Shown here: piece after piece, positions 1 through 55,928 of the stretch | Numbering within the stretch: position 1 is the first letter of the stretch | Layout of the letters: the number at the start of each line of letters is the position of its first letter | Assembly (NCBI GenBank): GCA_009777355.1 | Contig: WRMA01000002.1 | Coordinates: 1-55,928 of the forward strand | From: Oscillospiraceae bacterium | GTDB lineage: Bacteria > Bacillota > Clostridia > Oscillospirales > WRJC01 | Direction: 5' to 3' | DNA: 55,928 nucleotides | Position numbers and translations under genes: made by a program | The notes under the pieces: model-generated | The model's database searches: none | What the model was told of the DNA's origin: nothing | What the model saw: only the letters and a program-made list of their open reading frames with translations

Positions 1-7
1 TAAAATA

Positions 8-34
8 CGGGACGTCGAGGACGCCGTCCCCTAC
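8..34 (-). repeat. REP-like module (GC hairpin ending CCCCTAC, i.e. GTAGGGG on the minus strand)
   Basis: The sequence is cgggacgtcgaggacgccgtcccctac. GGGACG pairs with CGTCCC. The same module type and outer flank (TAAAATACGGGACG) recur inverted at 1648-1680. Confidence 0.6.
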
Positions 35-49
35 AGGAGGATTTTACAT

Positions 50-1606
50 ATGAAACGGTTTTTGGCGGTTGTTTTGGCGGTTGCGATGGTGGCCGCGTTT
101 GTGCCGGCGGCGACGGCGGCGACGACAGCTCAGGATGTGGTTGATGCTATAAATAATTTTGCCCAAAACACCGCCAACGGCAACAACTTAACCGATGCTC
201 CCCTTCACGCAGAAGCACTCACGGTCGGCAACACTGTCGAAGTCAGAGGCATTATGATCGATGTGTCGGCGACGCTCACACTCAACATTCCCGTTGGCGT
301 GACGGTCAAATGGCAAGCGACGGAATTTTCGAGCATAGCTAATTACACCGGCACCCTGATAAAAATTACCGGCGGGGGGACGTTTGAGGTCGCGAATGGC
401 GGCAATATCAGTGTGTTGGGCGAAAGGAGCGCGGCGATTATAGCCGATACAGGAAGCAGCAAAGTAAACGTCAGCGGCAATGGCACGGTCAGCGCGGCGG
501 GCAACGGGAGCGCGGCGATTGTCGTCTTATTCGGCGAAGTCAGCGTCAGTGGCAACGGCACGGTCAGCGCGGATGGCGACGGGAGCATGGCGATTTTCGC
601 CAGCAACCAAAGCGCTGTCAACGTCAGCGGCAACGGCACGGTCAGCACGGTGAAAGGCACAGCGATTTCCGCTTTGGCTTATAGCAACGCAACTATCAGC
701 GGCGGCACGGTCAGCGCGGAGGACGGCGGTAAAGCGATTGACGCCACCGCAAGCGACGTCACCATCGACGGCCCTGTAACCATGAGCGGGACAGTTAATG
801 CGGACATAACAATTACAACAGGCGGCACACTCACGGTGCAGGAGGGCAAGACGCTGACGGTTGAAACAGGCGGCACGATAACGAACGAGGGCACGATTGT
901 CAACAACGGCACAATCAACAGCATAATCGGCGGGATTACAGGCAACGAAGTGGAAGGCGGCGGCACGTTGACTTTCTTTGCGCCGCCGCCACCCGAATCA
1001 ACAGAAACATCAGAAACCCCAGAAACATCAGAAATACCTTACTACATATACTTTGAGCCTACCCCGCCCGCCCCACCGGTTTCGGACGCCGACACGCCGT
1101 CGGACTGGGCAAAAGCGGCGGTCGAGGAAGCGCGGACGCTCGGCCTTGTGCCGGAACATTTGGACGGCAGCTGGCGGCGGTGGCTGAACCGCGCCGAGTT
1201 CGCGGCGTTCGCGGTGCTGCTGTACGAATATCTTGACAGCAGGACGATCACGGCGTGGAGCCTCTTCGACGACACGACCGATGTGAATGTGGAGAAACTT
1301 GCAGGTTTGAGCATAGTAAAAGGCGACGGCACGGGCAATTTCAACCCAAACGGCAACTTTTCCCGCGAAATGGCCCTGACGCTTATGTATAATATTATGA
1401 TTAAGTTAGGCCATTACCTTCCGAGCGCCGAGCCGAGCTTCAGCGACGCGGACGACATTTCCCCGTGGGCGCGCGAGGCGATTGGGGCGCTGCAACGCGC
1501 GGGAATAATCAAGGGCGACGGCACCCGTTTCAACGCGCAGGAAATCTTCAGCCGTGAAATGGGTGTTGTGACCATGGCGCAGATTTTGGAGTGGGTGCAA
1601 CCGTAG
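50..1606 (+). CDS. SLH-domain cell-surface protein with Gly/Thr-rich repeats
   Basis: AGGAGG lies about 8 nt upstream of the ATG. There is a signal peptide (MKRFLAVVLAVAMVAAFVPAATA). About 22-aa V(N/S)VSGNGTVSA repeats are followed by a PPPPESTETSETPETSE linker. The C-terminus has SLH-like segments (DWAKAAVEEARTLGLVP, LAGLSIVKGDGTGNFNP, ISPWAREAIGALQRAGIIKGDG). Confidence 0.8.
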   Translation: MKRFLAVVLAVAMVAAFVPAATAATTAQDVVDAINNFAQNTANGNNLTDAPLHAEALTVGNTVEVRGIMIDVSATLTLNIPVGVTVKWQATEFSSIANYTGTLIKITGGGTFEVANGGNISVLGERSAAIIADTGSSKVNVSGNGTVSAAGNGSAAIVVLFGEVSVSGNGTVSADGDGSMAIFASNQSAVNVSGNGTVSTVKGTAISALAYSNATISGGTVSAEDGGKAIDATASDVTIDGPVTMSGTVNADITITTGGTLTVQEGKTLTVETGGTITNEGTIVNNGTINSIIGGITGNEVEGGGTLTFFAPPPPESTETSETPETSEIPYYIYFEPTPPAPPVSDADTPSDWAKAAVEEARTLGLVPEHLDGSWRRWLNRAEFAAFAVLLYEYLDSRTITAWSLFDDTTDVNVEKLAGLSIVKGDGTGNFNPNGNFSREMALTLMYNIMIKLGHYLPSAEPSFSDADDISPWAREAIGALQRAGIIKGDGTRFNAQEIFSREMGVVTMAQILEWVQP

Positions 1607-1674
1607 GGCGCGATGTCCTCATCGCGCCGTGTACCGCCCCCCCATCCGTAGGGGACGCACACCCGGGCGTCCCG
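1603..1674 (+). repeat. Two tandem REP-like modules (GTAGGG + GC hairpin)
   Basis: The modules are GTAGGGCGCGATgtcctcATCGCGCCG (1603-1629) and GTAGGGGACGCacacccgGGCGTCCCG (1648-1674). The TAG stop of the upstream CDS (1604-1606) lies inside the first GTAGGG. Confidence 0.65.
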
Positions 1675-1696
1675 TATTTATTTTGCCATCCACATT

Positions 1697-1728
1697 AAAA
1701 AGCCCCCGCCGGTTGGCAGGGGCTTTTC
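1697..1728. terminator. Bidirectional intrinsic terminator between convergent genes
   Basis: In aaaaAGCCCCcgccggttggcaGGGGCTtttc, a 6-bp GC stem is flanked by an A-run and a T-run. Confidence 0.6.
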
Positions 1729-1759
1729 GGGCTAAAACCAGCAGTTAAGCAATTTTGCT

Positions 1760-2455
1760 TTACACCGTATCGTCGAGCGGCATACCCAGCTTTATGTACA
1801 GCTTGCGGCGCGCGGCGCGGTCGGCGTTCATCTCGCGCGCGGCCCACTTCGCCACGTCGCGGATAAGCTCCGCCGGCACGACGACGACGCCGTCGCCGTC
1901 GGCGACCACCAGATCGCCCGGCGTTACGCATACGCCGTCGCAGTTTATTTTGGTGTTGTGGCTCTCGTACTGGATCCGCGCCTGGTCCATCGGCTGGGCG
2001 ACTTTTGTTGACCAGAACGGGATTTTTTGTGTGATAATCTCGTCGGTGTCGCGCACGCCGCCGAACGCGACGTAGCCCGCCGCGCCGTCCCTGACGCCCT
2101 CCATCGTGTTGTTCGAGCCCATAAGCCCGACGGCGAGGTTGGACATGTCGATGACGGGCAGGTCATATTTCTGTATCTCCTTCATCCACGGGTAGATGCA
2201 GACGTTGTTATAATACCAGTTCGACCATTCGGTATACGCGTCGCCGGTGATGTCGGGGCGCGGCCTGTCATAGGGGATATAGCGCGCCGTTTTGGCAAAC
2301 CCGATGGCGCGCGTCCGCCATAGCGGGCGCATATCCGTACTCATGCTGCCGTAATGGTGGTACCCCATCCAGTCCAGCCCGTCACGTGTGTCCGTTACGC
2401 GCAGCTTGTCGTAAAGGTTAAGTATCTCTTCGCGCTGCGCCTGTGACCATTCCAT
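1760..2455 (-). CDS. RraA-family protein (RraA / HMG-aldolase-like)
   Basis: GSNNTMEGVRDGAAGYVAFGGVRDTDEI and the C-terminal GDLVVADGDGVVVVP resemble RraA-family signatures. The ORF is clean and a GGAGG RBS precedes the start. Confidence 0.6.
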   Translation of the reverse strand: MEWSQAQREEILNLYDKLRVTDTRDGLDWMGYHHYGSMSTDMRPLWRTRAIGFAKTARYIPYDRPRPDITGDAYTEWSNWYYNNVCIYPWMKEIQKYDLPVIDMSNLAVGLMGSNNTMEGVRDGAAGYVAFGGVRDTDEIITQKIPFWSTKVAQPMDQARIQYESHNTKINCDGVCVTPGDLVVADGDGVVVVPAELIRDVAKWAAREMNADRAARRKLYIKLGMPLDDTV

Positions 2456-2555
2456 TATGTACCTCCTAAATTCTCTTCCGTTATAAACGCCGGGTCCGAC
2501 GGCTTCACGGCCTGTTTTTCAACACGCCCGAAAGAGCGTTTTTGTCTTGCGCGTA

Positions 2556-3893
2556 TCAGCCGATAAACTGGAATACAAGCACAATGAGGATGAGGATCGG
2601 CGTTACAAATTTAATAAGCAGCGACCAAGCCTTCTTCAGCTTGAAGCTGTAGCCGGGGGTGCCTTCGATTTCCGCGACCGCGCTCTCCGGCTTCCAGAAC
2701 CAGCCGACTACGACGCACATAAGCAGCCCGCCCAGCGGCAGCAGAATATTGTTGGCGAAGAAGTCCACCGCGTCGAACAGATTCATGCCCGTGCCGAGGA
2801 AATTCTCGCCGGAAAACGGGTTGCCTCCGGCCATGGACAGGGAGTTCGGGATTGCCAGCACGCAGAAGAGTACGCAGAGAAGCGTGACGGAAATCTTACG
2901 GTTCCATTTCCATGTGTCGATGGTGAACGCGCTGCACGCCTCCACCAGCGAGATCGCCGACGTGAGCGCCGCGAACGCCAGCAGCAGGAAGAACGCCGCG
3001 CCTACGAGCGCTCCCAGCGGCATCGCCGCGAACACTCCGGGCAGAGTGATGAACGCGAGACCTGCGCCCGCGCCCGGCTCGCCGCCCATGGCGAACACGG
3101 CGGGGAAAATAGCGAAGCCGGCAAGCAGCGCGATACCCGTATCAAGCCCGGATACGATCAGGGTGTTCTTGGGCAGATCCTCATTCTTTTTGAGATAGCT
3201 GCCATAGGTAATCATCGCGCCCATAGCGAGGCTGAGCGAGAAGAACGCCTGACCCAGCGCCGCCGGTATCGCTCCGAATGTAAAGGCGCTCGGGTTGGCG
3301 AACATAAACCTGAAGCCCCCGCCCGCGCCCGGAAGCGTCACCGAGCGGATAATAACTACAATCAGCAGAACCAGCAGCGCCGGCATCATGAATTTATTCG
3401 CTTTTTCAATGCCGTGTACGCCGAAGATACATACCGCCCATACGATTACCATAAAGACCAGATTCCACAGCACCGGCTGCCATACGCCAAGGCCGAGCCC
3501 GCCCGTGATCAGACCGATAAAGTCGGTCCCCTCGCCCGTGGTCAGGAACGAGAAGAAGTATCTCAGCGCCCAGCCGCCAACGATGCCGTAGTAGGTCATG
3601 ATCAGGAAGGGCGCCAGAATCGCCAGTATGCCGACGAACCCCGAGCCTTTTTGAATCTTTGAGTACGCGGCCACGGGGCTTTGCTGAGTGCTGCGGCCGA
3701 TGGCGAATTCACCGAGCATGACGGGCATACCGAGCAGCACCACGATGATAAGGTAAACTACTAAAAACGGGAACCCGCCGTTGCTGCCCATCATATAAGG
3801 AAAACGCCAGAGATTCCCGACCCCGACGGCCGAACCGGCGGCGGCGAGAATGAAGCCGAAAGATGATTTCCAAGTTCCGCGGTTATTGTCCAT
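2556..3893 (-). CDS. Sodium-dependent transporter, SNF (neurotransmitter:sodium symporter) family
   Basis: The GVGNLWRFPYMMGSNGGFPFL motif is present and the protein is multi-TM. I take the start at internal Met 34 (MDNNRGTWKSS), which is preceded by GGAGGG. The longer track ORF (to 3992) has no RBS. Confidence 0.85.
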   Translation of the reverse strand: MDNNRGTWKSSFGFILAAAGSAVGVGNLWRFPYMMGSNGGFPFLVVYLIIVVLLGMPVMLGEFAIGRSTQQSPVAAYSKIQKGSGFVGILAILAPFLIMTYYGIVGGWALRYFFSFLTTGEGTDFIGLITGGLGLGVWQPVLWNLVFMVIVWAVCIFGVHGIEKANKFMMPALLVLLIVVIIRSVTLPGAGGGFRFMFANPSAFTFGAIPAALGQAFFSLSLAMGAMITYGSYLKKNEDLPKNTLIVSGLDTGIALLAGFAIFPAVFAMGGEPGAGAGLAFITLPGVFAAMPLGALVGAAFFLLLAFAALTSAISLVEACSAFTIDTWKWNRKISVTLLCVLFCVLAIPNSLSMAGGNPFSGENFLGTGMNLFDAVDFFANNILLPLGGLLMCVVVGWFWKPESAVAEIEGTPGYSFKLKKAWSLLIKFVTPILILIVLVFQFIG

Positions 3894-4080
3894 GTTTTTC
3901 CCTCCACTTTTAATTACGGATTTGCCTGGGGCGTGCTGAGAAACAGCGGCTGCGCCTGCGGACCCGATATGTATGCAAGCAGTATAACACATAATTTTCC
4001 GTCTGTCACTACATTTTTATGCGGTTATTACGGCTATTTTCTCATTGACAATACGCTTATGCCTGTTATATATTATAACC

Positions 4081-4968
4081 ATGAAAAATCAAAGGGTATT
4101 TATGCATATCTGCGCGGCGTCCGCCACTGTTCTGTGGGCGCTGGGCTATGTGATGACAAGGGTGGCCGTGCGGCATTTCACGCCCGAGGCGATGGCGTTT
4201 CTCAGGTATTTCGTCGCGGCGGCCGCAATGCTGATATTCGCTTTTATAAAGAGGCTGCGCCTGCCGGCAAAACGCGATATACCGCTGTTTATTCTGGGCG
4301 GCGCCGCCGGCTTTGCCGTTTATGTATACGCGCTGAACATGGGCGCGCGAACACTGACGGCCTCGGTCGTCAGCTTTATCGTAAGCTCGGCGCCGATCAT
4401 CACCGCGCTGCTCGCGCGGATTTTCCTGCGCGAGAGGATGGGCCTTGCCGGCTGGATCGCGGTCATAGCCGCGTTCTCGGGCGTCGGTGTGATCACGTCG
4501 GCCGGCAGTAAAGGACTTTCACTTGACACGGGAGCGGCATGGATTTGCCTGTCCGCTATACTTATAAGCGTATATAATGTTTACCAGAAGAAGCTGCTGC
4601 TGCGGTACACCCCTCTGGAGATCACCACATACTGCATAACGGCGGGGGCGCTGCTCTTGTCCGTGTTCGCGCCGCGGGCATTTCCGCAGCTCGCAAGCGC
4701 GCCGCCGTTTGAGCTTGCCGCGATACTTATACTGGGCGTGTTTTCGGCGGCCGGCGCTTACGCGTGCTGGGCATACGCGCTGAGCAAGGCCGAAAAAACG
4801 AGCGACGTAACAAGCTATATGTTCTTAACGCCGATCATAACCACCTTTATGGGGTTTATCATCATAAACGAGGCTCCGGACGTTTATACATACCTCGGCG
4901 GGTTTATGGTCGTCTGCGGCGTTTTGCTTGTCAATAACAGGAATTGGATCTTCAAACATGAAATATAA
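4081..4968 (+). CDS. EamA/DMT-family transporter
   Basis: The profile is 10-TM-like with two EamA-type halves. The start is uncertain: ATG 4081 has no RBS and sits just after a TTGACA/TATAT promoter-like pair, while ATG 4102 is preceded by AAAGGG. Confidence 0.75.
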   Translation: MKNQRVFMHICAASATVLWALGYVMTRVAVRHFTPEAMAFLRYFVAAAAMLIFAFIKRLRLPAKRDIPLFILGGAAGFAVYVYALNMGARTLTASVVSFIVSSAPIITALLARIFLRERMGLAGWIAVIAAFSGVGVITSAGSKGLSLDTGAAWICLSAILISVYNVYQKKLLLRYTPLEITTYCITAGALLLSVFAPRAFPQLASAPPFELAAILILGVFSAAGAYACWAYALSKAEKTSDVTSYMFLTPIITTFMGFIIINEAPDVYTYLGGFMVVCGVLLVNNRNWIFKHEI

Positions 4969-4995
4969 GCGTTACGGCGCGCGCCGGGTCAAAAA

Positions 4996-5030
4996 GGGCA
5001 GACACGGTCAAGCGTCTGCCCGTTATTCTT
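4996..5030 (+). terminator. Intrinsic terminator after the EamA gene
   Basis: GGGCAGACacggtcaagcGTCTGCCC is followed by gttattctt. Confidence 0.55.
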
Positions 5031-5071
5031 GATATGCTATAATTAGAAACACAAGAAAAGGGGAAATAGCA

Positions 5072-6169
5072 ATGCAAAGGACACTCAGCGGCACGACACT
5101 GTACTTTAAGACCTTAATGCCGGAGGATATACCCGGGATATATCCGCTGAAACCGGCGCTTAAAAGCATCGGGGACGACGAGAGCATAAGAAGCGGCGTT
5201 CTCGCGTTCAGAGATTTTCTGCGTGTGTTTTACGACCGCCTGATCGCCGACGGCGGCTTGTATGACAAGCCTCCGAAGCAGCCGGAGAGCGGGGGCCATC
5301 CCGGCCCGCCTAACTATCCGTTTCTGACCAATGCAAAAAGCGTATTGGTAAACATCGGGTATCATGGCGAGCTTGCCGGTAACGGCGCTTCCCTGTCACT
5401 CGGCGGCTGGCAGCCGCTTACCTCCATCATAAGCTCGGAGGGCAGATACTTAAAGGCAAAAATCTCCGTTCCCAAGTTGATTGAAGCCCTGCGGTTCCTG
5501 ACCTATTGCGGCGTTTGCTTTGAGGGGATAGACTTAGACGCGGGAAAGCCCGGCATGTCAAATGTCACATCGCTGAACGTGTCGTATCCCGATAACCCCG
5601 CTATGCTGACGGGCTTGAAGGTCATGTCGGTTGCCCAGAAGGATTTTCATGTCAGGGGCAATGACTACGCGTTTCTGCGCTGCGATTACAGGGCGCTGGG
5701 CGACGGGGATATAGACGCCGATTCTCTTTTTGACGATTTCGGCCGTCTGCTGTCCGTAAAGACGCGGGCTTTCGCCAGCGGCCTGCGGCGGCGTTATCTC
5801 GACAGGGGGCTGACATGCAGAGCGGAAATGAGGGGGATGTGCCTCAGATTTATCTTTTCGCTTAAAAACAAGGAGCTTTGGACGTTTTCGGCGTCGCCGG
5901 ACGGCGGCTGCCTCATTTATATCAAGGCGCAAAACACCCGCCTATATGACGGGGAGATTGAGAGTTTCCCGCCGCCTTTACGGGAGCTTATCGCCAAGGG
6001 CTACGGCTGCGAAAGAAAACGGTTCGGCGAGCCATGCCAGAAGGGCTGTCACGGCTTCAAGGTCCCTTTGGATGATTCCGCGCCCGATATAAGCCGGTAT
6101 ATAGAAATCTGGCTGGATAAAGAGCTGGAATGTTTACAGCGCCGCTCGCGCACTAAAGCAGCGGAATAA
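5072..6169 (+). CDS. Hypothetical protein (365 aa), Cys-containing C-terminus
   Basis: The ORF is long, has an AAAGGGGA RBS, and has no competing ORF that looks coding. I recognise no family. Confidence 0.5.
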   Translation: MQRTLSGTTLYFKTLMPEDIPGIYPLKPALKSIGDDESIRSGVLAFRDFLRVFYDRLIADGGLYDKPPKQPESGGHPGPPNYPFLTNAKSVLVNIGYHGELAGNGASLSLGGWQPLTSIISSEGRYLKAKISVPKLIEALRFLTYCGVCFEGIDLDAGKPGMSNVTSLNVSYPDNPAMLTGLKVMSVAQKDFHVRGNDYAFLRCDYRALGDGDIDADSLFDDFGRLLSVKTRAFASGLRRRYLDRGLTCRAEMRGMCLRFIFSLKNKELWTFSASPDGGCLIYIKAQNTRLYDGEIESFPPPLRELIAKGYGCERKRFGEPCQKGCHGFKVPLDDSAPDISRYIEIWLDKELECLQRRSRTKAAE

Positions 6170-6184
6170 ACCGAGGTATATGAC

Positions 6185-7102
6185 ATGCACGCTTGGGAGG
6201 CTATACAGAAAACCCTGAACCATATCGAGGAGCGTATCGGCGAGGAAATCCCTATTGAAACGCTGGCGGAAATCGCCGCGCTGTCGCCGTTTTATTACCA
6301 GCGGCTGTTCACGCGGCTGGTGAAAAGACCGGTGCGGGAGTATATCAAGCTGCGGCGGCTGGCCGTCGCCTGCCGCGCGCTGCGCGACAAGAAAAACCGC
6401 ATACTCGACATCGCAATTGAATACGGGTTCGGCAGCCACGAAACCTTTACGCGGGCGTTTAAGGACACATACGGCATAACCCCCGCGCGTTACAGGGACA
6501 CGCCTGTCAGCCTTAGCCATTTCGACAAGCCCGATCTGCTGCTCAACTATGTCATGATAGACGAGGGCGTGCCGCTGATCAGCGACGGGCTGGTGCTGGA
6601 GATGAACCGGAAATCCGTTGAAGCGCCGGTCGATTTTCTCGGCGCGGAGGGGCATTTCCCCTTTGAGCGGGGCAAGATGCTCGGCGAGAGGCCCGGGGTC
6701 GATATGCCCCACAAGGTTTGGAGCATGTTTATAAGTATTCTGAATGACATCCCGAAAATCCCCGGCGGGCGGCATATCGGCGTCTGCTACCGCGGCACGG
6801 CGCCGGAGGGCCACACCACCTATTTTGCCGGAGCGGAGGTTGAGCGGGACGTGAAAAGCCCGCGGTTCGCAAGCTGGCGGATCCCGGTAAGGGAGTACGT
6901 CGTGTGCGGGTTTGAGGCTGAAAACTTTGAGCAGCTGACGGCCTCCGCCCTGGGCAAGGCGATGAAGTACACGCGGTTCTGGCTGAAGAAGCACGGTCTG
7001 ATCGCGGACGGATTTTTTCAGACCATATATTATCAGGACTCGCCGGAGAACACCTATATAGAGCTGTGGATTCCGTTCAGGCAGCGGGAAAATAATATTT
7101 AG
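6185..7102 (+). CDS. AraC-family transcriptional regulator with GyrI-like effector domain
   Basis: There is an N-terminal double HTH (LAEIAALSPFYYQRLFTRLVKRPVREYIKLRRL ... IAIEYGFGSHETFTRAFKDTYGITPARYR). The C-terminal half of about 180 aa is typical of GyrI-like small-molecule-binding domains. Confidence 0.85.
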   Translation: MHAWEAIQKTLNHIEERIGEEIPIETLAEIAALSPFYYQRLFTRLVKRPVREYIKLRRLAVACRALRDKKNRILDIAIEYGFGSHETFTRAFKDTYGITPARYRDTPVSLSHFDKPDLLLNYVMIDEGVPLISDGLVLEMNRKSVEAPVDFLGAEGHFPFERGKMLGERPGVDMPHKVWSMFISILNDIPKIPGGRHIGVCYRGTAPEGHTTYFAGAEVERDVKSPRFASWRIPVREYVVCGFEAENFEQLTASALGKAMKYTRFWLKKHGLIADGFFQTIYYQDSPENTYIELWIPFRQRENNI

Positions 7103-7114
7103 GGGGCACGGAAA

Positions 7115-7657
7115 ATGAAAGCTATGTTAAGCGCTATGAAAAAACAAAAAAACGGGATTCCCGGGGAGCTGATACCTCTGTTTGAACACATTGTTCAGAC
7201 AAGCGATGGGGATGAGTGTGAAGCAGAATTTATGAAAGCGATGGGCGAGCATCTCACAAGGGATCAGCGTTTCCGGCTGTACGAGCAAAACGGGGCTTGC
7301 AGCGGCACGGGGGCCGACAAAGAGCGCAGGGCCTTCGCGCTTGAACACGCCGATAAGCCCCTCGCCGAAAGGCTGGAGCTATTTTGCAAAGACTTCGGCA
7401 GAAGAGCCGTTTTGAACGGCGGCAACACGATTACGGTCACGTTTGCCTGTACCCACGGGTACTATAAGCACGCGCCCAAGGGGAAGTTCCGGCACACGGA
7501 GCAGCTTGAAACGTATTTTGAAAGATGCGCGGGCGGGCGTTTGTATGAGCTTCAAAAGGCGTTGGGAGTCAACCTGAAAATCAAGTCGGTCGATATATCT
7601 CCTCTCAGCGAAAACATTGTTAACCCCGTGGTATTTATATTTGAGATAGTTGATTAA
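7115..7657 (+). CDS. Hypothetical protein (180 aa)
   Basis: The ORF lies immediately downstream of the AraC gene. I recognise no family. Confidence 0.45.
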   Translation: MKAMLSAMKKQKNGIPGELIPLFEHIVQTSDGDECEAEFMKAMGEHLTRDQRFRLYEQNGACSGTGADKERRAFALEHADKPLAERLELFCKDFGRRAVLNGGNTITVTFACTHGYYKHAPKGKFRHTEQLETYFERCAGGRLYELQKALGVNLKIKSVDISPLSENIVNPVVFIFEIVD

Positions 7658-7692
7658 ACCATAAAATAAAAAAACAAAAGGAGTAGTAAAAA

Positions 7693-8163
7693 ATGAGCAA
7701 GTACGACAACGCGGCGGCACTAATGAAAGAGCGCTTCGGCAAAGACAATCTTATCGCGGTGGCGACAACAGACGGGGCGCGTTTGCACAACCGCATAGTT
7801 GACGCCTATTACGAGGACGGCGCGTTCTACATTACCACCCACGCGCTCTCAAACAAGATGAAGCAAATAGAGGCGCATCCCGAAGTCGCCGTCTGTGCCG
7901 TTGACTGGTTTTCCGGACACGGCGCCGGACGGAACCGCGGCTGGGTATTAGACCCGGCAAACGCTGAGATAAGGCTGAAGCTGCGCGAGGCATTTTCCGA
8001 ATGGTATGACCACGCAAATAACGAGCAGGACAAGAACTGCTGTATTCTTGAAATTCGCCTTACAGACGGCATGTTAATAAAAGATCATAATGCCATACGC
8101 TATCAAATTGATTTCACGGATAAATCAGCTCTGCTGAGCGAGAACTGGGGAGAGTTTAAGTAA
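7693..8163 (+). CDS. Pyridoxamine 5'-phosphate oxidase-like (FMN-binding split barrel) family protein
   Basis: It is about 156 aa, and LIAVATTDG...AFYITTHALSNKMKQIEAHPEVAV resembles the general-stress-protein-26/PNPOx-like family. A GGAG RBS is present. Confidence 0.6.
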   Translation: MSKYDNAAALMKERFGKDNLIAVATTDGARLHNRIVDAYYEDGAFYITTHALSNKMKQIEAHPEVAVCAVDWFSGHGAGRNRGWVLDPANAEIRLKLREAFSEWYDHANNEQDKNCCILEIRLTDGMLIKDHNAIRYQIDFTDKSALLSENWGEFK

Positions 8164-8201
8164 CTTCACTATCAATGAGCATAAGATTGATTCCGTGAAT
8201 A

Positions 8202-8235
8202 AAACGGCGGGGGTTCCCCGCCGTTTATATTTTTA
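8202..8235. terminator. Bidirectional intrinsic terminator
   Basis: In aaaCGGCGGGGgttCCCCGCCGttt, an 8-bp GC stem with A/T extensions is followed by atatttttatt. It lies between convergent genes. Confidence 0.7.
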
Positions 8236-8264
8236 TTCTTTGATTCCCCAAACTATGGGTATCG

Positions 8265-8510
8265 TCACCTCAAAAACAGGAACAGCACCAGCGCGATACC
8301 GGCGGCGAACACCGCCAGATACGGCAGTATCAGGCTGAATATAGCGATGGTCATGGCGACAATGTCCTTGACAGTGACGCGAACCTCGCCCGCGCGGACA
8401 GCCTCGCGCATCTCGCGCTCGCGCTTTTCCTCTTCCTCAAACTGCTCAGGCGAAAGATTGGCGCGGCGGATACGCTCCAGATCCTCCTCAACACGGCGGT
8501 TATTGAACAT
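8265..8510 (-). CDS. Small tail-anchored membrane protein (81 aa)
   Basis: It starts 4 nt after the oppF stop. The N-half is charged and there is a C-terminal TM segment (IVAMTIAIFSLILPYLAVFAAGIALVLFLFL). Confidence 0.4.
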   Translation of the reverse strand: MFNNRRVEEDLERIRRANLSPEQFEEEEKREREMREAVRAGEVRVTVKDIVAMTIAIFSLILPYLAVFAAGIALVLFLFLR

Positions 8511-8514
8511 GGCG

Positions 8515-9522
8515 CTATAACAGCCCGTGGGCCTTGTGGCACATCACAAAATGCCCGGGCTCCAGCTCTTTGTTCTCCGGCACTATCTCCTTGCACATAT
8601 CCTTGGCGAACGGGCAGCGGGTGTGGAAGCGGCAGCCCGGAGGCGGGTTGGCCGGCGAGGGAACATCGCCCTCCATGATGATACGTTTCTTGTTGTTCCG
8701 CGCCTTGGGGTCAAAGGATGGTGCGGCGGACAGCAGCGCCTCGGTATACGGATGCGCGGGATTCTCAAATATCTGCTGCTTGCCGCCGTATTCCACGATC
8801 TGGCCCAGATACATAACGCCAACGTCGTCGCTTATAAACTTGACCACCGAGAGATCATGCGATATGAACAGATAAGTAAGCCCCATCTCGTCCTGCATAT
8901 CCTTGAGCAGGTTGATTATCTGTGACTGTATGGACACATCCAGCGCCGAAACGGCCTCGTCGCACACCACAAACTCAGGGTTGACCGCCAGCGCGCGGGC
9001 GATGCAGATACGCTGGCGCTGGCCGCCGGAGAACTGATGCGGGTACCGCGACGCCTGTTCGGGGAACAGCCCGCATTTCCCGATCACCTCTATAACGCGT
9101 TCGTTCATGTCGCGCCTGCCGGAGGCTATCCCGTGCTGAAGCATGGCCTCGCCGACAATCTCGCGCACAGGAAGGCGCGGGTTAAGCGAGCTGTACGGGT
9201 CCTGAAATATAATCTGCATCTGTGTGCGCAGGCGCTGAAGCTGCCGCTTGTCGGCCTTGAAAACGTCGTTTCCGGCAAAGCTGACTTCGCCGGCGGTGGG
9301 CTCCAGCAGACGGAGCAGCACGCGTCCGGTGGTGGACTTCCCGCAGCCGGACTCGCCGACCAGCCCCATCGTCTTGCCTCTCTTGACGGTGAAGGATACG
9401 TCGTCCACGGCCTTGACATGCCCCACTGTCTTGTGGAACACGCCCGCCTGTATCGGAAAATACTTGGTAAGCCCTTTGACCTCCAGCAGGGTTTCCTGTT
9501 TTACAGCCGTGTTATTCATCAC
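8515..9522 (-). CDS. oppF: Oligopeptide/dipeptide ABC transporter ATP-binding protein
   Basis: It has Walker A GESGCGKST, the signature FSGGQRQR, Walker B VVCDEAVSALD, and a C-terminal oligopeptide-type extension. Confidence 0.9.
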   Translation of the reverse strand: MMNNTAVKQETLLEVKGLTKYFPIQAGVFHKTVGHVKAVDDVSFTVKRGKTMGLVGESGCGKSTTGRVLLRLLEPTAGEVSFAGNDVFKADKRQLQRLRTQMQIIFQDPYSSLNPRLPVREIVGEAMLQHGIASGRRDMNERVIEVIGKCGLFPEQASRYPHQFSGGQRQRICIARALAVNPEFVVCDEAVSALDVSIQSQIINLLKDMQDEMGLTYLFISHDLSVVKFISDDVGVMYLGQIVEYGGKQQIFENPAHPYTEALLSAAPSFDPKARNNKKRIIMEGDVPSPANPPPGCRFHTRCPFAKDMCKEIVPENKELEPGHFVMCHKAHGLL

Positions 9523-10544
9523 GCGTCCCCCTCTCTCTCATATTCCCAGCAGAATACGGTGTGTTCCTCCGCGATCTCACGGGCCGGAGGAAATTCACTG
9601 CGGCAGCGGTCCGTGGCCCTGTCGCAGCGCGGATTAAACGGGCAGCCCTCGGGCCGCATGGTCAGGTCCGGCACGTTGCCGGGTATGACCAGCAGCCGGT
9701 CGCCGGTGTTGGCCAGATCGGGCTTGGAGGCGATAAGCCCCTGTGTATACGGGTGCTTGGGCGCGGCGAACAGCTCCTCCACGGGCGCCGTTTCGGCTAT
9801 TTTGCCCGCGTACATGACCACGACGCGGTCGCTCATCTCGGCGATAACGCCCAGGTCGTGGGTGATGAAGATGATCGACGCGTTGATACGCGATTTCAGG
9901 TCGTTCATAAGGTCCAGCACCTGAGCCTGAATGGTGACGTCCAGCGCGGTGGTCGGTTCGTCGGCTATCAGCAGCTTAGGCTCGCAGGCAAGCGCCATCG
10001 CAATCATCGCGCGCTGACGCATCCCGCCCGAGAGCGAGAACGGATATTCGTCCACTACACGCTCGGGGTTCGGGATATGTACCAGCTCGAGCAGCCGGAT
10101 ACTCTCCGCGTGCGCCTCTTTAACGGTCATGCCGCGGTGCAGTATCATCGGCTCGCTTATCTGCTTCCCGATCTTGAACACGGGGTTAAGCGAGGTCATC
10201 GGCTCCTGAAAGATATACGAAATATCGTTTCCGCGGATGTTCCGCATCTCCTGATCGGTGATCATGAATTTCTCACCGTCATTGATCCGCAGCAGCGTCT
10301 GCCCGTCAAATATAATCTCGCCGCCCTCGTAAGTCCCCGGCGGGGTTTCCACAATGCGCGTTACCGACATGCACGAGATACTCTTCCCGCAGCCGGATTC
10401 GCCGACGATACCGAGCGTCTCGCCTTTTCTCACGAAAAAGCTCGCCTCGTCCACGGCGCGTACCAGCCCGTTCTCCGTATAGAAATATGTTTTGAGGTCC
10501 TTTACCTCCAGCAGCATATCACGATTATCACTCATATCCGTCAC
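9519..10544 (-). CDS. oppD: Oligopeptide/dipeptide ABC transporter ATP-binding protein
   Basis: It has Walker A GESGCGKS, LSGGMRQR and LIADEPTTALD. It overlaps oppF by 4 nt. Confidence 0.9.
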   Translation of the reverse strand: MTDMSDNRDMLLEVKDLKTYFYTENGLVRAVDEASFFVRKGETLGIVGESGCGKSISCMSVTRIVETPPGTYEGGEIIFDGQTLLRINDGEKFMITDQEMRNIRGNDISYIFQEPMTSLNPVFKIGKQISEPMILHRGMTVKEAHAESIRLLELVHIPNPERVVDEYPFSLSGGMRQRAMIAMALACEPKLLIADEPTTALDVTIQAQVLDLMNDLKSRINASIIFITHDLGVIAEMSDRVVVMYAGKIAETAPVEELFAAPKHPYTQGLIASKPDLANTGDRLLVIPGNVPDLTMRPEGCPFNPRCDRATDRCRSEFPPAREIAEEHTVFCWEYEREGDA

Positions 10545-10546
10545 CT

Positions 10547-11434
10547 CTACCGTTTCATCTTAGGGTCAAGGGCGTCGCGCAGCCCGTCGCCTATGAGGTT
10601 AAAGCACATAACCGAAACAGAGATGCCGAGCCCCGGCGGTATCCAGTACCACCAGCGCTGGACCAGCACGATTCTGCTGCGCGCCTCCTGTATAAGCGTG
10701 CCCCAGGTCGGGGTCGGCGGCGCCACGCCCAGTCCAAGGAACGACAGCGCCGTTTCGGTGAGTATGACCGAAGCCATGCCCAGCGTGGCGTATACTATGA
10801 CATACGCCAGCACGTTCGGCAGCAGATGGCGGAAAATGCGCCTGAAATCGCTGATGCCCAGCGCCTCGCACGCCTGCATGTATTCCTGCTCGCGCAGGGC
10901 GAGTATCTGCCCCCTTACGATACGCGCGACGCTGGGCCATGTCAGCAGCACCAGAACGGCGACAAGCACGACCAGACTGTTTCCGAACAGCGCGCGCACC
11001 GTTATAACGAACATAAGGAACGGGAAGCTCATAAACATCTCGCAGAGGCGCATGATCGCGGCGTCTACAAGCCCTCCGTAGTAACCGGCTACCCCGCCCA
11101 TTATAACGCCCACGATACACTCCAGCACCACCACGATCAGCGCGATTCCCAGCGAAATGCGGCCCGCGTAGAAGAAACGCGTCAGCAAATCGCGGCCGAG
11201 ATCGTCGGTGCCGAGCGGATGCTCAACACTGGGCGGCATCTGTTTATTGTCGGTGTTCGTCACGAAATACGAATACGGGGAGAGCATCGGCACCAGAACA
11301 CAGGCCAGCACTATCAGCGCAAGCACAACTATACTGACCATCGCCATCTTGTTTTTTCTCAGGCGGTAAAACACGCTGCCCCAATAGGAGAGCTCGCGCA
11401 CGTCGCGCACCTTTTTGGTCTTAACGGTATCCAT
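10547..11434 (-). CDS. oppC: Oligopeptide ABC transporter permease
   Basis: The BPD-type permease has an EAA-like loop (EACEALGISDFRRIFRHLLPN). Confidence 0.9.
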   Translation of the reverse strand: MDTVKTKKVRDVRELSYWGSVFYRLRKNKMAMVSIVVLALIVLACVLVPMLSPYSYFVTNTDNKQMPPSVEHPLGTDDLGRDLLTRFFYAGRISLGIALIVVVLECIVGVIMGGVAGYYGGLVDAAIMRLCEMFMSFPFLMFVITVRALFGNSLVVLVAVLVLLTWPSVARIVRGQILALREQEYMQACEALGISDFRRIFRHLLPNVLAYVIVYATLGMASVILTETALSFLGLGVAPPTPTWGTLIQEARSRIVLVQRWWYWIPPGLGISVSVMCFNLIGDGLRDALDPKMKR

Positions 11435-11450
11435 TACTTGCCCCCCTCCC

Positions 11451-12416
11451 CTAATTATACTTGATACGCGGGTCCGCCGCCGCGTAGAGTATATCGGCGA
11501 TGATCGTACTCAGCAGCGTCAGCATAGCCAGCATAGCGTTGATTGCCAGAATTATCGGGTAGTCGCGGTACATAACGGCCTCTACCGAGATTTTCCCCAG
11601 CCCGGGCAGTCCGAATATGCTTTCGGTTATGACCGCGCCGGACAGCAGCGCCGGTATCCAGAACCCCAGCAGCGTGATAATCGGTATCACCGCGTTGCGG
11701 AACGCGTGGCGGTAGATGACGACCTTTTCCGCAAGCCCTTTAGCGCGGGCGGTGCGGATATAGTCGGACCTTATTACCTCCAGCATGCTCGAGCGCGTAT
11801 ACCGCATAAACGTCGCCGTGCTGCCCAGCCCCAGTACAACGGTGGGCAGCGCCAAATGCCACAGCATATGCCCCATCTGCGCGAATATATTCGGCGCGTT
11901 ATACAGCGGGTTTCGCAGCCCGAACAGCGGGAACAGCCCCAAATCCACCGAGAAGAATTTCAAAAGCAGCAGCGCGAAGAAGAACGACGGCATACTTATC
12001 CCAATGAGCGAAAACACCGTCAGCGAGTTGTCGGCTAGGGTGTACTGCTTTGTGGCGCTGACTATCCCCGCCGGTATACCCACAAGCATGGCCAGCAGCA
12101 GAGACAGCGAGCTGAGCGCCAGCGAGGGCCCGATCATGGGCCTCAGCACCTCCGTCACCGGCTTCAGAAACTTTATCGACTGGCCCAAGTCACCCTGCAG
12201 CGTCGCGCCTATCCATTTGAAGAAACGCGTAACGGGCGGGTCGTTCAGCCCGAACTTCTCCGCCAGCGCCTCCTTCATCTCGGGCCGCATTTTGGGGTCT
12301 ATGTAATTCCCCATCGGGCCGCCCGGGCTAAGCTCGATTATCATGAACAAGATGATGAGTATCCCCAGAAAAACAGGGATAATCTGTAAAATCCTCCGGA
12401 TTATGTACGCTCGCAT
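11451..12416 (-). CDS. oppB: Oligopeptide ABC transporter permease
   Basis: The start MRAYIIRRILQ is typical of OppB/DppB and is preceded by GGAGAGGA, and DYIRTARAKGL is present. The track's 40-aa N-terminal extension has no RBS. Confidence 0.9.
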   Translation of the reverse strand: MRAYIIRRILQIIPVFLGILIILFMIIELSPGGPMGNYIDPKMRPEMKEALAEKFGLNDPPVTRFFKWIGATLQGDLGQSIKFLKPVTEVLRPMIGPSLALSSLSLLLAMLVGIPAGIVSATKQYTLADNSLTVFSLIGISMPSFFFALLLLKFFSVDLGLFPLFGLRNPLYNAPNIFAQMGHMLWHLALPTVVLGLGSTATFMRYTRSSMLEVIRSDYIRTARAKGLAEKVVIYRHAFRNAVIPIITLLGFWIPALLSGAVITESIFGLPGLGKISVEAVMYRDYPIILAINAMLAMLTLLSTIIADILYAAADPRIKYN

Positions 12417-12608
12417 AGACTTCCTCTCCTCTGCCGCCCGCCGGAAACAGGCATTTCTTATTTCAGAATGCGTGCAAAATACGTCAAAAAATATATTAAC
12501 ACAAACAGCGGCATTATGCAAGAAAAATTTCATCAACGGGGTTATTTGCCAATTTTCACAAAATGAAACGCCGGGTAACCCCCCGGCGTTTCGGTTTATT
12601 GTACTTTA

Positions 12609-14246
12609 TCAGTCGATGGTGATCTCATGGATGTTTTGGACCCAAGTCTGATAGGTGCTGATATTCATGCCCTTAACATTGTCGCTGACGGCCCAGATCT
12701 CGTTGCGGTACGCTACGATGACGGTGGGAAGCTCCTCGTTCATAAGCCTTGCCCACTCGTGATAGATCTCGGTGCGTCTGCCCTGATCAAATTCCTGCTT
12801 GCCGAGCGTGATCAGCTCCTGCGACCTCGCGTTGTAGTAGCCGGAGGCGTTGAAGCCGCCCTCGGTGTACGCGTCGTAATCAAACAGCGCTCCCGTCGGA
12901 TCGGGGTCGATACTAAGCGAGAAGCCCATGGTGTAAAGGTCGAAGTTCATTTTCTCGTCCATCGGGGCGTCCATGGTGCGGGCCGCGACGGTGTTGAAGT
13001 CCATCAGCTCGATCTTCAGATCGACGCCCAGCTGTCCCCAGCTGTCATACGCCATTTCCGCCAAGCGGCCGGGCCACGCGACGTCGGTGTAAACCAGCCA
13101 GTTTATCGACATCTTAACGCCGTCTTTTTCAAGGATGCCGTCGGAGCCTTTGACCCAGCCGGCTTCCGCGAACAGAGCGGCGGCTTTGTCCATATCAAAG
13201 GCGTAGTCGTTGATGCCGGAATCCGGGAACGCCCAGGAGGCCGGAGAGATCGGCGCGAGGCCGACGGTGGCCATATCGCCGTAAACGGCTTCGATGAACG
13301 CTACGCGGTCAACGCCGTACATCAGCGCCTGACGCACGCGGGCGTCATTGAGCGTGGGCTGAAGGGTGTTGAAGCAGAGGAACGTATAGCCGTTGCCGAG
13401 GATAATCTGGGGCGTAACGCCGTCCATATCGCGGTAAGCGTTAACGTTATCCTGGTTGCTCTGCGGCTGCGCCACATGCAGGGCGCCGGTGGCAAACGCG
13501 TCGAGCAGGCTCTCTTCGGGAACCTCGGACATCAGGATGCCGCCGATCTTAACGCGCTTGGACCTATCCCAGTAATCGGTGTTCGCGGCGAGCCTGACAA
13601 ATTCCATGGGCCTGTACTCTTCCAGAATGAATTTGCCCGAGCCCATCGGCTTTTCGTTCAGAGCGAGAAATTCGCTCCAAGTGTTAAACCCGTAGTAGTG
13701 TTCCGGCATAATGCCGTAGAGGAACGTTTCGATGTTCGCGGGGCTGGCCTCCTCAAACGTAAACGCGATGGTCTTTTCGTCGATAACCTTAATACCGGCG
13801 AAGTCGGACGACGCGCCGCTGTTGTAATCGGCATAGCCGACCAGACCGGCTACCGCGTAAGCGCGCGGGCCGTTGTAGTCAGGATGGCCGATCGTCTTGT
13901 AGGTAAACGCCACGTCGGCGCTTGTAAGCGGCTGGCCGTCGCTGAACTTGATGCCGTCCTTCAGCGTAAAGGTATAGGTGCGGTTTCCGTTGGACAGCTC
14001 ATACGAGGCGATGTCGCCGTAATACATGCCCTCCGCGTCGTTGTCGATCAAAAAGTCAAAGATAAGGGTTGCCACATAGCTGTCATAGACATTGCTTGCC
14101 ATGATTGAAGCGAAGTTGCCGTCGATACCCGTGGTACCGAACAGAAGGATTTTATCCCCCTGGCCGCCCTGACAGCCGGAAAGAACTACCAGCAGCATGA
14201 GCAGAGTAAGGGACAGCGCTACGATACGTTTTGCTTTTTTCAACAT
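12609..14246 (-). CDS. oppA: Peptide ABC transporter substrate-binding lipoprotein (family 5)
   Basis: There is a signal peptide with lipobox LSGC. The size (about 545 aa) and its position at the head of the oppBCDF genes fit OppA. Confidence 0.85.
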   Translation of the reverse strand: MLKKAKRIVALSLTLLMLLVVLSGCQGGQGDKILLFGTTGIDGNFASIMASNVYDSYVATLIFDFLIDNDAEGMYYGDIASYELSNGNRTYTFTLKDGIKFSDGQPLTSADVAFTYKTIGHPDYNGPRAYAVAGLVGYADYNSGASSDFAGIKVIDEKTIAFTFEEASPANIETFLYGIMPEHYYGFNTWSEFLALNEKPMGSGKFILEEYRPMEFVRLAANTDYWDRSKRVKIGGILMSEVPEESLLDAFATGALHVAQPQSNQDNVNAYRDMDGVTPQIILGNGYTFLCFNTLQPTLNDARVRQALMYGVDRVAFIEAVYGDMATVGLAPISPASWAFPDSGINDYAFDMDKAAALFAEAGWVKGSDGILEKDGVKMSINWLVYTDVAWPGRLAEMAYDSWGQLGVDLKIELMDFNTVAARTMDAPMDEKMNFDLYTMGFSLSIDPDPTGALFDYDAYTEGGFNASGYYNARSQELITLGKQEFDQGRRTEIYHEWARLMNEELPTVIVAYRNEIWAVSDNVKGMNISTYQTWVQNIHEITID

Positions 14247-14302
14247 TTTTTTCCTACCTCCGAAATAATTTTGGGTTCACTTTACGTACAGTCCTACACG
14301 GC

Positions 14303-14331
14303 ATTATACATGCTTTCAATTTATTTTTCAA
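14303..14331 (-). promoter_or_regulatory. Sigma-A-type promoter for the opp operon
   Basis: On the minus strand: TTGAAA, a 17-nt spacer ending in TG, then TATAAT. Two further CTTGAAAA repeats lie upstream. Confidence 0.55.
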
Positions 14332-14371
14332 GCCCTTTTTCAAGTTTTTTTCAAAAAAATATAAAACTCCC

Positions 14372-15445
14372 CTATCGCGCCGGGCTGTAAGCGGCCGAAA
14401 GCTCGTCTTTCACAGAGAGAAAAAGGTCTACCAGCGCGGGCTCGAACTGAACTCCGCTCCCCTCTTTGATTATATCAACGGCCTCCTCGTGGGTATACGG
14501 CTGCTTATACGGCCGCTCTGAAATCAGCGCGTCATAGACGTCCACGATGGACATGAGCCGCGCCAGCAGCGGTATATCCTCCCCCTTCAGCCCGTAGGGA
14601 TACCCCTCGCCGTTCCATCTCTCGTGGTGGTACAGCGACAGCACCTTGGCATAGCTCAAAAACTCGCTCTCCGCGGTTTTCTTCTGTATGCTCTCTATGA
14701 CCGTCTCGCCGAACAGCGTATGTTTTTTTATCTGCTCAAACTCCTCCTCGGTGAGCTTTTCCGGTTTCTGAAGTATCCTCTCGTTTATGGCTATCTTCCC
14801 AACGTCGTGAAGCTGCGCCGCCTGCACCACCTGCCCGACGTCCCATCCGCCCGTCTCGCCGCTGTAAAGGCCATTGGCGATCATGCCCTTTATAAGTATC
14901 TCAAGGAACCTCTGCGTCCGCTCTATGTGCCCGTCCGTGACATCCCCGCGGTATTCTATAAGCTCCGACACCGTCGCCATAACGGCGTTTTGAAGCTCGA
15001 CTATCGTCCGCGTTTTATCCTTTACCAGTTCCTCCAGATTATCATTGTATCTTTTCAGCTCTCTCTTCTGCCGCTCGATAAGCAGATGCACCTCGATGCG
15101 CTTCAGCAGCAGCGGCGGCGAGAACGGCTTGTAGATATAGTCTATCGCGCCCAGCGACAGCCCCTCCAGCTCGCTCACCTCGTCGTTTCTGGCGGTGAGG
15201 AATATAACGGGTATATCCGCCGTTTCGGGGTTGGCTTTGAGTATTTTTATTGTTTCATAGCCGTCAAGCTCCGGCATTTCGATGTCCAGCAGTATCATAT
15301 CGGGCCTCACCGTCCCGAGCAGCTCTATGAGCTTTCTGCCGGACGGCACCGTATAGACTTCATATGAGCCGGAGAGTATCTCCCGCCCCACGGTAAGTGT
15401 CACAAGCTGATCGTCGGCCAGCGCGACTATTTTTCTCTCGTTCAT
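14372..15445 (-). CDS. Response regulator with HD-GYP phosphodiesterase output domain
   Basis: The REC domain has LLDIEMPELDGYE. The HD-GYP domain has LHDVGK and HHERWNGEGYPYGL. Confidence 0.9.
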   Translation of the reverse strand: MNERKIVALADDQLVTLTVGREILSGSYEVYTVPSGRKLIELLGTVRPDMILLDIEMPELDGYETIKILKANPETADIPVIFLTARNDEVSELEGLSLGAIDYIYKPFSPPLLLKRIEVHLLIERQKRELKRYNDNLEELVKDKTRTIVELQNAVMATVSELIEYRGDVTDGHIERTQRFLEILIKGMIANGLYSGETGGWDVGQVVQAAQLHDVGKIAINERILQKPEKLTEEEFEQIKKHTLFGETVIESIQKKTAESEFLSYAKVLSLYHHERWNGEGYPYGLKGEDIPLLARLMSIVDVYDALISERPYKQPYTHEEAVDIIKEGSGVQFEPALVDLFLSVKDELSAAYSPAR

Positions 15446-16206
15446 ACGGTCTGCCTTCCCCTATCCAGAAATACCGCGGTCTTTCTAAGCAGCAGCTTAC
15501 TGTCCACGGGCTTTATTATATAGTCGTTCCCGCCGTACGCTATCGCCATAGCCACGTCGTCGGGAAAATTTTTCGCGGTGACAAAGATAATTGGCGTATG
15601 CGCGAATCTGGCGTCCCTGCGTATTTCGGCGGCCAGCTCATACCCGTTCATCTCCGGCATCTCTATGTCAAGCAGAAACATGTCGGGCGTATACTTCTCG
15701 ACGACCTTCAGAGCGGCATGCCCGCTCGTCGCGGTCATAACCGTCGCCTTTGCCTTCAGCATATGGCTGAGTGAGGCCAGAGACACCTGCATGTCGTCCA
15801 CCGCGAGAACGATCGGCTTTTCGGCGGCCGTCAGCGCCGACGCGACCCGCCTGGCCATAATATCCATCTCGGAGAAGAACACCAGCAGCCCGTCCGACAG
15901 CGCCTCCACGCTATTAATCTCCACCGCGGCGCTCAGGTCGTTCAGCGACGCCGCCGAGCGTATCATGCCGAGCGAAATAAGCGTGTGCCGGATTTTATCT
16001 ATCTCGGCGTTAAAATCCCTGCGCGTATCCCCGTCATAGATTACCACGGTCGGCGTAAAGGCGCGCAGATACCCCTCCGAATCCGTTATAAACCGGTTCA
16101 GCTTGTCAAAGTATGTCTGATAGCTGCCGAAATGCGTTACGGCGTTTTCCGTGTCAAGCCCGTCAACCATATTCAGCCTCGCTATGTCAAACAGCATACC
16201 GTCCAT
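15442..16206 (-). CDS. Response-regulator receiver protein with N-terminal helical region
   Basis: The C-terminal REC domain has VLAVDDMQ...LLDIEMPEMNGYE...YIIKP. It overlaps the downstream gene by 4 nt. Confidence 0.75.
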   Translation of the reverse strand: MDGMLFDIARLNMVDGLDTENAVTHFGSYQTYFDKLNRFITDSEGYLRAFTPTVVIYDGDTRRDFNAEIDKIRHTLISLGMIRSAASLNDLSAAVEINSVEALSDGLLVFFSEMDIMARRVASALTAAEKPIVLAVDDMQVSLASLSHMLKAKATVMTATSGHAALKVVEKYTPDMFLLDIEMPEMNGYELAAEIRRDARFAHTPIIFVTAKNFPDDVAMAIAYGGNDYIIKPVDSKLLLRKTAVFLDRGRQTV

Positions 16207-16802
16207 TATCTATCTCCTTTCAGCGTCTCCAGCAGCGCGGCGGCCCTGTCAAAATCAAAGCGCTCAAAGGCGCGGGCGAGTTTTTCCAGCGTTCTGTCCG
16301 TCGGCTGCCCGTATGTACATCTGTCAACCGACGAGAGGATCTCCAGCGCGAGCGCGCTGTCAAAGCGTTCGGCGGCGGCCCTAAGCATAGGCAAAACCCT
16401 AGCGATACAGGCCGGATCCCCCTCCGGCTTATCCGCCGGCTCAATACTGTTTATAATAACGGCCGCCCTGTCCGTAAACGCCAGAAGCCTGACGCAAAAC
16501 TCGTCATGGAGCGGCCCGCGCGCGCTCAAATCACCGCATCTTGAACACTCCTCGAGCCTTCTGGCGATCTCGCCGAGCTTATACGCCCCTATGCTGTTGA
16601 GAACCCCCTTGATTCCGTGCGCCTCGACGGCGTACCGCGCCGGATCGTCGAGAAACCCGTTCAGCAGCGCAATGTTTCCGGGCAGCAGCCGGACGGAGAG
16701 CTTTATCACGCGCTCATACGCCTCACCCAGACCGGCGCCGCCGTCCGGTGACAACTCGGGTTCCGACCTCAGAACATCTAAGAGATGCATATGCCACTCC
16801 AC
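16206..16802 (-). CDS. Hpt (histidine phosphotransfer) domain protein
   Basis: AHGIKGVLNSIGAYKLGEIARRLEE matches the Hpt HxxKG helix. It overlaps the next gene by 1 nt. Confidence 0.7.
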   Translation of the reverse strand: MEWHMHLLDVLRSEPELSPDGGAGLGEAYERVIKLSVRLLPGNIALLNGFLDDPARYAVEAHGIKGVLNSIGAYKLGEIARRLEECSRCGDLSARGPLHDEFCVRLLAFTDRAAVIINSIEPADKPEGDPACIARVLPMLRAAAERFDSALALEILSSVDRCTYGQPTDRTLEKLARAFERFDFDRAAALLETLKGDR

Positions 16803-16919
16803 ACTATAACAAATTCAAAAATGTACGTTCTTATATATTATATCACACCGCCGCGAAACTGGCAAGATAAATTATTAAAACAAAATCCACACAAATCGTA
16901 AGACTTTCCGGCGTAAAGT

Positions 16920-16948
16920 TTGACATATCGCAAGCCCTGTGGTATACT
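16920..16948 (+). promoter_or_regulatory. Sigma-A-type promoter about 190 nt upstream of htpG
   Basis: TTGACA (16920-16925), 17-nt spacer, TATACT (16943-16948). Confidence 0.6.
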
Positions 16949-17137
16949 AAGTTTCAGCGGTTTGCGAAAATAAAGTAACCGCCCCCAAGCCACGGCAGCG
17001 GTTACTTTTGTAATTCGCATAATCCAAGGCGAAGACCGTTTTTGGTGCGCCGCCCCTTCCGCTGTTATTATAACACCGCCCGCGCCCTTTGTCAAGGGGT
17101 ATTTTTATGAAAAAACTAACGAAAGGATATTATTCAA

Positions 17138-18943
17138 ATGGCAAAGAAGGTATTCCGCGCGGAATCAAAAAGACTGCTCGACCTGATGGTCAACTCCATT
17201 TACACGCACAAGGAGATATTCCTGCGCGAGCTTATCTCCAACGCGTCCGACGCGCTGGATAAGCGCTACTACATCTCGCTCTCCGACGAATCGGTCAGCT
17301 TCGACCGCGGCGACTTCTTCATCAGCGTCACCGCCGACAAAGACGCGCGCACGCTGACCGTCGCCGACACAGGCGTCGGCATGGACAAGGCCGAGCTGGA
17401 GAAAAACCTCGGCACCATCGCGCACAGCGGCTCGTTTAACTTCAAGGACGAAAACGCGCCCAAGGACGGCGTGGAGATAATCGGCCAGTTCGGCGTCGGC
17501 TTCTACTCCGCGTTTATGGTCGCCGAGAGCGTGACCGTCAGAAGCCGCGCGTTCGGCTCGGAGGAGAGCTTTGAGTGGCACAGCTCCGGCTCGGACGGCT
17601 ATACCGTGGCGCCGTGCGATATGACGGAGCCGGGCACCCAAGTCATACTGAAGCTGAAGGCCGACGGCGACGACGAAAAATACGGCGAGTTTTTAGAGGA
17701 ATACCGCATCCGGGGGATAATAAAAAAATATTCCGATTTTATCAAATACCCTATCCGGCTGGGCGATGAGACGCTTAACAGCATGGTCCCCATCTGGCGC
17801 AAAAACAAAAACGAGCTGACGCAGGAGGATTACGACCGTTTCTATCAGGATAAGCGCTACGGCTTTGAGAAGCCGCTCAAAACCGTACACATGAACGTTG
17901 ACGGCGCCGTCAGCTACACCGCGCTCCTGTACATCCCCGCCGCGCAGCCGTTCGACTTCTACACGCGCGAATATGAGAAAGGGCTTGAGCTTTACACCTC
18001 CGGCGTGCTGATAATGCGCAAATGCGCCGATCTGCTGCCCGACCATTTCGCCTTCGTGCAGGGGCTTGTCGATTCCGCCGACCTGTCGCTGAATATCTCG
18101 CGCGAGCTGCTGCAGCACGACCGCCAGCTGAAGCTCATGGCGAAGCGCATTGCGGAGAAGATAAAATCCGAGCTGCTCTCAATGCTGCAAAACGACCGCG
18201 AAAGCTATATCAAATTCTTCGAGCTGTTCGGCAGACAGCTGAAATACGGCGTATACGCCGACTGGGGCGCGCATAAGGACGCGCTTCAGGATCTTCTGAT
18301 GTTCCGGTCGTCCTTTGAGAAAAAACTTGTCACGCTGGACGAATATGTCTCCCGCGTGAAGGAGGACCAAAAATATATCTATTACGCCGCGGGCCAAAGC
18401 GCCGAGGCGCTTGAAAAGCTCCCGCAGGCCGAGGCTGTCGCGGACAGGGGCATAGAGATACTCTATTTCACCGACGAGATCGACGAGTTTGCCGTCCGCG
18501 TACTGATGAAGTACAAGGACTTGGAGTTCAAGTCCGTCTCCGACGAGGACATCGGCATCGACGCCGCCCCCGGCGATGACGGGGACAAAGACCTCTTCGA
18601 GGCCGTCGCCAAAGAGCTGACGGGCAAAATAAAGGAGGCGCGCGCCTCCGCGCGCCTGAAAACGCATCCCGTATGCCTCGCGTCGGGCGGCGCGCTGTCG
18701 ATCGGCATGGAAAAGACACTGAACCTGATCCCGGGCCAGGAGGCCCCCAAGGCCGAAAAAATACTGGAGATCAACAGGGACCACACCGTATTCCAAACGC
18801 TGCGTGAGACGTTTAAGACCGACGCGGACCGCTTCGCGCGGCTCTCCCGCGTGCTGTACTGTCAGGCTCTGCTTATCGAGGGCCTGCCGCTCGAGGACGC
18901 CGCCGGCTATGCCGACGACGTGTGCGGGCTGATCGGGGGTTGA
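17138..18943 (+). CDS. htpG: Molecular chaperone HtpG (Hsp90)
   Basis: The N-terminus [37 protein letters not shown] and [14 protein letters not shown] are diagnostic. Length is 601 aa. Confidence 0.95.
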
Positions 18944-18958
18944 TTTGACACGTTAGGC

Positions 18959-20356
18959 TTGATAAGACGGTTTTTCTCCGTACATACACTGATAAAACCT
19001 CCGCTTATAAGGGGCGAACTGCCCGACTCCCGCTCCGCGTACTCCGCCGCCTTCAAGATCGCCGCGCCGGCCGTGTCCGAGATGGTGCTTATGTCGCTTG
19101 TCGGCATGATAGACACCGTGATGGTGGGCGGGCTGGGCGCCTACGCCATAGCCGCCGTCGGCCTGACCAACCAGCCGAGGTTTTTGTTCATGGCGCTGTT
19201 CTTCGCCATGAACGTCGGCGTTACGGCGGTGGTGTCGCGCCGCAAGGGCGAGGGCAACAGGAGCGGCGCGAACGTGTGCCTCTTCCAGTCGATACTTATA
19301 ACCGGCGCGATGTCGGTCGCGGTCGGCATACTCGCCGTGGCGCTGTCCGGCCAGATGCTCCTGCTGGCGGGCGCCAAAGATGACGCGATACTGCCCGCGA
19401 CGCAGTATTTCCAGATCGTTTCCTCATTTATGCCCGTAACGGCCCTGACAATGGCGGTAAACGCCGCCCAGCGCGGCGTGGGCAACACCTCCATCGCGTT
19501 CAGGTCGAGCGTATCCGCCAACCTGGTCAATATGACGATGAACTATCTGCTGATCGAGGGGCGCTTCGGGTTCCCGCGCCTCGAGGTGCGCGGCGCGGCC
19601 ATAGCGACGGTCATCGGCAACTGCGTCGGCCTGCTCATCGCGCTTTTAAGCCTTATCCCCAAAGACAGCTATCTGAATTTCAGGCTCTTCGGCAAGCTCA
19701 GTCCGGACATCCCCACCATAACAAGCATATCGCGCATCGGCGGCAACGCCGTCGTCGAGCAGATTTTTCTCCGCGTGGGGTTCATGCTTTACGCGCGCGT
19801 TATCGCCGACCTGGGGACCTCCGCGTTCGCCGCTCATCAAATATCAATGCAGATGCTCGGGCTTACGTTCACCATCGGCGACGGGCTTGCCGTGGCGTGC
19901 AGCTCGCTGGTGGGGCAGAACTTGGGCAAAAAGCGCCCCGACCTGTCCATCATCTACGGCAAAATCGGCCAGCGGCTTGCGCTCTGCGCCTCAGCCGTGA
20001 TGTTCTCGGTGGCCATATTATCACGCTACGCTTTCGCGGGCATGTTCACCGACGACCCCGCGCTTATAGAGGTCTGCGCCGGAATCCTGATAATCATGGC
20101 TGTCATACAGCCGTTCCAGACCTCGCAGGTCGTGATGGCGGGTTCGCTGCGCGGCGCGGGCGACACGCGCTTCGTGGCGATCACCATGCTGTTCACCGTC
20201 GCTATAATGCGCCCGCTGTGCGGGTATCTGTTCGCGGTGACGTTCGGCTGGGGGCTTGCGGGCGCGTGGTACGCAATACTGGTCGATCAGATACTGCGGC
20301 TGTATCTGCTGCAAAAGCGCTTCGGCGGCGGAAAATGGATCGGAATAAATTTGTAA
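18959..20356 (+). CDS. MATE-family efflux transporter
   Basis: The protein is 12-TM-like, with AAPAVSEMVLMSLVGMIDTVMVGGLG and a second-half repeat. The only canonical start upstream of TM1 is TTG 18959. Confidence 0.85.
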   Translation: MIRRFFSVHTLIKPPLIRGELPDSRSAYSAAFKIAAPAVSEMVLMSLVGMIDTVMVGGLGAYAIAAVGLTNQPRFLFMALFFAMNVGVTAVVSRRKGEGNRSGANVCLFQSILITGAMSVAVGILAVALSGQMLLLAGAKDDAILPATQYFQIVSSFMPVTALTMAVNAAQRGVGNTSIAFRSSVSANLVNMTMNYLLIEGRFGFPRLEVRGAAIATVIGNCVGLLIALLSLIPKDSYLNFRLFGKLSPDIPTITSISRIGGNAVVEQIFLRVGFMLYARVIADLGTSAFAAHQISMQMLGLTFTIGDGLAVACSSLVGQNLGKKRPDLSIIYGKIGQRLALCASAVMFSVAILSRYAFAGMFTDDPALIEVCAGILIIMAVIQPFQTSQVVMAGSLRGAGDTRFVAITMLFTVAIMRPLCGYLFAVTFGWGLAGAWYAILVDQILRLYLLQKRFGGGKWIGINL

Positions 20357-20375
20357 AACAAAGAACCTATCCTAT

Positions 20376-20394
20376 GATTGGTGTTGTGAAGGGT
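20376..20394. repeat. Left arm of a perfect 19-bp inverted repeat
   Basis: GATTGGTGTTGTGAAGGGT is the exact reverse complement of 21161-21179. Confidence 0.9.
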
Positions 20395-20534
20395 ATGTGT
20401 CCATTTTACCCATTTATGCCGACAGGCATAAAAGTTGTGATATGATGCAGAATACCATGAAATGGTATATCAATGCGCTGTTGATTGAAGGTGCTTGGTG
20501 ATATTGAAAATTTATATTAGGAGAAGGTGTTACG

Positions 20535-21128
20535 ATAAATAATATTGTTTTTGTTGAGGGTGTTTCCGGCGTAGGTAAGACAACAACAACGACACTGCTG
20601 TTCGAGAAACTTCGGGGCATGGGATATAAAGGGAATTGCTATTTAGAAGGTGCTAACGACAACCCGCTTGACCCGTTTGGAGGTAAATATCCTCCTGTAA
20701 TGTCCATCGAAGAATTTTCTGAAATCTATTTGCAATGCTGGAAAAGGTTTATGGAAGCCAAATTTGACAACGATTTTATAATTGTAGATGGAACATTATT
20801 GCACCATCAGATTAATGATTTAATTCGTGAATATAGTGCATCTGATGAAGTTATTGCAAACCAATTATCAAATTTGTTAAATATAATTCTGCGATTAAAT
20901 CCGATTATATTTTATTTTTCGTCCTGTAATGTAGCCCAGCGTTTGGCACTTGCGTGCAGAAGTCGAAAACAATCAGTGCCTACCGAAGAACAAATCGGGT
21001 TTTGGGAAAATCGTAAGAGAGTAGATTTATATGTCCTTGAAAGACTTCCTATTGAATCTCATATATTAGACGTAGATAATGGTTGGGATTTAATACTTAA
21101 TACAATTGTGGATTATATTACAGTATAA
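20535..21128 (+). CDS. P-loop NTPase, nucleoside/nucleotide-kinase-like (start codon non-canonical or N-terminus lost)
   Basis: The track ORF starts at ATG 20619, but the same frame stays open back to 20508. That stretch encodes a Walker A motif (IVFVEGVSGVGKTTTT). AGGAGAAGG (20519-20527) lies 7 nt before in-frame ATA 20535. There is no in-frame ATG, GTG or TTG between 20508 and 20618. Confidence 0.45.
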   Translation: MNNIVFVEGVSGVGKTTTTTLLFEKLRGMGYKGNCYLEGANDNPLDPFGGKYPPVMSIEEFSEIYLQCWKRFMEAKFDNDFIIVDGTLLHHQINDLIREYSASDEVIANQLSNLLNIILRLNPIIFYFSSCNVAQRLALACRSRKQSVPTEEQIGFWENRKRVDLYVLERLPIESHILDVDNGWDLILNTIVDYITV

Positions 21129-21160
21129 ATATTTTCTACAATAAGCAATATTGGACTTCA

Positions 21161-21179
21161 ACCCTTCACAACACCAATC
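21161..21179. repeat. Right arm of the perfect 19-bp inverted repeat
   Basis: ACCCTTCACAACACCAATC is the exact reverse complement of 20376-20394. Confidence 0.9.
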
Positions 21180-21255
21180 CTAAAACTTATATCTCATCTC
21201 TTAAATCTTAAATATGTATTTCACGGACGAGTAAATTAAAAAGGATGAATCAGAA

Positions 21256-21381
21256 TTGAATAATGAATCTATCGTGATTGAATGGGAATTAACCGATGAG
21301 GAACGCGCTTTAATAAAGCAAGGCATGGCAGAGTATGAAAAAAATCCAAATAGTTATATCCCGATTGACAAAGTGAATTAA
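21256..21381 (+). CDS. Candidate 41-aa ORF, antitoxin-fragment-like
   Basis: The ORF is below the track cutoff and has a TTG start. The translation is MNNESIVIEWELTDEERALIKQGMAEYEKNPNSYIPIDKVN. The LTxEExxxIxxxxAEYxxNP pattern resembles addiction-module antitoxin components. The RBS is weak. Confidence 0.25.
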   Translation: MNNESIVIEWELTDEERALIKQGMAEYEKNPNSYIPIDKVN

Positions 21382-21442
21382 AGGAATCCGGTCTCGTAAT
21401 ATATAATATATATAAAAAAATAATAAAAGGAGAGTAATTTTT

Positions 21443-22969
21443 ATGAAAAGAACGATAGCGCTTTTATTGCTTGTCTCTATGATTTTAATCGCTTTGGCGG
21501 CGTGCGGTTCGCAGGACGGCGACACCGTTAATCAGGGGAACTTGCCTAATGCGGGAAACGACGATATTCCCGGTTCGGACGGTTTTGAAAACGGGGGAAA
21601 CGAAGAAGTTAAACTGCTGCCGGATTTACCCGACGGTCAGAATTTCGGAGGTCACGTCTTTACTTTTTTGGTCCATGAAGAGTTGAGCGACGACTGGCTC
21701 TCGAATATACCTCTCGAAATCGTCGCGGAAATCGAGGAAACGGAAGAGCCTATTGTCGCGGAAGTGTACAAAAGAAACGAGATGCTCAAAGAAAAATATA
21801 ACGTCGATTTCAGGATGCTGCCCGAAAACGAGGAGCATAACGTTTTGAGGAGGGTCGTTCAGTCGGGAGACGACACCTACGACGCGGTCGTTATTTTTAA
21901 TAATAATATTCCTCCGGTTATAAACAACGGGCTTCTGGTTACGGTTGACCAGCTGCCGTACGTCGATTTGGATAAGCCGTGGTGGGACGATTCCGTAAAC
22001 GGTATGTCCGTCGCGAATAAGCAGTTTCTGCTCGGCGGGGATATTTTAATACTCGACAACGAAGCGACGAACGCGCTCGTTTTCAACAAGAAACTCATGT
22101 CGGATTTGCAAATGGAACTGCCGTATAATCTCGTAAACGAGGGAAAATGGACGATGGATAAGCTTAACGACTACGTTAAAGGCGGTTCGTTCGACCTGAA
22201 CGGCAACGGGGTTATGGACGTTGAAGAGGACAGATGGGGATTCGTGTGCTACAGGGATACTATGCACGCGCTCCTGGTATCCGGAGGCGGAGCGCTGGCA
22301 GTAAAAGACGCGGACGATTTGCCGTTTATAGATTTTGCGAGCGACAGAAATTTAAGCGTCCTGGAAAAAGTCATGGACATTATGTATAATAAAATAGACG
22401 TTTTGAATATACAGTCCGATATAAGCGACGGAGGGAACAACAGCGAGAACTGGCTCAGGGCGTATCATAACGCGTTCGAACAGGACAGGGCGCTGTTTAT
22501 GTGGGTAAGAATGAGAGTCGTCGAAAAATTCAGGGGAATGGACTCCGATTTCGGGATTGTTCCGCTGCCGAAGTTCGACGAGAACCAGGCGAATTATCAC
22601 AGCGTCGTAAACCCGTATACGGGAGTTCTGATGGGAGTGCCGAACACGGCGTCGAATCTTGACAGGACGAGTATAATTTTAGAGGCTATGGCGGCCGAAA
22701 GCAGATATACTATACAGCCGGCTTATTACGACGTGGTTCTGACGAGAAAATTCGCGAGAGACGCGGAATCCGAAGGGATGCTCGATATAATATTCAATTC
22801 GAGAGTCTATGACATAGGCGCGATTTATGCGTTCGGCAACGTGTTTATAGATTTGATTACCCTCGCTGACAGGTCAAACACAGACGCGATGTCTTTTTAT
22901 GAGAGAAGAAAAGGACAAATGGAAAGAGATATAAACAGGCTTATCGAAAGCATCCAGAACATGGATTAG
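21443..22969 (+). CDS. Extracellular solute-binding lipoprotein (large family-1 type), orphan
   Basis: An AAAGGAGAG RBS is present, with a signal peptide and lipobox LAAC. Length is about 500 aa. It is a paralogue of 32380-33897 (NFGGH..., DxYD.V, L.LxKPxW blocks). Confidence 0.7.
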   Translation: MKRTIALLLLVSMILIALAACGSQDGDTVNQGNLPNAGNDDIPGSDGFENGGNEEVKLLPDLPDGQNFGGHVFTFLVHEELSDDWLSNIPLEIVAEIEETEEPIVAEVYKRNEMLKEKYNVDFRMLPENEEHNVLRRVVQSGDDTYDAVVIFNNNIPPVINNGLLVTVDQLPYVDLDKPWWDDSVNGMSVANKQFLLGGDILILDNEATNALVFNKKLMSDLQMELPYNLVNEGKWTMDKLNDYVKGGSFDLNGNGVMDVEEDRWGFVCYRDTMHALLVSGGGALAVKDADDLPFIDFASDRNLSVLEKVMDIMYNKIDVLNIQSDISDGGNNSENWLRAYHNAFEQDRALFMWVRMRVVEKFRGMDSDFGIVPLPKFDENQANYHSVVNPYTGVLMGVPNTASNLDRTSIILEAMAAESRYTIQPAYYDVVLTRKFARDAESEGMLDIIFNSRVYDIGAIYAFGNVFIDLITLADRSNTDAMSFYERRKGQMERDINRLIESIQNMD

Positions 22970-22988
22970 GGTTCAAAGAATAAACGCC

Positions 22989-23019
22989 GCCCCCTTCTTA
23001 ACGAAGGGGGCTTTGATTT
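22989..23019 (+). terminator. Intrinsic terminator
   Basis: GCCCCCTTCttaacGAAGGGGGC is followed by tttgattt. Confidence 0.75.
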
Positions 23020-23025
23020 GGTTAA

Positions 23026-23103
23026 GTAGGGGCGATTATTAATCGCCCGCCATATACTGCAAACGCTGGTTGAAATTCACGGGCGATTATTAATCGCCCC
23101 TAC
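23026..23103. repeat. REPIN-like inverted doublet of REP-like modules
   Basis: GTAGGGGCGATtattaATCGCCCG (23026-23049) and its inverted copy CGGGCGATtattaATCGCCCCTAC (23080-23103). Confidence 0.7.
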
Positions 23104-23125
23104 ATTTTAATTGCGTTAATTGCGA

Positions 23126-23262
23126 TAGACCTCTTGCGAAATTAAAATCCTGATTGTAGGGGCGCGCATTGCGCGTCCGCAAAACCAACGTAATTTTGAC
23201 ATCTTTCAGACGGACGGCCAATGGCCGCCCCTACATGGTAACATGATTTCGCGAGAGGTCTA
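23126..23262. mobile_element. MITE-like palindromic element, family 1 (TIR + REPIN core)
   Basis: The TIRs TAGACCTCTTGCGAAAT and ATTTCGCGAGAGGTCTA match at 16 of 17 positions. They enclose GTAGGGGCGCGCattGCGCGTCCGC and CGGACGGCCaatGGCCGCCCCTAC. Near-identical copies are at 27603 and 30463, and cores alone are at 39073 and 49032. Confidence 0.6.
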
Positions 23263-23269
23263 ATTAATT

Positions 23270-24733
23270 TTATCTGAAGAAAAACGAGAATATTCCTCCC
23301 GGTTTTTTCTGCTCCGCGTTATATTCGAGCATCGAGTTAAGCATTTCGACCGACTGCGCCCTGTCAAGAAATCCTCCCGGGTTTACGTTGCCGTTTTCGT
23401 CGCCTTTTATTATTCCGGCGGAGCTTAACGCAGCTATATCTCCCTCCGCCCATTCGGGTATAAACACGGCGTCGACAAACACGGAATCTGATATATTATT
23501 TCTTACTGAAGCCGAATCGGGATTGATTTTCAATATATTATTGAGCATTACGGCGGCTTCCGCCCTGATTATTATACTGTTCGGGTCGAAATAAAGCCCG
23601 ACGTCCGTTTCTATGCCTTTGATTATTCCCAGTTCGTAGGCTTTTGTAACATAGGGCTTATATTTAAACGGAATATCAGCGTCGTCCGCGAAGCCGGTTC
23701 TGAACACTTCGGACATATTTTTGTCGAGTTTCGCGGCCCTTATTATCATCTCCGTAAATTCCGCTCTCGTCATGAGGACGTCTGGTTCAAATAACAGGCC
23801 GGGATTGTTTTTGTCCGCGTCGATAAATCCCGCGGCGGCGGCTTTGACTGCGGAGTTTGCCGCCCAGTGTTCGTCCATGTCGGCAAACCTTACGCTGCTC
23901 GCCGCTTTCGTGATTTTGATTTGCGCGGTCGCGGGGTTTGAGAGATTGCCGTATTTATCCTCGACCTGATAGACGAAGCTGTCTTTGCCCGTGTAATCCC
24001 TGCCCGGCCTGTAAACGAAATGTCCGTTTGTCACGTCTATAACTTCAAGAAGTCCTTTTTTGGGTCCCTGGACTATTCTGTAGGTTATGTCGTCGTTGTC
24101 GGGGTCGGTTCCGTCCATCGATTTAAAAACGGGGATATTTTTCTGGGTCGTGAGGGTTATCGCCTTTGCGGCGGGAGCGAAGTTAAGAGATTCGAGAACT
24201 GAAACGCTGCATCTTATCGACGAATTTTCAGACGAGTCTTCGGCGTTCCTGAAAGTAAAACTGATTTCGCCGACCCTGTTGGGATACGGCACGAGCCTGA
24301 TATACTGTATATTCTCTCTGGATATAGTCTGCCCGGGGAGAATATCTCCGCCGCCGAGGGTTAAAACGCCTTCTGAAAAACGGGGCAGGTCTGTAATCGT
24401 TACGGAGCCGAGTTTTTTCACTCCGAGAATTTTCTCAAATTCTTCGGGTCTGAAAGTAATATCGCTGTTTAGCAGAGCGGATTTTTTAAGCTCGAGACGG
24501 TTTCTTATGATATTTAATCCGTGGGAGAGGGGAGCGGTTTCGCTGCGTACGGGAACGGAGACGCTCTCTCCTACCGTGCTCGATACCCTGACGTAGCTTT
24601 CGTAATTTTCCCCCGCGCTCGAATTAACGAGTCCCCCGGCCGACGCGGGGATTGCCGCCGCGAGAAAACAAATAACGGCGAGCGCCGTTATCAGGCGGTT
24701 TTTAAGCTTGATTTTGATTTTTTGATTCTTCAT
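23270..24733 (-). CDS. Surface protein with cadherin-like/Ig-like repeat and three SLH segments
   Basis: There is a signal peptide. DPDNDDITYRIVQGPKKGLLEV...FVYRPGRDYTGKDSFVYQVEDKYGN is cadherin-like/tandem-95-like. The SLH-like segments are FADMDEHWAANSAVKAAAAGF, FADDADIPFKYKPYVTKAYELGIIKG and IPEWAEGDIAALSSAGIIKGDENGN. Confidence 0.8.
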   Translation of the reverse strand: MKNQKIKIKLKNRLITALAVICFLAAAIPASAGGLVNSSAGENYESYVRVSSTVGESVSVPVRSETAPLSHGLNIIRNRLELKKSALLNSDITFRPEEFEKILGVKKLGSVTITDLPRFSEGVLTLGGGDILPGQTISRENIQYIRLVPYPNRVGEISFTFRNAEDSSENSSIRCSVSVLESLNFAPAAKAITLTTQKNIPVFKSMDGTDPDNDDITYRIVQGPKKGLLEVIDVTNGHFVYRPGRDYTGKDSFVYQVEDKYGNLSNPATAQIKITKAASSVRFADMDEHWAANSAVKAAAAGFIDADKNNPGLLFEPDVLMTRAEFTEMIIRAAKLDKNMSEVFRTGFADDADIPFKYKPYVTKAYELGIIKGIETDVGLYFDPNSIIIRAEAAVMLNNILKINPDSASVRNNISDSVFVDAVFIPEWAEGDIAALSSAGIIKGDENGNVNPGGFLDRAQSVEMLNSMLEYNAEQKKPGGIFSFFFR

Positions 24734-25025
24734 AATATAAATTCAGCCTCCGATTTTCTAAAATAAAAATAATAAATTTATGTTTTTTAATATTATTTTA
24801 TACTTTTTTTAGAATAATATTCCTTTTTGTCTATTTTTATGCAAAAAAATTTTTTATTATTTTTATAATTTATGTTAGAAAAGATAGTTTTGAATTGTAT
24901 GTATATACAGACGCGTCAAAAAAAATATATATTTCGGAGGGAGTTGGTCTATTATAAACACATCGAACGCTTATAATAAAATTAATATAATCGAATCTAA
25001 TTTAATAGAAAAGAAGTTTGAAAAC

Positions 25026-25535
25026 ATGAAAACGGACGAAGGTTTTTATCAGAGATATAATCCGCAGATACGCAAAATCGTGTCGAGAATATTAAATCAT
25101 GCGGGATTAAACGGCGATATTGACGACTGCGTGAACACGGTTTTTCTCGATATTATGGAAAAGTTAAGTCAGTATAACGAAACCCGCGGAACTATGGCGG
25201 CTTTTGTCGCGGTGATTGCGAGGTCCGCCGCTTTAAACTACTGCAAAAGCGGCGCGCGGAGAAAAAGCGAGCTTATCGGCGACGAAAAGCTTGATTTTTT
25301 AGCCGGCCCGCTGGGTTATGACGACGAGACTGAGTTTGATTCGCTCGTCGGGAATATAATCGCGAGGCTTAACCAAAAAGAGAGGGTTTTATTTTCAATG
25401 AGGTATTTATACTATTACGCGCCGGAAGAAATCGCCGCGGCTTTAAAAATCCGCAGGAGCGCCGTCGATATGAGAGTAAGCCGGCTCAAAAGCAAAATCA
25501 GGAGTTTTCTCACCAAAGGAGGGGTAATCATATGA
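25026..25535 (+). CDS. ECF-type sigma-70 family RNA polymerase sigma factor
   Basis: Region 2 (DDCVNTVFLDIMEKLSQYNETRGTMAAFVAVIARSAALNY) and region 4 (LNQKERVLFSMRYLYYYAPEEIAAALKIRRSAVDMRVSRLKSKI) are recognisable. Confidence 0.85.
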   Translation: MKTDEGFYQRYNPQIRKIVSRILNHAGLNGDIDDCVNTVFLDIMEKLSQYNETRGTMAAFVAVIARSAALNYCKSGARRKSELIGDEKLDFLAGPLGYDDETEFDSLVGNIIARLNQKERVLFSMRYLYYYAPEEIAAALKIRRSAVDMRVSRLKSKIRSFLTKGGVII

Positions 25536-26647
25536 ATAAAAAATATTTTACGGACGCATTGAACGAACAAACGATAATCGATTTGACGGCTGAAATGCTG
25601 AAGGAGGAAAACATGAATAAAAATATGGCGAAACCAAGAATTAAATCTATGCTGTTTAAGATAATACCCGCGGCGGCGATGTTCGCTTTGGTCATAGGCT
25701 TAATAAATATACTGCCGGGGATTTTAAATAATAATAATAACATAGATATGCCGGGAGCGTATATTCCGCGAGAAGAAGAGCAAACGGAACCGTTCGTAAC
25801 GCAGAGAAATATGTTCCTGCCGCAGTTTGTCGAAAAGACGTTTTTCGAAGAGAAAATAATCGCGGCTATACCCGAGGGAAGAGAACGCGACAAAATAATG
25901 GCCTATTATTCCGAAGCGTTTACGAAACCGACGGCCGCTATGTTTGCGGAGAATATATCAAACGGAATAATTACGACGTATTCGTTAAGCGAAGGCAACG
26001 CAAATCAGTTTTATGAGCTTGACAAATATATCACCGAGAGAGAACACGGTCTGCCTTTAGAGATTCTTATCAGATATACTGACTTAACCGGAAATGATTT
26101 AATGCAGATGTACGAAGATTACGGCGTGATTATAACAGAAACGCCCGACCCGTACAGTCACGTGAGATTCGGCGAAACAAGAGATATATTACTGCTTGAC
26201 ATTGAGTGGCACACTTATGAAACATACTTGGAAGAAGTAATTGAAGGACTCGGGTTAAACATTCGCGGAGAGCTTGAGAGAATTGCCAACAACAGCTGGT
26301 ACTCTACAAGAATTATAAACGGAAAACATTTTGAATATCTTGCTGAAGGTGTTTTTTCCCGCGATACGGATGACATACAACAATTTCTTGATTCCGACGG
26401 ATATTACAGATTTGAAATTTATCCCTCTGGAGGGAATCTGGTATATACCGACGGCGACGGAGAAACTAAAATCAAAAAATTTACTGTCACAAACTCAAAA
26501 CGTCAGTATGACCGAGTATTAGAAGAAGAAATAATCCCGTTCTGCGGCGAGCTTTTAGAACAGGGATTGCTAACTCGGGAAAAGTATGATTATTATACGA
26601 AAACCAGAGGGAATCTTTTGGATTATTATATTGGCTTGTATTTTTAG
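25532..26647 (+). CDS. Putative anti-sigma factor / single-pass membrane protein
   Basis: Its start overlaps the sigma stop (ATGA). There is one TM segment at about residues 40-62, followed by a large extracytoplasmic domain. There is no ZAS motif. The role is inferred from context only. Confidence 0.45.
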   Translation: MNKKYFTDALNEQTIIDLTAEMLKEENMNKNMAKPRIKSMLFKIIPAAAMFALVIGLINILPGILNNNNNIDMPGAYIPREEEQTEPFVTQRNMFLPQFVEKTFFEEKIIAAIPEGRERDKIMAYYSEAFTKPTAAMFAENISNGIITTYSLSEGNANQFYELDKYITEREHGLPLEILIRYTDLTGNDLMQMYEDYGVIITETPDPYSHVRFGETRDILLLDIEWHTYETYLEEVIEGLGLNIRGELERIANNSWYSTRIINGKHFEYLAEGVFSRDTDDIQQFLDSDGYYRFEIYPSGGNLVYTDGDGETKIKKFTVTNSKRQYDRVLEEEIIPFCGELLEQGLLTREKYDYYTKTRGNLLDYYIGLYF

Positions 26648-26707
26648 AAATCATACCAATATGCAAACGAAATAAATCTTTCTGCCTGTCGGACAGACAG
26701 GCGCTAT

Positions 26708-26932
26708 GTAGGGCGCGGCTTCCATGCCGCGCCGTGAATTTTAATCCAACGTCGTCCGCGCTATGTAGGGCGCGACGCCCTCGTCACGACGCGAATTTAC
26801 CGTAGGCATAACGGTTTTCACGCGGCGCGCCGAGGGCGTCGCGCCCTACGAGATAATATCAAAACATCATCAAATATTTTTGCGGCATTTGCCCTATTGT
26901 TTTTACGGCGCGGCATGGAAGCCGCGCCCTAC
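26708..26932. repeat. Nested pair of REPIN-like doublets (A-B-B'-A')
   Basis: A is GTAGGGCGCGGCttccatGCCGCGCCG (26708-26734). B is GTAGGGCGCGACGCCCTCGtcacgacgcg (26765-26793). B' (26821-26849) and A' (26906-26932) are their inverted copies. A and B share the 5' flank GCGCTAT. Confidence 0.7.
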
Positions 26933-26961
26933 TTGACAACAAATATTTTTTATGTTATATT
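26933..26961 (+). promoter_or_regulatory. Sigma-A-type promoter for bioY, directly abutting the REP module
   Basis: TTGACA (26933-26938) starts 1 nt after ...CCCTAC. A 17-nt spacer contains TGt, followed by TATATT (26956-26961). Confidence 0.55.
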
Positions 26962-27008
26962 TATACCCACTTAAATTTTATAATATAATTTCCGGAGGAT
27001 TTTTGATT

Positions 27009-27605
27009 TTGAAACAAAAAACAAGAAAATTAAGCGTAAGGCTTACGATACGCAATATCTGCTATATCTCCCTGTTTGCGGCGGCGATTGCCGTATGCGC
27101 GCAGATTATTATACCCATGCCCGCCGTGCCGTTCACTTTGCAGACGTTCGCGGTACCTCTGGCGGGGATTATTCTCGGCGCGAAAAAAGGAACGCTCGCC
27201 GTTCTCGTTTATATTTTACTCGGCATGACGGGCGTTCCTGTGTTCGCGGGATTCCGGGGAGGTTTCGGCGTTATTTTCGGCGCGACCGGAGGATTTATTT
27301 TATCTTTCCCCGTTATGGCTCTAATCGCGGGGATTTTTTCAGACCTCCAGAATAAATTTAAACTTAAACTTAAAAATATACGCCTGAGAATATTATTTCT
27401 CGCGTGCGGGCTTATTTTAGGCGCAGGGTTAAATTACATATGCGGTCTTCTGTTCTTCTGTTACATAACTTCGAGAAGTCTCGGCGAGGCGTTCGCTTTA
27501 TGCGTTACCCCGTTTCTTCTGCCTGATACGCTTAAAATAATACTTGCCGGCGGAATAGGCGTAAGCGTAAGAAATATTCTCGTAAGAAATAAAATCCTTG
27601 ATTAG
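27009..27605 (+). CDS. bioY: Biotin transporter BioY
   Basis: FTLQTFAVPLAGIILGAKKGTLAVLVYILLGMTGVPVFAG..GGFILSFP is typical of BioY. GGAGGA (26994-26999) lies 9 nt before in-frame TTG 27009. The track start at 26952 would fall inside the promoter. Confidence 0.8.
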   Translation: MKQKTRKLSVRLTIRNICYISLFAAAIAVCAQIIIPMPAVPFTLQTFAVPLAGIILGAKKGTLAVLVYILLGMTGVPVFAGFRGGFGVIFGATGGFILSFPVMALIAGIFSDLQNKFKLKLKNIRLRILFLACGLILGAGLNYICGLLFFCYITSRSLGEAFALCVTPFLLPDTLKIILAGGIGVSVRNILVRNKILD

Positions 27606-27711
27606 ACCTCTTGCGAAATTAAAATCCTGATTGTAGGGGCGCGCATTGCGCGTCCGCAAAACCAACGCGGTTTTGACGTTTTTCTGACGGACGGCCAATG
27701 GCCGCCCCTAC
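27603..27711. mobile_element. Family-1 element, right TIR missing (truncated)
   Basis: TAGACCTCTTGCGAAATTAAAATCCTGATT plus both GTAGGGG/CCCCTAC modules are nearly identical to 23126-23234. No ATTTCGC..GGTCTA end follows. The first three bases form the bioY stop codon. Confidence 0.6.
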
Positions 27712-28007
27712 GTCATTAACCCGAGAATAAACTGAACAGAGACCTGAAAGAAGTCAGAACCGCGGCGCATATAAGGGTGCAGTAAGACACGAGCATAAAT
27801 AATTTAAGCGCGGACTTGACTCTTTGACTTCTGAACGGCCGGGACAGTTTTAACAGTTTGTTTTTTATTTTCAATTTAATTTCCAAAATAGTTTACCTCC
27901 ATGAAACATATAAAAATATTTATATATATATTTTTCTCTTTATTTCTGGAGTTTATACTATTTTTTTCTTATAATTCTAAATAATACTTATTTATTTTGA
28001 ATTAAAG

Positions 28008-28055
28008 CGCTCCGCGTTTCATATATTTAAATTATAAATTATAAAACGCGGAGCG
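28008..28055 (+). promoter_or_regulatory. Perfect 12-bp stem occluding the Shine-Dalgarno sequence of the M23 peptidase gene
   Basis: CGCTCCGCGTTT (28008-28019) pairs with AAACGCGGAGCG (28044-28055) across a 24-nt AT-only loop. GGAG (28050-28053) is the SD, 7 nt before ATG 28061. Confidence 0.5.
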
Positions 28056-28060
28056 GATTT

Positions 28061-29146
28061 ATGACGTCTTTTAAAATATCGGTTAAAAATAACGTGAAAT
28101 TATTTGTTTTTGTTTGCTTTACTGCGGTAATATCCGGGGGGTTATTTGTAAATTACGCCTTTTTGCATAATCGCGGCGATAATTACGGGGATATACTCCC
28201 GGTTCTGGAGAGCGGCGGCGAATATATAAAGTGGATGGAATTTAATTTAAAGCTCTCCACTTTGCAGAAAGCCCTGAAATACGATATCGATTCAAATTCA
28301 AACGGGGGAGAGACCCCGCTCAACTGGATTGAGCTCATGTCTTACGCGGCCGCGAAAAACTGGGGCAACGTTAAAGACGAGAAAAAAATAAACAGAGACA
28401 TTGACGATTTGGTTAAACAGCTCCGGAACGGCAAAACAATAGAGGAGCTTACTGAAAATAATAATAATCTGAAATTATACGGTTATTATTACGAGACGTT
28501 TTACGCGGTTCTCAACGGCTTCGTCGGGGATTATGAATTAATAGAAACTTCGCCGGAGAATCCCGGGGAGGAGATTTTAACCAGAAAATACGGCTTGAAA
28601 GTCTTTTCGCCGATTGCCAGAGGTTACGGTTACTCCCATTACGACGATTTCGGCAACTCCCGTTCGTTCGGCTACAGGCGAAAGCATTTGGGGAACGATT
28701 TACTCGGGAGCGTGGGCACGCCGATTATCGCCGTCGAGGACGGATACATAGAAGCTATGGGCTGGAACAGATTCGGCGGCTGGCGTATCGGCATAAGAAG
28801 CCATGATAATCAGAGATATTATTATTACGCGCATTTAAGAAAAGGTCATCCGTTTGCCGGCGGACTCAAAGAAGGCGGGTTTGTTCAGGCGGGCGACGTC
28901 ATAGGCTATCTGGGCATGACGGGATACAGCTCAAACGAAGATACCAATAATATACAAATACCCCATCTTCACTTCGGATTACAGATTATATTCGACGAAT
29001 CGCAGAAAGACGGGATTAATCAAATATGGGTCGACGTTTATAATATAGTCAAACTTCTCGAGGGTAACAGAATGGCGGTCGGGAAAACGGCCGACGGAAA
29101 AGAATGGCAGAGAGCGAGAAATATAAATAATATAGTCACGGATTAG
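28061..29146 (+). CDS. M23-family metallopeptidase, membrane-anchored
   Basis: HLGNDLLGSVGTPIIAVEDG, GWRIGIRSHD, and GYLGMTGYSS...PHLHFGLQ (the HxxxD / HxH signatures) are present. There is an N-terminal TM segment. Confidence 0.85.
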   Translation: MTSFKISVKNNVKLFVFVCFTAVISGGLFVNYAFLHNRGDNYGDILPVLESGGEYIKWMEFNLKLSTLQKALKYDIDSNSNGGETPLNWIELMSYAAAKNWGNVKDEKKINRDIDDLVKQLRNGKTIEELTENNNNLKLYGYYYETFYAVLNGFVGDYELIETSPENPGEEILTRKYGLKVFSPIARGYGYSHYDDFGNSRSFGYRRKHLGNDLLGSVGTPIIAVEDGYIEAMGWNRFGGWRIGIRSHDNQRYYYYAHLRKGHPFAGGLKEGGFVQAGDVIGYLGMTGYSSNEDTNNIQIPHLHFGLQIIFDESQKDGINQIWVDVYNIVKLLEGNRMAVGKTADGKEWQRARNINNIVTD

Positions 29147-29148
29147 CA

Positions 29149-29179
29149 GGGGCGATTGATAATCGCCCCCCGTTTTTTT
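29149..29179 (+). terminator. Intrinsic terminator
   Basis: GGGGCGATTgatAATCGCCCC is followed by ccgTTTTTTT. The stem resembles the GCGAT-type REP module at 23026. Confidence 0.8.
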
Positions 29180-29281
29180 ATGTTTAAATTTTGATTATAT
29201 AATAAAAATTAATAGATTGTACAAGAAATATATCAAAATATTATATATACTGAAAATAAGTAAATAAATTTAAATATATAC

Positions 29282-29499
29282 GAGTTACGCAGTTGGTTTA
29301 AATCTGCTCCAAAGCCCTCTTTTTTAAAGAGGGTGGCGCGCGGAGATGTTATTTTGATTGAGGCATTGGCGTAAAATCCGCGCGACGGGTGTTTTGAAAT
29401 TTGACGCTGCCGAGGGGAGACAGAAACACCCGCCGTCTGCGGACGGCACCCTCTTTACGAAAGAGGGCAAAGATAGTAAATACATCAAGCGCGTAACTC
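29282..29499. mobile_element. Palindromic element, family 3
   Basis: The ends are GAGTTACGC and GCGTAACTC. Internal local hairpins are GCCCTCTTttttaAAGAGGGT and CCCTCTTTacgAAAGAGGG, plus the shared blocks GACGGGTG and CACCCGCCGTCTGCGGACGGCACCC. Copies are at 45014 and 52061. Confidence 0.6.
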
Positions 29500-29520
29500 A
29501 GGATATAAAAAAGAGAAAAT

Positions 29521-30441
29521 ATGGCGAATTACGAGCATTATAAAATATTTTGTAAAATAGTCGAATGTCAGAGTATATCAAAAGCCGCGAACCAGCTTTA
29601 CGTTTCGCAGCCCGCTGTCAGCCTCGCTATAAAACAGCTCGAGACAAGTCTGAACGTCAAGCTTTTTTTCAGGACGCAGAAAGGCGTGACCTTGACGAGC
29701 GAAGGCGAAATGCTGTATAATTACGTCAGGCAGGGATGTACGCTTATCAGCGTCGGCGAAGAAAAACTAAAAGAACTCAGCGTACTTCAGGCGGGTGAAA
29801 TCAGTATCGGCGCGAGCGATATGACGCTGAGGTTTTTTCTTCTGCCTTTAACAGAGAGATTCCATAAAAATTTTCCTCTGGTAAAAATAAAAATATCGAA
29901 CGCGCCGACTCCCGAAACCCTTCAGCATCTAAAAGAGGGGATTATAGATTTCGGCGCGGTTTCCGAACCGGTCGACTACAACGCGGCGAATTTTAATTTC
30001 AAGAGCGTAAAATCAGTCCGGGATATTCTCGTCGCGGGGGATAAATTCAGGGAGCTTGCCGAAAGCGGCGGGATTTCTCTGCCGGATTTGAAGAAATACA
30101 CGTTTATCATGCTTGAAAAAGGCACGAGCACGAGGCAGTACATAGATACTTATTTCAGGAAAAACAACATAGAAATCAATCCGGAAATCGAGCTTGCGAC
30201 GAGCGACCTCGTCGCCGAATTTATACGCAGGGGAATGGGCATAGGTTTTATTCTTGAAGATTTCGTTATCGAAGAACTGAGAAACGGGGCGCTGCATAAA
30301 ATAAATCTGATTCCCGAACTTCAGCCGAGGGAGTTTTATATAGTCACCCATTCGAATATACCGCTGACGTCCGCCGCGAAAAAGCTTCTCGAATACAACG
30401 ACATAGACGTAAGCGGCATAGACGCGGGAGCTAATTATTAA
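29521..30441 (+). CDS. LysR-family transcriptional regulator
   Basis: There is an N-terminal wHTH (FCKIVECQSISKAANQLYVSQPAVSLAIKQLE..L.VKLFFRTQKGV) and a LysR substrate-binding half. Confidence 0.9.
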   Translation: MANYEHYKIFCKIVECQSISKAANQLYVSQPAVSLAIKQLETSLNVKLFFRTQKGVTLTSEGEMLYNYVRQGCTLISVGEEKLKELSVLQAGEISIGASDMTLRFFLLPLTERFHKNFPLVKIKISNAPTPETLQHLKEGIIDFGAVSEPVDYNAANFNFKSVKSVRDILVAGDKFRELAESGGISLPDLKKYTFIMLEKGTSTRQYIDTYFRKNNIEINPEIELATSDLVAEFIRRGMGIGFILEDFVIEELRNGALHKINLIPELQPREFYIVTHSNIPLTSAAKKLLEYNDIDVSGIDAGANY

Positions 30442-30462
30442 TTGATAGTTAATAGACTTCTT

Positions 30463-30589
30463 GTGAAACTGCATTACCATGTAGGGGCGGCCATTGGCCG
30501 TCCGTCCGAAAAACATCAAAACTGTGTTAATTTTACGGACGCGCAATGCGCGCCCCTACAATCAAGATTCTAATTTCGCAAGAGGTCTA
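30463..30589. mobile_element. Family-1 element, inverted orientation
   Basis: TAGACTTCTTGTGAAAC ... ATTTCGCAAGAGGTCTA. The core is GTAGGGGCGGCCattGGCCGTCCG ... CGGACGCGCaatGCGCGCCCCTAC, the reverse complement of the 23126 copy. Confidence 0.6.
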
Positions 30590-30611
30590 ATATTAAACGG
30601 AGGTTTTTATT

Positions 30612-31784
30612 ATGGGTAGCAAAGCGAAAAGGGATATAAATATTGCCGTTATAGGCTCGGGATTTATGGGCAGGACGCACAGTTATTCCGCGGCGAATCT
30701 CAAATTTTTCTATGAGGATTTGCCGTTCAACGCGGTTCTGCATACGATTTGTTCAAGAGATAAAACAAAAGGCGAAGAAATTGCCGGAGAATGGGGATTT
30801 TTAAAATCAGAGACGGATTTGGATAAGATACTCGGTAATCCTGAAATCGACGTTATAGACATATGCTCGCCGAATATATATCATTTCGATATTTTAACGC
30901 GCGCTATTGACGCGGGAAAGCATATATACTGCGAAAAACCGCTCGTAATATCGGCCGAACAGGCCGACGAAGTCATAGAGAAATTAGACAGCGTAAATAA
31001 AAAGATTATATGCGCGGTGGTGTTCCACAACAGATTCTCCCCGGCCGTTCTCAGGGCGAAGCAGATTACGGACGGGAATCTTCTGGGGCGGGTTATTTCT
31101 TTCAGGTGCGCTTATCTTCACAATTCAAATATAGACTTAAACAAAAACGCGGGCTGGAAACAGACTTCTGCCGGAGGAGGAGGCGTTTTGTTTGACCTTG
31201 GTTCGCACGCGATAGATTTAATGCGCTTTTTGTGCTGCGGAAACAATAATAACGGCGATATTATATCAGTTTCGGGAAAATCGCAGATTTTTTTCCCCGT
31301 AAGAAAAGGCGTAGACGGCAAAGAATGGCAGACGGACGCGGACGAGGCTTTTTATATGACCGTTCAGCTCAAAAACGGAGCGGTCGGAACTATCGAGGCG
31401 AGTAAGCTCGCGACGGGAACAAATTCAGACTTGTCGTTTGAGATATACGGCGAAAAAGGCGCGCTTAAATATTCGCTCATGCAGCCGAATTATCTGGAGT
31501 TTTACGATAACTCGAAGCCGGACGGCGATTACGGCGGGGAAAAGGGCTTTACGAAAATAGAGTGCGTTCAGAGATACCCCGCTCCGGGTAATATTTTCCC
31601 GGGGGTGAAAGCTCCTGTCGGGTGGCTGCGTCTGCATATGCACAGCCTGTATTTATATCTTGACGGGGTTTATAGAAATAATTTAAACGAATTGTCGCCG
31701 TCTTTTTACGACGGCGCGGCGGTTCAGAAGATTATGTCGAAGGCTTTGACTTCCGATAAAACCGGCGGCTGGGTATATATATGA
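30612..31784 (+). CDS. Gfo/Idh/MocA-family oxidoreductase
   Basis: An N-terminal Rossmann motif (IAVIGSGFMGRTHS) and EKP (YCEKPL) are present. Length is about 390 aa and there is a GGAGG RBS. Confidence 0.85.
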   Translation: MGSKAKRDINIAVIGSGFMGRTHSYSAANLKFFYEDLPFNAVLHTICSRDKTKGEEIAGEWGFLKSETDLDKILGNPEIDVIDICSPNIYHFDILTRAIDAGKHIYCEKPLVISAEQADEVIEKLDSVNKKIICAVVFHNRFSPAVLRAKQITDGNLLGRVISFRCAYLHNSNIDLNKNAGWKQTSAGGGGVLFDLGSHAIDLMRFLCCGNNNNGDIISVSGKSQIFFPVRKGVDGKEWQTDADEAFYMTVQLKNGAVGTIEASKLATGTNSDLSFEIYGEKGALKYSLMQPNYLEFYDNSKPDGDYGGEKGFTKIECVQRYPAPGNIFPGVKAPVGWLRLHMHSLYLYLDGVYRNNLNELSPSFYDGAAVQKIMSKALTSDKTGGWVYI

Positions 31785-32305
31785 TTACAGAATTTTCAGA
31801 ATTTGTCAAAACGTGCTGTTTTACGGGTCATCGTCCGAAAACCCTGCCGTGGGGTTATGACGAGAGCGATTTAAGATGCGCGGCGCTGAAATCAAGAATT
31901 AGATTTACGCTTGAGAATTTAATAGTTCTGGACGGGTATAATAAATTTATTTCCGGAATGGCAATGGGAGCGGACATGATATGCGCGGAGGTCGTCCTGT
32001 CGCTCAAGGCTTTGTATCCGCATATAAAACTGGAGTGCGCGGTGCCGAGCTATGCGTTTACAGAAAGCTGGAAAGATTCAGACGTTCACAGATTCAGCGG
32101 CATATTAACCAGAGCGGATTCCATAAGATACGTCACGGTCAATAAAATATACAGCAGAAAAGATTTAATGCTTAGGAATATATATATGACCGACGCTTCG
32201 GATATTATTATAGCGGTTTATATAGACGGCGAGAGCGGAGGAACGAGAAACACTATAGATTACGCGAGGGCAAAAAACAAAGAGGTTATAATAATAGAAC
32301 CGTGA
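31781..32305 (+). CDS. SLOG-superfamily protein, DUF1273/YpsA-like
   Basis: CCFTGHRPK near the N-terminus and the GMAMGADM (GxD) motif are typical of the DUF1273/YpsA family. Its start overlaps the upstream stop (ATGA). Confidence 0.65.
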   Translation: MITEFSEFVKTCCFTGHRPKTLPWGYDESDLRCAALKSRIRFTLENLIVLDGYNKFISGMAMGADMICAEVVLSLKALYPHIKLECAVPSYAFTESWKDSDVHRFSGILTRADSIRYVTVNKIYSRKDLMLRNIYMTDASDIIIAVYIDGESGGTRNTIDYARAKNKEVIIIEP

Positions 32306-32379
32306 AAGCAAATAAACAAATTTATTTATTTTATATTTTTATATTTTTATATTTTTTATTTATAGGGGGAAAATTTAAA

Positions 32380-33897
32380 ATGAAAACGAGAAAATTATTG
32401 TTTTTGATTCTGACTGTTCTAATAATTTCTGTTCTGACGGCGGTTACTTCCTGTTCTTCGGAGCCTTCGGGCTCGGGTGACGCGAATATTCCGGGAGGGG
32501 GAGACGCCGGCGAAGATTCTGATTCCGGGCCGTCCGGTTCCGACGGCGAGGTCATAGCTGAAGAAGAAGAAAAATATGAGTTTCCGGATGTTAATTTCGG
32601 AGGTCACAAAATGCGTGTTCTGGGTCCGGACCAATGGTGGGCTATGTCTGCGATGATGTTCGACGAGGAGGAAATGGACGCGGGCGACCCTCTTGACGAC
32701 GCGATTTTCAGAAGAAACCAGATAGTCGAAGAGCATCTTAACATAACGATAGAGGCGACTCTCGTCGCGGGGCCGGAATCGAGGGCGAGAAGGTCTATCC
32801 AGGCGGGCGCCGACGATTACGACGTCGTGTTTACCGATTCTGCTCAGGCGGGAAGCTTGGCAAGCCAGGGATTATATCTGGACTTGCACGGCGTTCCGGG
32901 GCTTAATTTAGAGAAGCCTTACTGGAATCAGCTCGCGCACGAATCCGCCGAACTTCTGGGCAAATTATATTTTACGACTTCGGACGCGAATATAATCACG
33001 AACGACGCTATTTGGGTTTTGTATTATAACAAAAAAATCCACCAGGATTTGGGGCTTGACAGTCCGTATACTTTGGTGAGGGAAGGCAGATGGACTATCG
33101 ACGCGCTTTACGATATGGCGCGCGCCGCCGCAAGAGACATCGACGGAGACGGCAGATGGGCCGCTGACGATATATGGGGAATATCCACTCACGGTCTGGG
33201 ATTTCTCGCCTTTCTCGAATGTCAGGACCAGAGGCTCGTGAGATTAAACGAAAACGGCGAGCCTTATTTAATAAATCCGGACGCCAAATTCGTAGACGCG
33301 TTTACAAAGGCGTTCAGAATCATGAATAAAGAAGACGGCATATGGCTTCACGGCGAGGGAACTTTTGTCGGCAAAACGGCCGATTTAGACCACCAGACAA
33401 AGACTTTTATGGCTGATTTGTCGCTGTTCTGCAGCGAAGTTCTCGGACACGCGAGAGTGTTCAGGGAGATGACTGCCGATTTCGGGCTGCTGCCCCATCC
33501 CAAACACGACGAGTTTCAGGATAAATATTATACTTTCATGATAGACACAGTTCCCGCTTTCGGCATACCCATAACTGCAAATCCCGAGAGAACCGGCGTG
33601 TTTATGGACGCGTTCACGGCGGTATCGGCCGAGACTATTATGCCCGCGTATTACACGATATCTCTCGAGGGTAAATTTACCAGAGACGAAGATTCCATCG
33701 AGATGCTGAATATAATCAGAGACGGACGGATATTCGACCTTGCGGTTCTATATAACTGGGGTACGTTTTACAGTCAGATTATAACTTACGGAACCGGAAG
33801 AGAGGGAACGAACCCGGGTTCGGTTTTTGAAAGATACGGCGACAGGGTGAACACCGCAATCGAGCAGACGCTCGAAAGATACAGAAACATGGAATAA
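32380..33897 (+). CDS. Extracellular solute-binding lipoprotein (large family-1 type), orphan
   Basis: ATG 32380 is preceded by AGGGGGA. There is a signal peptide and lipobox VTSC. It is a paralogue of 21443-22969. The track start at 32302 adds an implausible Phe/Ile-rich leader. Confidence 0.7.
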   Translation: MKTRKLLFLILTVLIISVLTAVTSCSSEPSGSGDANIPGGGDAGEDSDSGPSGSDGEVIAEEEEKYEFPDVNFGGHKMRVLGPDQWWAMSAMMFDEEEMDAGDPLDDAIFRRNQIVEEHLNITIEATLVAGPESRARRSIQAGADDYDVVFTDSAQAGSLASQGLYLDLHGVPGLNLEKPYWNQLAHESAELLGKLYFTTSDANIITNDAIWVLYYNKKIHQDLGLDSPYTLVREGRWTIDALYDMARAAARDIDGDGRWAADDIWGISTHGLGFLAFLECQDQRLVRLNENGEPYLINPDAKFVDAFTKAFRIMNKEDGIWLHGEGTFVGKTADLDHQTKTFMADLSLFCSEVLGHARVFREMTADFGLLPHPKHDEFQDKYYTFMIDTVPAFGIPITANPERTGVFMDAFTAVSAETIMPAYYTISLEGKFTRDEDSIEMLNIIRDGRIFDLAVLYNWGTFYSQIITYGTGREGTNPGSVFERYGDRVNTAIEQTLERYRNME

Positions 33898-33902
33898 AAT
33901 AA

Positions 33903-34060
33903 TAGACCTCTTTTAAAACCGAAATACGACCACCCCGCCCTTCGGGCACCCCTCCGCGGAGGGGAATTAATAAAACGGCGGAGTTGAGTGAAAATTCCCC
34001 TCCGTGGAGGGGTGGCGCGGCGCGTAAGCGGCGTGACGGGGTGGTTTTGAAAGAAGTCTA
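33903..34060. mobile_element. Palindromic element, family 2
   Basis: The termini TAGACCTCTTTTAAAAC and GTTTTGAAAGAAGTCTA match at 15 of 17 positions. Inner arms are GACCACCCCG and CGGGGTGGT. Local hairpins are CCCCTCCgcGGAGGGG, CCCCTCCgtGGAGGGG and GCCGCgtaaGCGGC. Copies are at 46488 and 48867. Confidence 0.65.
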
Positions 34061-34077
34061 ATAAAAAAATATATATT

Positions 34078-35511
34078 TTATTTGCCTATGCAGAAATTTT
34101 TGAAGATTCTGCCGACGATATCTTCCGAAACGGACTGCGAGTCGCACCGTTCGAGATTTTTTACCGCGAGTTCCAAATCCATACCCGCGACGTCCTGCGT
34201 GTAGCCGTTTTCAAGCGCCGCGGCCGCCGAATTTAAATTTTCGCAGGCCGCGCAGATTTCAAAATACTGGCGTTCTTCTGTCAAAATCTCCCCGGAGTCT
34301 AAATCGTACCCGTCAAGATTATATAAATCTGCGAGCCTGATGCCGAACTCGTCGCGAGCCGAAACGCCGGAGTTCAAGACAGTATTGTTTTTCGCCGAAA
34401 TCATCAGGGATTTTGCAAAGCTCCCTTCGCTTTCAATAATAAGAGGGAGCTTTTGTTCTGTTGTAATTTCGTCGCATTTATTTGAAACGGCGATGATTTT
34501 CTTTCCGGAATTTTCCTCTCTTCTTAAAATTTCAAGTATATTGTAATCGTCGCCGCATAAATCCCCGGAAGCGTCGAAAACCCCGATAATCAAATCGCTC
34601 TCCGAAACTTTGGCGAGCGCCTTTTCTATGCCTATATTCTCGATTTCGCCGTCCGTTTCCCTTATTCCCGCGGTGTCGTATAAATTCAGGACGAAACCGT
34701 TTACGCTTATTTTCGCGTAAACTATATCTCTTGTCGTTCCGGGAGTTTCGTGGACTATCGCGGCGTCGCTCTGCGACAGCATATTAAGCAGAGTGGATTT
34801 ACCCGCGTTCGGTCTGCCTATTATAACGCAATTTATTCCGTCCGAAATTATTCTGCCCGTATTATAACTCTCTTTTAACTTTTCAAGTTCGTTTTTGACA
34901 TATATTAATTTTTCAAGCATGATTTCCGGGGTCATGTCCGTTAAATCTTCGCCCGGGTAATCTATAAAAACATAGACCTCGCTGATAATATCTTTTAAAA
35001 TATCAGATATTCCGGAAATTTTTCTTGAAAGAGCCCCTTTTGTCTGCGCCGCGGCGAGCCTCGCCCCGGCTTCGCCGGAAGCCGAAATAAGCCTGCCGAC
35101 CGCTTCCGCTCCGGTGAGCGAAATCCTGCCGTTTATATACGCCGTTTTTGTGAACTCTCCGGGTTCGGCGAGTCTCGCCCCGGCTTTTATCGCCGAGTTT
35201 AAAACCGCGTTCGCGATATATACCCCTCCGTGGCACGAGATTTCGACCGTGTCTTCCCCCGTATAGGAATACGGCGATTTGAATTTTACGGCAATCCCTT
35301 CGTCGATAATCCTGCCCGTATCAGGGTCTGAAATATCGCCGAAAATTGCGGTATTAGCCGGTATATCGCCTAAAGCTTTAAACTTTTTATTTCTCGGCAG
35401 AAATATTTTCCCCCCGATTTCAAAGGCCGCAGAGCCCGATATTCGTATGACCGCGATTCCTCCCGTTCCCCTCGCGGTCGCTATTGCGGCGATTGCGCCG
35501 TTCAAAAACAT
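34078..35511 (-). CDS. mnmE: tRNA modification GTPase MnmE
   Basis: IAAIATARGTGGIAVIRISG, G1 GRPNAGKSTLLN, DTAGIR and the C-terminal CIGK are present. The start is Met 21 of the track ORF, preceded by GGGAGAAAG. Confidence 0.9.
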   Translation of the reverse strand: MFLNGAIAAIATARGTGGIAVIRISGSAAFEIGGKIFLPRNKKFKALGDIPANTAIFGDISDPDTGRIIDEGIAVKFKSPYSYTGEDTVEISCHGGVYIANAVLNSAIKAGARLAEPGEFTKTAYINGRISLTGAEAVGRLISASGEAGARLAAAQTKGALSRKISGISDILKDIISEVYVFIDYPGEDLTDMTPEIMLEKLIYVKNELEKLKESYNTGRIISDGINCVIIGRPNAGKSTLLNMLSQSDAAIVHETPGTTRDIVYAKISVNGFVLNLYDTAGIRETDGEIENIGIEKALAKVSESDLIIGVFDASGDLCGDDYNILEILRREENSGKKIIAVSNKCDEITTEQKLPLIIESEGSFAKSLMISAKNNTVLNSGVSARDEFGIRLADLYNLDGYDLDSGEILTEERQYFEICAACENLNSAAAALENGYTQDVAGMDLELAVKNLERCDSQSVSEDIVGRIFKNFCIGK

Positions 35512-35524
35512 AAAATCTTTCTCC

Positions 35525-38173
35525 CTATCCAAAAAATATATCTTTATTTTTTTTATTTTTAAACGCCGCAAGAATAATCGGCGGCGTCAAGCCCAGACAA
35601 ACAGAAACGAGAAAAATCAATATGCTTATTTCCCCGAATCTTAAAATTTCCCTGACCGGAGAAATAAAAACGGAACTGATAACGGCGCACAGATTTATTA
35701 TAAACGCCGCCGAAAAAAGTCTGTTTCTGAAAAATAATCTTAAATCGGACAAACGCCGGCATAAACAGACCGAGACCGAAATATGCGAGGTTATATAAGT
35801 TACGAACGCCGCCGTTTGGGCCGATTCTAATTCTCCCGGGTTTATATAAATCAAACAGGCGGAAAAAGCCGCCGAAGTAAACAAAAAAATCAGAACTCCC
35901 GAAATTAACCCGCGTTTTAATACGGCCCGGTTAAATTTCTTCGGGTCTTTATACTCCCCGAAATTTTTTCTCAATATATCCCAGTTTTTGTTATCTTCGC
36001 CGAAACACATAGAGACGGCGAGCATAAACCCCGTAATAGTTCCCGCAAACAATATCTGCATTGAATTTAAAATATACCCGCCGTCAATAAAAATTGCCGA
36101 CAACGCGATAAGATACTGCGATATAAAAAGCGAACAGGCGAAATAAACGCTCCGGCATATATTCCTGTAAATCAAAACCGAATCCCTGACCGTTTTAAGA
36201 AAAACCGAAAGCGTAAGGTTTTTTACTATGACGGACGCCTTGTTTTTCAGAACCCCGGCCTCCGCGCTTGCCGAAGCGAAAGAAACGCAGCGTTCGTTAA
36301 GCAGAATAAGCTCTGATATATCGTTTATTGTAACCGCGGGATATTTATTCCTGAACTCCAGGGCTTTCAGTAATTTCACTCTGCTGTAAAGACCGGCGGG
36401 AGCGAAAAGCCTGATTTTATCCGAGTTTATATAAAATATATCTTCTCCCGCAGCGGCTATTTTGCCGTCTCCGGAAATTTCGGCGGATTCATCCCCGGGG
36501 TCTTTTATTACGCCCAGTTTAACGGCGGCGTTTCTCGTGCGCAAATTATCCGAATCCGCAATCATAACCGGAGCGACTCCGCCTTTTTTTAAATAATCCG
36601 CGCTTTCGAATACGGCGGGGGATTTCGTTTCGGAAAAGCACGCGAAACCCATAAAATTCAAATCCCTGCCGGAAAAACCGGCCGGGGAATTAATACTTTC
36701 GGCGTATCTGTGATTAAAACTCTTCGCCGCGACGGCCATAACCAAATCATAGGACTTATATAAATCCTCGGTTTTTTCTTTAAGGGATTTCGCGACGGAA
36801 TCCGGACAGCAGTCTATAATACTCAACGCCTCGCCGAAACAGACCAGATTAAAAATATTCTCCCTCAAAACAATCGAGCTTCTTATGCCGTTCGCGTGAT
36901 TATAAACCGTCTTTCCCATCTTCTGATACGACTGATTTATTCCGTCATGATTCAGGCCGCATTTGCGGAGCGCCTCGAAAACCGCCTTATCGAGCGACGA
37001 ATCGGTATTCGAACACATCGCCATATATATTAAAACGCGGCCTATTTCGTGAGCGTTCGCGTTTGCGTTCGGGTTCGAGACGTCGATATCCGCGACTCTC
37101 TCCAGTTGCATTTCGTCCTGGGTGAACGATTCGTTCTTTTTGGCAATCAGCAAATCTATATTGTTTATTTCGTCGACGGTCAAAGGATTTTTTATGAGTA
37201 TACCGGATTCGGAGAGCCTTTTCATGCCGTATATAAGCGCAAAGTCGGCGATTACCGGGATTTGCTCTGAAAAACCCGCGGCAAAGAGAGCGACGGAGAT
37301 AAAAATTACCTGAATCGTATCCCTGCCCTGGATTATTCCCGAAACGATTATGAAAACGGATAAGAAAACGGACGCGAGAAAAAAATTCCTTGATATTATA
37401 TCAGCGCGGCGCTGCATAAACGAGGGCGCCGCGGGAGTTTCTCTCCCGGTTTTTTCTTCCGGTTTTTTCTCCGCCCGTCTTTTTGACGCGATACGGGTAT
37501 TTTTCCCCGTCGCGATAACAATCGCCGAAGAACTTCCCGACTCCGCGACGTCTCCGGCCAAGACTATATTATCGTCGTAATAAGAGTCTTCGTGGGTTTT
37601 CTCCATTCTGATAAGCCCGCCGTTTTCGTCCATGCGTATGCAGGAGAAATTCTCCGTGAAAACGAGCCTCGCGTCCGCCGGAACGATATCCCCCGCGGAT
37701 AATAATATAACGTCCCCGGGGACAATATTCTCTATATAAATATTTTTCCGGAGATTATTCCGCATAACAAGGGCTTTCGGACGGGCCGCGCCGTACAGAC
37801 GCGAAAAAATCCCCGAGCATATTATTCTGATTATAAAAGCGGAAACGGCCGGAAATATATATAAAACAGTAAATAAACATATATATATAATAAAATCAAA
37901 ATCCGGGGGTTCTATAATTATAACCGACAGGATTATCAATAAATATAAAATCCCGGTAACGCCGAAAGAAGCCGTAAGCATAGATTTTATACTCCGGTTC
38001 TTATTTTTCAGCCCGTAAAAATTATGCCGTTCAAGCATCGGGGAATCTATTATATTTTCTCCGTATCTGCGCTTTAATTTTATATACTGCTCGTCTGACA
38101 GTCCTTGCTTTTTGTCGGTAGAAAAAATAGATTCCAGTTCTTTTATATTCTTCCCCAACCCGTTAGCTCCCAT
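35525..38173 (-). CDS. P-type ATPase homologue with degenerate catalytic motifs
   Basis: It has the cation-ATPase N-terminus (GLSDEQYIKLKRRYGENII), an actuator-like PGDVILLSAGDIVPADARL, and about 10 TM segments. Several catalytic motifs are replaced: DKTGT by AKKNESFT (Lys at the Asp position, residue 345), TGES by ENGG, PEGLP by SEQIP, and GDGVNDAPAL by TINDISELILL. Confidence 0.75.
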   Translation of the reverse strand: MGANGLGKNIKELESIFSTDKKQGLSDEQYIKLKRRYGENIIDSPMLERHNFYGLKNKNRSIKSMLTASFGVTGILYLLIILSVIIIEPPDFDFIIYICLFTVLYIFPAVSAFIIRIICSGIFSRLYGAARPKALVMRNNLRKNIYIENIVPGDVILLSAGDIVPADARLVFTENFSCIRMDENGGLIRMEKTHEDSYYDDNIVLAGDVAESGSSSAIVIATGKNTRIASKRRAEKKPEEKTGRETPAAPSFMQRRADIISRNFFLASVFLSVFIIVSGIIQGRDTIQVIFISVALFAAGFSEQIPVIADFALIYGMKRLSESGILIKNPLTVDEINNIDLLIAKKNESFTQDEMQLERVADIDVSNPNANANAHEIGRVLIYMAMCSNTDSSLDKAVFEALRKCGLNHDGINQSYQKMGKTVYNHANGIRSSIVLRENIFNLVCFGEALSIIDCCPDSVAKSLKEKTEDLYKSYDLVMAVAAKSFNHRYAESINSPAGFSGRDLNFMGFACFSETKSPAVFESADYLKKGGVAPVMIADSDNLRTRNAAVKLGVIKDPGDESAEISGDGKIAAAGEDIFYINSDKIRLFAPAGLYSRVKLLKALEFRNKYPAVTINDISELILLNERCVSFASASAEAGVLKNKASVIVKNLTLSVFLKTVRDSVLIYRNICRSVYFACSLFISQYLIALSAIFIDGGYILNSMQILFAGTITGFMLAVSMCFGEDNKNWDILRKNFGEYKDPKKFNRAVLKRGLISGVLIFLFTSAAFSACLIYINPGELESAQTAAFVTYITSHISVSVCLCRRLSDLRLFFRNRLFSAAFIINLCAVISSVFISPVREILRFGEISILIFLVSVCLGLTPPIILAAFKNKKNKDIFFG

Positions 38174-38344
38174 TTTTTTATTTTCCCTTTTTTATAAAAT
38201 AAATTTAGAATATAAAAAATATATTAATATTATAATTTAATTAATCAGTATAGTCAAGTTTTTTATAAAATTATATTCAGAATATTAATAAATACGTGAT
38301 ATAATATAATTATTAAAATATAAAACGGAGTTGATTTTAAATTT

Positions 38345-39073
38345 ATGCATAATCAGAATCATGAAGAAATACTGATGAAAAAAGAAAAAAGAAAGAAAAT
38401 CCTTAAAATTATAGTTCTTTCGGTAACCGGCGTTTTTCTGTTGTCCTTCCTGACGATTTTTATTTTGTCGGCGGTTCAGAACTATATAAACGACAGGGAA
38501 ACCGCAAAAATCGAAGAGGAAAATATCTGGGCGGGACCGTTCCCCGAAGCGAACTACGGATTTAATATCTTTGACGACGCCGCGTATCTGGAACTCGACA
38601 GGAATATCCGGTTCAACGACGGAGGAACCGTGACGGTCATGACCGAAGAAAACAAAAGCTCCTACGCGCCCGAGCTGCAGTTCATGTACGACGCGATTAA
38701 TCTTATAATAAACGGCGACTATACGGAATACAACAAAATCTTCACGGAAGATTATATCGCCGCCGCGGGCGATAATCTGCCGGAGCGCTTTACGATGCAG
38801 CAGCTTTTTGAGATAGAGCTCGAATATCTGGGCAACACCGGACACGCGGGTCATAATCACGCCGGTCAGGTTAATCCCGCAAGCCGTCTCGATATAGACA
38901 TACAGCTGACCTATAAAATAAGAAACAACAACGGAACGTTCAGAAACGACCTCGATTTCGACGCTTCTTATTCCCGCGCCGTCGTTTATATGCTGGTCGC
39001 AGAACCGGACGGCTCCGATATAAAAGTCGATAAGATTCTTACGCAGAGACAGTACGAATCCGGACGGTTTTAG
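38345..39073 (+). CDS. Hypothetical membrane-anchored protein (242 aa)
   Basis: A basic N-terminus and one TM segment (ILKIIVLSVTGVFLLSFLTIFIL) precede a soluble domain. I recognise no family. The last base of its TAG stop is the G of a GTAGGGG module. Confidence 0.5.
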   Translation: MHNQNHEEILMKKEKRKKILKIIVLSVTGVFLLSFLTIFILSAVQNYINDRETAKIEEENIWAGPFPEANYGFNIFDDAAYLELDRNIRFNDGGTVTVMTEENKSSYAPELQFMYDAINLIINGDYTEYNKIFTEDYIAAAGDNLPERFTMQQLFEIELEYLGNTGHAGHNHAGQVNPASRLDIDIQLTYKIRNNNGTFRNDLDFDASYSRAVVYMLVAEPDGSDIKVDKILTQRQYESGRF

Positions 39074-39151
39074 TAGGGGCGCGCATTGCGCGTCCGCAGA
39101 ACCGACGTATTTTTAATGTTTTTCAAACGGACGGCCAATGGCCGCCCCTAC
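39073..39151. repeat. REPIN-like doublet (family-1 core without TIRs)
   Basis: GTAGGGGCGCGCattGCGCGTCCGC (39073-39097) and CGGACGGCCaatGGCCGCCCCTAC (39128-39151). It is wedged between two convergent CDS and overlaps both. Confidence 0.7.
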
Positions 39152-39596
39152 AATTAATTAAATTCAAATCCCAGGTATGCGTTCTTTCCGCGCGTTTTTT
39201 ACCCCGTTCCCTTCCCGAAAATACGCTTATATCAAGAGATATGCGCAGACAATTATCTTTATCGCTATAATCCGAGTCAAAAGTCATCACCGCGCCGAAC
39301 GGTTCGAAATCAAAGCCCGTACCGTTTCCGTTCCCGTTTTCTCCGGCTTCAAAAGCCGAATATTCAGCCGCCGCGCCTTTATATAATATATTTTCGCAGT
39401 AATTTATAAAACCCTTTGCGGCGCAATCATAAAATTTATTTATTTGATTTATTTTTTTGCCTTCGATATTTTTAATACCGGGGAATTTTATATTGATTTG
39501 CAAAACGCCGGCGTTTTTATATTTCAGCGTTTTTTTAAAATTATTCTCAAAAACTTCCGGATTATTTAAAATATTTAAATTATCTGAACTGCTCAA
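39123..39596 (-). CDS. Hypothetical protein; last 9 codons and stop lie inside the REP module
   Basis: The start is probably TTG 39596, with GAGG 8 nt upstream. GTG 39605 abuts the SD. INIKFPGIKNIEGKKINQINKF is reminiscent of DUF4163/RsiV-like N-terminal domains, but only weakly. The C-terminal CRGGHWPSV and TGA are encoded by the repeat. Confidence 0.5.
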   Translation of the reverse strand: MSSSDNLNILNNPEVFENNFKKTLKYKNAGVLQINIKFPGIKNIEGKKINQINKFYDCAAKGFINYCENILYKGAAAEYSAFEAGENGNGNGTGFDFEPFGAVMTFDSDYSDKDNCLRISLDISVFSGRERGKKRAERTHTWDLNLINCRGGHWPSV

Positions 39597-39702
39597 GAAA
39601 ATCACCTCAATATTTATTGTATGCCGCGTAATATAATAATTGCGTTCGCTTAATATAAATTTAAGGGCGGATTTTATATCCGCCCCCGCTTTTTTGTTTA
39701 TT

Positions 39703-40197
39703 TCAGAAATTACAGGAATCTTCTCCGCCGCCGCAAGGCCCGGGTTCTTTGCAATCGCCTTCGTTCCCCAACCCGAACTCGCAGCCGCAGCCGCATTCGC
39801 AGATTTCCTCCTCTTCGTCTTCGTCGGGGATTTCGGGCTGGCTCGCTCCGCACGAATAACAGAAGAGAAACGTCTTGCACAGCTCTTTTCCGCAGTTGAC
39901 GCAGAATTTTTTCTTCTTGATTTCAGCCGCTTTCGCCCTCTGCGCGCTTATGGAGTTCTCGATTTCGTCGATGCATCTGCAGAAATCGAGAATCTCGTCC
40001 GACACGCTTTCCGGCGAAATCCTGTATCCCCTGTAAACTATGCCGCCGATTTCTTTGAAGAAACTCTCGCGCTTAACCTCGTCGAACTTTATGTTCAGAG
40101 AAGTCTTCGTAAGCTCGACCACGTCGCCCGACGCCTTAATCGCCTTTTTTGCCGTTTCGTTGACCACTTTGCCCAGATTATCCAGAAAATCGCTCAT
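39703..40197 (-). CDS. Zinc-ribbon protein with Cys-rich acidic tail
   Basis: A GGAGG RBS is present. CVNCGKEL..FCYSCG is a zinc ribbon. The tail is EICECGCGCEFGLGNEGDCKEPGPCGGGEDSCNF. Confidence 0.6.
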   Translation of the reverse strand: MSDFLDNLGKVVNETAKKAIKASGDVVELTKTSLNIKFDEVKRESFFKEIGGIVYRGYRISPESVSDEILDFCRCIDEIENSISAQRAKAAEIKKKKFCVNCGKELCKTFLFCYSCGASQPEIPDEDEEEEICECGCGCEFGLGNEGDCKEPGPCGGGEDSCNF

Positions 40198-40371
40198 AAA
40201 AATATTACCTCCGTGTTTTATAAATAAAGATTTATTTTGCCGGTTAAGATTAGTATACTATTTATCGTATAATATTATACAACAAAAATATAAAATATGC
40301 AACAGAAAAATAAAAAATTATTATATTATATTATATTTATTAATTATTTGTTTATTTAAATGTAAAATTAT

Positions 40372-40412
40372 GCAAAAATAAATCCGGCGGCCGTTCAAGC
40401 CGCCGGATTTTT
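40372..40412. terminator. Bidirectional intrinsic terminator
   Basis: ATCCGGCGGCcgttcaaGCCGCCGGAT is a 10-bp stem with T-runs on both strands. It serves the minus-strand 91-aa gene. Confidence 0.75.
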
Positions 40413-40498
40413 GCCCAAAAATAACTTTGCTAAAAATTACACGTATCAAAAACCTTCGGTTTAAGTCCCGGATCAGCTTTAGCAAATAGACAAAGAGA

Positions 40499-40774
40499 TT
40501 AGCCCTGTTTTATTTTAGCGAAACAGTCGCTGCAATAAACGGGTCTGTCCGAGCTGGGTTGGAACGGAACTTTCGCTTCGCCGCCGCAGTCGGCGCATGT
40601 CGTGACATGCATTTCTTTTTGTGATTTCCCGGCATTTTTTCTTAAGTCGCGGCAATTTTTACATCTCTGAGGTTCGTTCTGGAATCCTCTTTCAGCATAA
40701 AATTCCTGTTCCCCGACAGTGAAAATGAAATCCTGTCCGCAGTCTTTGCATTGAATGGTTTTTTCTTGATACAT
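40499..40774 (-). CDS. CxxC-x17-CxxC zinc-binding protein (91 aa)
   Basis: CKDCGQDFIFTVGEQEFYAERGFQNEPQRCKNCR and CADCGGEAKVPFQPSSDRPVYCSDCF are two zinc-ribbon units typical of this small conserved family. Confidence 0.7.
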   Translation of the reverse strand: MYQEKTIQCKDCGQDFIFTVGEQEFYAERGFQNEPQRCKNCRDLRKNAGKSQKEMHVTTCADCGGEAKVPFQPSSDRPVYCSDCFAKIKQG

Positions 40775-40837
40775 GATATTACCTCGCTATTGTTTAAAAA
40801 AAATTATTATATATATATTAAAATTAATTAAATTAAT

Positions 40838-41482
40838 TTAATATTCAAAGATAAAATATTCGGCGTACGGTTTCAGTTTCGATTTAATCCGGCAAACCGC
40901 GTTGTCTATAGACTTGACGCTCTTGTTTAATATTTTCGCCATATACTTATAGCTTTTATCGTCTATGTACATACCCAGGACTTTTTTTTCGAACACGCTG
41001 AGGGCGAGGGTAAAATCCCGCTCGAACAGCGAGCGCAAATCTCGGGGGGCGAAGTAGCGGTCGCATATCGACAGTTCGCTCCCGCGCAAATCGTCGAGGG
41101 GAACGAAATCGGGATTATACCCGGCGCGCTTCCCCGTTTTGCCGCAGCGCCTCAGCAGGGAGAGTAAATAATTCCTGACGCATATATTCGCGAACGTCGA
41201 AAACTTTGCGTTTTTCATATAATCGTAGCGTTTGGCCGCCTTATATAAAATTATGCGGCACTCCTGGAACAAATCCTCGCTGTCCGCCCGGGAATAAAAA
41301 GACGCGGACCCGGGAGAACTATACAACTTTGACAGATTATAGGATATAATATAATTATATCTCTCGCAGAGCGTAACGAAGGCGTCGCCGTTACCGTTTT
41401 GTATTTCCCGTATAAGAGAAATATCGCTTACCGCCCTCTCTGTTTTTTCCTCCGCGCAAACCGTATCGAATATTTCAAGCAT
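40838..41482 (-). CDS. Sigma-70-family RNA polymerase sigma factor
   Basis: Region 2 (DLFQECRIILYKAAKRYDYMKNAKFSTFANICVRNYLLSLLRR) and region 4 (LSVFEKKVLGMYIDDKSYKYMAKILNKSVKSIDNAVCRIKSKL) are recognisable. I take the start at Met 21 of the track ORF. Confidence 0.75.
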   Translation of the reverse strand: MLEIFDTVCAEEKTERAVSDISLIREIQNGNGDAFVTLCERYNYIISYNLSKLYSSPGSASFYSRADSEDLFQECRIILYKAAKRYDYMKNAKFSTFANICVRNYLLSLLRRCGKTGKRAGYNPDFVPLDDLRGSELSICDRYFAPRDLRSLFERDFTLALSVFEKKVLGMYIDDKSYKYMAKILNKSVKSIDNAVCRIKSKLKPYAEYFIFEY

Positions 41483-41674
41483 CTGAAAAATCCCCGAATA
41501 TAAACATAAATCAACAACAGACACTAAACAGTATATCAGCAATATTAAAAAATGTCAATAAAAACAGAAAAATATTATACATTTTATTTAAAATTAATAA
41601 ATTGTTAACATTTATGCGTTATTTTTATATTATTTAATATTATTTTTTTATATTTTCAGGGGGTTATATTTAAA

Positions 41675-42115
41675 ATGAGAGCTGTCCTTCAAAGGGTGAG
41701 CGGCGCGTCGGTCTCTGTCGGAGGCGAAATCATAAGCAGTATCGGCAGGGGTTACGTCGTTCTTCTCGGCGTCGGGGTAAACGATACGAAAGAAAACGCG
41801 GATAAAATGGCGGACAAAATACAGAAGCTGCGTATTTTTCCCGACGAAAACGGCAAAACTAACTTATCCGTAGAAGATATAGACGGCGGGATATTAATAA
41901 TATCGCAGTTCACGCTGTATGCGGACAGCAGAAAGGGTAACCGTCCGAGCTTTACCGGAGCGGCGTCTCCCGGGTTCGCCGAGGAGCTCTACGAGTATTT
42001 TGCGGAAATCTGCGAGGGCAGATTCAAGAAGACGGGACGGGGCGTTTTCGGAGCGAATATGCAGGTTTCTCTCGTAAACGACGGGCCGTTCACGGTAATT
42101 TTAGAAATTGAGTAA
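41675..42115 (+). CDS. dtd: D-aminoacyl-tRNA deacylase
   Basis: MRAVLQRVSGASV...GRGYVVLLGVG..D...ADKMADKIQKLRIF....SQFTLYADSRKGNRPSF is the Dtd signature. Length is 146 aa. Confidence 0.9.
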   Translation: MRAVLQRVSGASVSVGGEIISSIGRGYVVLLGVGVNDTKENADKMADKIQKLRIFPDENGKTNLSVEDIDGGILIISQFTLYADSRKGNRPSFTGAASPGFAEELYEYFAEICEGRFKKTGRGVFGANMQVSLVNDGPFTVILEIE

Positions 42116-42134
42116 AATTTTTATCTTTAAGCGC

Positions 42135-42163
42135 TTGACAAAACCGAAAATAAAGGGTAAAAT
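42135..42163 (+). promoter_or_regulatory. Sigma-A-type promoter for tRNA-Ser
   Basis: TTGACA (42135-42140), 17-nt spacer, TAAAAT (42158-42163), about 25 nt before the tRNA 5' end. Confidence 0.6.
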
Positions 42164-42188
42164 AAGATAGGACAAAATAAAACGACCC

Positions 42189-42277
42189 GGAAGCGTATCG
42201 AAGCGGTCATAACGGAGCGCACTCGAAATGCGTTTGGGGGCAACCCCACGTGAGTTCGAATCTCACCGCTTCCGCCA
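42189..42277 (+). tRNA. tRNA-Ser (anticodon CGA), CCA encoded
   Basis: The acceptor stem is GGAAGCG/CGCTTCC. The anticodon stem GCGCA/TGCGT has loop CT-CGA-AA. There is a long variable arm (TGGGGGcaaCCCCA) and a T arm GTGAG-TTCGAAT-CTCAC. I folded it by hand. Confidence 0.85.
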
Positions 42278-42304
42278 GAAAGCAGAAAGCAGAAAGCAAA
42301 AAGC
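42277..42304 (+). repeat. Heptamer tandem repeat AGAAAGC x3 (+1 degenerate)
   Basis: agaaagc agaaagc agaaagc aaaaagc starts at the last base of the tRNA CCA. Confidence 0.8.
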
Positions 42305-42335
42305 CCGATTCTGACATAATTTTCGGGCTTTCATT
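42301..42335 (+). terminator. Terminator-like hairpin after tRNA-Ser
   Basis: AAGCCCGAttctgacataatttTCGGGCTT is followed by tcattct, a weak T-run. Confidence 0.5.
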
Positions 42336-42345
42336 CTGCCCAAAA

Positions 42346-42370
42346 AATTTTCACCCTGAATTTTCACCCT
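42346..42370 (+). repeat. 12-bp direct repeat AATTTTCACCCT x2
   Basis: The copies at 42346-42357 and 42359-42370 are separated by 1 nt. They lie between tRNA-Ser and vsr. Confidence 0.8.
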
Positions 42371-42402
42371 AAAATCACTCTTTTTAATACGAGGGCGCGG
42401 CA

Positions 42403-42813
42403 ATGGCTGACATATTCGATAAACGAAAGCGTTCTGAAATTATGAGCAGAACGCGTTCAAAAGGCAATAAATCTACCGAGTTGCGGCTTATTAAGTTATT
42501 TAAAGAAAACGGAATAACCGGATGGCGGCGGAATTATCCCGTAAAAGGCAAGCCGGATTTAGTTTTTATAAAACGGCGCATAGCGGTATTTACGGACGGC
42601 TGTTTCTGGCACGGTCACGACTGCCGGAATACCCGGCCGAGCGATAACGCCGAGTATTGGCAGAATAAACGCGAGCGTAATATGAAACGCGACGCAAAAA
42701 TCACAGAGCTTTTTGAAAAACGCGGGTGGCGCGTATTGAGAATATGGGAATGTGAATTAAAAAAGAAAAACTTATCCGAACTGCTTGAAAGAATAGCCTG
42801 GCTGATGCCGTAA
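42403..42813 (+). CDS. vsr: Very-short-patch repair endonuclease (Vsr)
   Basis: RSEIMSRTRSKGNKSTELRL...GKPDLVF...IAVFTDGCFWHGHDC...N..YW..K...N..RD is the Vsr signature. Length is 136 aa. Confidence 0.85.
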   Translation: MADIFDKRKRSEIMSRTRSKGNKSTELRLIKLFKENGITGWRRNYPVKGKPDLVFIKRRIAVFTDGCFWHGHDCRNTRPSDNAEYWQNKRERNMKRDAKITELFEKRGWRVLRIWECELKKKNLSELLERIAWLMP

Positions 42814-42863
42814 CTTTTGTTTTTGTGCATGACCGGTAATTCGGGGGTTTCGATTTACTGACT

Positions 42864-43853
42864 CTAAAAGCCGGTTACTCTCCCGTAAGCTTCTTTAGGC
42901 TTGCCGTCTCTGCCGAACAAAAGCGGGTGATTCGTTCTTTTCACGGGAAATCCGTTCAGCCACGACGCTTTGTCGTCGAGACCCCAGAACGTCACGCCGC
43001 CGATTTTGTCTTTGTTTTCGCGAAGTACGGCGAAAATTTGAGAGTAAAGTTCGGTCTGCGTTTTTAGCCTGTCCTCCGGAAGAGTTTCGAAATCAACGCC
43101 GCGTTCGTCGAATTTATACACAGATACGTCGAGTTCCGTAATATGAATTATTAATCCGAGCGACGAAAACAAATCTATCGATTTCTGAAGTTCGCCGACG
43201 TCGAAATATATGTCGTAATGCGCCTGCAGTCCGACTCCGTGTACGGGTATGTTTTTGTCTTTGAGCGATTTCAATAATTTATATATTTTTTCGCGTTTTT
43301 CGGGATTCTCTGTGTCGTAATCGTTATAAAACAGAAGAGCTCCGGGGTCGGCTTCATGAGCGTAAACAAACGCTTTCTCTATAAATTCTTCGCTCCCGGC
43401 GATTTCGAAATACGGCGATTTTTCTCGCAGATATTCTCCGTCAATATCAGAAACCGCCTCGTTTACGACGTCCCAGCAGTATATTTTCCCCGCGTATCTT
43501 TTCACGACTGTATCGATATGCTCTTGCATGTACGAGTATAAAATCTCTTTCGGGAGATTATTTTTATTCGAGTCTTTGTACATCCATTCGCCCGTCTGGT
43601 TATGCCAGACAAGGGTATGCCCCCTGATTTTTAAATTATTTTCTGCCGCGAAGTCCGCGAGCATGTCGGCTTTCTCAAACGTAAATCTATTGCGTTCCGG
43701 CTGAACGGACGCGGGTTTCATCTCGTTTTCGCAGGTTATTCCGGAAAATTCGGCTTTTATAAGCTCATGCCCGTATTCCAGAACTCCCGGATTAATCGCG
43801 ACCCCTATGTCAAAATAATTTTTGTACGCCTGTTTCAGCGTGATTTTTTCCAT
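42864..43853 (-). CDS. GH10 endo-1,4-beta-xylanase, no signal peptide (intracellular type)
   Basis: ITCENEMKP, RGHTLVWHNQ, WDVVNEA (acid/base) and ITELDV (nucleophile) are present. The N-terminus MEKITLKQAYKNYF has no signal peptide. Confidence 0.9.
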   Translation of the reverse strand: MEKITLKQAYKNYFDIGVAINPGVLEYGHELIKAEFSGITCENEMKPASVQPERNRFTFEKADMLADFAAENNLKIRGHTLVWHNQTGEWMYKDSNKNNLPKEILYSYMQEHIDTVVKRYAGKIYCWDVVNEAVSDIDGEYLREKSPYFEIAGSEEFIEKAFVYAHEADPGALLFYNDYDTENPEKREKIYKLLKSLKDKNIPVHGVGLQAHYDIYFDVGELQKSIDLFSSLGLIIHITELDVSVYKFDERGVDFETLPEDRLKTQTELYSQIFAVLRENKDKIGGVTFWGLDDKASWLNGFPVKRTNHPLLFGRDGKPKEAYGRVTGF

Positions 43854-43994
43854 AAAATCTTTTCTCCTGTGTTTATAATTTAATTTAAAATTTATTTTAT
43901 TTAATTATAGCGCAAAACGAACATATATGATATAATATAATTAAAATAATTTATTATATTTCTATATTTTTTATATTCGGAGGTATTGTTAAAG

Positions 43995-45002
43995 ATGGAG
44001 AAACTGAAAAATTCGCGGCAGAAGACCCCGTTAGTAACGCATATTTTTACCGCCGACCCTTCGGCCCATGTGTTCGACGGTAAAATTTATATTTATCCCT
44101 CGCATGATTTAGACCTCGACGTTCCCGACGACGAAAACGGCGAACAATATCAAATGAAAGATTATCATGTACTGTCAATGGACGATATAGGCGCGCCCGT
44201 TACCGACTGCGGCTGCGCGCTGCATGTCGACGACGTTCCGTGGGCGAAAGGTCAGATGTGGGCTCCCGACGCGGCTTATAAAAACGGCAGATATTATTTT
44301 TATTTCCCCGCGAAAGACAAAGACGGGATATTCAGAATAGGCGCCGCGACAGGCGACAACCCCGAGGGGCCGTTTAAAGCCGAACCGGATTATATCCCCG
44401 GAACTTTCAGTATCGACCCGGCAATATTCGTCGACTGCGACGGCAGGGCGTATATTTATTTAGGCGGCATTTGGGGAGGACAGCTCGAAAAATGGCGTAC
44501 GGGAGTTTTCGACCCGAACGCTCCCCATCAGAACCCGAAAGGGGATTCTTTAGACAACGACCCCGCTATAGGAGTATATATCTCTGAATTGAACGACGAT
44601 ATGCTGACTTTAAAAGAGCCGTTAAGAGAAGTTAAGATACTCGGCGAAGATAATAAACCCCTGACTGTAGCAGACACAGACAAGAGATTTTTCGAAGCTC
44701 CCTGGATGCATAAATATAATAATAAATATTATCTGTCCTATTCTACCGGAGAAACGCATTATCTCTGCTATGCCGAAAGCGAGAGCCCGACCGGGCCGTT
44801 TAAATATAAAGGCAGGATTTTAGAACCCGTCAAAGGCTGGACGACGCATCAGTCTATTATAGAGTTCAAGAACAAATGGTATCTGTTTTATCACGACGCG
44901 GCGATTTCCGGGATAAGCCACCAGAGAAACGTCATGTTCAGAGAGCTTGAAATCGGCGAAGACGGAACTATTAAAACAATAAATCCTTATGACGGGGATT
45001 AA
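43995..45002 (+). CDS. GH43-family glycoside hydrolase (beta-xylosidase/arabinofuranosidase-like)
   Basis: FTADPSAHVFDGKIYIYPSHD, MWAPDAAYKNGRYYFYFPAKD, FSIDPAIFVD and FEAPWMHKYNNKYYLSYS are five-bladed-propeller motifs. Confidence 0.85.
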   Translation: MEKLKNSRQKTPLVTHIFTADPSAHVFDGKIYIYPSHDLDLDVPDDENGEQYQMKDYHVLSMDDIGAPVTDCGCALHVDDVPWAKGQMWAPDAAYKNGRYYFYFPAKDKDGIFRIGAATGDNPEGPFKAEPDYIPGTFSIDPAIFVDCDGRAYIYLGGIWGGQLEKWRTGVFDPNAPHQNPKGDSLDNDPAIGVYISELNDDMLTLKEPLREVKILGEDNKPLTVADTDKRFFEAPWMHKYNNKYYLSYSTGETHYLCYAESESPTGPFKYKGRILEPVKGWTTHQSIIEFKNKWYLFYHDAAISGISHQRNVMFRELEIGEDGTIKTINPYDGD

Positions 45003-45013
45003 ATCAAAATTAA

Positions 45014-45213
45014 CAGACTTCTTGCATAACTTAAAAATCTGCAGAGAAAGCCCTCTTTTTTAAAGAGGGTGGCAGTCGCGTAAGCGGCTGACGGGTGTTT
45101 CGTACCCAAAGCCCCCTTTGTAAAAGGGGGCTAAACACTCGCCGTCTGCGGACGGCACCCTCTTTACGAAAGAGGGCAAGGAAATTAGATTTCGTAGTTA
45201 TGCAAGAAGTCTA
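45014..45213. mobile_element. Palindromic element, family 3 core with family-1-like termini
   Basis: The termini are (C)AGACTTCTTGCATAACT and AGTTATGCAAGAAGTCTA. The core carries GCCCTCTTttttaAAGAGGGT, GCGTAAGCGGCTGACGGGTG, GCCCCCTTTgtaAAAGGGGGC and CGCCGTCTGCGGACGGCACCCTCTTTacgAAAGAGGG. Confidence 0.6.
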
Positions 45214-45248
45214 ACAAATAAAAAAATAAATACGGGAGAAGAAATATT

Positions 45249-46415
45249 ATGAAAGAAATATTATCACGGCGCGAACGGGTCATGCGAGCGGTCGAACGCA
45301 GGCCAGTCGACAGAACCCCGATTGACCTCGGAGTTCACTATTCCACCGGTATTTCGGCTTACGCTTACCAGAATCTTCGCGAATATTTAAACATGCCGAA
45401 GAAAAAAATCGAAGTAATCGACAGTTTTCAGTTTCTCGCAAGGGTAGACGAAGATATCCTCGAGAGATTTCACTGCGACTGTATGCTGTTTCACCCCGGT
45501 TATCCCACTACGAAAACATGGCGTCCGCGTGAACACTACGAATTTGAGATTTCGGGAGCGATTAACCCGACCCTCGAGGACGACGGCGCGTGGATTTTTT
45601 CGGGGAACGACGAAAATAACCCCGGACGAATGAAAAGTCCGGCGGGGGGATATTTTTTCGACGGCTGGGGATTCGACACGTGGGCGAGCAGTCTTGATTT
45701 CAACACGGAAGTCGCGAAGTACGCCGAGAAAATATACAAAGAAACGGATTATTTTACGCTTTACGTCGGCGGAGGCAGCGGATATTTTTCGGACAATCCG
45801 GATTATCTGGTTAAATTAATGCTCGAACCCGAAGAAATAAAAAAAGACTGCGAGAATCAATATAACTGGAGTATAAAATCGACGGCCGATATAATAGAAA
45901 AATGCGGGGGATATATCCAGGGATTATGCCTCGGGTCTGATTTGGGAACGCAGACTGCGGCTTTCGTGAACCCGAAGATTTACGCCGATTTAATCGCGCC
46001 GCAGCTTAAAAAATACATAGATTTCGTTAAGGCAAATTCAGACTATAAAATCTTTTTTCATTCGTGCGGAGCGATGGAGCCGTTTATTCAGATATTAATA
46101 GAGTGCGGGGTCGATATTTTAAACCCGGTTCAGGTGAGCTGCAAAAACATGGAGCCGTTCGAACTGAAGAAAAAATACGGGGATAAAATATGCTTCTGGG
46201 GAGGAGGCTGCGACACTCACGGAGCGTTCGGCAAACCAACGGGAACACCCGGAGAAGTCGCGGAAAACGTAAGATATCTGATGTCCGCTCTCGCGCCGTC
46301 AAGCGGATTTGTGTTCAATCAGGTGCATAATATAATGGGCGACGTCAAACCGGAAAATATAGTCGCGATGCTCGATACCGCATACGAAGAGAGTTTCAAA
46401 TACGGGAATCTATAA
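45249..46415 (+). CDS. Uroporphyrinogen-decarboxylase (URO-D) family protein, MtaA/CmuA-like
   Basis: It is 388 aa. The N-terminus RRERVMRAVERRPVDRTPIDLG and the overall layout resemble URO-D-family methyltransferase-like proteins. A GGGAGAAG RBS is present. Confidence 0.65.
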   Translation: MKEILSRRERVMRAVERRPVDRTPIDLGVHYSTGISAYAYQNLREYLNMPKKKIEVIDSFQFLARVDEDILERFHCDCMLFHPGYPTTKTWRPREHYEFEISGAINPTLEDDGAWIFSGNDENNPGRMKSPAGGYFFDGWGFDTWASSLDFNTEVAKYAEKIYKETDYFTLYVGGGSGYFSDNPDYLVKLMLEPEEIKKDCENQYNWSIKSTADIIEKCGGYIQGLCLGSDLGTQTAAFVNPKIYADLIAPQLKKYIDFVKANSDYKIFFHSCGAMEPFIQILIECGVDILNPVQVSCKNMEPFELKKKYGDKICFWGGGCDTHGAFGKPTGTPGEVAENVRYLMSALAPSSGFVFNQVHNIMGDVKPENIVAMLDTAYEESFKYGNL

Positions 46416-46487
46416 ATTTACCCAAAATTAATAAATAAATCATATAATTACAATAATTGCGATAATATTTATGTTATAATATTATAT

Positions 46488-46653
46488 TAGACTTCTTGAA
46501 AAACCGAGATACGACCACCCCGCCGTCTGCGGACGGCACCCCTCCACAGAGGGGAATGAGTAAGAAAACGCCGGAGCAGAGTGGAAATTCCCCTCCGTGG
46601 AGGGGTGGCGCGACGCGTAAGCGGCGTGACGGGGTGGTTTTGAAAGAAGTCCA
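46488..46653. mobile_element. Palindromic element, family 2
   Basis: TAGACTTCTTGAAAAAC...GACCACCCCGCCGTCTGCGGACGGCACCCCTCCacaGAGGGG...CCCCTCCgtGGAGGGGTGGCGCGACGCGTAAGCGGCGTGACGGGGTGGTTTTGAAAGAAGTCCA. Confidence 0.65.
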
Positions 46654-46691
46654 TTGAATAAATAAAGAAAAGAAGAGGGGGAATATATAAA

Positions 46692-48812
46692 ATGGACCGC
46701 AGCGTTCGTCTTGCGACGACTTATTACCGTAATTTCGTTCTGCTCGTCGTTCTTCCCCTTCTGGTTACTATAGGACTCGCTCTCTGGTTTCTCCGGGGGA
46801 ATACCCTCGATTCTTCCGTCGATAAAATAGAGCTCGCGCAGCATAATATAATAGCCGCGCTGATAAGCGACGTCGAAAACGCGGTCCTGCAGTTCGGTCA
46901 TCTTCTGGAAACCGGAGGAGGACGTCTCCAGGAATTATCTTCGCGGGTTTTTGCGGCTTCCGGGCAGGAAAGGGACGAAGCTATGGCTGAACTTCTCGAG
47001 TTTTACGAGCTTATTTCCCCTCCCGGATTAAAAAATATCGCCGCCGTTCATTTCTACGCGAAGAACGCAAGCTATTTTAACATAAAAGCTCCCGTGGGCG
47101 AGAATACCAGAATAAGAACTATACGCGCGTCTCAGTTTTACGCCGAAACGCTTAAACAGCCCGGAAAAGTCCATATCGGACTTACCGGAGGAGATATCGT
47201 ACAACAGGAAAGGACGTCGTTCGACGGCGACGGCTATGCTCCGCCCCTTATAACGGTCTCTTACGCGCCCCTCCCGAAAGACTTGGAAGCTGAGAGTGAG
47301 GACGGGAGTATTAATAGTGACGAAGACCTGACTGAATTAATCTGCTTTTACATCACGACCCGGGCGTATGAAATGCTCCGAAATTTCGGAAACGAACCGG
47401 GTCAGGGCGATATTTATCTGATAGACGAGCGCAGGGAAATTATTATGACCTCCGCTTTAGGACATATGGGCGAGGTTAATCTGCCGGATAATATACCCTG
47501 GACGAGCAGGACTTACTCGGCCGTTATCGACGGAGGCCAGTATTCGTGTATCGTACGGGTAATAGAGGACGATTATCTTAACATAAACTGGAAACTTGTC
47601 AGCATAGTCGGATACGGCGCGCTTCTCGCGGACTTCAACCGGATTGCTCTCGTCGTCGCCGGCATCAGCATATTGCTGTTTATCCTGTATTTTATATTCT
47701 CCGCGAGATTCCTGAAAAATATCGTCAGACCCTTGCACAGTTTAATTTCAGGCATGGAAAAAATGGAGCAGCAGACCGGAAAAGGCGATTTAGCGGTATA
47801 CGTCGAACTCAGCGGACAGCGCGAGATGAGGGAGCTTATAGGTTCTTTCAACGAGATGACGTCGCACATAGGCGACCTTATGCGTATAAAAGAAGGCATA
47901 TTCAAAGCGTCTCCCGTCGGTCTGATAATGTTCGGCGGCGAGTATAATATTATCGACTGCAACGAGACCCTGCTGGAAATGTTCGGAGTCGCCAAAAGCT
48001 ATTATTTCAGTAATTATGATAAATTCTCTCCGGAATACCAGCCGGACGGCTCGAACTCGAAAGATAAGTTCGGGGAGATTATGAAGCGCGCCCTGAACGG
48101 AGAGGAAGTCGTGACCGAATGGCTGTTCAGGAGCGGCGAGACCGGCGGCGGAGAGTCGGCGATACCCTGCGAGATTACGCTTTCCCGGACGGAAATGGGA
48201 GGGAAATATACCGGGCTGGGTTTCGTATACGACCTCCGCAGCATAAAGAGCATGGAGAATAATATACGCTTTCTCGAATCTGAGGTCGATAAGATAAATT
48301 ACGACGCGCTTACCGGGATTTATAACAGACGCTATTACGACAAGCAATTAGAGCTCGTTATAAAATCCCTTTCCAGGGCGGGAGGTACGCTCAGCCTTAT
48401 GATGATTGACGTGGACTGTTTTAAGCAGTACAACGACCAATACGGCCACAGCCAGGGCGACGACTGCCTGAGAGCCGTCGCGAAAACCCTCAAAGAAACC
48501 GTTACGAGAGCGGACGATTTCGCCGTCAGATACGGCGGCGAGGAATTTTCGGTCGTCCTGCCCAACACGGACGAAAAAGGCGCGGGGATAATCGCCGGGG
48601 AAATCCTCGAAAACATACGCAAACTGAATATTATCCACGAATACACGAAAGTCGAGGGAGTAAATTACATAACCGTTTCGATAGGCGTAACGACTGGAGT
48701 CGTCGGCCGCTCCCATAAAAGCGGCGATTACATAAAGCGCGCCGACGCAATGCTGTATCACGCGAAACACTCCGGACGAAACAGATACGCTTCCGGTCCG
48801 GTACGGGAATAA
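46692..48812 (+). CDS. Membrane sensor diguanylate cyclase (periplasmic sensor - HAMP - PAS - GGDEF)
   Basis: Two TM segments flank an extracytoplasmic domain of about 270 aa. A HAMP-like linker and a PAS-like region (FKASPVGLIMF) follow. The GGDEF domain has YGGEEF and an RxxD I-site (RADD) 5 residues upstream. Confidence 0.85.
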   Translation: MDRSVRLATTYYRNFVLLVVLPLLVTIGLALWFLRGNTLDSSVDKIELAQHNIIAALISDVENAVLQFGHLLETGGGRLQELSSRVFAASGQERDEAMAELLEFYELISPPGLKNIAAVHFYAKNASYFNIKAPVGENTRIRTIRASQFYAETLKQPGKVHIGLTGGDIVQQERTSFDGDGYAPPLITVSYAPLPKDLEAESEDGSINSDEDLTELICFYITTRAYEMLRNFGNEPGQGDIYLIDERREIIMTSALGHMGEVNLPDNIPWTSRTYSAVIDGGQYSCIVRVIEDDYLNINWKLVSIVGYGALLADFNRIALVVAGISILLFILYFIFSARFLKNIVRPLHSLISGMEKMEQQTGKGDLAVYVELSGQREMRELIGSFNEMTSHIGDLMRIKEGIFKASPVGLIMFGGEYNIIDCNETLLEMFGVAKSYYFSNYDKFSPEYQPDGSNSKDKFGEIMKRALNGEEVVTEWLFRSGETGGGESAIPCEITLSRTEMGGKYTGLGFVYDLRSIKSMENNIRFLESEVDKINYDALTGIYNRRYYDKQLELVIKSLSRAGGTLSLMMIDVDCFKQYNDQYGHSQGDDCLRAVAKTLKETVTRADDFAVRYGGEEFSVVLPNTDEKGAGIIAGEILENIRKLNIIHEYTKVEGVNYITVSIGVTTGVVGRSHKSGDYIKRADAMLYHAKHSGRNRYASGPVRE

Positions 48813-48866
48813 TATACCTCCTGCGAAATCACGTTATACCAAATCGCGAAAAAAATAAACATTTAT

Positions 48867-49029
48867 TAGACCTCTTTCAAAACTGAAATACGACCACCCC
48901 GCCGTCTGCGGACGGCACCCCTCCACGGAGGGGAATTAATAAAACGGCGGAGTTGAGTGAAAATTCCCCTCTGGGGAGGGGTGGCGCGCCGCGTAAGCGG
49001 CGTGACGGGGTGGTTTTGAAAGAAGTCCA
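48867..49029. mobile_element. Palindromic element, family 2
   Basis: TAGACCTCTTTCAAAAC ... GTTTTGAAAGAAGTCCA has the same block order as the 33903 and 46488 copies. A family-1 core follows directly. Confidence 0.65.
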
Positions 49030-49031
49030 TT

Positions 49032-49111
49032 GTAGGGGCGGCCATTGGCCGTCCGTCTGAAAAACGTCAAAATCATATTAGATTTTGCGGACGCGCAATG
49101 CGCGCCCCTAC
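49032..49111. repeat. REPIN-like doublet (family-1 core without TIRs)
   Basis: GTAGGGGCGGCCattGGCCGTCCG ... CGGACGCGCaatGCGCGCCCCTAC. Confidence 0.7.
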
Positions 49112-49118
49112 AATAACA

Positions 49119-49152
49119 CAAAAAAGGCGCGGCAGTAATAATTGCCGCGCCC
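49119..49152 (-). terminator. Intrinsic terminator of the PEPCK gene
   Basis: On the minus strand, GGCGCGGCAattattacTGCCGCGCC is followed by TTTTT. Confidence 0.8.
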
Positions 49153-49176
49153 CGTTATATTAATTTTTAATTAATT

Positions 49177-50976
49177 TTAAGAGAGTCTTTTTTCGAGGGC
49201 GTCGAGCTGTTCGGAGAGCTCTTCGGGAAGTCTGTCCCCGAATTTTTTATAGTTTTCTTTGATTGAAACGATTTCTTCGAGCCACGACGCTTTGTCTACG
49301 TCAAGGATTTTCGCCAGAGACTCTTCGCTGATTTTGTCTTCTATGCCGCAGAGGTCAATCGCTCCCGGCGCGGGAAGATTGCCTATGGGGGTTTCGACCG
49401 CTTCGCCGATTCCCGAAAGTCTCTCTACTATCCATTTGAGGACGCGGCTGTTTTCGCCGAACCCGGGCCATATAAACTTATCGTTCTCGTCTTTTCTGAA
49501 CCAGTTGACGAAATATATTTTAGGCAGTTTGCCGGAGTCTGATTTTTTGCCGGTATTAAGCCAGTGCTGTAAATAATCCCCTGTGTGATAACCCATAAAC
49601 GGAAGCATCGCGAACGGGTCGCGGCGTACTCCCGCGGCGAGTCCGATAGCCGCGGCCGTAGTCTCCGAACCCATAATAGAACCCAGAAATACCCCGTGAT
49701 TCCAGTCGAGGCTCTCGTTTACCAGCGGAATCGTTCCCCCTCTGCGTCCGCCGATTAGAATCGCCGAAATCGGCACTCCCGCGGGGTCTTCCCATTCGGG
49801 CGCTATAGACGGGCACTGCGCGGCGGGGCTCGTGAAGCGCGCGTTCGCGTGGGCGGCCGGTCTGCCGCAGTCCGGAGTCCAGTCGTTGCCCTCCCAGTCG
49901 ATTAGATGCTCCGGCGCGGGGATTCCGCCGCCCTCCCACCATACGTCTCCGTCGTCCGTGAGTCCGACGTTCGTAAATATAGTATCCCTCTCTATTTGTT
50001 TCATCGCGTTGGGATTAGACTGCGCCGAAGTTCCCGGAACTACGCCGAAAAATCCGGCTTCGGGATTAATCGCGTAAAGCCTGCCGTCCTCGCCGAACTT
50101 CATCCACGCGATATCGTCGCCTATAGTCTCGACTTTCCAGCCCGGAAGCGTCGGGACGACCATCGCGAGATTCGTTTTGCCGCAGAAACTCGGCAGCGCG
50201 CCGCATATATAATAAACTTTTCCGGCGGGGTCGGTAATTTTAAGTATAAGCATATGCTCGGCGAGCCAGCCTTCGTCTCTCGCCTGTACTCCGGCGATTC
50301 TCAGAGCGAAGCATTTTTTGCCGAGGAGCGCGTTTCCGCCGTATCCCGAACCGTAAGACCAAATCGTTCTCTCTTCGGGGAAATGGCTTATATATTTCTG
50401 GTCAATCGACGGGGCGCACGGCCACGACGAATCTTTTTCGCCGTCATTGAGAGGTTTGCCGACCGAGTGTATGCACCTGACGAACTCGCCGTCAGCCCCG
50501 AGAGCGCCGAGAACTTTTTCGCCGATTCTCGTCATAATCGCCATGTTTATTACGACGTACGGGCTGTCGCTTATTTCGACGCCGATTTTCGAGATGGGCG
50601 AACCAATCGGACCCATCGAAAACGGTATAACGTACATGACTCTGCCTTTCATGCAGCCGTCGTAAAGTTTTCTCATATCCGCCTTTAATTCCTCGGGGTC
50701 GACCCAGTTGCAGTCAGGGCCCGCGTCCTCCTGTTTTTTCGACGCTATAAAAGTCCTGTTTTCGACCCGCGCGACGTCCGACGGGTGACTCCTGAAAAGA
50801 AAACAGCCCGGACGTTTTTCGGGATTGAGCGCCGTAGCCAGACCCGCGTCAATCATAATCTGCAGCATTTTATTATATTCTTCTTTCGAGCCGTCGGCGA
50901 TATGAACGCTGTCGGGCTTGCACATTTCCCTTACTTCTTCTATCCATGCGGCGAGTTCTTTGTGTTTCAAATTCAT
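49177..50976 (-). CDS. pckG: Phosphoenolpyruvate carboxykinase (GTP)
   Basis: It is 599 aa. [37 protein letters not shown] and FFGVVPGTS are GTP-PEPCK signatures. Confidence 0.95.
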
Positions 50977-51091
50977 CTTTACTTACTCTCCTTATTCAAC
51001 CTTAAAAAAATTATTAATATTATATATTATATTATTAAGGCTTGCTTGTCAATAGGCAAAAGTGAATTTTTTATTAATATTTCTATAATAT

Positions 51092-51904
51092 TTATTTCTT
51101 ATTTCCCGAACGTTTCGTTTTGTTCTTCGCTTTTTTCTGTTCTTCGCGGCACATTCTTTTAAGCTCGTTCAGCGCGTCCGAAAGACCGCCTATTTTATTA
51201 ATCAAGCCCGTTTCGACGGCCGTCTCGCCCTCTATGATACTTCCGACGTCGGCGGCAAGCTCGCCCGTGCTGAACATAAACTCCGTTAATTTTTCCTCGC
51301 TTATATCAGAATGGCGCACTATAAATTTATTTATCCTCTCCTGCATTTTGGTAAAATAAGAAAAACTCTGTTCGACGCCTATGACAAGGCCGTTCATTCT
51401 TACGGGGTGGACGGTCATCGTCGCGCTGGGGACTATAAACGATTTTCTCGCGGACACGGCGAGAGGCACGCCGATTGAGTGGCCTCCTCCGAGAACGAGA
51501 GACACAGTCGGTTTTTTCATCGACGCGAGCATTTCGGCTATCGCGAGACCCGCCTCGACGTCTCCTCCGACCGTGTTTAAAATAATAAGCAGACCGTCGG
51601 TTTCGGGGTTTTCCTCTATCGCGACGAGATGGGGTATAATATGCTCGTATTTGGTCGTCTTATTATTCGACGGCAGAAGATAATGACCCTCTACCTGACC
51701 TATAATAGTAAGACTGTTTACGCTTACCCCGCCTTCTTTCGTGGCAATTATACCGGTCTGGTTTATATTATTAATCTGCGTTTCCCTGGTCTGCTCCTCC
51801 GTTAAATCCCCGTTTTCCGTTTCCGTATCGGTTTCAGAGGGAATATCGGGAATAAAATCCTGATTTTTAAAACTATTATATTTTTTATTTTTATTTTTCG
51901 GCAT
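51092..51904 (-). CDS. tepA: ClpP-fold protein, TepA-like
   Basis: IIGQVEGH......[65 protein letters not shown] is typical of the TepA/ClpP class. Confidence 0.7.
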
Positions 51905-52017
51905 GATTTAATATCCTCTTGAATTTTCATTAATATATATTTTTATATATATTATTTGTTCTTTGCCGAAAAATTATTTATATTTTAAAAATACTAATAC
52001 CAAATTGCAATTAAAAT

Positions 52018-52337
52018 GTAGGGCGCGGCGACCCCGACGCGCCGCCGTTAAAAACTACAAGTTACGCAACCGGTTTAAATCTGCTCCAAAGCCCTCTTTT
52101 TTAAAGAGGGTGGCAGTCGCGTAAGCGGCTGACGGGTGTTTTTGAAATTTGATGCTGCGCGAGGGGAGACAAAAACACCCGCCGTCTGCGGACGGCACCC
52201 TCTTTACGAAAGAGGGCAAAGATGGTAAATACGTCGAGCGCGTAACTCGTGAAAACCAACGTAAATTCGCATCGCGCCGTAAAAAACCGCCGGCATTGGG
52301 TTGGAATCCCCGGCGCGTCGGGGGCGCCGCGCCCTAC
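52018..52337. repeat. Composite: family-3 element (52061-52246) nested inside a REPIN-like doublet
   Basis: The outer pair is GTAGGGCGCGGCGaccccgaCGCGCCGCC (52018-52046) and its inverted copy (52311-52337). The inner element runs from GTTACGC... to ...GCGTAAC. The spacer motif GAAAACCAACGTAAATT matches the family-1 spacer AAAACCAACGTAATTT at 23181. Confidence 0.65.
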
Positions 52338-52357
52338 ATGACAAACATCGACAAGGT

Positions 52358-53041
52358 TTATATAGTATAATATCCCGCCAATTCAAGCGGCTGCAGCCAT
52401 ACGCCGTCTTTATAGACCCGGACGTTTCCGGGAGATATTTCGTCTATGAGAGAAATTTCCCCGTCTATTTTCCCGAACTCGAGCTTTAAATCATATAGTT
52501 CGAGATTTTTTTCAGCCATGTCGTCTTTGATTATCGCCGCGATTTTTTTAGTCAGCGATTTTAAGATTTCATACTCGTCAAATTTAAGTATGTTTAATTC
52601 GCAGAGCGCGTCTTTCGTTATGGGAGGGTCGCCTTTTTCGTCGTCTTTGAGCGTCGTCTCGACGAGAGCGTCAAGGTTCATGCCCTCTTCGCAGTAGTTT
52701 TTATAGCGCCTGTAGAAACTGCCGACGGCTTTAAATCTGCAAATCACTTCGAGAGCGGGTCCGTTTCCGAAAAATTCCGCAGGTTTGACTTTCATTTCGG
52801 CTTTATTTAAATCGGCGGATAAAAAATGCGTGGGAACGCCTTTTTTATTCAGCAAATCAAAATAATAAGCGGTCATTTTAAGCGAAGCCCTGCCGAGTCC
52901 GTCGATTGTCAGCCCGACTGAGTTCTCCCCCGGGTCAAACACCCCGTCTTTTCCCGTAGCGTCGTCTTTGAGCTTCAATAAATAATTCCCGTCGTCAAGA
53001 TTATAAACGTCTTTCGTTTTGCCTTTGTAAATCAATTTCAT
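52358..53041 (-). CDS. purC: Phosphoribosylaminoimidazole-succinocarboxamide (SAICAR) synthase
   Basis: MKLIYKGKTKDVY...LKDD.TGKDG.FDPGEN... and LIDEISPG are PurC signatures. Length is 227 aa. Confidence 0.9.
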   Translation of the reverse strand: MKLIYKGKTKDVYNLDDGNYLLKLKDDATGKDGVFDPGENSVGLTIDGLGRASLKMTAYYFDLLNKKGVPTHFLSADLNKAEMKVKPAEFFGNGPALEVICRFKAVGSFYRRYKNYCEEGMNLDALVETTLKDDEKGDPPITKDALCELNILKFDEYEILKSLTKKIAAIIKDDMAEKNLELYDLKLEFGKIDGEISLIDEISPGNVRVYKDGVWLQPLELAGYYTI

Positions 53042-53088
53042 TTTAATTTTTCCCCCTCTTAAAAAATCTTATAATTTTATATCTTATA

Positions 53089-53117
53089 ATTTTATATCAT
53101 TTAATCAATACTGTCAA
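53089..53117 (-). promoter_or_regulatory. Sigma-A-type promoter for purC
   Basis: On the minus strand: TTGACA (53117-53112), 17-nt spacer, TAAAAT (53094-53089). The -10 lies in the second copy of a perfect 15-bp tandem duplication (53068-53097). Confidence 0.55.
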
Positions 53118-53206
53118 TATATACACCTATAGTATAATTTTATAGCCGTTCTAAAATATATTTATGCCGAATATAAAATAATATTGTAAAAATTTCAGGA
53201 AACCCC

Positions 53207-53262
53207 TTGACAAATCTGTTAGTCTGCGCTAACATATATTTATCAGTTAGTCAAGACTAACA
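53207..53262 (+). promoter_or_regulatory. feoAB promoter with two overlapping or adjacent palindromic operators
   Basis: TTGACA (53207-53212), 17-nt spacer, TAACAT (53230-53235). TGTTAGtctgcgCTAACA (53217-53234) spans the spacer and -10. GTTAGTCaaGACTAAC (53246-53261) lies just downstream. Confidence 0.6.
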
Positions 53263-53299
53263 AAATATAATATTTTTTTTATTTAAGAAAGGTTTTTTC

Positions 53300-53566
53300 G
53301 TGAACGTAAAATCCATATCAAGACATAAGCTTATTAAACTTACCGACGGGGTAAAAAATAAAATTTATACGGTGAAAAAAATAAACCTGCCGGTTAAAAT
53401 ATTGAAACATCTCGAGGCTCTGGGTATGACTCCGGGAGCGGAGATTATCGTTTTAAATAAAAAAAGTTCGGCGTTAATCGCGGGATTCAGGGGAACCCGT
53501 TTCGCGCTGGGCAGGCAAATCGCGGAAAATATAGAAATAACAGAGATAATAAAAGGGGGAGTTTAA
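53300..53566 (+). CDS. feoA: FeoA-family protein
   Basis: It is 88 aa. LKHLEALGMTPGAEIIVLNK resembles the FeoA SH3-like domain. It has a GTG start with an AAGAAAGG RBS and lies directly upstream of feoB. Confidence 0.8.
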   Translation: MNVKSISRHKLIKLTDGVKNKIYTVKKINLPVKILKHLEALGMTPGAEIIVLNKKSSALIAGFRGTRFALGRQIAENIEITEIIKGGV

Positions 53567-53569
53567 GAG

Positions 53570-55453
53570 ATGACAATCGGTTTTATAGGCAACCCCAACA
53601 GCGGCAAGACGACTCTGTTCAACGCATACACCGGCGCTAATCTAAAAGTCGCCAACTGGCCCGGAGTCACGGTCGAAAAAAAAGAAGGCGCGCTTAAATA
53701 TCACGGCCGGATATTTAAACTCGTCGATTTACCGGGAGCGTATAGCCTAAGCTCCTACACTCTTGAAGAGACGGTCGCCGAAAATTATATTTTAAGCGGT
53801 GAGGTTGACGTTTTAATAAACGTCGTGGACGCTTCTTCTCTCGAGAGGAATTTATATCTTACTCTGCAGCTTCTCGAACTCGGCAAGCCTCTCGTGATTG
53901 CGCTTAACATGATGGACATAGTCGAAAAAAGAGGAATGGAAATAGATTTGCACAGACTGCACGATATTCTGGGCGTACCCGTCGTGCCCGTTTCGGCGCT
54001 GAAACGCAGGGGGCTCGACAGTTTAATCCACGCCGCCGCGCATCATAGAGACGAAACCGGCGCGAAAAATAATAAAAATAATAATAATTTTGAGTTTGCG
54101 CGTAAAATAAAACCGGAAGCAAAAACAGAATTTTCAGAATTTTCAGAGTTTGAAGAAAAATACTCCGTTATAGAAGCGATAGTCGGAGAAGTTCTGGTTA
54201 ATCGCGAGAAGGCGAATTTAATAACAAACAAAGCGGACGCAATCCTGACGAATAAATTTTCGGGACTTCCCGCGTTTCTGCTGATTATGGCTCTGGTTTT
54301 CTTCCTGACTTTTCTTATAGGCGACAAAATCAAAGACTATATCGAGATTATATTTGAGAATTTTTCGGAGTTTGCGGACGAAGCTCTCGTTAATCTCGGG
54401 ATAAACGAAATAGTCCATTCGCTTATTACCGACGGAATTATCGCGGGAGTCGGAGCGGTTTTAAGCTTTCTGCCGAATATATTTATATTGTTTATAATGC
54501 TCGCGGTTCTTGAGGACAGCGGATATATGTCGAGGGTCGCGTATGTCATGAACGGCATAATGACAAAAATCGGACTTTCGGGCAAAGCGTTCGTTCCGAT
54601 GCTTCTCGGGTTCGGCTGCTCCGTTCCCGCGGTTATGGCTACCCGTTCCCTCGGGAGTTCAAAAGACAGATTAAGAACGATAATCGTTATACCGTTTATG
54701 TCGTGCAGCGCGAAACTGCCGATTTATATTTTGTTTTCGGGAATGTTTTTCCCCGGTTATTCTGCTCTCGCCGCGTATTCTATGTATTTAATAGGATTTA
54801 TTCTGGGGATTTTTTCGGCGTTTATATTTAATAAAATAGACAACAGATATAGTATACGAAAACATAACGAAGAAAATAACTCGCTTATAATAGAACTTCC
54901 CGGATATAAAACGCCGGGATTCAGAACGGTTTTTATTTACGTATGGGAAAAAATCAAAGATTATATTTTAAGGGCGGGAACGGTTATATTTGCCGCGTCC
55001 GTTATAATCTGGGGAGTTATGCATCTGGGATTTTCGGGGTATACTAATAATATAGCGGAGAGTTTCGGCGCGGTTCTGGGAGAGAAACTCGCAGTTATTT
55101 TATCTCCCGCGGGTCTGGGATTCTGGCAGGCCGGGGTCGCTCTGATTGCGGGCTTCGCGGCAAAAGAAATCGTCGCGGCGAGTTTTGCGATTTTGTTCGG
55201 AGTCGCGAACGTTACGTCTGATTCGGGGATGAGTATGCTGTCGGCCGAATTGAGCGCTATAGGGTTCGGCTCTCTGAACGCTTACTGTCTGATGCTTTTC
55301 TCGCTTTTGTATCCCCCGTGCGCGGCCGCTCTCGCGGTAATCAGGAGAGAATCGGGGAGCTGGGGAAAACTCGGGGCGGTTATTATTTTCCAGGTCGGAG
55401 TCGCATGGGTCGTCTCGTTTGCTGTCTATCAGATATTTTCGCTGTTTTTATAG
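53570..55453 (+). CDS. feoB: Ferrous iron transporter FeoB
   Basis: The G-domain has GNPNSGKTTLFN, WPGVTVEKKEG, DLPGAYSL and ALNMMD. A polytopic membrane domain follows. Confidence 0.95.
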   Translation: MTIGFIGNPNSGKTTLFNAYTGANLKVANWPGVTVEKKEGALKYHGRIFKLVDLPGAYSLSSYTLEETVAENYILSGEVDVLINVVDASSLERNLYLTLQLLELGKPLVIALNMMDIVEKRGMEIDLHRLHDILGVPVVPVSALKRRGLDSLIHAAAHHRDETGAKNNKNNNNFEFARKIKPEAKTEFSEFSEFEEKYSVIEAIVGEVLVNREKANLITNKADAILTNKFSGLPAFLLIMALVFFLTFLIGDKIKDYIEIIFENFSEFADEALVNLGINEIVHSLITDGIIAGVGAVLSFLPNIFILFIMLAVLEDSGYMSRVAYVMNGIMTKIGLSGKAFVPMLLGFGCSVPAVMATRSLGSSKDRLRTIIVIPFMSCSAKLPIYILFSGMFFPGYSALAAYSMYLIGFILGIFSAFIFNKIDNRYSIRKHNEENNSLIIELPGYKTPGFRTVFIYVWEKIKDYILRAGTVIFAASVIIWGVMHLGFSGYTNNIAESFGAVLGEKLAVILSPAGLGFWQAGVALIAGFAAKEIVAASFAILFGVANVTSDSGMSMLSAELSAIGFGSLNAYCLMLFSLLYPPCAAALAVIRRESGSWGKLGAVIIFQVGVAWVVSFAVYQIFSLFL

Positions 55454-55474
55454 AGTGGGGAGGGTAAAAAGTCC

Positions 55475-55630
55475 ATGAATTTTATTTTAAGCGTTATTAT
55501 TTTCGCGGCGATATTATTTTATACTGTTTTTATTATATTTATTTTCGTAAAACGGGCGAAAAAAGGCGTCGGCTGCTGTAATAAATGCGGCAAAACGGGG
55601 AAATGTATCAGTAAAAATAATAAATTTTAA
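55475..55630 (+). CDS. FeoB-associated Cys-rich membrane protein (51 aa, absent from ORF track)
   Basis: GGGGAGGG lies about 10 nt upstream. The translation is MNFILSVIIFAAILFYTVFIIFIFVKRAKKGVGCCNKCGKTGKCISKNNKF. One TM segment, a basic patch and a CCxxCG Cys cluster fit the FeoB-associated family pattern. Confidence 0.65.
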   Translation: MNFILSVIIFAAILFYTVFIIFIFVKRAKKGVGCCNKCGKTGKCISKNNKF

Positions 55631-55648
55631 AAAAATATAAAAATTATA

Positions 55649-55677
55649 TTGACAAACGGTTTTGTTTGTGATATAAT
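55649..55677 (+). promoter_or_regulatory. Consensus sigma-A promoter for tRNA-Thr
   Basis: TTGACA (55649-55654), 17-nt spacer, TATAAT (55672-55677). Confidence 0.7.
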
Positions 55678-55698
55678 AATTTCCGCGTCGCGAAAAAC

Positions 55699-55774
55699 GC
55701 TTGTGTAGCTCAGTTGGTAGAGCAGCTGATTTGTAATCAGCAGGTCGGGGGTTCGAATCCGTCCACAAGCTCCA
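55699..55774 (+). tRNA. tRNA-Thr (anticodon UGU), CCA encoded
   Basis: The acceptor stem is GCTTGTG/CACAAGC and the D arm is GCTCagttggtaGAGC. The anticodon stem GCTGA/TCAGC has loop TT-TGT-AA. The T loop is TTCGAAT. In my hand fold the T stem has one G-G mismatch. Confidence 0.8.
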
Positions 55775-55801
55775 TGAAATAGTATAGAAACGCAAGAAAC
55801 A

Positions 55802-55839
55802 CAGCCGATTTTTAAAATTGTCGGCTGCGTTGTTTTTTT
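55802..55839 (+). terminator. Intrinsic terminator after tRNA-Thr
   Basis: CAGCCGAtttttaaaattgTCGGCTG is followed by cgttgTTTTTTT. Confidence 0.75.
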
Positions 55840-55928
55840 GTCGCAGTCTGTTTTCTTTTCAGGTCCAGTATTTTCTGTCAAGCGACCTGAACTGTATGGC
55901 TTCGGCTATATGGTTCTTTTTTATGACC

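Follow-up and report, generated by a model that had tools for sequence, protein, structure and literature searches.

GTAG-footed hairpin modules in an Oscillospiraceae contig as probable REPs and REPINs of a RAYT-serviced system

Results

Architecture of the modules

The window, by which we mean the whole 55.9-kb contig that was analysed, carries GTAGGG at 22 sites on its two strands, and 21 of these are linked to a hairpin, the number given in the original prediction (~0.38 modules per kb). Each module is 24-27 nt long and folds into a GC-rich hairpin with a stem of 7-9 bp and a loop of 3-6 nt. The stem starts at position 5, straight after GTAG, in 21/21 modules; GTAGGG is thereby dissected into GTAG and the two G-C pairs with which the stem opens. 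The stems are of at least eight kinds, where at least seven had been claimed. All 21 modules are extragenic or touch just stop codons and gene ends, as predicted, and the single GTAGGG without a hairpin (14594-14599) is a chance copy within a response-regulator gene. The label 'Clostridia-like' is appropriate, given the SLH-domain proteins and the nearest homologues (~80% amino acid identity), which come from Oscillospiraceae MAGs. The nearest metagenome contigs have sample codes in common with termite-gut MAGs.

Nine head-out inverted pairs take in 18 of the 21 modules, again as proposed, with spacers of 27-266 nt. These doublets are predicted to fold as long hairpins (z-scores -2.8 to -8.8). 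The remaining three modules are singlets. The first, GTAGGGGACGGCGTCCTCGACGTCCCG at 8-34 on the minus strand, adjoins the RBS of gene 50-1606, which encodes an SLH protein, and has a T-rich tail. At the other end of this ORF lies GTAGGGCGCGATGTCCTCATCGCGCCG (1603-1629, plus strand), in which the TAG of GTAG is the stop codon; read in frame, the module gives VGRDVLIAP, a peptide also found within RAYT proteins of the clade of L126, the closest syntenic relative. The third singlet, GTAGGGGACGCACACCCGGGCGTCCCG (1648-1674, plus strand), stands in direct tandem with the second and is followed by a T-rich tail.

The 78-nt doublet at 23026-23103, with arms GTAGGGGCGATTATTAATCGCCCG and GTAGGGGCGATTAATAATCGCCCG, is predicted to fold as a single long hairpin (-27 kcal/mol, z -8.2). 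Upstream of bioY, an outer doublet (26708-26932, arms GTAGGGCGCGGCTTCCATGCCGCGCCG, 31-nt arms 97% complementary) encloses an inner one of 85 nt (26765-26849), whose minus-strand arm, GTAGGGCGCGACGCCCTCGGCGCGCCG (26823-26849), matches exactly both REPs inside the RAYT gene of L126 as well as REPs in L209. The doublet at 52018-52337, with arms GTAGGGCGCGGCGACCCCGACGCGCCG and GTAGGGCGCGGCGCCCCCGACGCGCCG (29-nt arms 97% complementary), has a long spacer because another repeat, in a 193-nt copy (52056-52248), is nested in it; that repeat recurs at 29279-29499 and 45047-45182. Its 52018 arm reads VGRGDPDAP, a peptide also present in RAYTs.

The other five doublets form one family, F1, of 79-80 bp. 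The copy at 23156-23234 (plus, 79 nt) consists of the arm GTAGGGGCGCGCATTGCGCGTCCG, a 31-nt spacer and the inverted arm GTAGGGGCGGCCATTGGCCGTCCG, and is nested inside a 137-nt element bounded by TAGACCTCTTG (23126-23262). The next lies downstream of bioY (27633-27711, plus, 79 nt), with a left TAGACCTCTTG terminus at 27603. The copy at 30481-30559 (minus, inverted orientation, 79 nt) separates the LysR and GFO oxidoreductase genes within a 137-nt composite at 30453-30589. That at 39073-39151 (plus, 79 nt) sits between convergent ORFs and overlaps the stop regions of both, and the last (49032-49111, minus, inverted orientation, 80 nt) is found between a GGDEF gene and PEPCK, adjoining the end of another repeat (48855-49031). 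In all, 3/5 F1 REPINs sit within a larger TAGACYTCTTG-bounded composite; another element may have carried some of the copies along as passengers.

Exact F1 arms occur ten times in the window against 0 expected, and no arm copy with 1-3 mismatches was found there. The arms are invariant at 48/48 columns, compared with 15/32 spacer columns (Fisher 6e-9), and the spacers are diverged by 19-34% among the five copies. The five copies have a common, genome-specific spacer that is unlike the spacers in other genomes. Conserved arms around a variable spacer are the pattern described for REPINs, and the combination of a common spacer family, constant arms and varying spacers indicates that the doublet is copied as a unit, as far as can be read from aligned copies.

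Enrichment and stem pairing

The null model comprised 200 dinucleotide-preserving shuffles in which two GC compartments were shuffled separately. Shuffled windows contain a mean of 0.5 and a maximum of 5 hairpin-linked GTAGGG sites, compared with 21 in the real sequence, and pattern matches number 10 versus 0.00 expected (F1 arms) and 5 versus 0.01. GTAGGG by itself is mildly over-represented (22 seen, 13.8 expected), which is the one observation that would suit a chance co-occurrence of the hexamer with palindromes in GC-rich intergenic DNA; the shuffles refute that reading outright. The REP/REPIN grammar proposed for these modules is borne out by the same excess.

The grammar extends to other genomes, where 816 kb yielded 395 modules with 164 distinct hairpins. 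The stem again starts right after GTAG in 367/395 modules, and head-out pairs predominate, their lengths peaking at 67-77 nt. A fuller consensus, from 388 modules, reads Y-GTAG-GG...CC-G; position -1 is a pyrimidine in 92% of them and position +1 a G in 93%. The window modules fall into at least two superfamilies, GTAGGGGCG...CGYCCG and GTAGGGCGCG...CGCGCCG, and exact 24-27-mers are common to different families and phyla.

A set of 55 different 24-mers, all alike in geometry, has compensatory changes on both sides in 6/8 stem pairs and an unvarying GTAGGG; a G-T pair occupies stem position 3 in 21/55. This set was pre-filtered for pairing and is to that extent circular: it illustrates pairing and is not independent proof, so the independent test is the shuffle control on the window. 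Read with that reservation, the variants suggest that selection acts on the structure of the modules and not on their sequence.

Hairpins of this kind, many of them right after stop codons or between convergent genes, could also be purely functional RNA or DNA structures (terminators, mRNA 3'-end stabilisers) that arose convergently and are immobile. T-rich tails on three modules fit such a role, but a T-run follows just these 3/21 window modules and 28/367 in other genomes, counts on which an intrinsic-terminator reading is rejected. Rfam at gathering thresholds returned one tRNA and nothing else, leaving the modules without a family match. Convergent, immobile hairpins would also not be expected to share exact 24-27-mers across families and phyla, or to lie either way round, upstream of genes, inside one another, and in frame within coding sequences and RAYT genes. 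We therefore regard a purely functional origin as extremely improbable. A secondary host role may exist alongside mobility, and protection of mRNA 3' ends is one candidate function at the host level.

RAYT genes in relatives

Neither an HMM made from clostridial RAYTs nor E. coli RayT as a query picked out a RAYT-like ORF in the window, in agreement with the original prediction. The proposed search for Y1/HUH genes succeeded in relatives, where RAYT-like genes are flanked by, and contain, these exact hairpins. Among 120 loci fetched by REP pattern, 8 have a RAYT-like ORF with a REP inside or adjoining it, and these ORFs carry NHIH, WQ and YIDENP motifs. The best NCBIfam match is NF047646, REP-associated tyrosine transposase, with E-values of 1e-16 to 1e-19 for 5/6 ORFs and scores under the curated cut-off of that model. 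Compared with the PDB, the clade profile matches TnpAREP (4ER8) at E 7e-10 and IS200-type TnpA at 0.02. Residues H83, H85, W123, Q124 and Y144 are invariant in the clade, and JGI names its members 'REP element-mobilizing transposase RayT'. Pfam Y1_Tnp is a poor detector of the clade, giving 0-1 weak matches, with a weak signal or none for several ORFs. Searches matched at least 7,895 and at least 3,371 protein clusters at 90% identity, two sets that may overlap. By homology, then, the relatives' proteins are assigned to the HUH/Tyr (Y1) class, nearer to TnpAREP than to IS200 TnpA, and they are encoded in chromosomal contexts.

This assignment bears on the idea that the modules are MITE-like derivatives of IS200/IS605 (PATE-type), moved by a classical multi-copy TnpA(IS200) and not by a domesticated RAYT. 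Such transposases are common in Clostridia and likewise use subterminal hairpins with a guide tetranucleotide, and some RAYT-like ORFs have weak matches to IS200 models. The associated proteins nonetheless are much closer to the RAYT model and the TnpAREP structure than to IS200 TnpA; the genes examined stand singly in housekeeping operons without tnpB; and a stem resting on a GTAG foot is the canonical mark of REPs. Neither tnpA nor tnpB was detected in the window or beside the RAYTs examined. On profile comparison and gene context an IS200/IS605 identity is rejected, and we give the MITE-like explanation very little credence.

The RAYT genes themselves carry REPs. In-frame REP peptides occupy two fixed sites, in 103/120 and 112/120 homologues, one per orientation on either side of the HUH motif and at fixed loop positions. 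The peptide VGARIARP is the translation of GTAGGGGCGCGCATTGCGCGTCCG, and GRAMRAPT that of its complement; a second RAYT clade carries VGRDALGAP, VGRGDPDAP and VGRDVLIAP, corresponding to the window modules at 26849, 52018 and 1603. Matches to window REPs from Synergistaceae and Dehalococcoidales also fall within RAYT genes. Matching REPs occur both in the gene and within ~100 nt of it at eight RAYT loci (L126, L209, L014, L056, L008, L009, L092 and L206), and at two further loci (L207, L208) dispersed REPs are absent within 10 kb.

Both of the closest examinable relatives, L126 and the WRHM01 MAG, have RAYT-like ORFs, at different loci. The L126 gene (10554-11069) follows the YpsA orthologue and lies two genes downstream of the corresponding spot. 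In the WRHM01 MAG, the 27-mer of window positions 26823-26849 is dispersed near the RAYT. We consider it probable, from these relatives, that the window genome encodes such RAYTs, most likely two or more.

The alternative is that the modules are relics, REPs and REPINs by descent whose RAYT or RAYTs have been lost and which are now immobile, kept by host use or decaying slowly. The contig has no RAYT, at the place of the L126 gene the window has just a spacer rich in A and T and a gene for an unrelated lipoprotein, and E. coli strains with REPINs and no RAYT are described. Against decay stand the F1 arms, all ten exact with no copy at 1-3 mismatches despite the divergence of the spacers, which speaks for ongoing constraint or turnover. 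Since RAYTs lie at different loci in the two closest relatives, both of which retain them, absence from one 56-kb contig tells little. A relic system appears unlikely.

Occupancy at orthologous sites

Relatives differ in the sites that are occupied, as a comparison suggested in the original prediction reveals. The REPIN between LysR and GFO is present in the window only; in L202, L203 and L205 it is missing and the two genes overlap. L126 has in-frame REPINs in its GFO gene and in a Met-gamma-lyase-like gene, L202 and L205 have an in-frame REPIN in a radical-SAM linker, and the L126 radical-SAM orthologue has a single in-frame REP near the N-terminus. The window ORF at 32302-33897 was considered as a radical-SAM orthologue and rejected; it encodes a lipoprotein, so synteny with the relatives stops after YpsA. 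The differences in occupancy support mobility, to the degree that comparison of orthologous sites can. As the nearest relatives have just ~73-80% protein identity, these differences span long evolutionary times and are no proof of recent transposition; with the closest GFO oxidoreductase homologues at ~80%, presence/absence comparisons are deep only, not fine-scale.

Discussion

We judge it highly probable that the modules are REPs, mostly paired as REPINs, of a RAYT-serviced system. In the mechanism that we propose from homology to E. coli TnpAREP, every REP would fold when the DNA is single-stranded, and the product of a single-copy RAYT gene, an HUH/Tyr ssDNA endonuclease-ligase, would recognise the hairpin together with the GTAG tetranucleotide. 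The enzyme would then cut and rejoin the DNA adjoining the REP hairpin, and the doublet would now and then be copied or moved to fresh extragenic or tolerant in-frame sites. Cognate RAYT genes contain in-frame REPs, so the REP sequence travels with the enzyme gene. By analogy, the RAYTs are presumed to be catalytically active on the window hairpins; cleavage and rejoining of REPs in ssDNA by a RAYT are known for E. coli TnpAREP alone (Ton-Hoang 2012; Messing 2012, PMC3479197).

More tentatively, Clostridia and neighbouring anaerobes might hold a very large, virtually undescribed REPIN-RAYT radiation in which RAYT genes have a built-in inverted REP pair that matches the dispersed family, though we would not call this likely. 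If it were true, the RAYT gene would carry, in heritable form, a template or 'barcode' of specificity for its REPs, which would account for the identical 24-27-mers that recur across families and even phyla. A transferred RAYT could then found a REPIN population anew in the host that receives it, and in-frame REPIN insertion would regularly give rise to linker variants in clostridial proteins. The view of REPINs as limited to Group 2/3 RAYTs would be contradicted.

Work on REP/REPIN-RAYT systems has so far dealt almost wholly with Proteobacteria and Cyanobacteria. With the whole of this grammar, from the GTAG foot and compensated hairpins through asymmetric doublets and nesting to in-frame insertions and REP-carrying RAYTs, gut anaerobes of the Oscillospiraceae type offer a large and diverse natural data set, which could test hairpin recognition by RAYTs because the in-gene REP 'barcode' pairs with the dispersed family. 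For work on MAGs, these repeats break up assemblies, yield spurious 'hypothetical proteins', are mistakable for contamination, and leave odd peptide inserts such as VGARIARP, GRAMRAPT and VGRDALGAP.

Comparison with known systems

The scant characterisation in Firmicutes that had been supposed agrees with the literature searched. Di Nocera et al. 2013 (PMC3733652) describe 24 families of the GTAG-tagged REP superfamily, drawn from Proteobacteria, Cyanobacteria, Chloroflexi and PVC, with none from Firmicutes; like the present modules, they are stem-loops, with several families per genome and in-gene insertions. Clostridia are named by Bertels et al. 2017 solely for Group 1 RAYTs, which are not linked there to REPINs; Table S1 of Quentin et al. 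2018 (PMC6006769) has zero clostridial entries; and a literature search that combined RAYT with clostridial taxon names returned nothing relevant.

IS200/IS605 ends and MITEs share with the modules a hairpin/guide-tetranucleotide logic on ssDNA and the HUH/Tyr fold. IS structure, tnpB and a multi-copy transposase are lacking here, and the protein profile favours TnpAREP. The E. coli REP/BIME and RayT system (PMC3479197) has the same 5' GTAG foot, imperfect GC hairpins and extragenic placement, and pairs two REP variants in inverted orientation, Y and Z there and GCGCGC and GCGGCC arms here. Its TnpAREP (PDB 4ER8) is structurally the closest homologue of the relatives' RAYT-like protein, although the two proteins are not much alike (E 0.07 for a single sequence, 7e-10 for the profile). 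Hairpins in E. coli are longer, with bulges, and the rayT gene there is without internal REPs. Pseudomonas REPINs with Group 2/3 RAYTs (Bertels and Rainey 2011, PMC3116915) resemble the present doublets as replicating units with conserved arms and a variable spacer, and in the chromosomal context of the transposase gene, which is single-copy in Pseudomonas. Just Groups 2 and 3 are REPIN-associated in that literature, whereas the clade described here appears to belong to neither, and its hosts are Gram-positive anaerobes.

A close likeness exists to the TnpAREP REPtrons of subclass 2.4 (Quentin et al. 2018, PMC6006769), which correspond to RAYT Group 4 of Bertels et al. 2017 and are found mainly in Cyanobacteria and Bacteroidetes; the comparison was made by motifs and REP grammar. 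In both, GTAG precedes a stem that opens with G-C pairs, and both share the GTAGGGGCG head, which occurs 68 times in Table S1 of that study. Both also have REPs in frame within the tnpAREP gene, NH[IFV]H (here NHIH/NHVH) and WQ motifs with no C-terminal tail, and double-foot REPs, seen here in relatives (L204:3376-3404 and L205:6048-6075). The present system differs in its clostridial host, in its short hairpins (8-9 bp stems, where theirs are 'long'), in an HUH-to-Tyr distance of ~60 aa against their median of 88, and in a Tyr motif of YI[DE]xNP against YIxNNP. In-gene REPs fall at two fixed sites here, one of them upstream of HUH, and in one variable region there. With the GTAGGGGCG head and in-gene REPs already published for subclass 2.4, the kind is a known one and the mechanism itself is not new; it is a known system carried into a group, the Oscillospiraceae, where it has hardly been described.

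GTAGGG modules in the window

The window contains 22 copies of GTAGGG (13.8 expected), and 21 of them carry a GC-rich hairpin (stem 7-9 bp, loop 3-6 nt) whose stem starts at position 5, immediately after GTAG. In 200 dinucleotide-preserving shuffles, run separately on its high- and low-GC compartments, hairpin-linked GTAGGG averaged 0.5 with a maximum of 5. The sole hairpin-less copy, at 14594, is a chance hexamer within the coding sequence of a response regulator. With degenerate patterns, the two main REP families yield 10 matches versus 0.00 expected and 5 versus 0.01 expected. Of the 21 modules, 18 are arranged as nine head-out inverted pairs and the other three stand alone as singlets; every module is intergenic or overlaps a gene no further than its stop codon or end. 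The original prediction, 21 GTAGGG hairpin modules with 18 of them paired and all between genes or at gene ends, was right in every checkable detail. The gene neighborhood is ordinary chromosomal, including SLH proteins, BioY, LysR, a GFO/IDH/MocA oxidoreductase (GFO), a GGDEF protein, PEPCK, a ClpP-like protein, SAICAR synthase, and FeoB. A T-rich tail follows 3 of the 21 modules, and an Rfam search of the window returned no family matching them.

Module and doublet anatomy

In the invariant GTAGGG, the final GG after GTAG already belongs to the stem, where it forms the first two G-C pairs. In a set of 388 modules from the window and other genomes, the consensus extends to Y(-1, 92%)-GTAG-GG...CC-G(+1, 93%). 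The commonest family in the window, F1, is a 79-80 bp REPIN with five copies (23156-23234, 27633-27711, 30481-30559, 39073-39151, and 49032-49111), laid out as GTAGGGGCGCGCATTGCGCGTCCG, a spacer of ~31 nt, and inverted GTAGGGGCGGCCATTGGCCGTCCG. The arms differ from each other at four positions, so that each is self-complementary, and a fold of one arm onto the other contains two 2x2 internal loops. This asymmetry resembles that between the Y and Z REPs paired in E. coli BIMEs. On the GTAG strand, the third pair of the stem is G-T in both arms. As single-stranded DNA, the doublets fold into single long hairpins (z-scores -2.8 to -8.8).

Across copies, all ten F1 arms in the window are identical, and no arm copy with 1-3 mismatches was found there. 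Invariant columns number 48/48 in the arms versus 15/32 in the spacer (Fisher 6e-9). The F1 spacer family is peculiar to the window contig, F1-type doublets of other genomes having unrelated spacers, which indicates that the unit copied within this lineage is the doublet rather than the single REP. Two pairs are wide because other elements are nested inside them: the doublet 26765-26849 in 26708-26932, and one copy (193 nt) of an unrelated repeat in 52018-52337.

Modules in other genomes

A degenerate F1 arm scan of one genome per species matched at least 120 stretches. Most of those listed come from Oscillospiraceae, Acutalibacteraceae, Faecousia, Ruminococcus, and other Clostridia MAGs, with further matches in isolates (Petroclostridium sp. 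X23, Acetobacterium fimetarium) and in MAGs labeled Synergistaceae, Dehalococcoidales, and Bulleidia. The Synergistaceae (L009) and Dehalococcoidales (L056, L115) matches fall within RAYT genes. The 816 kb of listed stretches hold 395 GTAGG-plus-hairpin modules with 164 distinct hairpins, 367 of the modules having G at position 6, and the dominant arrangement is again the head-out pair (n = 103, length peak 67-77 nt). Among 55 distinct 24-mers of F1 geometry, compensatory two-sided changes affect 6 of 8 stem pairs while GTAGGG stays constant; because this set was pre-selected for pairing, it is an illustration of the constraint and no independent proof. The third stem pair is G-T in 21 of the 55 variants.

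RAYT genes with built-in REPs

Searches with E. coli RayT and with an HMM from the first RAYT matches found no RAYT-like ORF in the window, as had been predicted, and found such ORFs in 8 of the 120 listed pattern-fetched loci. The proteins are 155-180 aa long and carry the motifs MPNHIHM (HUH), WQ, and DY..W.YIDENP (catalytic Tyr region). In NCBIfam they match best to NF047646, 'REP-associated tyrosine transposase', with all six ORFs tested scoring under its curated cut-off; E is 1e-16 to 1e-19 in five of them and 3e-6 in the sixth, the truncated ORF of L009. The Pfam Y1_Tnp match is weak. A 27-sequence RAYT profile matches PDB 4ER8 (E. coli TnpAREP) at 7e-10 versus 0.02 for IS200-type TnpA, and in JGI, proteins of the clade are named 'REP element-mobilizing transposase RayT'. 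This uncharacterized clade is a large one, with at least 7,895 clusters with one query (E<=1e-10) and 3,371 with a second.

In all eight loci the REP pattern lies in frame inside the RAYT ORF, and often also 30-100 nt from the gene ends. The two F1 arms translate to VGARIARP and VGAAIGRP and the complement to GRAMRAPT; such a peptide follows the first beta strand in 103 of 120 homologues and stands just after the HUH motif in 112 of 120. Intact DNA hairpins occupy both in-gene sites in the Fumia xinanensis and Ruminococcaceae MAG genes, which were found via protein similarity alone. A second RAYT clade contains the peptides VGRDALGAP/GAPRASRPT, VGRGDPDAP, and VGRDVLIAP. Read in frame, window modules 26849, 52018, and 1603 give VGRDALGAP, VGRGDPDAP, and VGRDVLIAP, respectively; the F1 arms and three GTAGGGCGCG-type modules thus have exact counterparts within RAYT genes elsewhere. 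Counterparts of the remaining window stems (e.g., 26708, 23026) were not found among the RAYT genes examined. This gene-repeat coupling is unusually tight and could be exploited experimentally.

We note that RAYT genes of the clade almost always hold a REP in sense and another in antisense orientation, at two fixed positions flanking the HUH motif, as in loci L034, L014, L008, L056, L043, L009, L115, and L207 and in L126:10554-11069, L206:10001-10486, and L209:10001-10525. RAYTs P0244, P0278, and P0309 contain multiple REPs in tandem.

Closest relatives and mobility

The best relatives of the window GFO oxidoreductase (30612-31784) are 73-80% identical and come from metagenome contigs sharing sample codes with termite-gut MAGs and from one Oscillospiraceae MAG. 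Contig L126 is syntenic with the window over LysR, GFO, and YpsA, and its RAYT (10554-11069) directly follows YpsA; both internal REPs of this gene, GTAGGGCGCGACGCCCTCGGCGCGCCG, are identical to window 26823-26849. In the WRHM01 MAG, a GFO orthologue and a RAYT 75% identical to that of L126 share one 775-kb contig. The 27-mer of window 26823-26849 lies inside this RAYT and is dispersed nearby, with an F1 REP 50 nt upstream. The WRHM01 gene (L209:10001-10525) sits between fabG and fabF in a fatty-acid synthesis operon and that of L126 after ypsA, that is, in different housekeeping operons, so the RAYT gene has no stable chromosomal position in this clade. Judging from these two relatives, whose RAYTs carry window REPs, a RAYT of the L126/WRHM01 type is very likely present in the window's genome, and the two REP superfamilies of the window suggest that there is probably more than one.

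Occupancy differs among these genomes. LysR and GFO overlap in relatives L202, L203, and L205; in the window, a 137-nt composite with an F1 REPIN lies between them, and the C-terminal tail of LysR is shorter. The relatives in turn have in-frame REPIN insertions that are missing from the window and from other relatives: a 26-aa REPIN in the GFO oxidoreductase (L126:9166-9260), a REP doublet in a Met-gamma-lyase-like gene (L126:11675-11758), doublets of different families in the same linker of a radical-SAM/B12 protein (L202:14291-14369, L205:14321-14403), and a single REP near the N-terminus of its orthologue (L126:~13345-13372). In L204 and L126 unrelated repeats occupy that linker, a hot spot at which different repeat families have inserted. 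In-frame insertions add peptides of 7-30 residues, for example VGRDALGTP...GSPRPT. Since these comparisons span ~20-27% protein divergence, the differences show turnover over long times rather than recent jumps.

Other repeats and the GC step

A second repeat family in the window has the inverted termini TAGACYTCTTG...CAAGARGTCTA (11 matches vs 1 expected), with copies at 23126-23262, 27603-~27740, 30453-30589, 33903-34060, 45014-45213, 46488-~46668, and 48867-~49031. An F1 REPIN makes up the interior of three copies and directly adjoins a fourth, so that part of its spread may be as a passenger of this element, or it may prefer the element as an insertion site. Repeats built around ACGACCACCCCGCCGTCTGCGGACGGCACCCCTCCACGGAGGGGAAT, a core that folds into two small hairpins, lie at 33891-34075, 46476-46668, and 48855-49031 and have no match in Rfam. 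This family also looks mobile, because a related sequence encoding IPLRGGVP is inserted in frame in the L204 radical-SAM protein. A third repeat of ~190 nt (29279-29499, 45047-45182, 52056-52248) contains an internal inverted repeat, GCCCTCTTT..AAAGAGGGC, and its last copy is nested in the spacer of REP doublet 52018-52337.

GC content steps sharply from ~57% in 1-20.4 kb to ~44% in 20.4-55.9 kb, a change that could be due to an acquired island or to chimeric assembly. A low-GC cassette (~20360-21190), flanked by 31-nt inverted repeats (20373-20403/21152-21182), sits at the step; its ORF has a P-loop, GVSGVGKTT, and no match in a Pfam search. REPs occur in both compartments, those of each belonging to different families. 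Tandem-like repeats of 75-81 nt at 401-736 (GGCACGGTCAGCGCGG...), inside an SLH-domain protein gene (50-1606), probably encode a repetitive surface-protein region. The window also contains genes for tRNA-Ser(CGA) (42189-42277; an ARAGORN call that Rfam did not reproduce at the gathering score) and tRNA-Thr(TGT) (55699-55774).

Comparison with known systems

A GTAG foot with a hairpin, inverted doublets, and RAYT association are the defining traits of REP/BIME/REPIN systems. The REP/REPIN reading of the original prediction is supported by this grammar, by the RAYT link in relatives, and by the occupancy differences; the modules are a real REP/REPIN-RAYT-type feature of a known kind, here in Clostridia, with no new mechanism. 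Clostridia are missing from the phyla of Di Nocera (PMC3733652) and from the table of Quentin et al. 2018 (PMC6006769), and Bertels 2017 mentions them only for Group 1 RAYTs, without a REPIN link there. The Bertels-Rainey literature restricts REPINs to Group 2/3 RAYTs, a statement with which the Clostridia data, like those of Quentin, are at odds.

Subclass 2.4 TnpAREP (Quentin et al. 2018, PMC6006769) corresponds to Bertels Group 4 and is characterized by NH[IFV]H, WQ, and YIxNNP motifs, stem-base G-C pairs, 'double-foot' REPs, and in-frame in-gene REPs; in Table S1 of that study, 68 REPs, from cyanobacteria, start with GTAGGGGCG. Unlike subclass 2.4, the present system has Clostridia as host, short hairpins, a HUH-to-Tyr spacing of ~60 aa, the Tyr motif YI[DE]xNP, and in-gene REPs at two fixed sites. 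Double-foot REPs do occur in relatives of the window, and by its described traits subclass 2.4 is the closest known system.

Follow-up and report, generated by a model that had tools for sequence, protein, structure and literature searches.

Probable IS5-type MITEs with other palindromic repeats as cargo in an Oscillospiraceae bacterium

The BIMEs of E. coli and the BOX elements of pneumococcus are intergenic mosaics assembled from a few short palindromic modules, whose order and orientation vary. The elements described here are built in a similar way from sequences unrelated to those of BIMEs and BOX. To our knowledge, BIMEs have neither transposon-type ends nor target duplications. Among insertion sequences, ISAba27 is an active IS5-family element whose insertions lie mostly between genes (PMC9771954, PMC5343135), and the Nezha MITEs of Nostoc and Anabaena are 130–170 bp long with ISNpu3-like ends (PMC3184786). 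Nostoc elements of 134–176 bp have TAGAC ends, and the Nezha MITEs, likened here by size and host and not by sequence, probably belong with the ISAba27-like group. REP dimers, which have been sorted as head-to-head or tail-to-tail (HH/TT/HT organisation), can be nested in other sequences: the GTAG-15 dimers of A. variabilis and the CGTC-1 dimers of H. neapolitanus lie inside longer conserved palindromes (Di Nocera et al. 2013, PMC3733652). Those outer palindromes had not been tied to an IS, whereas the ones described here are IS5 ends with a target duplication.

The window analysed is a single 55,928-nt stretch, contig WRMA01000002.1 of an Oscillospiraceae bacterium (assembly GCA_009777355.1). 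In an earlier note, palindromic elements in this window with shared TAGACYTCTT ends had been described as one superfamily of reshuffled blocks. The shared ends are borne out and the elements are modular: TAGACYTCTT (at most one mismatch) occurs 18 times, compared with 4.0 ± 2.0 in shuffled sequence, and 0 of 100 shuffles reach 18. Six complete TAGACYTCTT...AAGARGTCYA elements are formed by inverted pairs at 23126/23262, 30453/30589 (a start previously placed at 30463), 33903/34060, 45014/45213, 46488/46653 and 48867/49029. A seventh copy, at 27603..27756, has a canonical left end. Described before as truncated, it does lack the canonical right end, and a degenerate AAGAAGTC remains at 27748–27755; as the right end is either lost or degenerate, this boundary is tentative. 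All seven copies are small (137–200 bp) and non-coding, with unrelated housekeeping genes on either side.

The ends of the window elements (TAGACCTCTTGCGAAAT, TAGACTTCTTGCATAAC and TAGACYTCTTTCAAAAC) match those of transposase-encoding ISs. The left arm of the 23126 element, TAGACCTCTTGCGAAAT, is identical at 16 of 17 positions to the end of ISAba27 (TAGACCTCTTGCGAAAGT, flanked by AAT/AAT). An intact IS on a Nostoc plasmid consists of TAGACCTCTTGCAAAA, a gene for a 277-aa transposase and TTTTGCAAGAGGTCTA, flanked by AAT/AAT, and its transposase matches NCBIfam transpos_IS5_4 (1e-53) as well as Pfam DDE_Tnp_4 and HTH_Tnp_4. A Spiroplasma IS5 ends in TAGACTTCTTGCAAAAC with ATT/ATT flanks, and a Clostridia IS (L317) has TAGACCTCTTGCGAAA at both ends. 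ISAba27-like IS5-family ISs with matching ends and a DDE_Tnp_4 transposase are found in Acinetobacter, Nostoc, Spiroplasma and Clostridia, and the transposase adjoins this end in contigs of Clostridia, Lachnospiraceae and Oscillospiraceae, including the termite-gut Oscillospiraceae MAG Lab288P3bin93. We take the 3-bp duplication and DDE_Tnp_4 domain of these ISs to resemble those of the PIF/Harbinger-like branch within IS5. The termini, which recur far beyond the window, are therefore fragments of a known IS, an outcome that the earlier note had itself named as speaking against its reading.

In addition to this end identity, a 3-bp direct duplication, mostly AAT or ATT, flanks the TAGAC elements. 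The duplication is perfect in five of the six complete window elements: AAT/AAT at 30453 and 33903, AAC/AAC at 45014, and ATT/ATT at 46488 and 48867. The exception, 23126, has a duplication with one mismatch (GAT/AAT). The C of the "CAGAC" at 45014, previously read as a variant terminus, belongs to the duplication, with AAC on both sides. Across many phyla, 123 TAGAC...GTCTA elements were compared, and in 96 of them the triplets that straddle the two ends are direct repeats (AAT/AAT in 44, ATT/ATT in 43), and the inverted combination occurs only twice. Three intact ISs (Nostoc, ISAba27 and Spiroplasma) likewise have AAT/AAT or ATT/ATT. Because the TAGAC ends match IS5 inverted repeats and come with a 3-bp duplication, the elements are assigned to MITEs. 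Taken as a whole, cargo included, the explanation that these seven elements are non-autonomous derivatives of an ISAba27-like IS5-family IS is very probably correct. They have the same terminal repeat, TAGACCTCTTGCGAAA(G/T), and the same 3-bp A-W-T duplication as ISAba27-like ISs and their MITEs, and they too are small, non-coding and located in AT-rich intergenic sites. In contrast, their interior is neither an IS remnant nor a plain hairpin; the unusual feature of these MITEs is that they have other palindromic repeats as cargo.

To move such elements in this genome, we infer that a DDE transposase (HTH_Tnp_4 plus DDE_Tnp_4) would act in trans by binding the ~16–20-bp terminal inverted repeats (AGACYTCTTKC.WAA). 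The enzyme would excise the element and reinsert it at A-W-T sites, where a 3-bp staggered cut would give rise to the duplication on both sides. Since only the ends would be needed, the interior would be free to vary, and in this lineage its place is taken by short palindromic repeats that are also independent elements. GTAG-type REP doublets (REPIN-like) give family 1, a 43-nt double-hairpin module in head-to-head dimers gives family 2, and tail-to-tail dimers of the same module give the 45014 member of family 3. Such a composite would have arisen by a repeat inserting into, or recombining with, a small shell, after which the IS5 transposase would have placed copies of it at new sites. Some observations count against this explanation. 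No transposase of this type is encoded in the 56-kb window, the 23126 triplets are GAT/AAT, and two full-length ISs (L317 and L259) are flanked by AAT at the left end and ATT at the right end. The orthologous genes compared in other termite metagenome contigs yielded no clean empty site, because these orthologues are not syntenic. Finally, all six module-bearing elements of the window share strand polarity, which random DDE insertion does not predict, in what is a small sample.

The cargo of family 1 consists of a GTAG head and a G+C-rich palindrome in two inverted copies (GTAGGGGCGCGCATTGCGCGTCCG ... CGGACGGCCAATGGCCGCCCCTAC), the arrangement by which a REPIN is defined. This doublet occupies 23156–23234 of the 23126..23262 MITE (element proper 23127–23261) and approximately 27633–27711 of the 27603 copy, which is 94% identical to 23126–23234. 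It is also present in the 30453..30589 MITE, whose orientation is opposite to that of 23126. Compensated stems distinguish the two halves of the doublet (GCGC-ATT-GCGC versus GGCC-ATT-GGCC). Doublets like those of family 1 also occur without a shell at 39073..39151 and at 49032..49111; the second directly adjoins the 48867 MITE on one side and has a bidirectional terminator hairpin (49124–49153) on the other. These inverted GTAG-headed doublets are like those of RAYT-mobilised REPINs, but three of the five in the window sit inside an IS5-type shell that has a target duplication, and no RAYT or IS200-like gene was found among the 30 window proteins scanned. The shell and duplication suggest that a DDE transposase could in principle move the doublets.

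The cargo of families 2 and 3 is a 43-nt double-hairpin module that occurs as inverted dimers. Blocks A and B and the hairpins CCCCTCC/GGAGGGG and CCCTCTTT/AAAGAGGG are present as first described, except that block A is missing from the 33903 copy. This family-2 MITE (33903..34060, plus strand) is a shell with a head-to-head module dimer; hairpin 1 of its left module is replaced by a shorter GCCC-TTCG-GGC, and it matches the covariance model of the module weakly (14.8 bits at 33931–33965). The other family-2 MITEs, both on the plus strand, lie at 46488..46653 (module match 46516–46555; last base of the right repeat mutated, GTCC) and 48867..49029 (module match 48895–48934). In family 3, a tail-to-tail dimer with an extra central hairpin sits in an IS5-type shell at 45014..45213 (plus strand; element proper 45015–45212), with the module on the minus strand at 45050–45098 and on the plus strand at 45135–45177. 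The remaining family-3 elements, both assigned to the plus strand, have no shell: TAGAC termini are absent and the boundaries are formed by GAGTTACGC...GCGTAACTC. The element at 29282..29499 is a tail-to-tail dimer with a 9-bp terminal inverted repeat and module matches on the minus (29314–29347) and plus (29426–29468, 71.1 bits) strands. The element at 52060..52248, with matches at 52091–52139 (minus) and 52175–52217 (plus), has a minus-strand gene on each side and GTAGGGCGCG-type REPs as flanks. By the covariance model, one half of an element has the module on one strand and the other half has it on the opposite strand. The block order is permuted, as had been noticed, and what had been called circular permutation is two arrangements of one module dimer: family 2 is head-to-head and family 3 tail-to-tail. 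Both arrangements are also found around a central DUF559 gene.

Neither tag definition of the REP classes, GTAG or CGTC, applies to the module. In CGTC-tagged REPs (Di Nocera et al. 2013), an unpaired CGTC adjoins a stem of 8–9 bp that begins with A/T pairs and has a 4–5-nt loop, and a CCA tail is present. Assignment of the module to this class was rejected because its CGTC is not an unpaired tag and lies inside a 6-bp stem, GCCGTC-TGCG-GACGGC, with five G–C pairs and one T–A; a second hairpin is next to it and a CCA tail is absent. The proposed compensatory changes in the stems are confirmed. Of the cells in 50 distinct module sequences, 99.4% are paired, and seven of 14 pairs have two-sided changes, with 69 two-sided-change cells compared with 15.6 in shuffles (0 of 500 shuffles), in an alignment that is fitted to its model and is thus biased towards pairing.

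A sibling strain, 99.7–99.9% identical in flanking genes, has four elements in common with the window and a different interior in one element. The 27603 and 45014 sequences are identical in this strain and the 48867 element is conserved, and the central loop of the 52060 element differs at five of 14 positions. At the 46488 site, the left junction and terminus are unchanged and the interior is different and REP-type; the sole close strain compared therefore offers a replaced interior and not an empty site. Judged from these sequences, the idea of recombination or turnover between units is supported, and the elements may turn over or recombine quickly.

Shell and cargo also exist apart. The elements at 29282, 52060, 39073 and 49032 are cargo without shell, and 616 kb of termite Oscillospiraceae sequence with 106 copies of block A contains zero TAGAC termini. 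Conversely, back-to-back ends of 34 and 36 bp form shells without cargo in L246 and L277, and ordinary 150–165-bp MITEs have these same ends. The empty shells, found in related MAGs, could be taken to mean that TAGAC palindromes are preferred landing sites, not vehicles, in which REP-type repeats insert independently and composites form in place. The REP cargo adjoining TAGAC ends in several other Oscillospiraceae MAGs (e.g., L329 and L325), the sibling 46488 site with its retained left junction and end, and the previously described REP dimers nested in longer palindromes (PMC3733652) agree with this reading, which we nevertheless consider unlikely. The three family-2 copies have identical shell–cargo junctions and subterminal sequence in different flanks with duplications of their own, as expected from one capture followed by transposition, and the three family-1 copies are 94% identical, junctions included. 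A separate 3-bp duplication for each copy is likewise at odds with landing sites. These features indicate that the family-2 composites probably moved as units.

The elements would be a different matter if they were structured-RNA genes or cis-elements, such as 3'-UTR stabilisers or regulators, with ends and stems under selection on RNA folding. They are predicted to fold very stably, with z-scores of −8 to −13 (−113.5 kcal/mol, z = −12.8 for 45014; −86.9 kcal/mol, z = −8.0 for 46488). For 45014, the plus-strand fold is 11 kcal/mol more stable than that of the minus strand, plus-strand loops (UGCG, GUAA and UUCG) are UNCG/GNRA-like, and several copies are located after a stop codon and before the terminator and would be co-transcribed. 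However, Rfam 15 at gathering thresholds matches only a tRNA and none of the elements, and a permissive scan of 44950–49150 gives only chance-level matches (anti-hemB, 26.7 bits with a threshold of 49.5; serC, 18.7 with a threshold of 35). There is only one G–U among 700 paired cells of the alignment, which, as described above, is biased towards pairing, and since the stems vary almost only via Watson–Crick pairs, DNA-level palindromes are favoured over RNA. Both genes next to the 52060 copy are antisense to it, across genomes the modules are found on either strand, and the ends equal IS ends and have target duplications. A function as RNA is thus improbable, and of the selection on DNA or RNA structure proposed in the earlier note, the kept stems stand and the RNA level is not favoured. 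Very improbable, finally, is the original reading of one palindromic superfamily made by block recombination, circular permutation and structural selection, with no transposase-defined ends, which would accommodate blocks common to several families, covarying stems and interiors that differ at one site between very close strains but is largely refuted because the ends are those of ISAba27-like ISs, and which also conflicts with the target duplications, with two of three family-3 members having no TAGAC ends, with cargo that belongs to independent repeat families widespread without these termini, and with a permuted order explained by two dimer orientations.

Double-hairpin modules also bracket DUF559 nuclease genes in termite-gut Oscillospiraceae, and modules of this kind flank DUF559 genes in many gut Clostridia. 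The module–gene–module arrangement is seen at five loci in different MAGs. Among 80 loci sampled by DUF559 homology, 41 have a module match and 13 have matches on both sides; 67 of the 71 matches lie at most 300 nt from the DUF559 gene (21.6% expected, P ~1e-39). Of 79 DUF559 genes, 20 lie between the arms of an inverted repeat of 18 or more matches, compared with 0 in controls. The enclosed protein matches DUF559 (PF04480) at 1e-29 to 1e-32, and among its relatives only 3HRL, an uncharacterised "endonuclease-like protein", has a solved structure. The arrangement resembles that of REPtrons, in which a RAYT gene has its own REPs on both sides: the DUF559 gene lies between two inverted modules, and many gene-less copies of the repeat are dispersed elsewhere. 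In contrast to the HUH tyrosine transposase of REPtrons, the DUF559 protein is a PD-(D/E)XK-type nuclease. Since in related bacteria the modules form the terminal repeats on both sides of DUF559 genes, families 2 and 3 would be gene-less versions of such units. By analogy with RAYT and REP, it is tentatively proposed, as a possibility rather than a likelihood, that the modules are the cognate repeats of DUF559 nucleases. In that case, the gene together with its pair of inverted modules would constitute the autonomous unit of a selfish or maintenance system built on a PD-(D/E)XK nuclease and widespread in Clostridia and beyond, and the window families 2 and 3 would be gene-less derivatives, here also captured in IS5-type MITE shells. 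The association of DUF559 genes with this repeat is possibly a novel lead; if the proposal is true, one short repeat could owe its movement to two unrelated enzyme systems.

The terminal motif TAGACYTCTT matches the window 18 times at one mismatch or fewer, against 4.0 +/- 2.0 in shuffled sequence, and 12 of the 18 matches form six inverted pairs with a spacing of 137-200 bp (23126/23262, 30453/30589, 33903/34060, 45014/45213, 46488/46653 and 48867/49029). A seventh left end is found at 27603. The second pair starts at 30453 and not at 30463, as given in an earlier note, whose description of the internal blocks is borne out by the sequence of the elements. These ends form a shell around a cargo of palindromic repeats: a doublet of GTAG REPs in family 1, a head-to-head module dimer in family 2 and a tail-to-tail dimer in family 3. 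Two family-3 copies (29282-29499 and 52060-52248) have no TAGAC ends, and in the copy at 33903 the position of block A is taken by a shorter GCCC-TTCG-GGC hairpin. All elements are located between housekeeping genes (BioY, LysR, oxidoreductase, solute-binding protein, MnmE, GH43, URO-D-like, GGDEF and PEPCK), and neither a transposase nor a RAYT was detected among the ORFs scanned at 17-55 kb of the window. A role as terminators was rejected, as the scan does not single the elements out and real terminators adjoin them. Near 20.4 kb, the G+C content drops from ~0.55-0.60 (1-20400) to ~0.40-0.47 (20400-55928), a step that may mark the edge of an island or a join in the assembly; the TAGAC elements and modules are all in the low-G+C part. 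Elsewhere in the window, tandem coding repeats (GGCACGGTCAGCGCGG..., periods of 75-81 bp) occupy positions 400-740 within the ORF at 50-1606.

The window elements are very probably IS5-family MITEs with interiors that were replaced by REP-type repeats. The shared termini recur outside the window: a pattern scan for TAGACYTCTT-(110-170 nt)-AAGARGTCYA, with one genome per species, returned at least 120 loci from many phyla. Hosts among the matches listed include Nostoc, Microcoleus, Microcystis, Chlamydiae, Rickettsiales, Wolbachia, Verrucomicrobia, Patescibacteria, archaeal bins and termite-gut Firmicutes. Beyond the required 10 bases, these listed matches have the further consensus K-C-R-W-A-A-Y-T, and their arms are complementary at 20-37 of 40 positions. 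With the chance expectation for TAGAC...GTCTA estimated at a few hundred matches, a chance origin of the genome-wide matches was weighed, and it is excluded by the 6-8 extra consensus bases, the long arm complementarity and the matching triplets. Comparison of a Nostoc element with plasmids gave end-only matches, one of which adjoins an annotated IS5-family transposase. The 277-aa ORF of this plasmid IS (TAGACCTCTTGCAAAAAT...ORF...TTTTTTGCAAGAGGTCTA) matches NCBIfam transpos_IS5_4 at 1e-53 and Pfam DDE_Tnp_4 and HTH_Tnp_4. The same ends accompany relatives of this transposase in ISAba27 of Acinetobacter (TAGACCTCTTGCGAAAGT) and in a Spiroplasma IS (TAGACTTCTTGCAAAAC), and the family-1 end of the window, TAGACCTCTTGCGAAAT, has a single mismatch to ISAba27 over 17 positions. 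ISAba27 is an active IS5-family element with mainly intergenic insertions (PMC9771954, PMC5343135). The proposed "superfamily" is better described by its ends, which are known inverted repeats of an ISAba27-like IS5 family. TAGAC end pairs 0.5-2.7 kb apart (loci L112 and L200) were considered as transposase-bearing ISs and rejected, as they enclose ordinary genes. A literature search with the sequences of the ends and block A gave primer coincidences only, or no match.

The flanks of the ends define the target duplication. Among the matches listed (123 elements), 91% have an A at the second position outward from each end. Each left triplet was taken as the first T with the two bases outside it, and each right triplet as the last A with the two bases beyond; among these same listed matches, the two triplets are direct repeats in 96 of 123 elements (AAT 44, ATT 43, AGT 5, ACT 4), and the inverted combination is seen in only 2 of 123. 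The element proper is therefore AGACYTCTT...AAGARGTCT with a flanking 3-bp duplication. A 2-bp TA duplication of the IS630-like kind was also considered; because the base outside the TA matches in the direct and not the inverted orientation, 3 bp is preferred. The three intact ISs (Nostoc, ISAba27 and Spiroplasma) are flanked by AAT/AAT, AAT/AAT and ATT/ATT, respectively. A check for target-site duplication, as suggested in the earlier note, finds AAT/AAT at 30453 and 33903, AAC/AAC at 45014, ATT/ATT at 46488 and 48867 and an imperfect GAT/AAT at 23126. The CAGAC of the 45014 element, previously read as a variant terminus, has its C from the AAC/AAC duplication.

No transposase of the ISAba27-like type is present in the 56-kb window. 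A scan with TAGACYTCTTGCGAAAT matched many contigs of Oscillospiraceae, Ruminococcus and Lachnospiraceae, several termite-gut MAGs included; the distance from the match to a contig end was often 40-150 nt, in keeping with multi-copy ISs. By tblastn, a transposase is located beside the end in one Clostridia locus (L317, a complete IS of ~880 bp), in loci of Lachnospiraceae (L261, L262) and Oscillospiraceae (L223, L310) and in the termite-gut Oscillospiraceae Lab288P3bin93 (L245, L332), where the IS is present as fragments at contig ends. From these matches, the clade contains a candidate partner IS for the TAGAC elements. Separately, a class of elements with a constant length of 146 bp, TAGAC ends and AAT/ATT triplets was seen, among the matches listed, in Rickettsia, Wolbachia and other Rickettsiales (L105, L121, L137, L145, L146, L155, L158, L164, L168 and L169). 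This class is alike in size to the Rickettsia palindromic elements, a likeness that would tie the latter to IS5-type MITEs.

The repeated unit behind blocks A and B is a module of 43 nt that consists of a double hairpin (GCCGTC-TGCG-GACGGC, A, CCCYYYYY-loop-RRRRRGGG). Only modules of the 43-nt class went into the covariance model, because MAFFT misaligned the 3' arms when modules had unequal lengths. The model places modules on the + strand at 29426, 52175, 45135, 48895 and 46516, with a weak match at 33931, and on the - strand at 29314, 45050 and 52091. Both halves of family 3 are detected, and their strands show a tail-to-tail arrangement, module(-)...module(+). In family 2, the two modules are read as a head-to-head pair, module(+)...module(-), closed by CCACCCCG/CGGGGTGG; the B halves of this family gave no covariance-model match at E<=1 and are assigned by reading the sequence with its reverse complement. 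Block B is a reverse-strand copy of the module with a diverged first hairpin. REPs are typically organised as head-to-head or tail-to-tail dimers (PMC3733652), and what had been described as circular permutation of the blocks amounts to two inverted dimer arrangements of one module. In the Oscillospiraceae MAG Hs463_bin108 (L084:6270-6545), four modules form a head-to-tail tandem array with a 76-bp period.

Predicted folds of family 2 reach -86.9 and -85.7 kcal/mol on the two strands and those of 45014 reach -113.5 and -102.3 kcal/mol, with z of -8 to -13 against shuffles for both on both strands. The covariance model found 256 matches in the window and the 90 block-A loci (L001-L090), and covariation was tested on the best 150 of these 256, corresponding to 50 distinct sequences. 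In this set, aligned by fitting to the model, 99.4% of cells pair, as compared to only 42-72% in slid controls. Two-sided changes occur in 7 of 14 pairs (69 cells observed; shuffles give 15.6 +/- 2.8, and none of 500 reaches 69), one-sided variation occurs in none of the 14, and a single G-U is found among 700 cells. Rfam gave no relevant match at gathering or permissive thresholds. Selection on DNA or RNA structure had been proposed; the stable folds and compensatory stems agree with selection on structure, and the near absence of G-U and the empty Rfam search make the RNA level less favoured. In the modelled alignment, strict Watson-Crick covariation appears to fit DNA complementarity better than RNA.

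Cargo and shell are found apart as well as together. Exact block A is present in >90 loci, nearly all from termite-gut Oscillospiraceae MAGs, as solo modules, inverted dimers, tandem arrays or neighbours of GTAG REPs, and no TAGAC ends were found in the 616 kb of block-A loci. Of the three family-3 cores in the window, two are bare (29282, 52060) and one is enclosed in a shell (45014); of the five REP doublets, two are bare (39073, 49032) and three are enclosed. Related MAGs contain ordinary 150-165-bp MITEs with TAGAC ends and further cases of a TAGAC end followed by REPs. The shell-cargo junctions are identical in the three family-2 copies, the flanks differ and each copy has its own duplication, which suggests that the family-2 composite formed once and was then transposed; the same would hold for family 1.

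Several further arrangements were observed. Minimal back-to-back ends (TAGACCTCTTGCGAAATTAAAAACGCAAGAGGTCTA) of 36 bp (L277:5511-5546) and 34 bp (L246, - strand, from 2447) are possible empty shells. The shell-less family-3 elements have 9-bp ends, GAGTTACGC...GCGTAACTC (29282-29290/29491-29499 and 52060-52067/52240-52248), that equal the inner part of the TAGAC end variant TAGACTTCTTGCGTAACTC (L096, L277), with opposite polarity on each side in the window. At least two more GTAG-type REP families occur in the window (23026-23103, 26708-26932, 29147-29172, 52018-52046 and 52312-52337): GTAGGGGCGATTATTAATCGCCC doublets are one, and another is a cluster of GTAGGGCGCGGC-type units, which are also present on both sides of the 52060 element. 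Exact block A is also found in a Chloroflexia MAG and a contig binned as Tannerella (L017, L089, L076), within a family-2-like head-to-head dimer at L017:390-565 and as single modules only at L089:848-897 and L076:2043-2088, which points to horizontal spread or binning error.

Turnover was followed in contigs of one other sample (ENA ERZ27257348), from a sibling strain 99.3-99.9% identical to the window. Exact-protein matches led to no contig for 5 of 9 window proteins, and the remainder all came from this sample. The sibling has identical copies of the 45014 and 27603 elements, and the 48867 element is conserved together with its adjoining REP doublet. At the 46488 site (window 46488-46653; sibling L216:4230-4308 and L219:5440-5627), the two strains share the left junction and left end (ATATTATAT / TGGACTTCTT) and the flanks are 99.7-99.9% identical. 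The sibling interior is AAAAAATCACATCGTCAATTTGTAGTGGCGGCCATTGGCCG..., a REP, and its right side consists of REPs with no TAGAC end; the cargo or the whole interior is thus replaced between strains. The central loop of the 52060 element (52140-52160 versus L218:2950-2975) differs at 5 of 14 positions between flanks of >99% identity. These two changes in near-identical strains indicate that the repeats evolve far more rapidly than the genes around them. A search for empty sites gave no clean case, and metagenome orthologues of the 45249 gene are not syntenic.

One cargo family is linked to a nuclease gene. In eight block-A loci from at least 7 MAGs, a DUF559 gene (PF04480, 1e-29 to 1e-32) is located beside modules. 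Three loci (L030:690-1270, L041:1-570 and L027:1960-2540) share the layout AAAACACCC-hairpin1-A-hairpin2...gene...hairpin2'-hairpin1'-GGGTGTTTT, which is the family-2 architecture with the gene replacing the loop; three others (L053:610-1290, L001:4160-4740 and L036:2640-3260) have the family-3 layout around the gene. As in the window, compensated hairpin-1 pairs distinguish the two flanking modules. An independent set of 80 loci (L336-L415), for which homology to DUF559 proteins was the sole criterion, spans a range of gut Clostridia and a few further phyla; in this set, 67 of 71 module matches are within 300 nt of the DUF559 gene, versus 21.6% expected (binomial P ~1e-39). Modules match in 41 of the 80 loci, 35 of them outside the block-A set, and on both sides in 13. 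In a model-free test, inverted repeats of 18 or more matches bracket 20 of 79 DUF559 genes and none in shuffled controls. The sole solved relative of DUF559 is 3HRL, an uncharacterised "endonuclease-like protein", and a literature search found no paper linking DUF559 to repeats. The bracketing of a gene by inverted modules resembles a REPtron, a RAYT gene flanked by its own REPs, and this analogy suggests that DUF559 nucleases may act on the modules.

The pattern described in the earlier note is real, yet it is accounted for by known kinds of elements; what is new is the presence of three cargo types in one shell and the link of one cargo family to DUF559 genes. The apparent superfamily can now be annotated as MITEs of the ISAba27-like IS5 type, recognisable by a defined end and a 3-bp duplication. 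As these ends are found across cyanobacteria, Chlamydiae, Rickettsiales, Clostridia, Patescibacteria and archaeal bins, one simple pattern could annotate many unexplained intergenic palindromes. Termite-gut MAG assemblies are broken by these repeats. MITE shells with REP doublets or double-hairpin dimers inside are a concrete case of layered mobility, which accounts for the mosaic intergenic repeats of these genomes, and the module bracket of DUF559 genes offers a testable function for a very large uncharacterised nuclease family.
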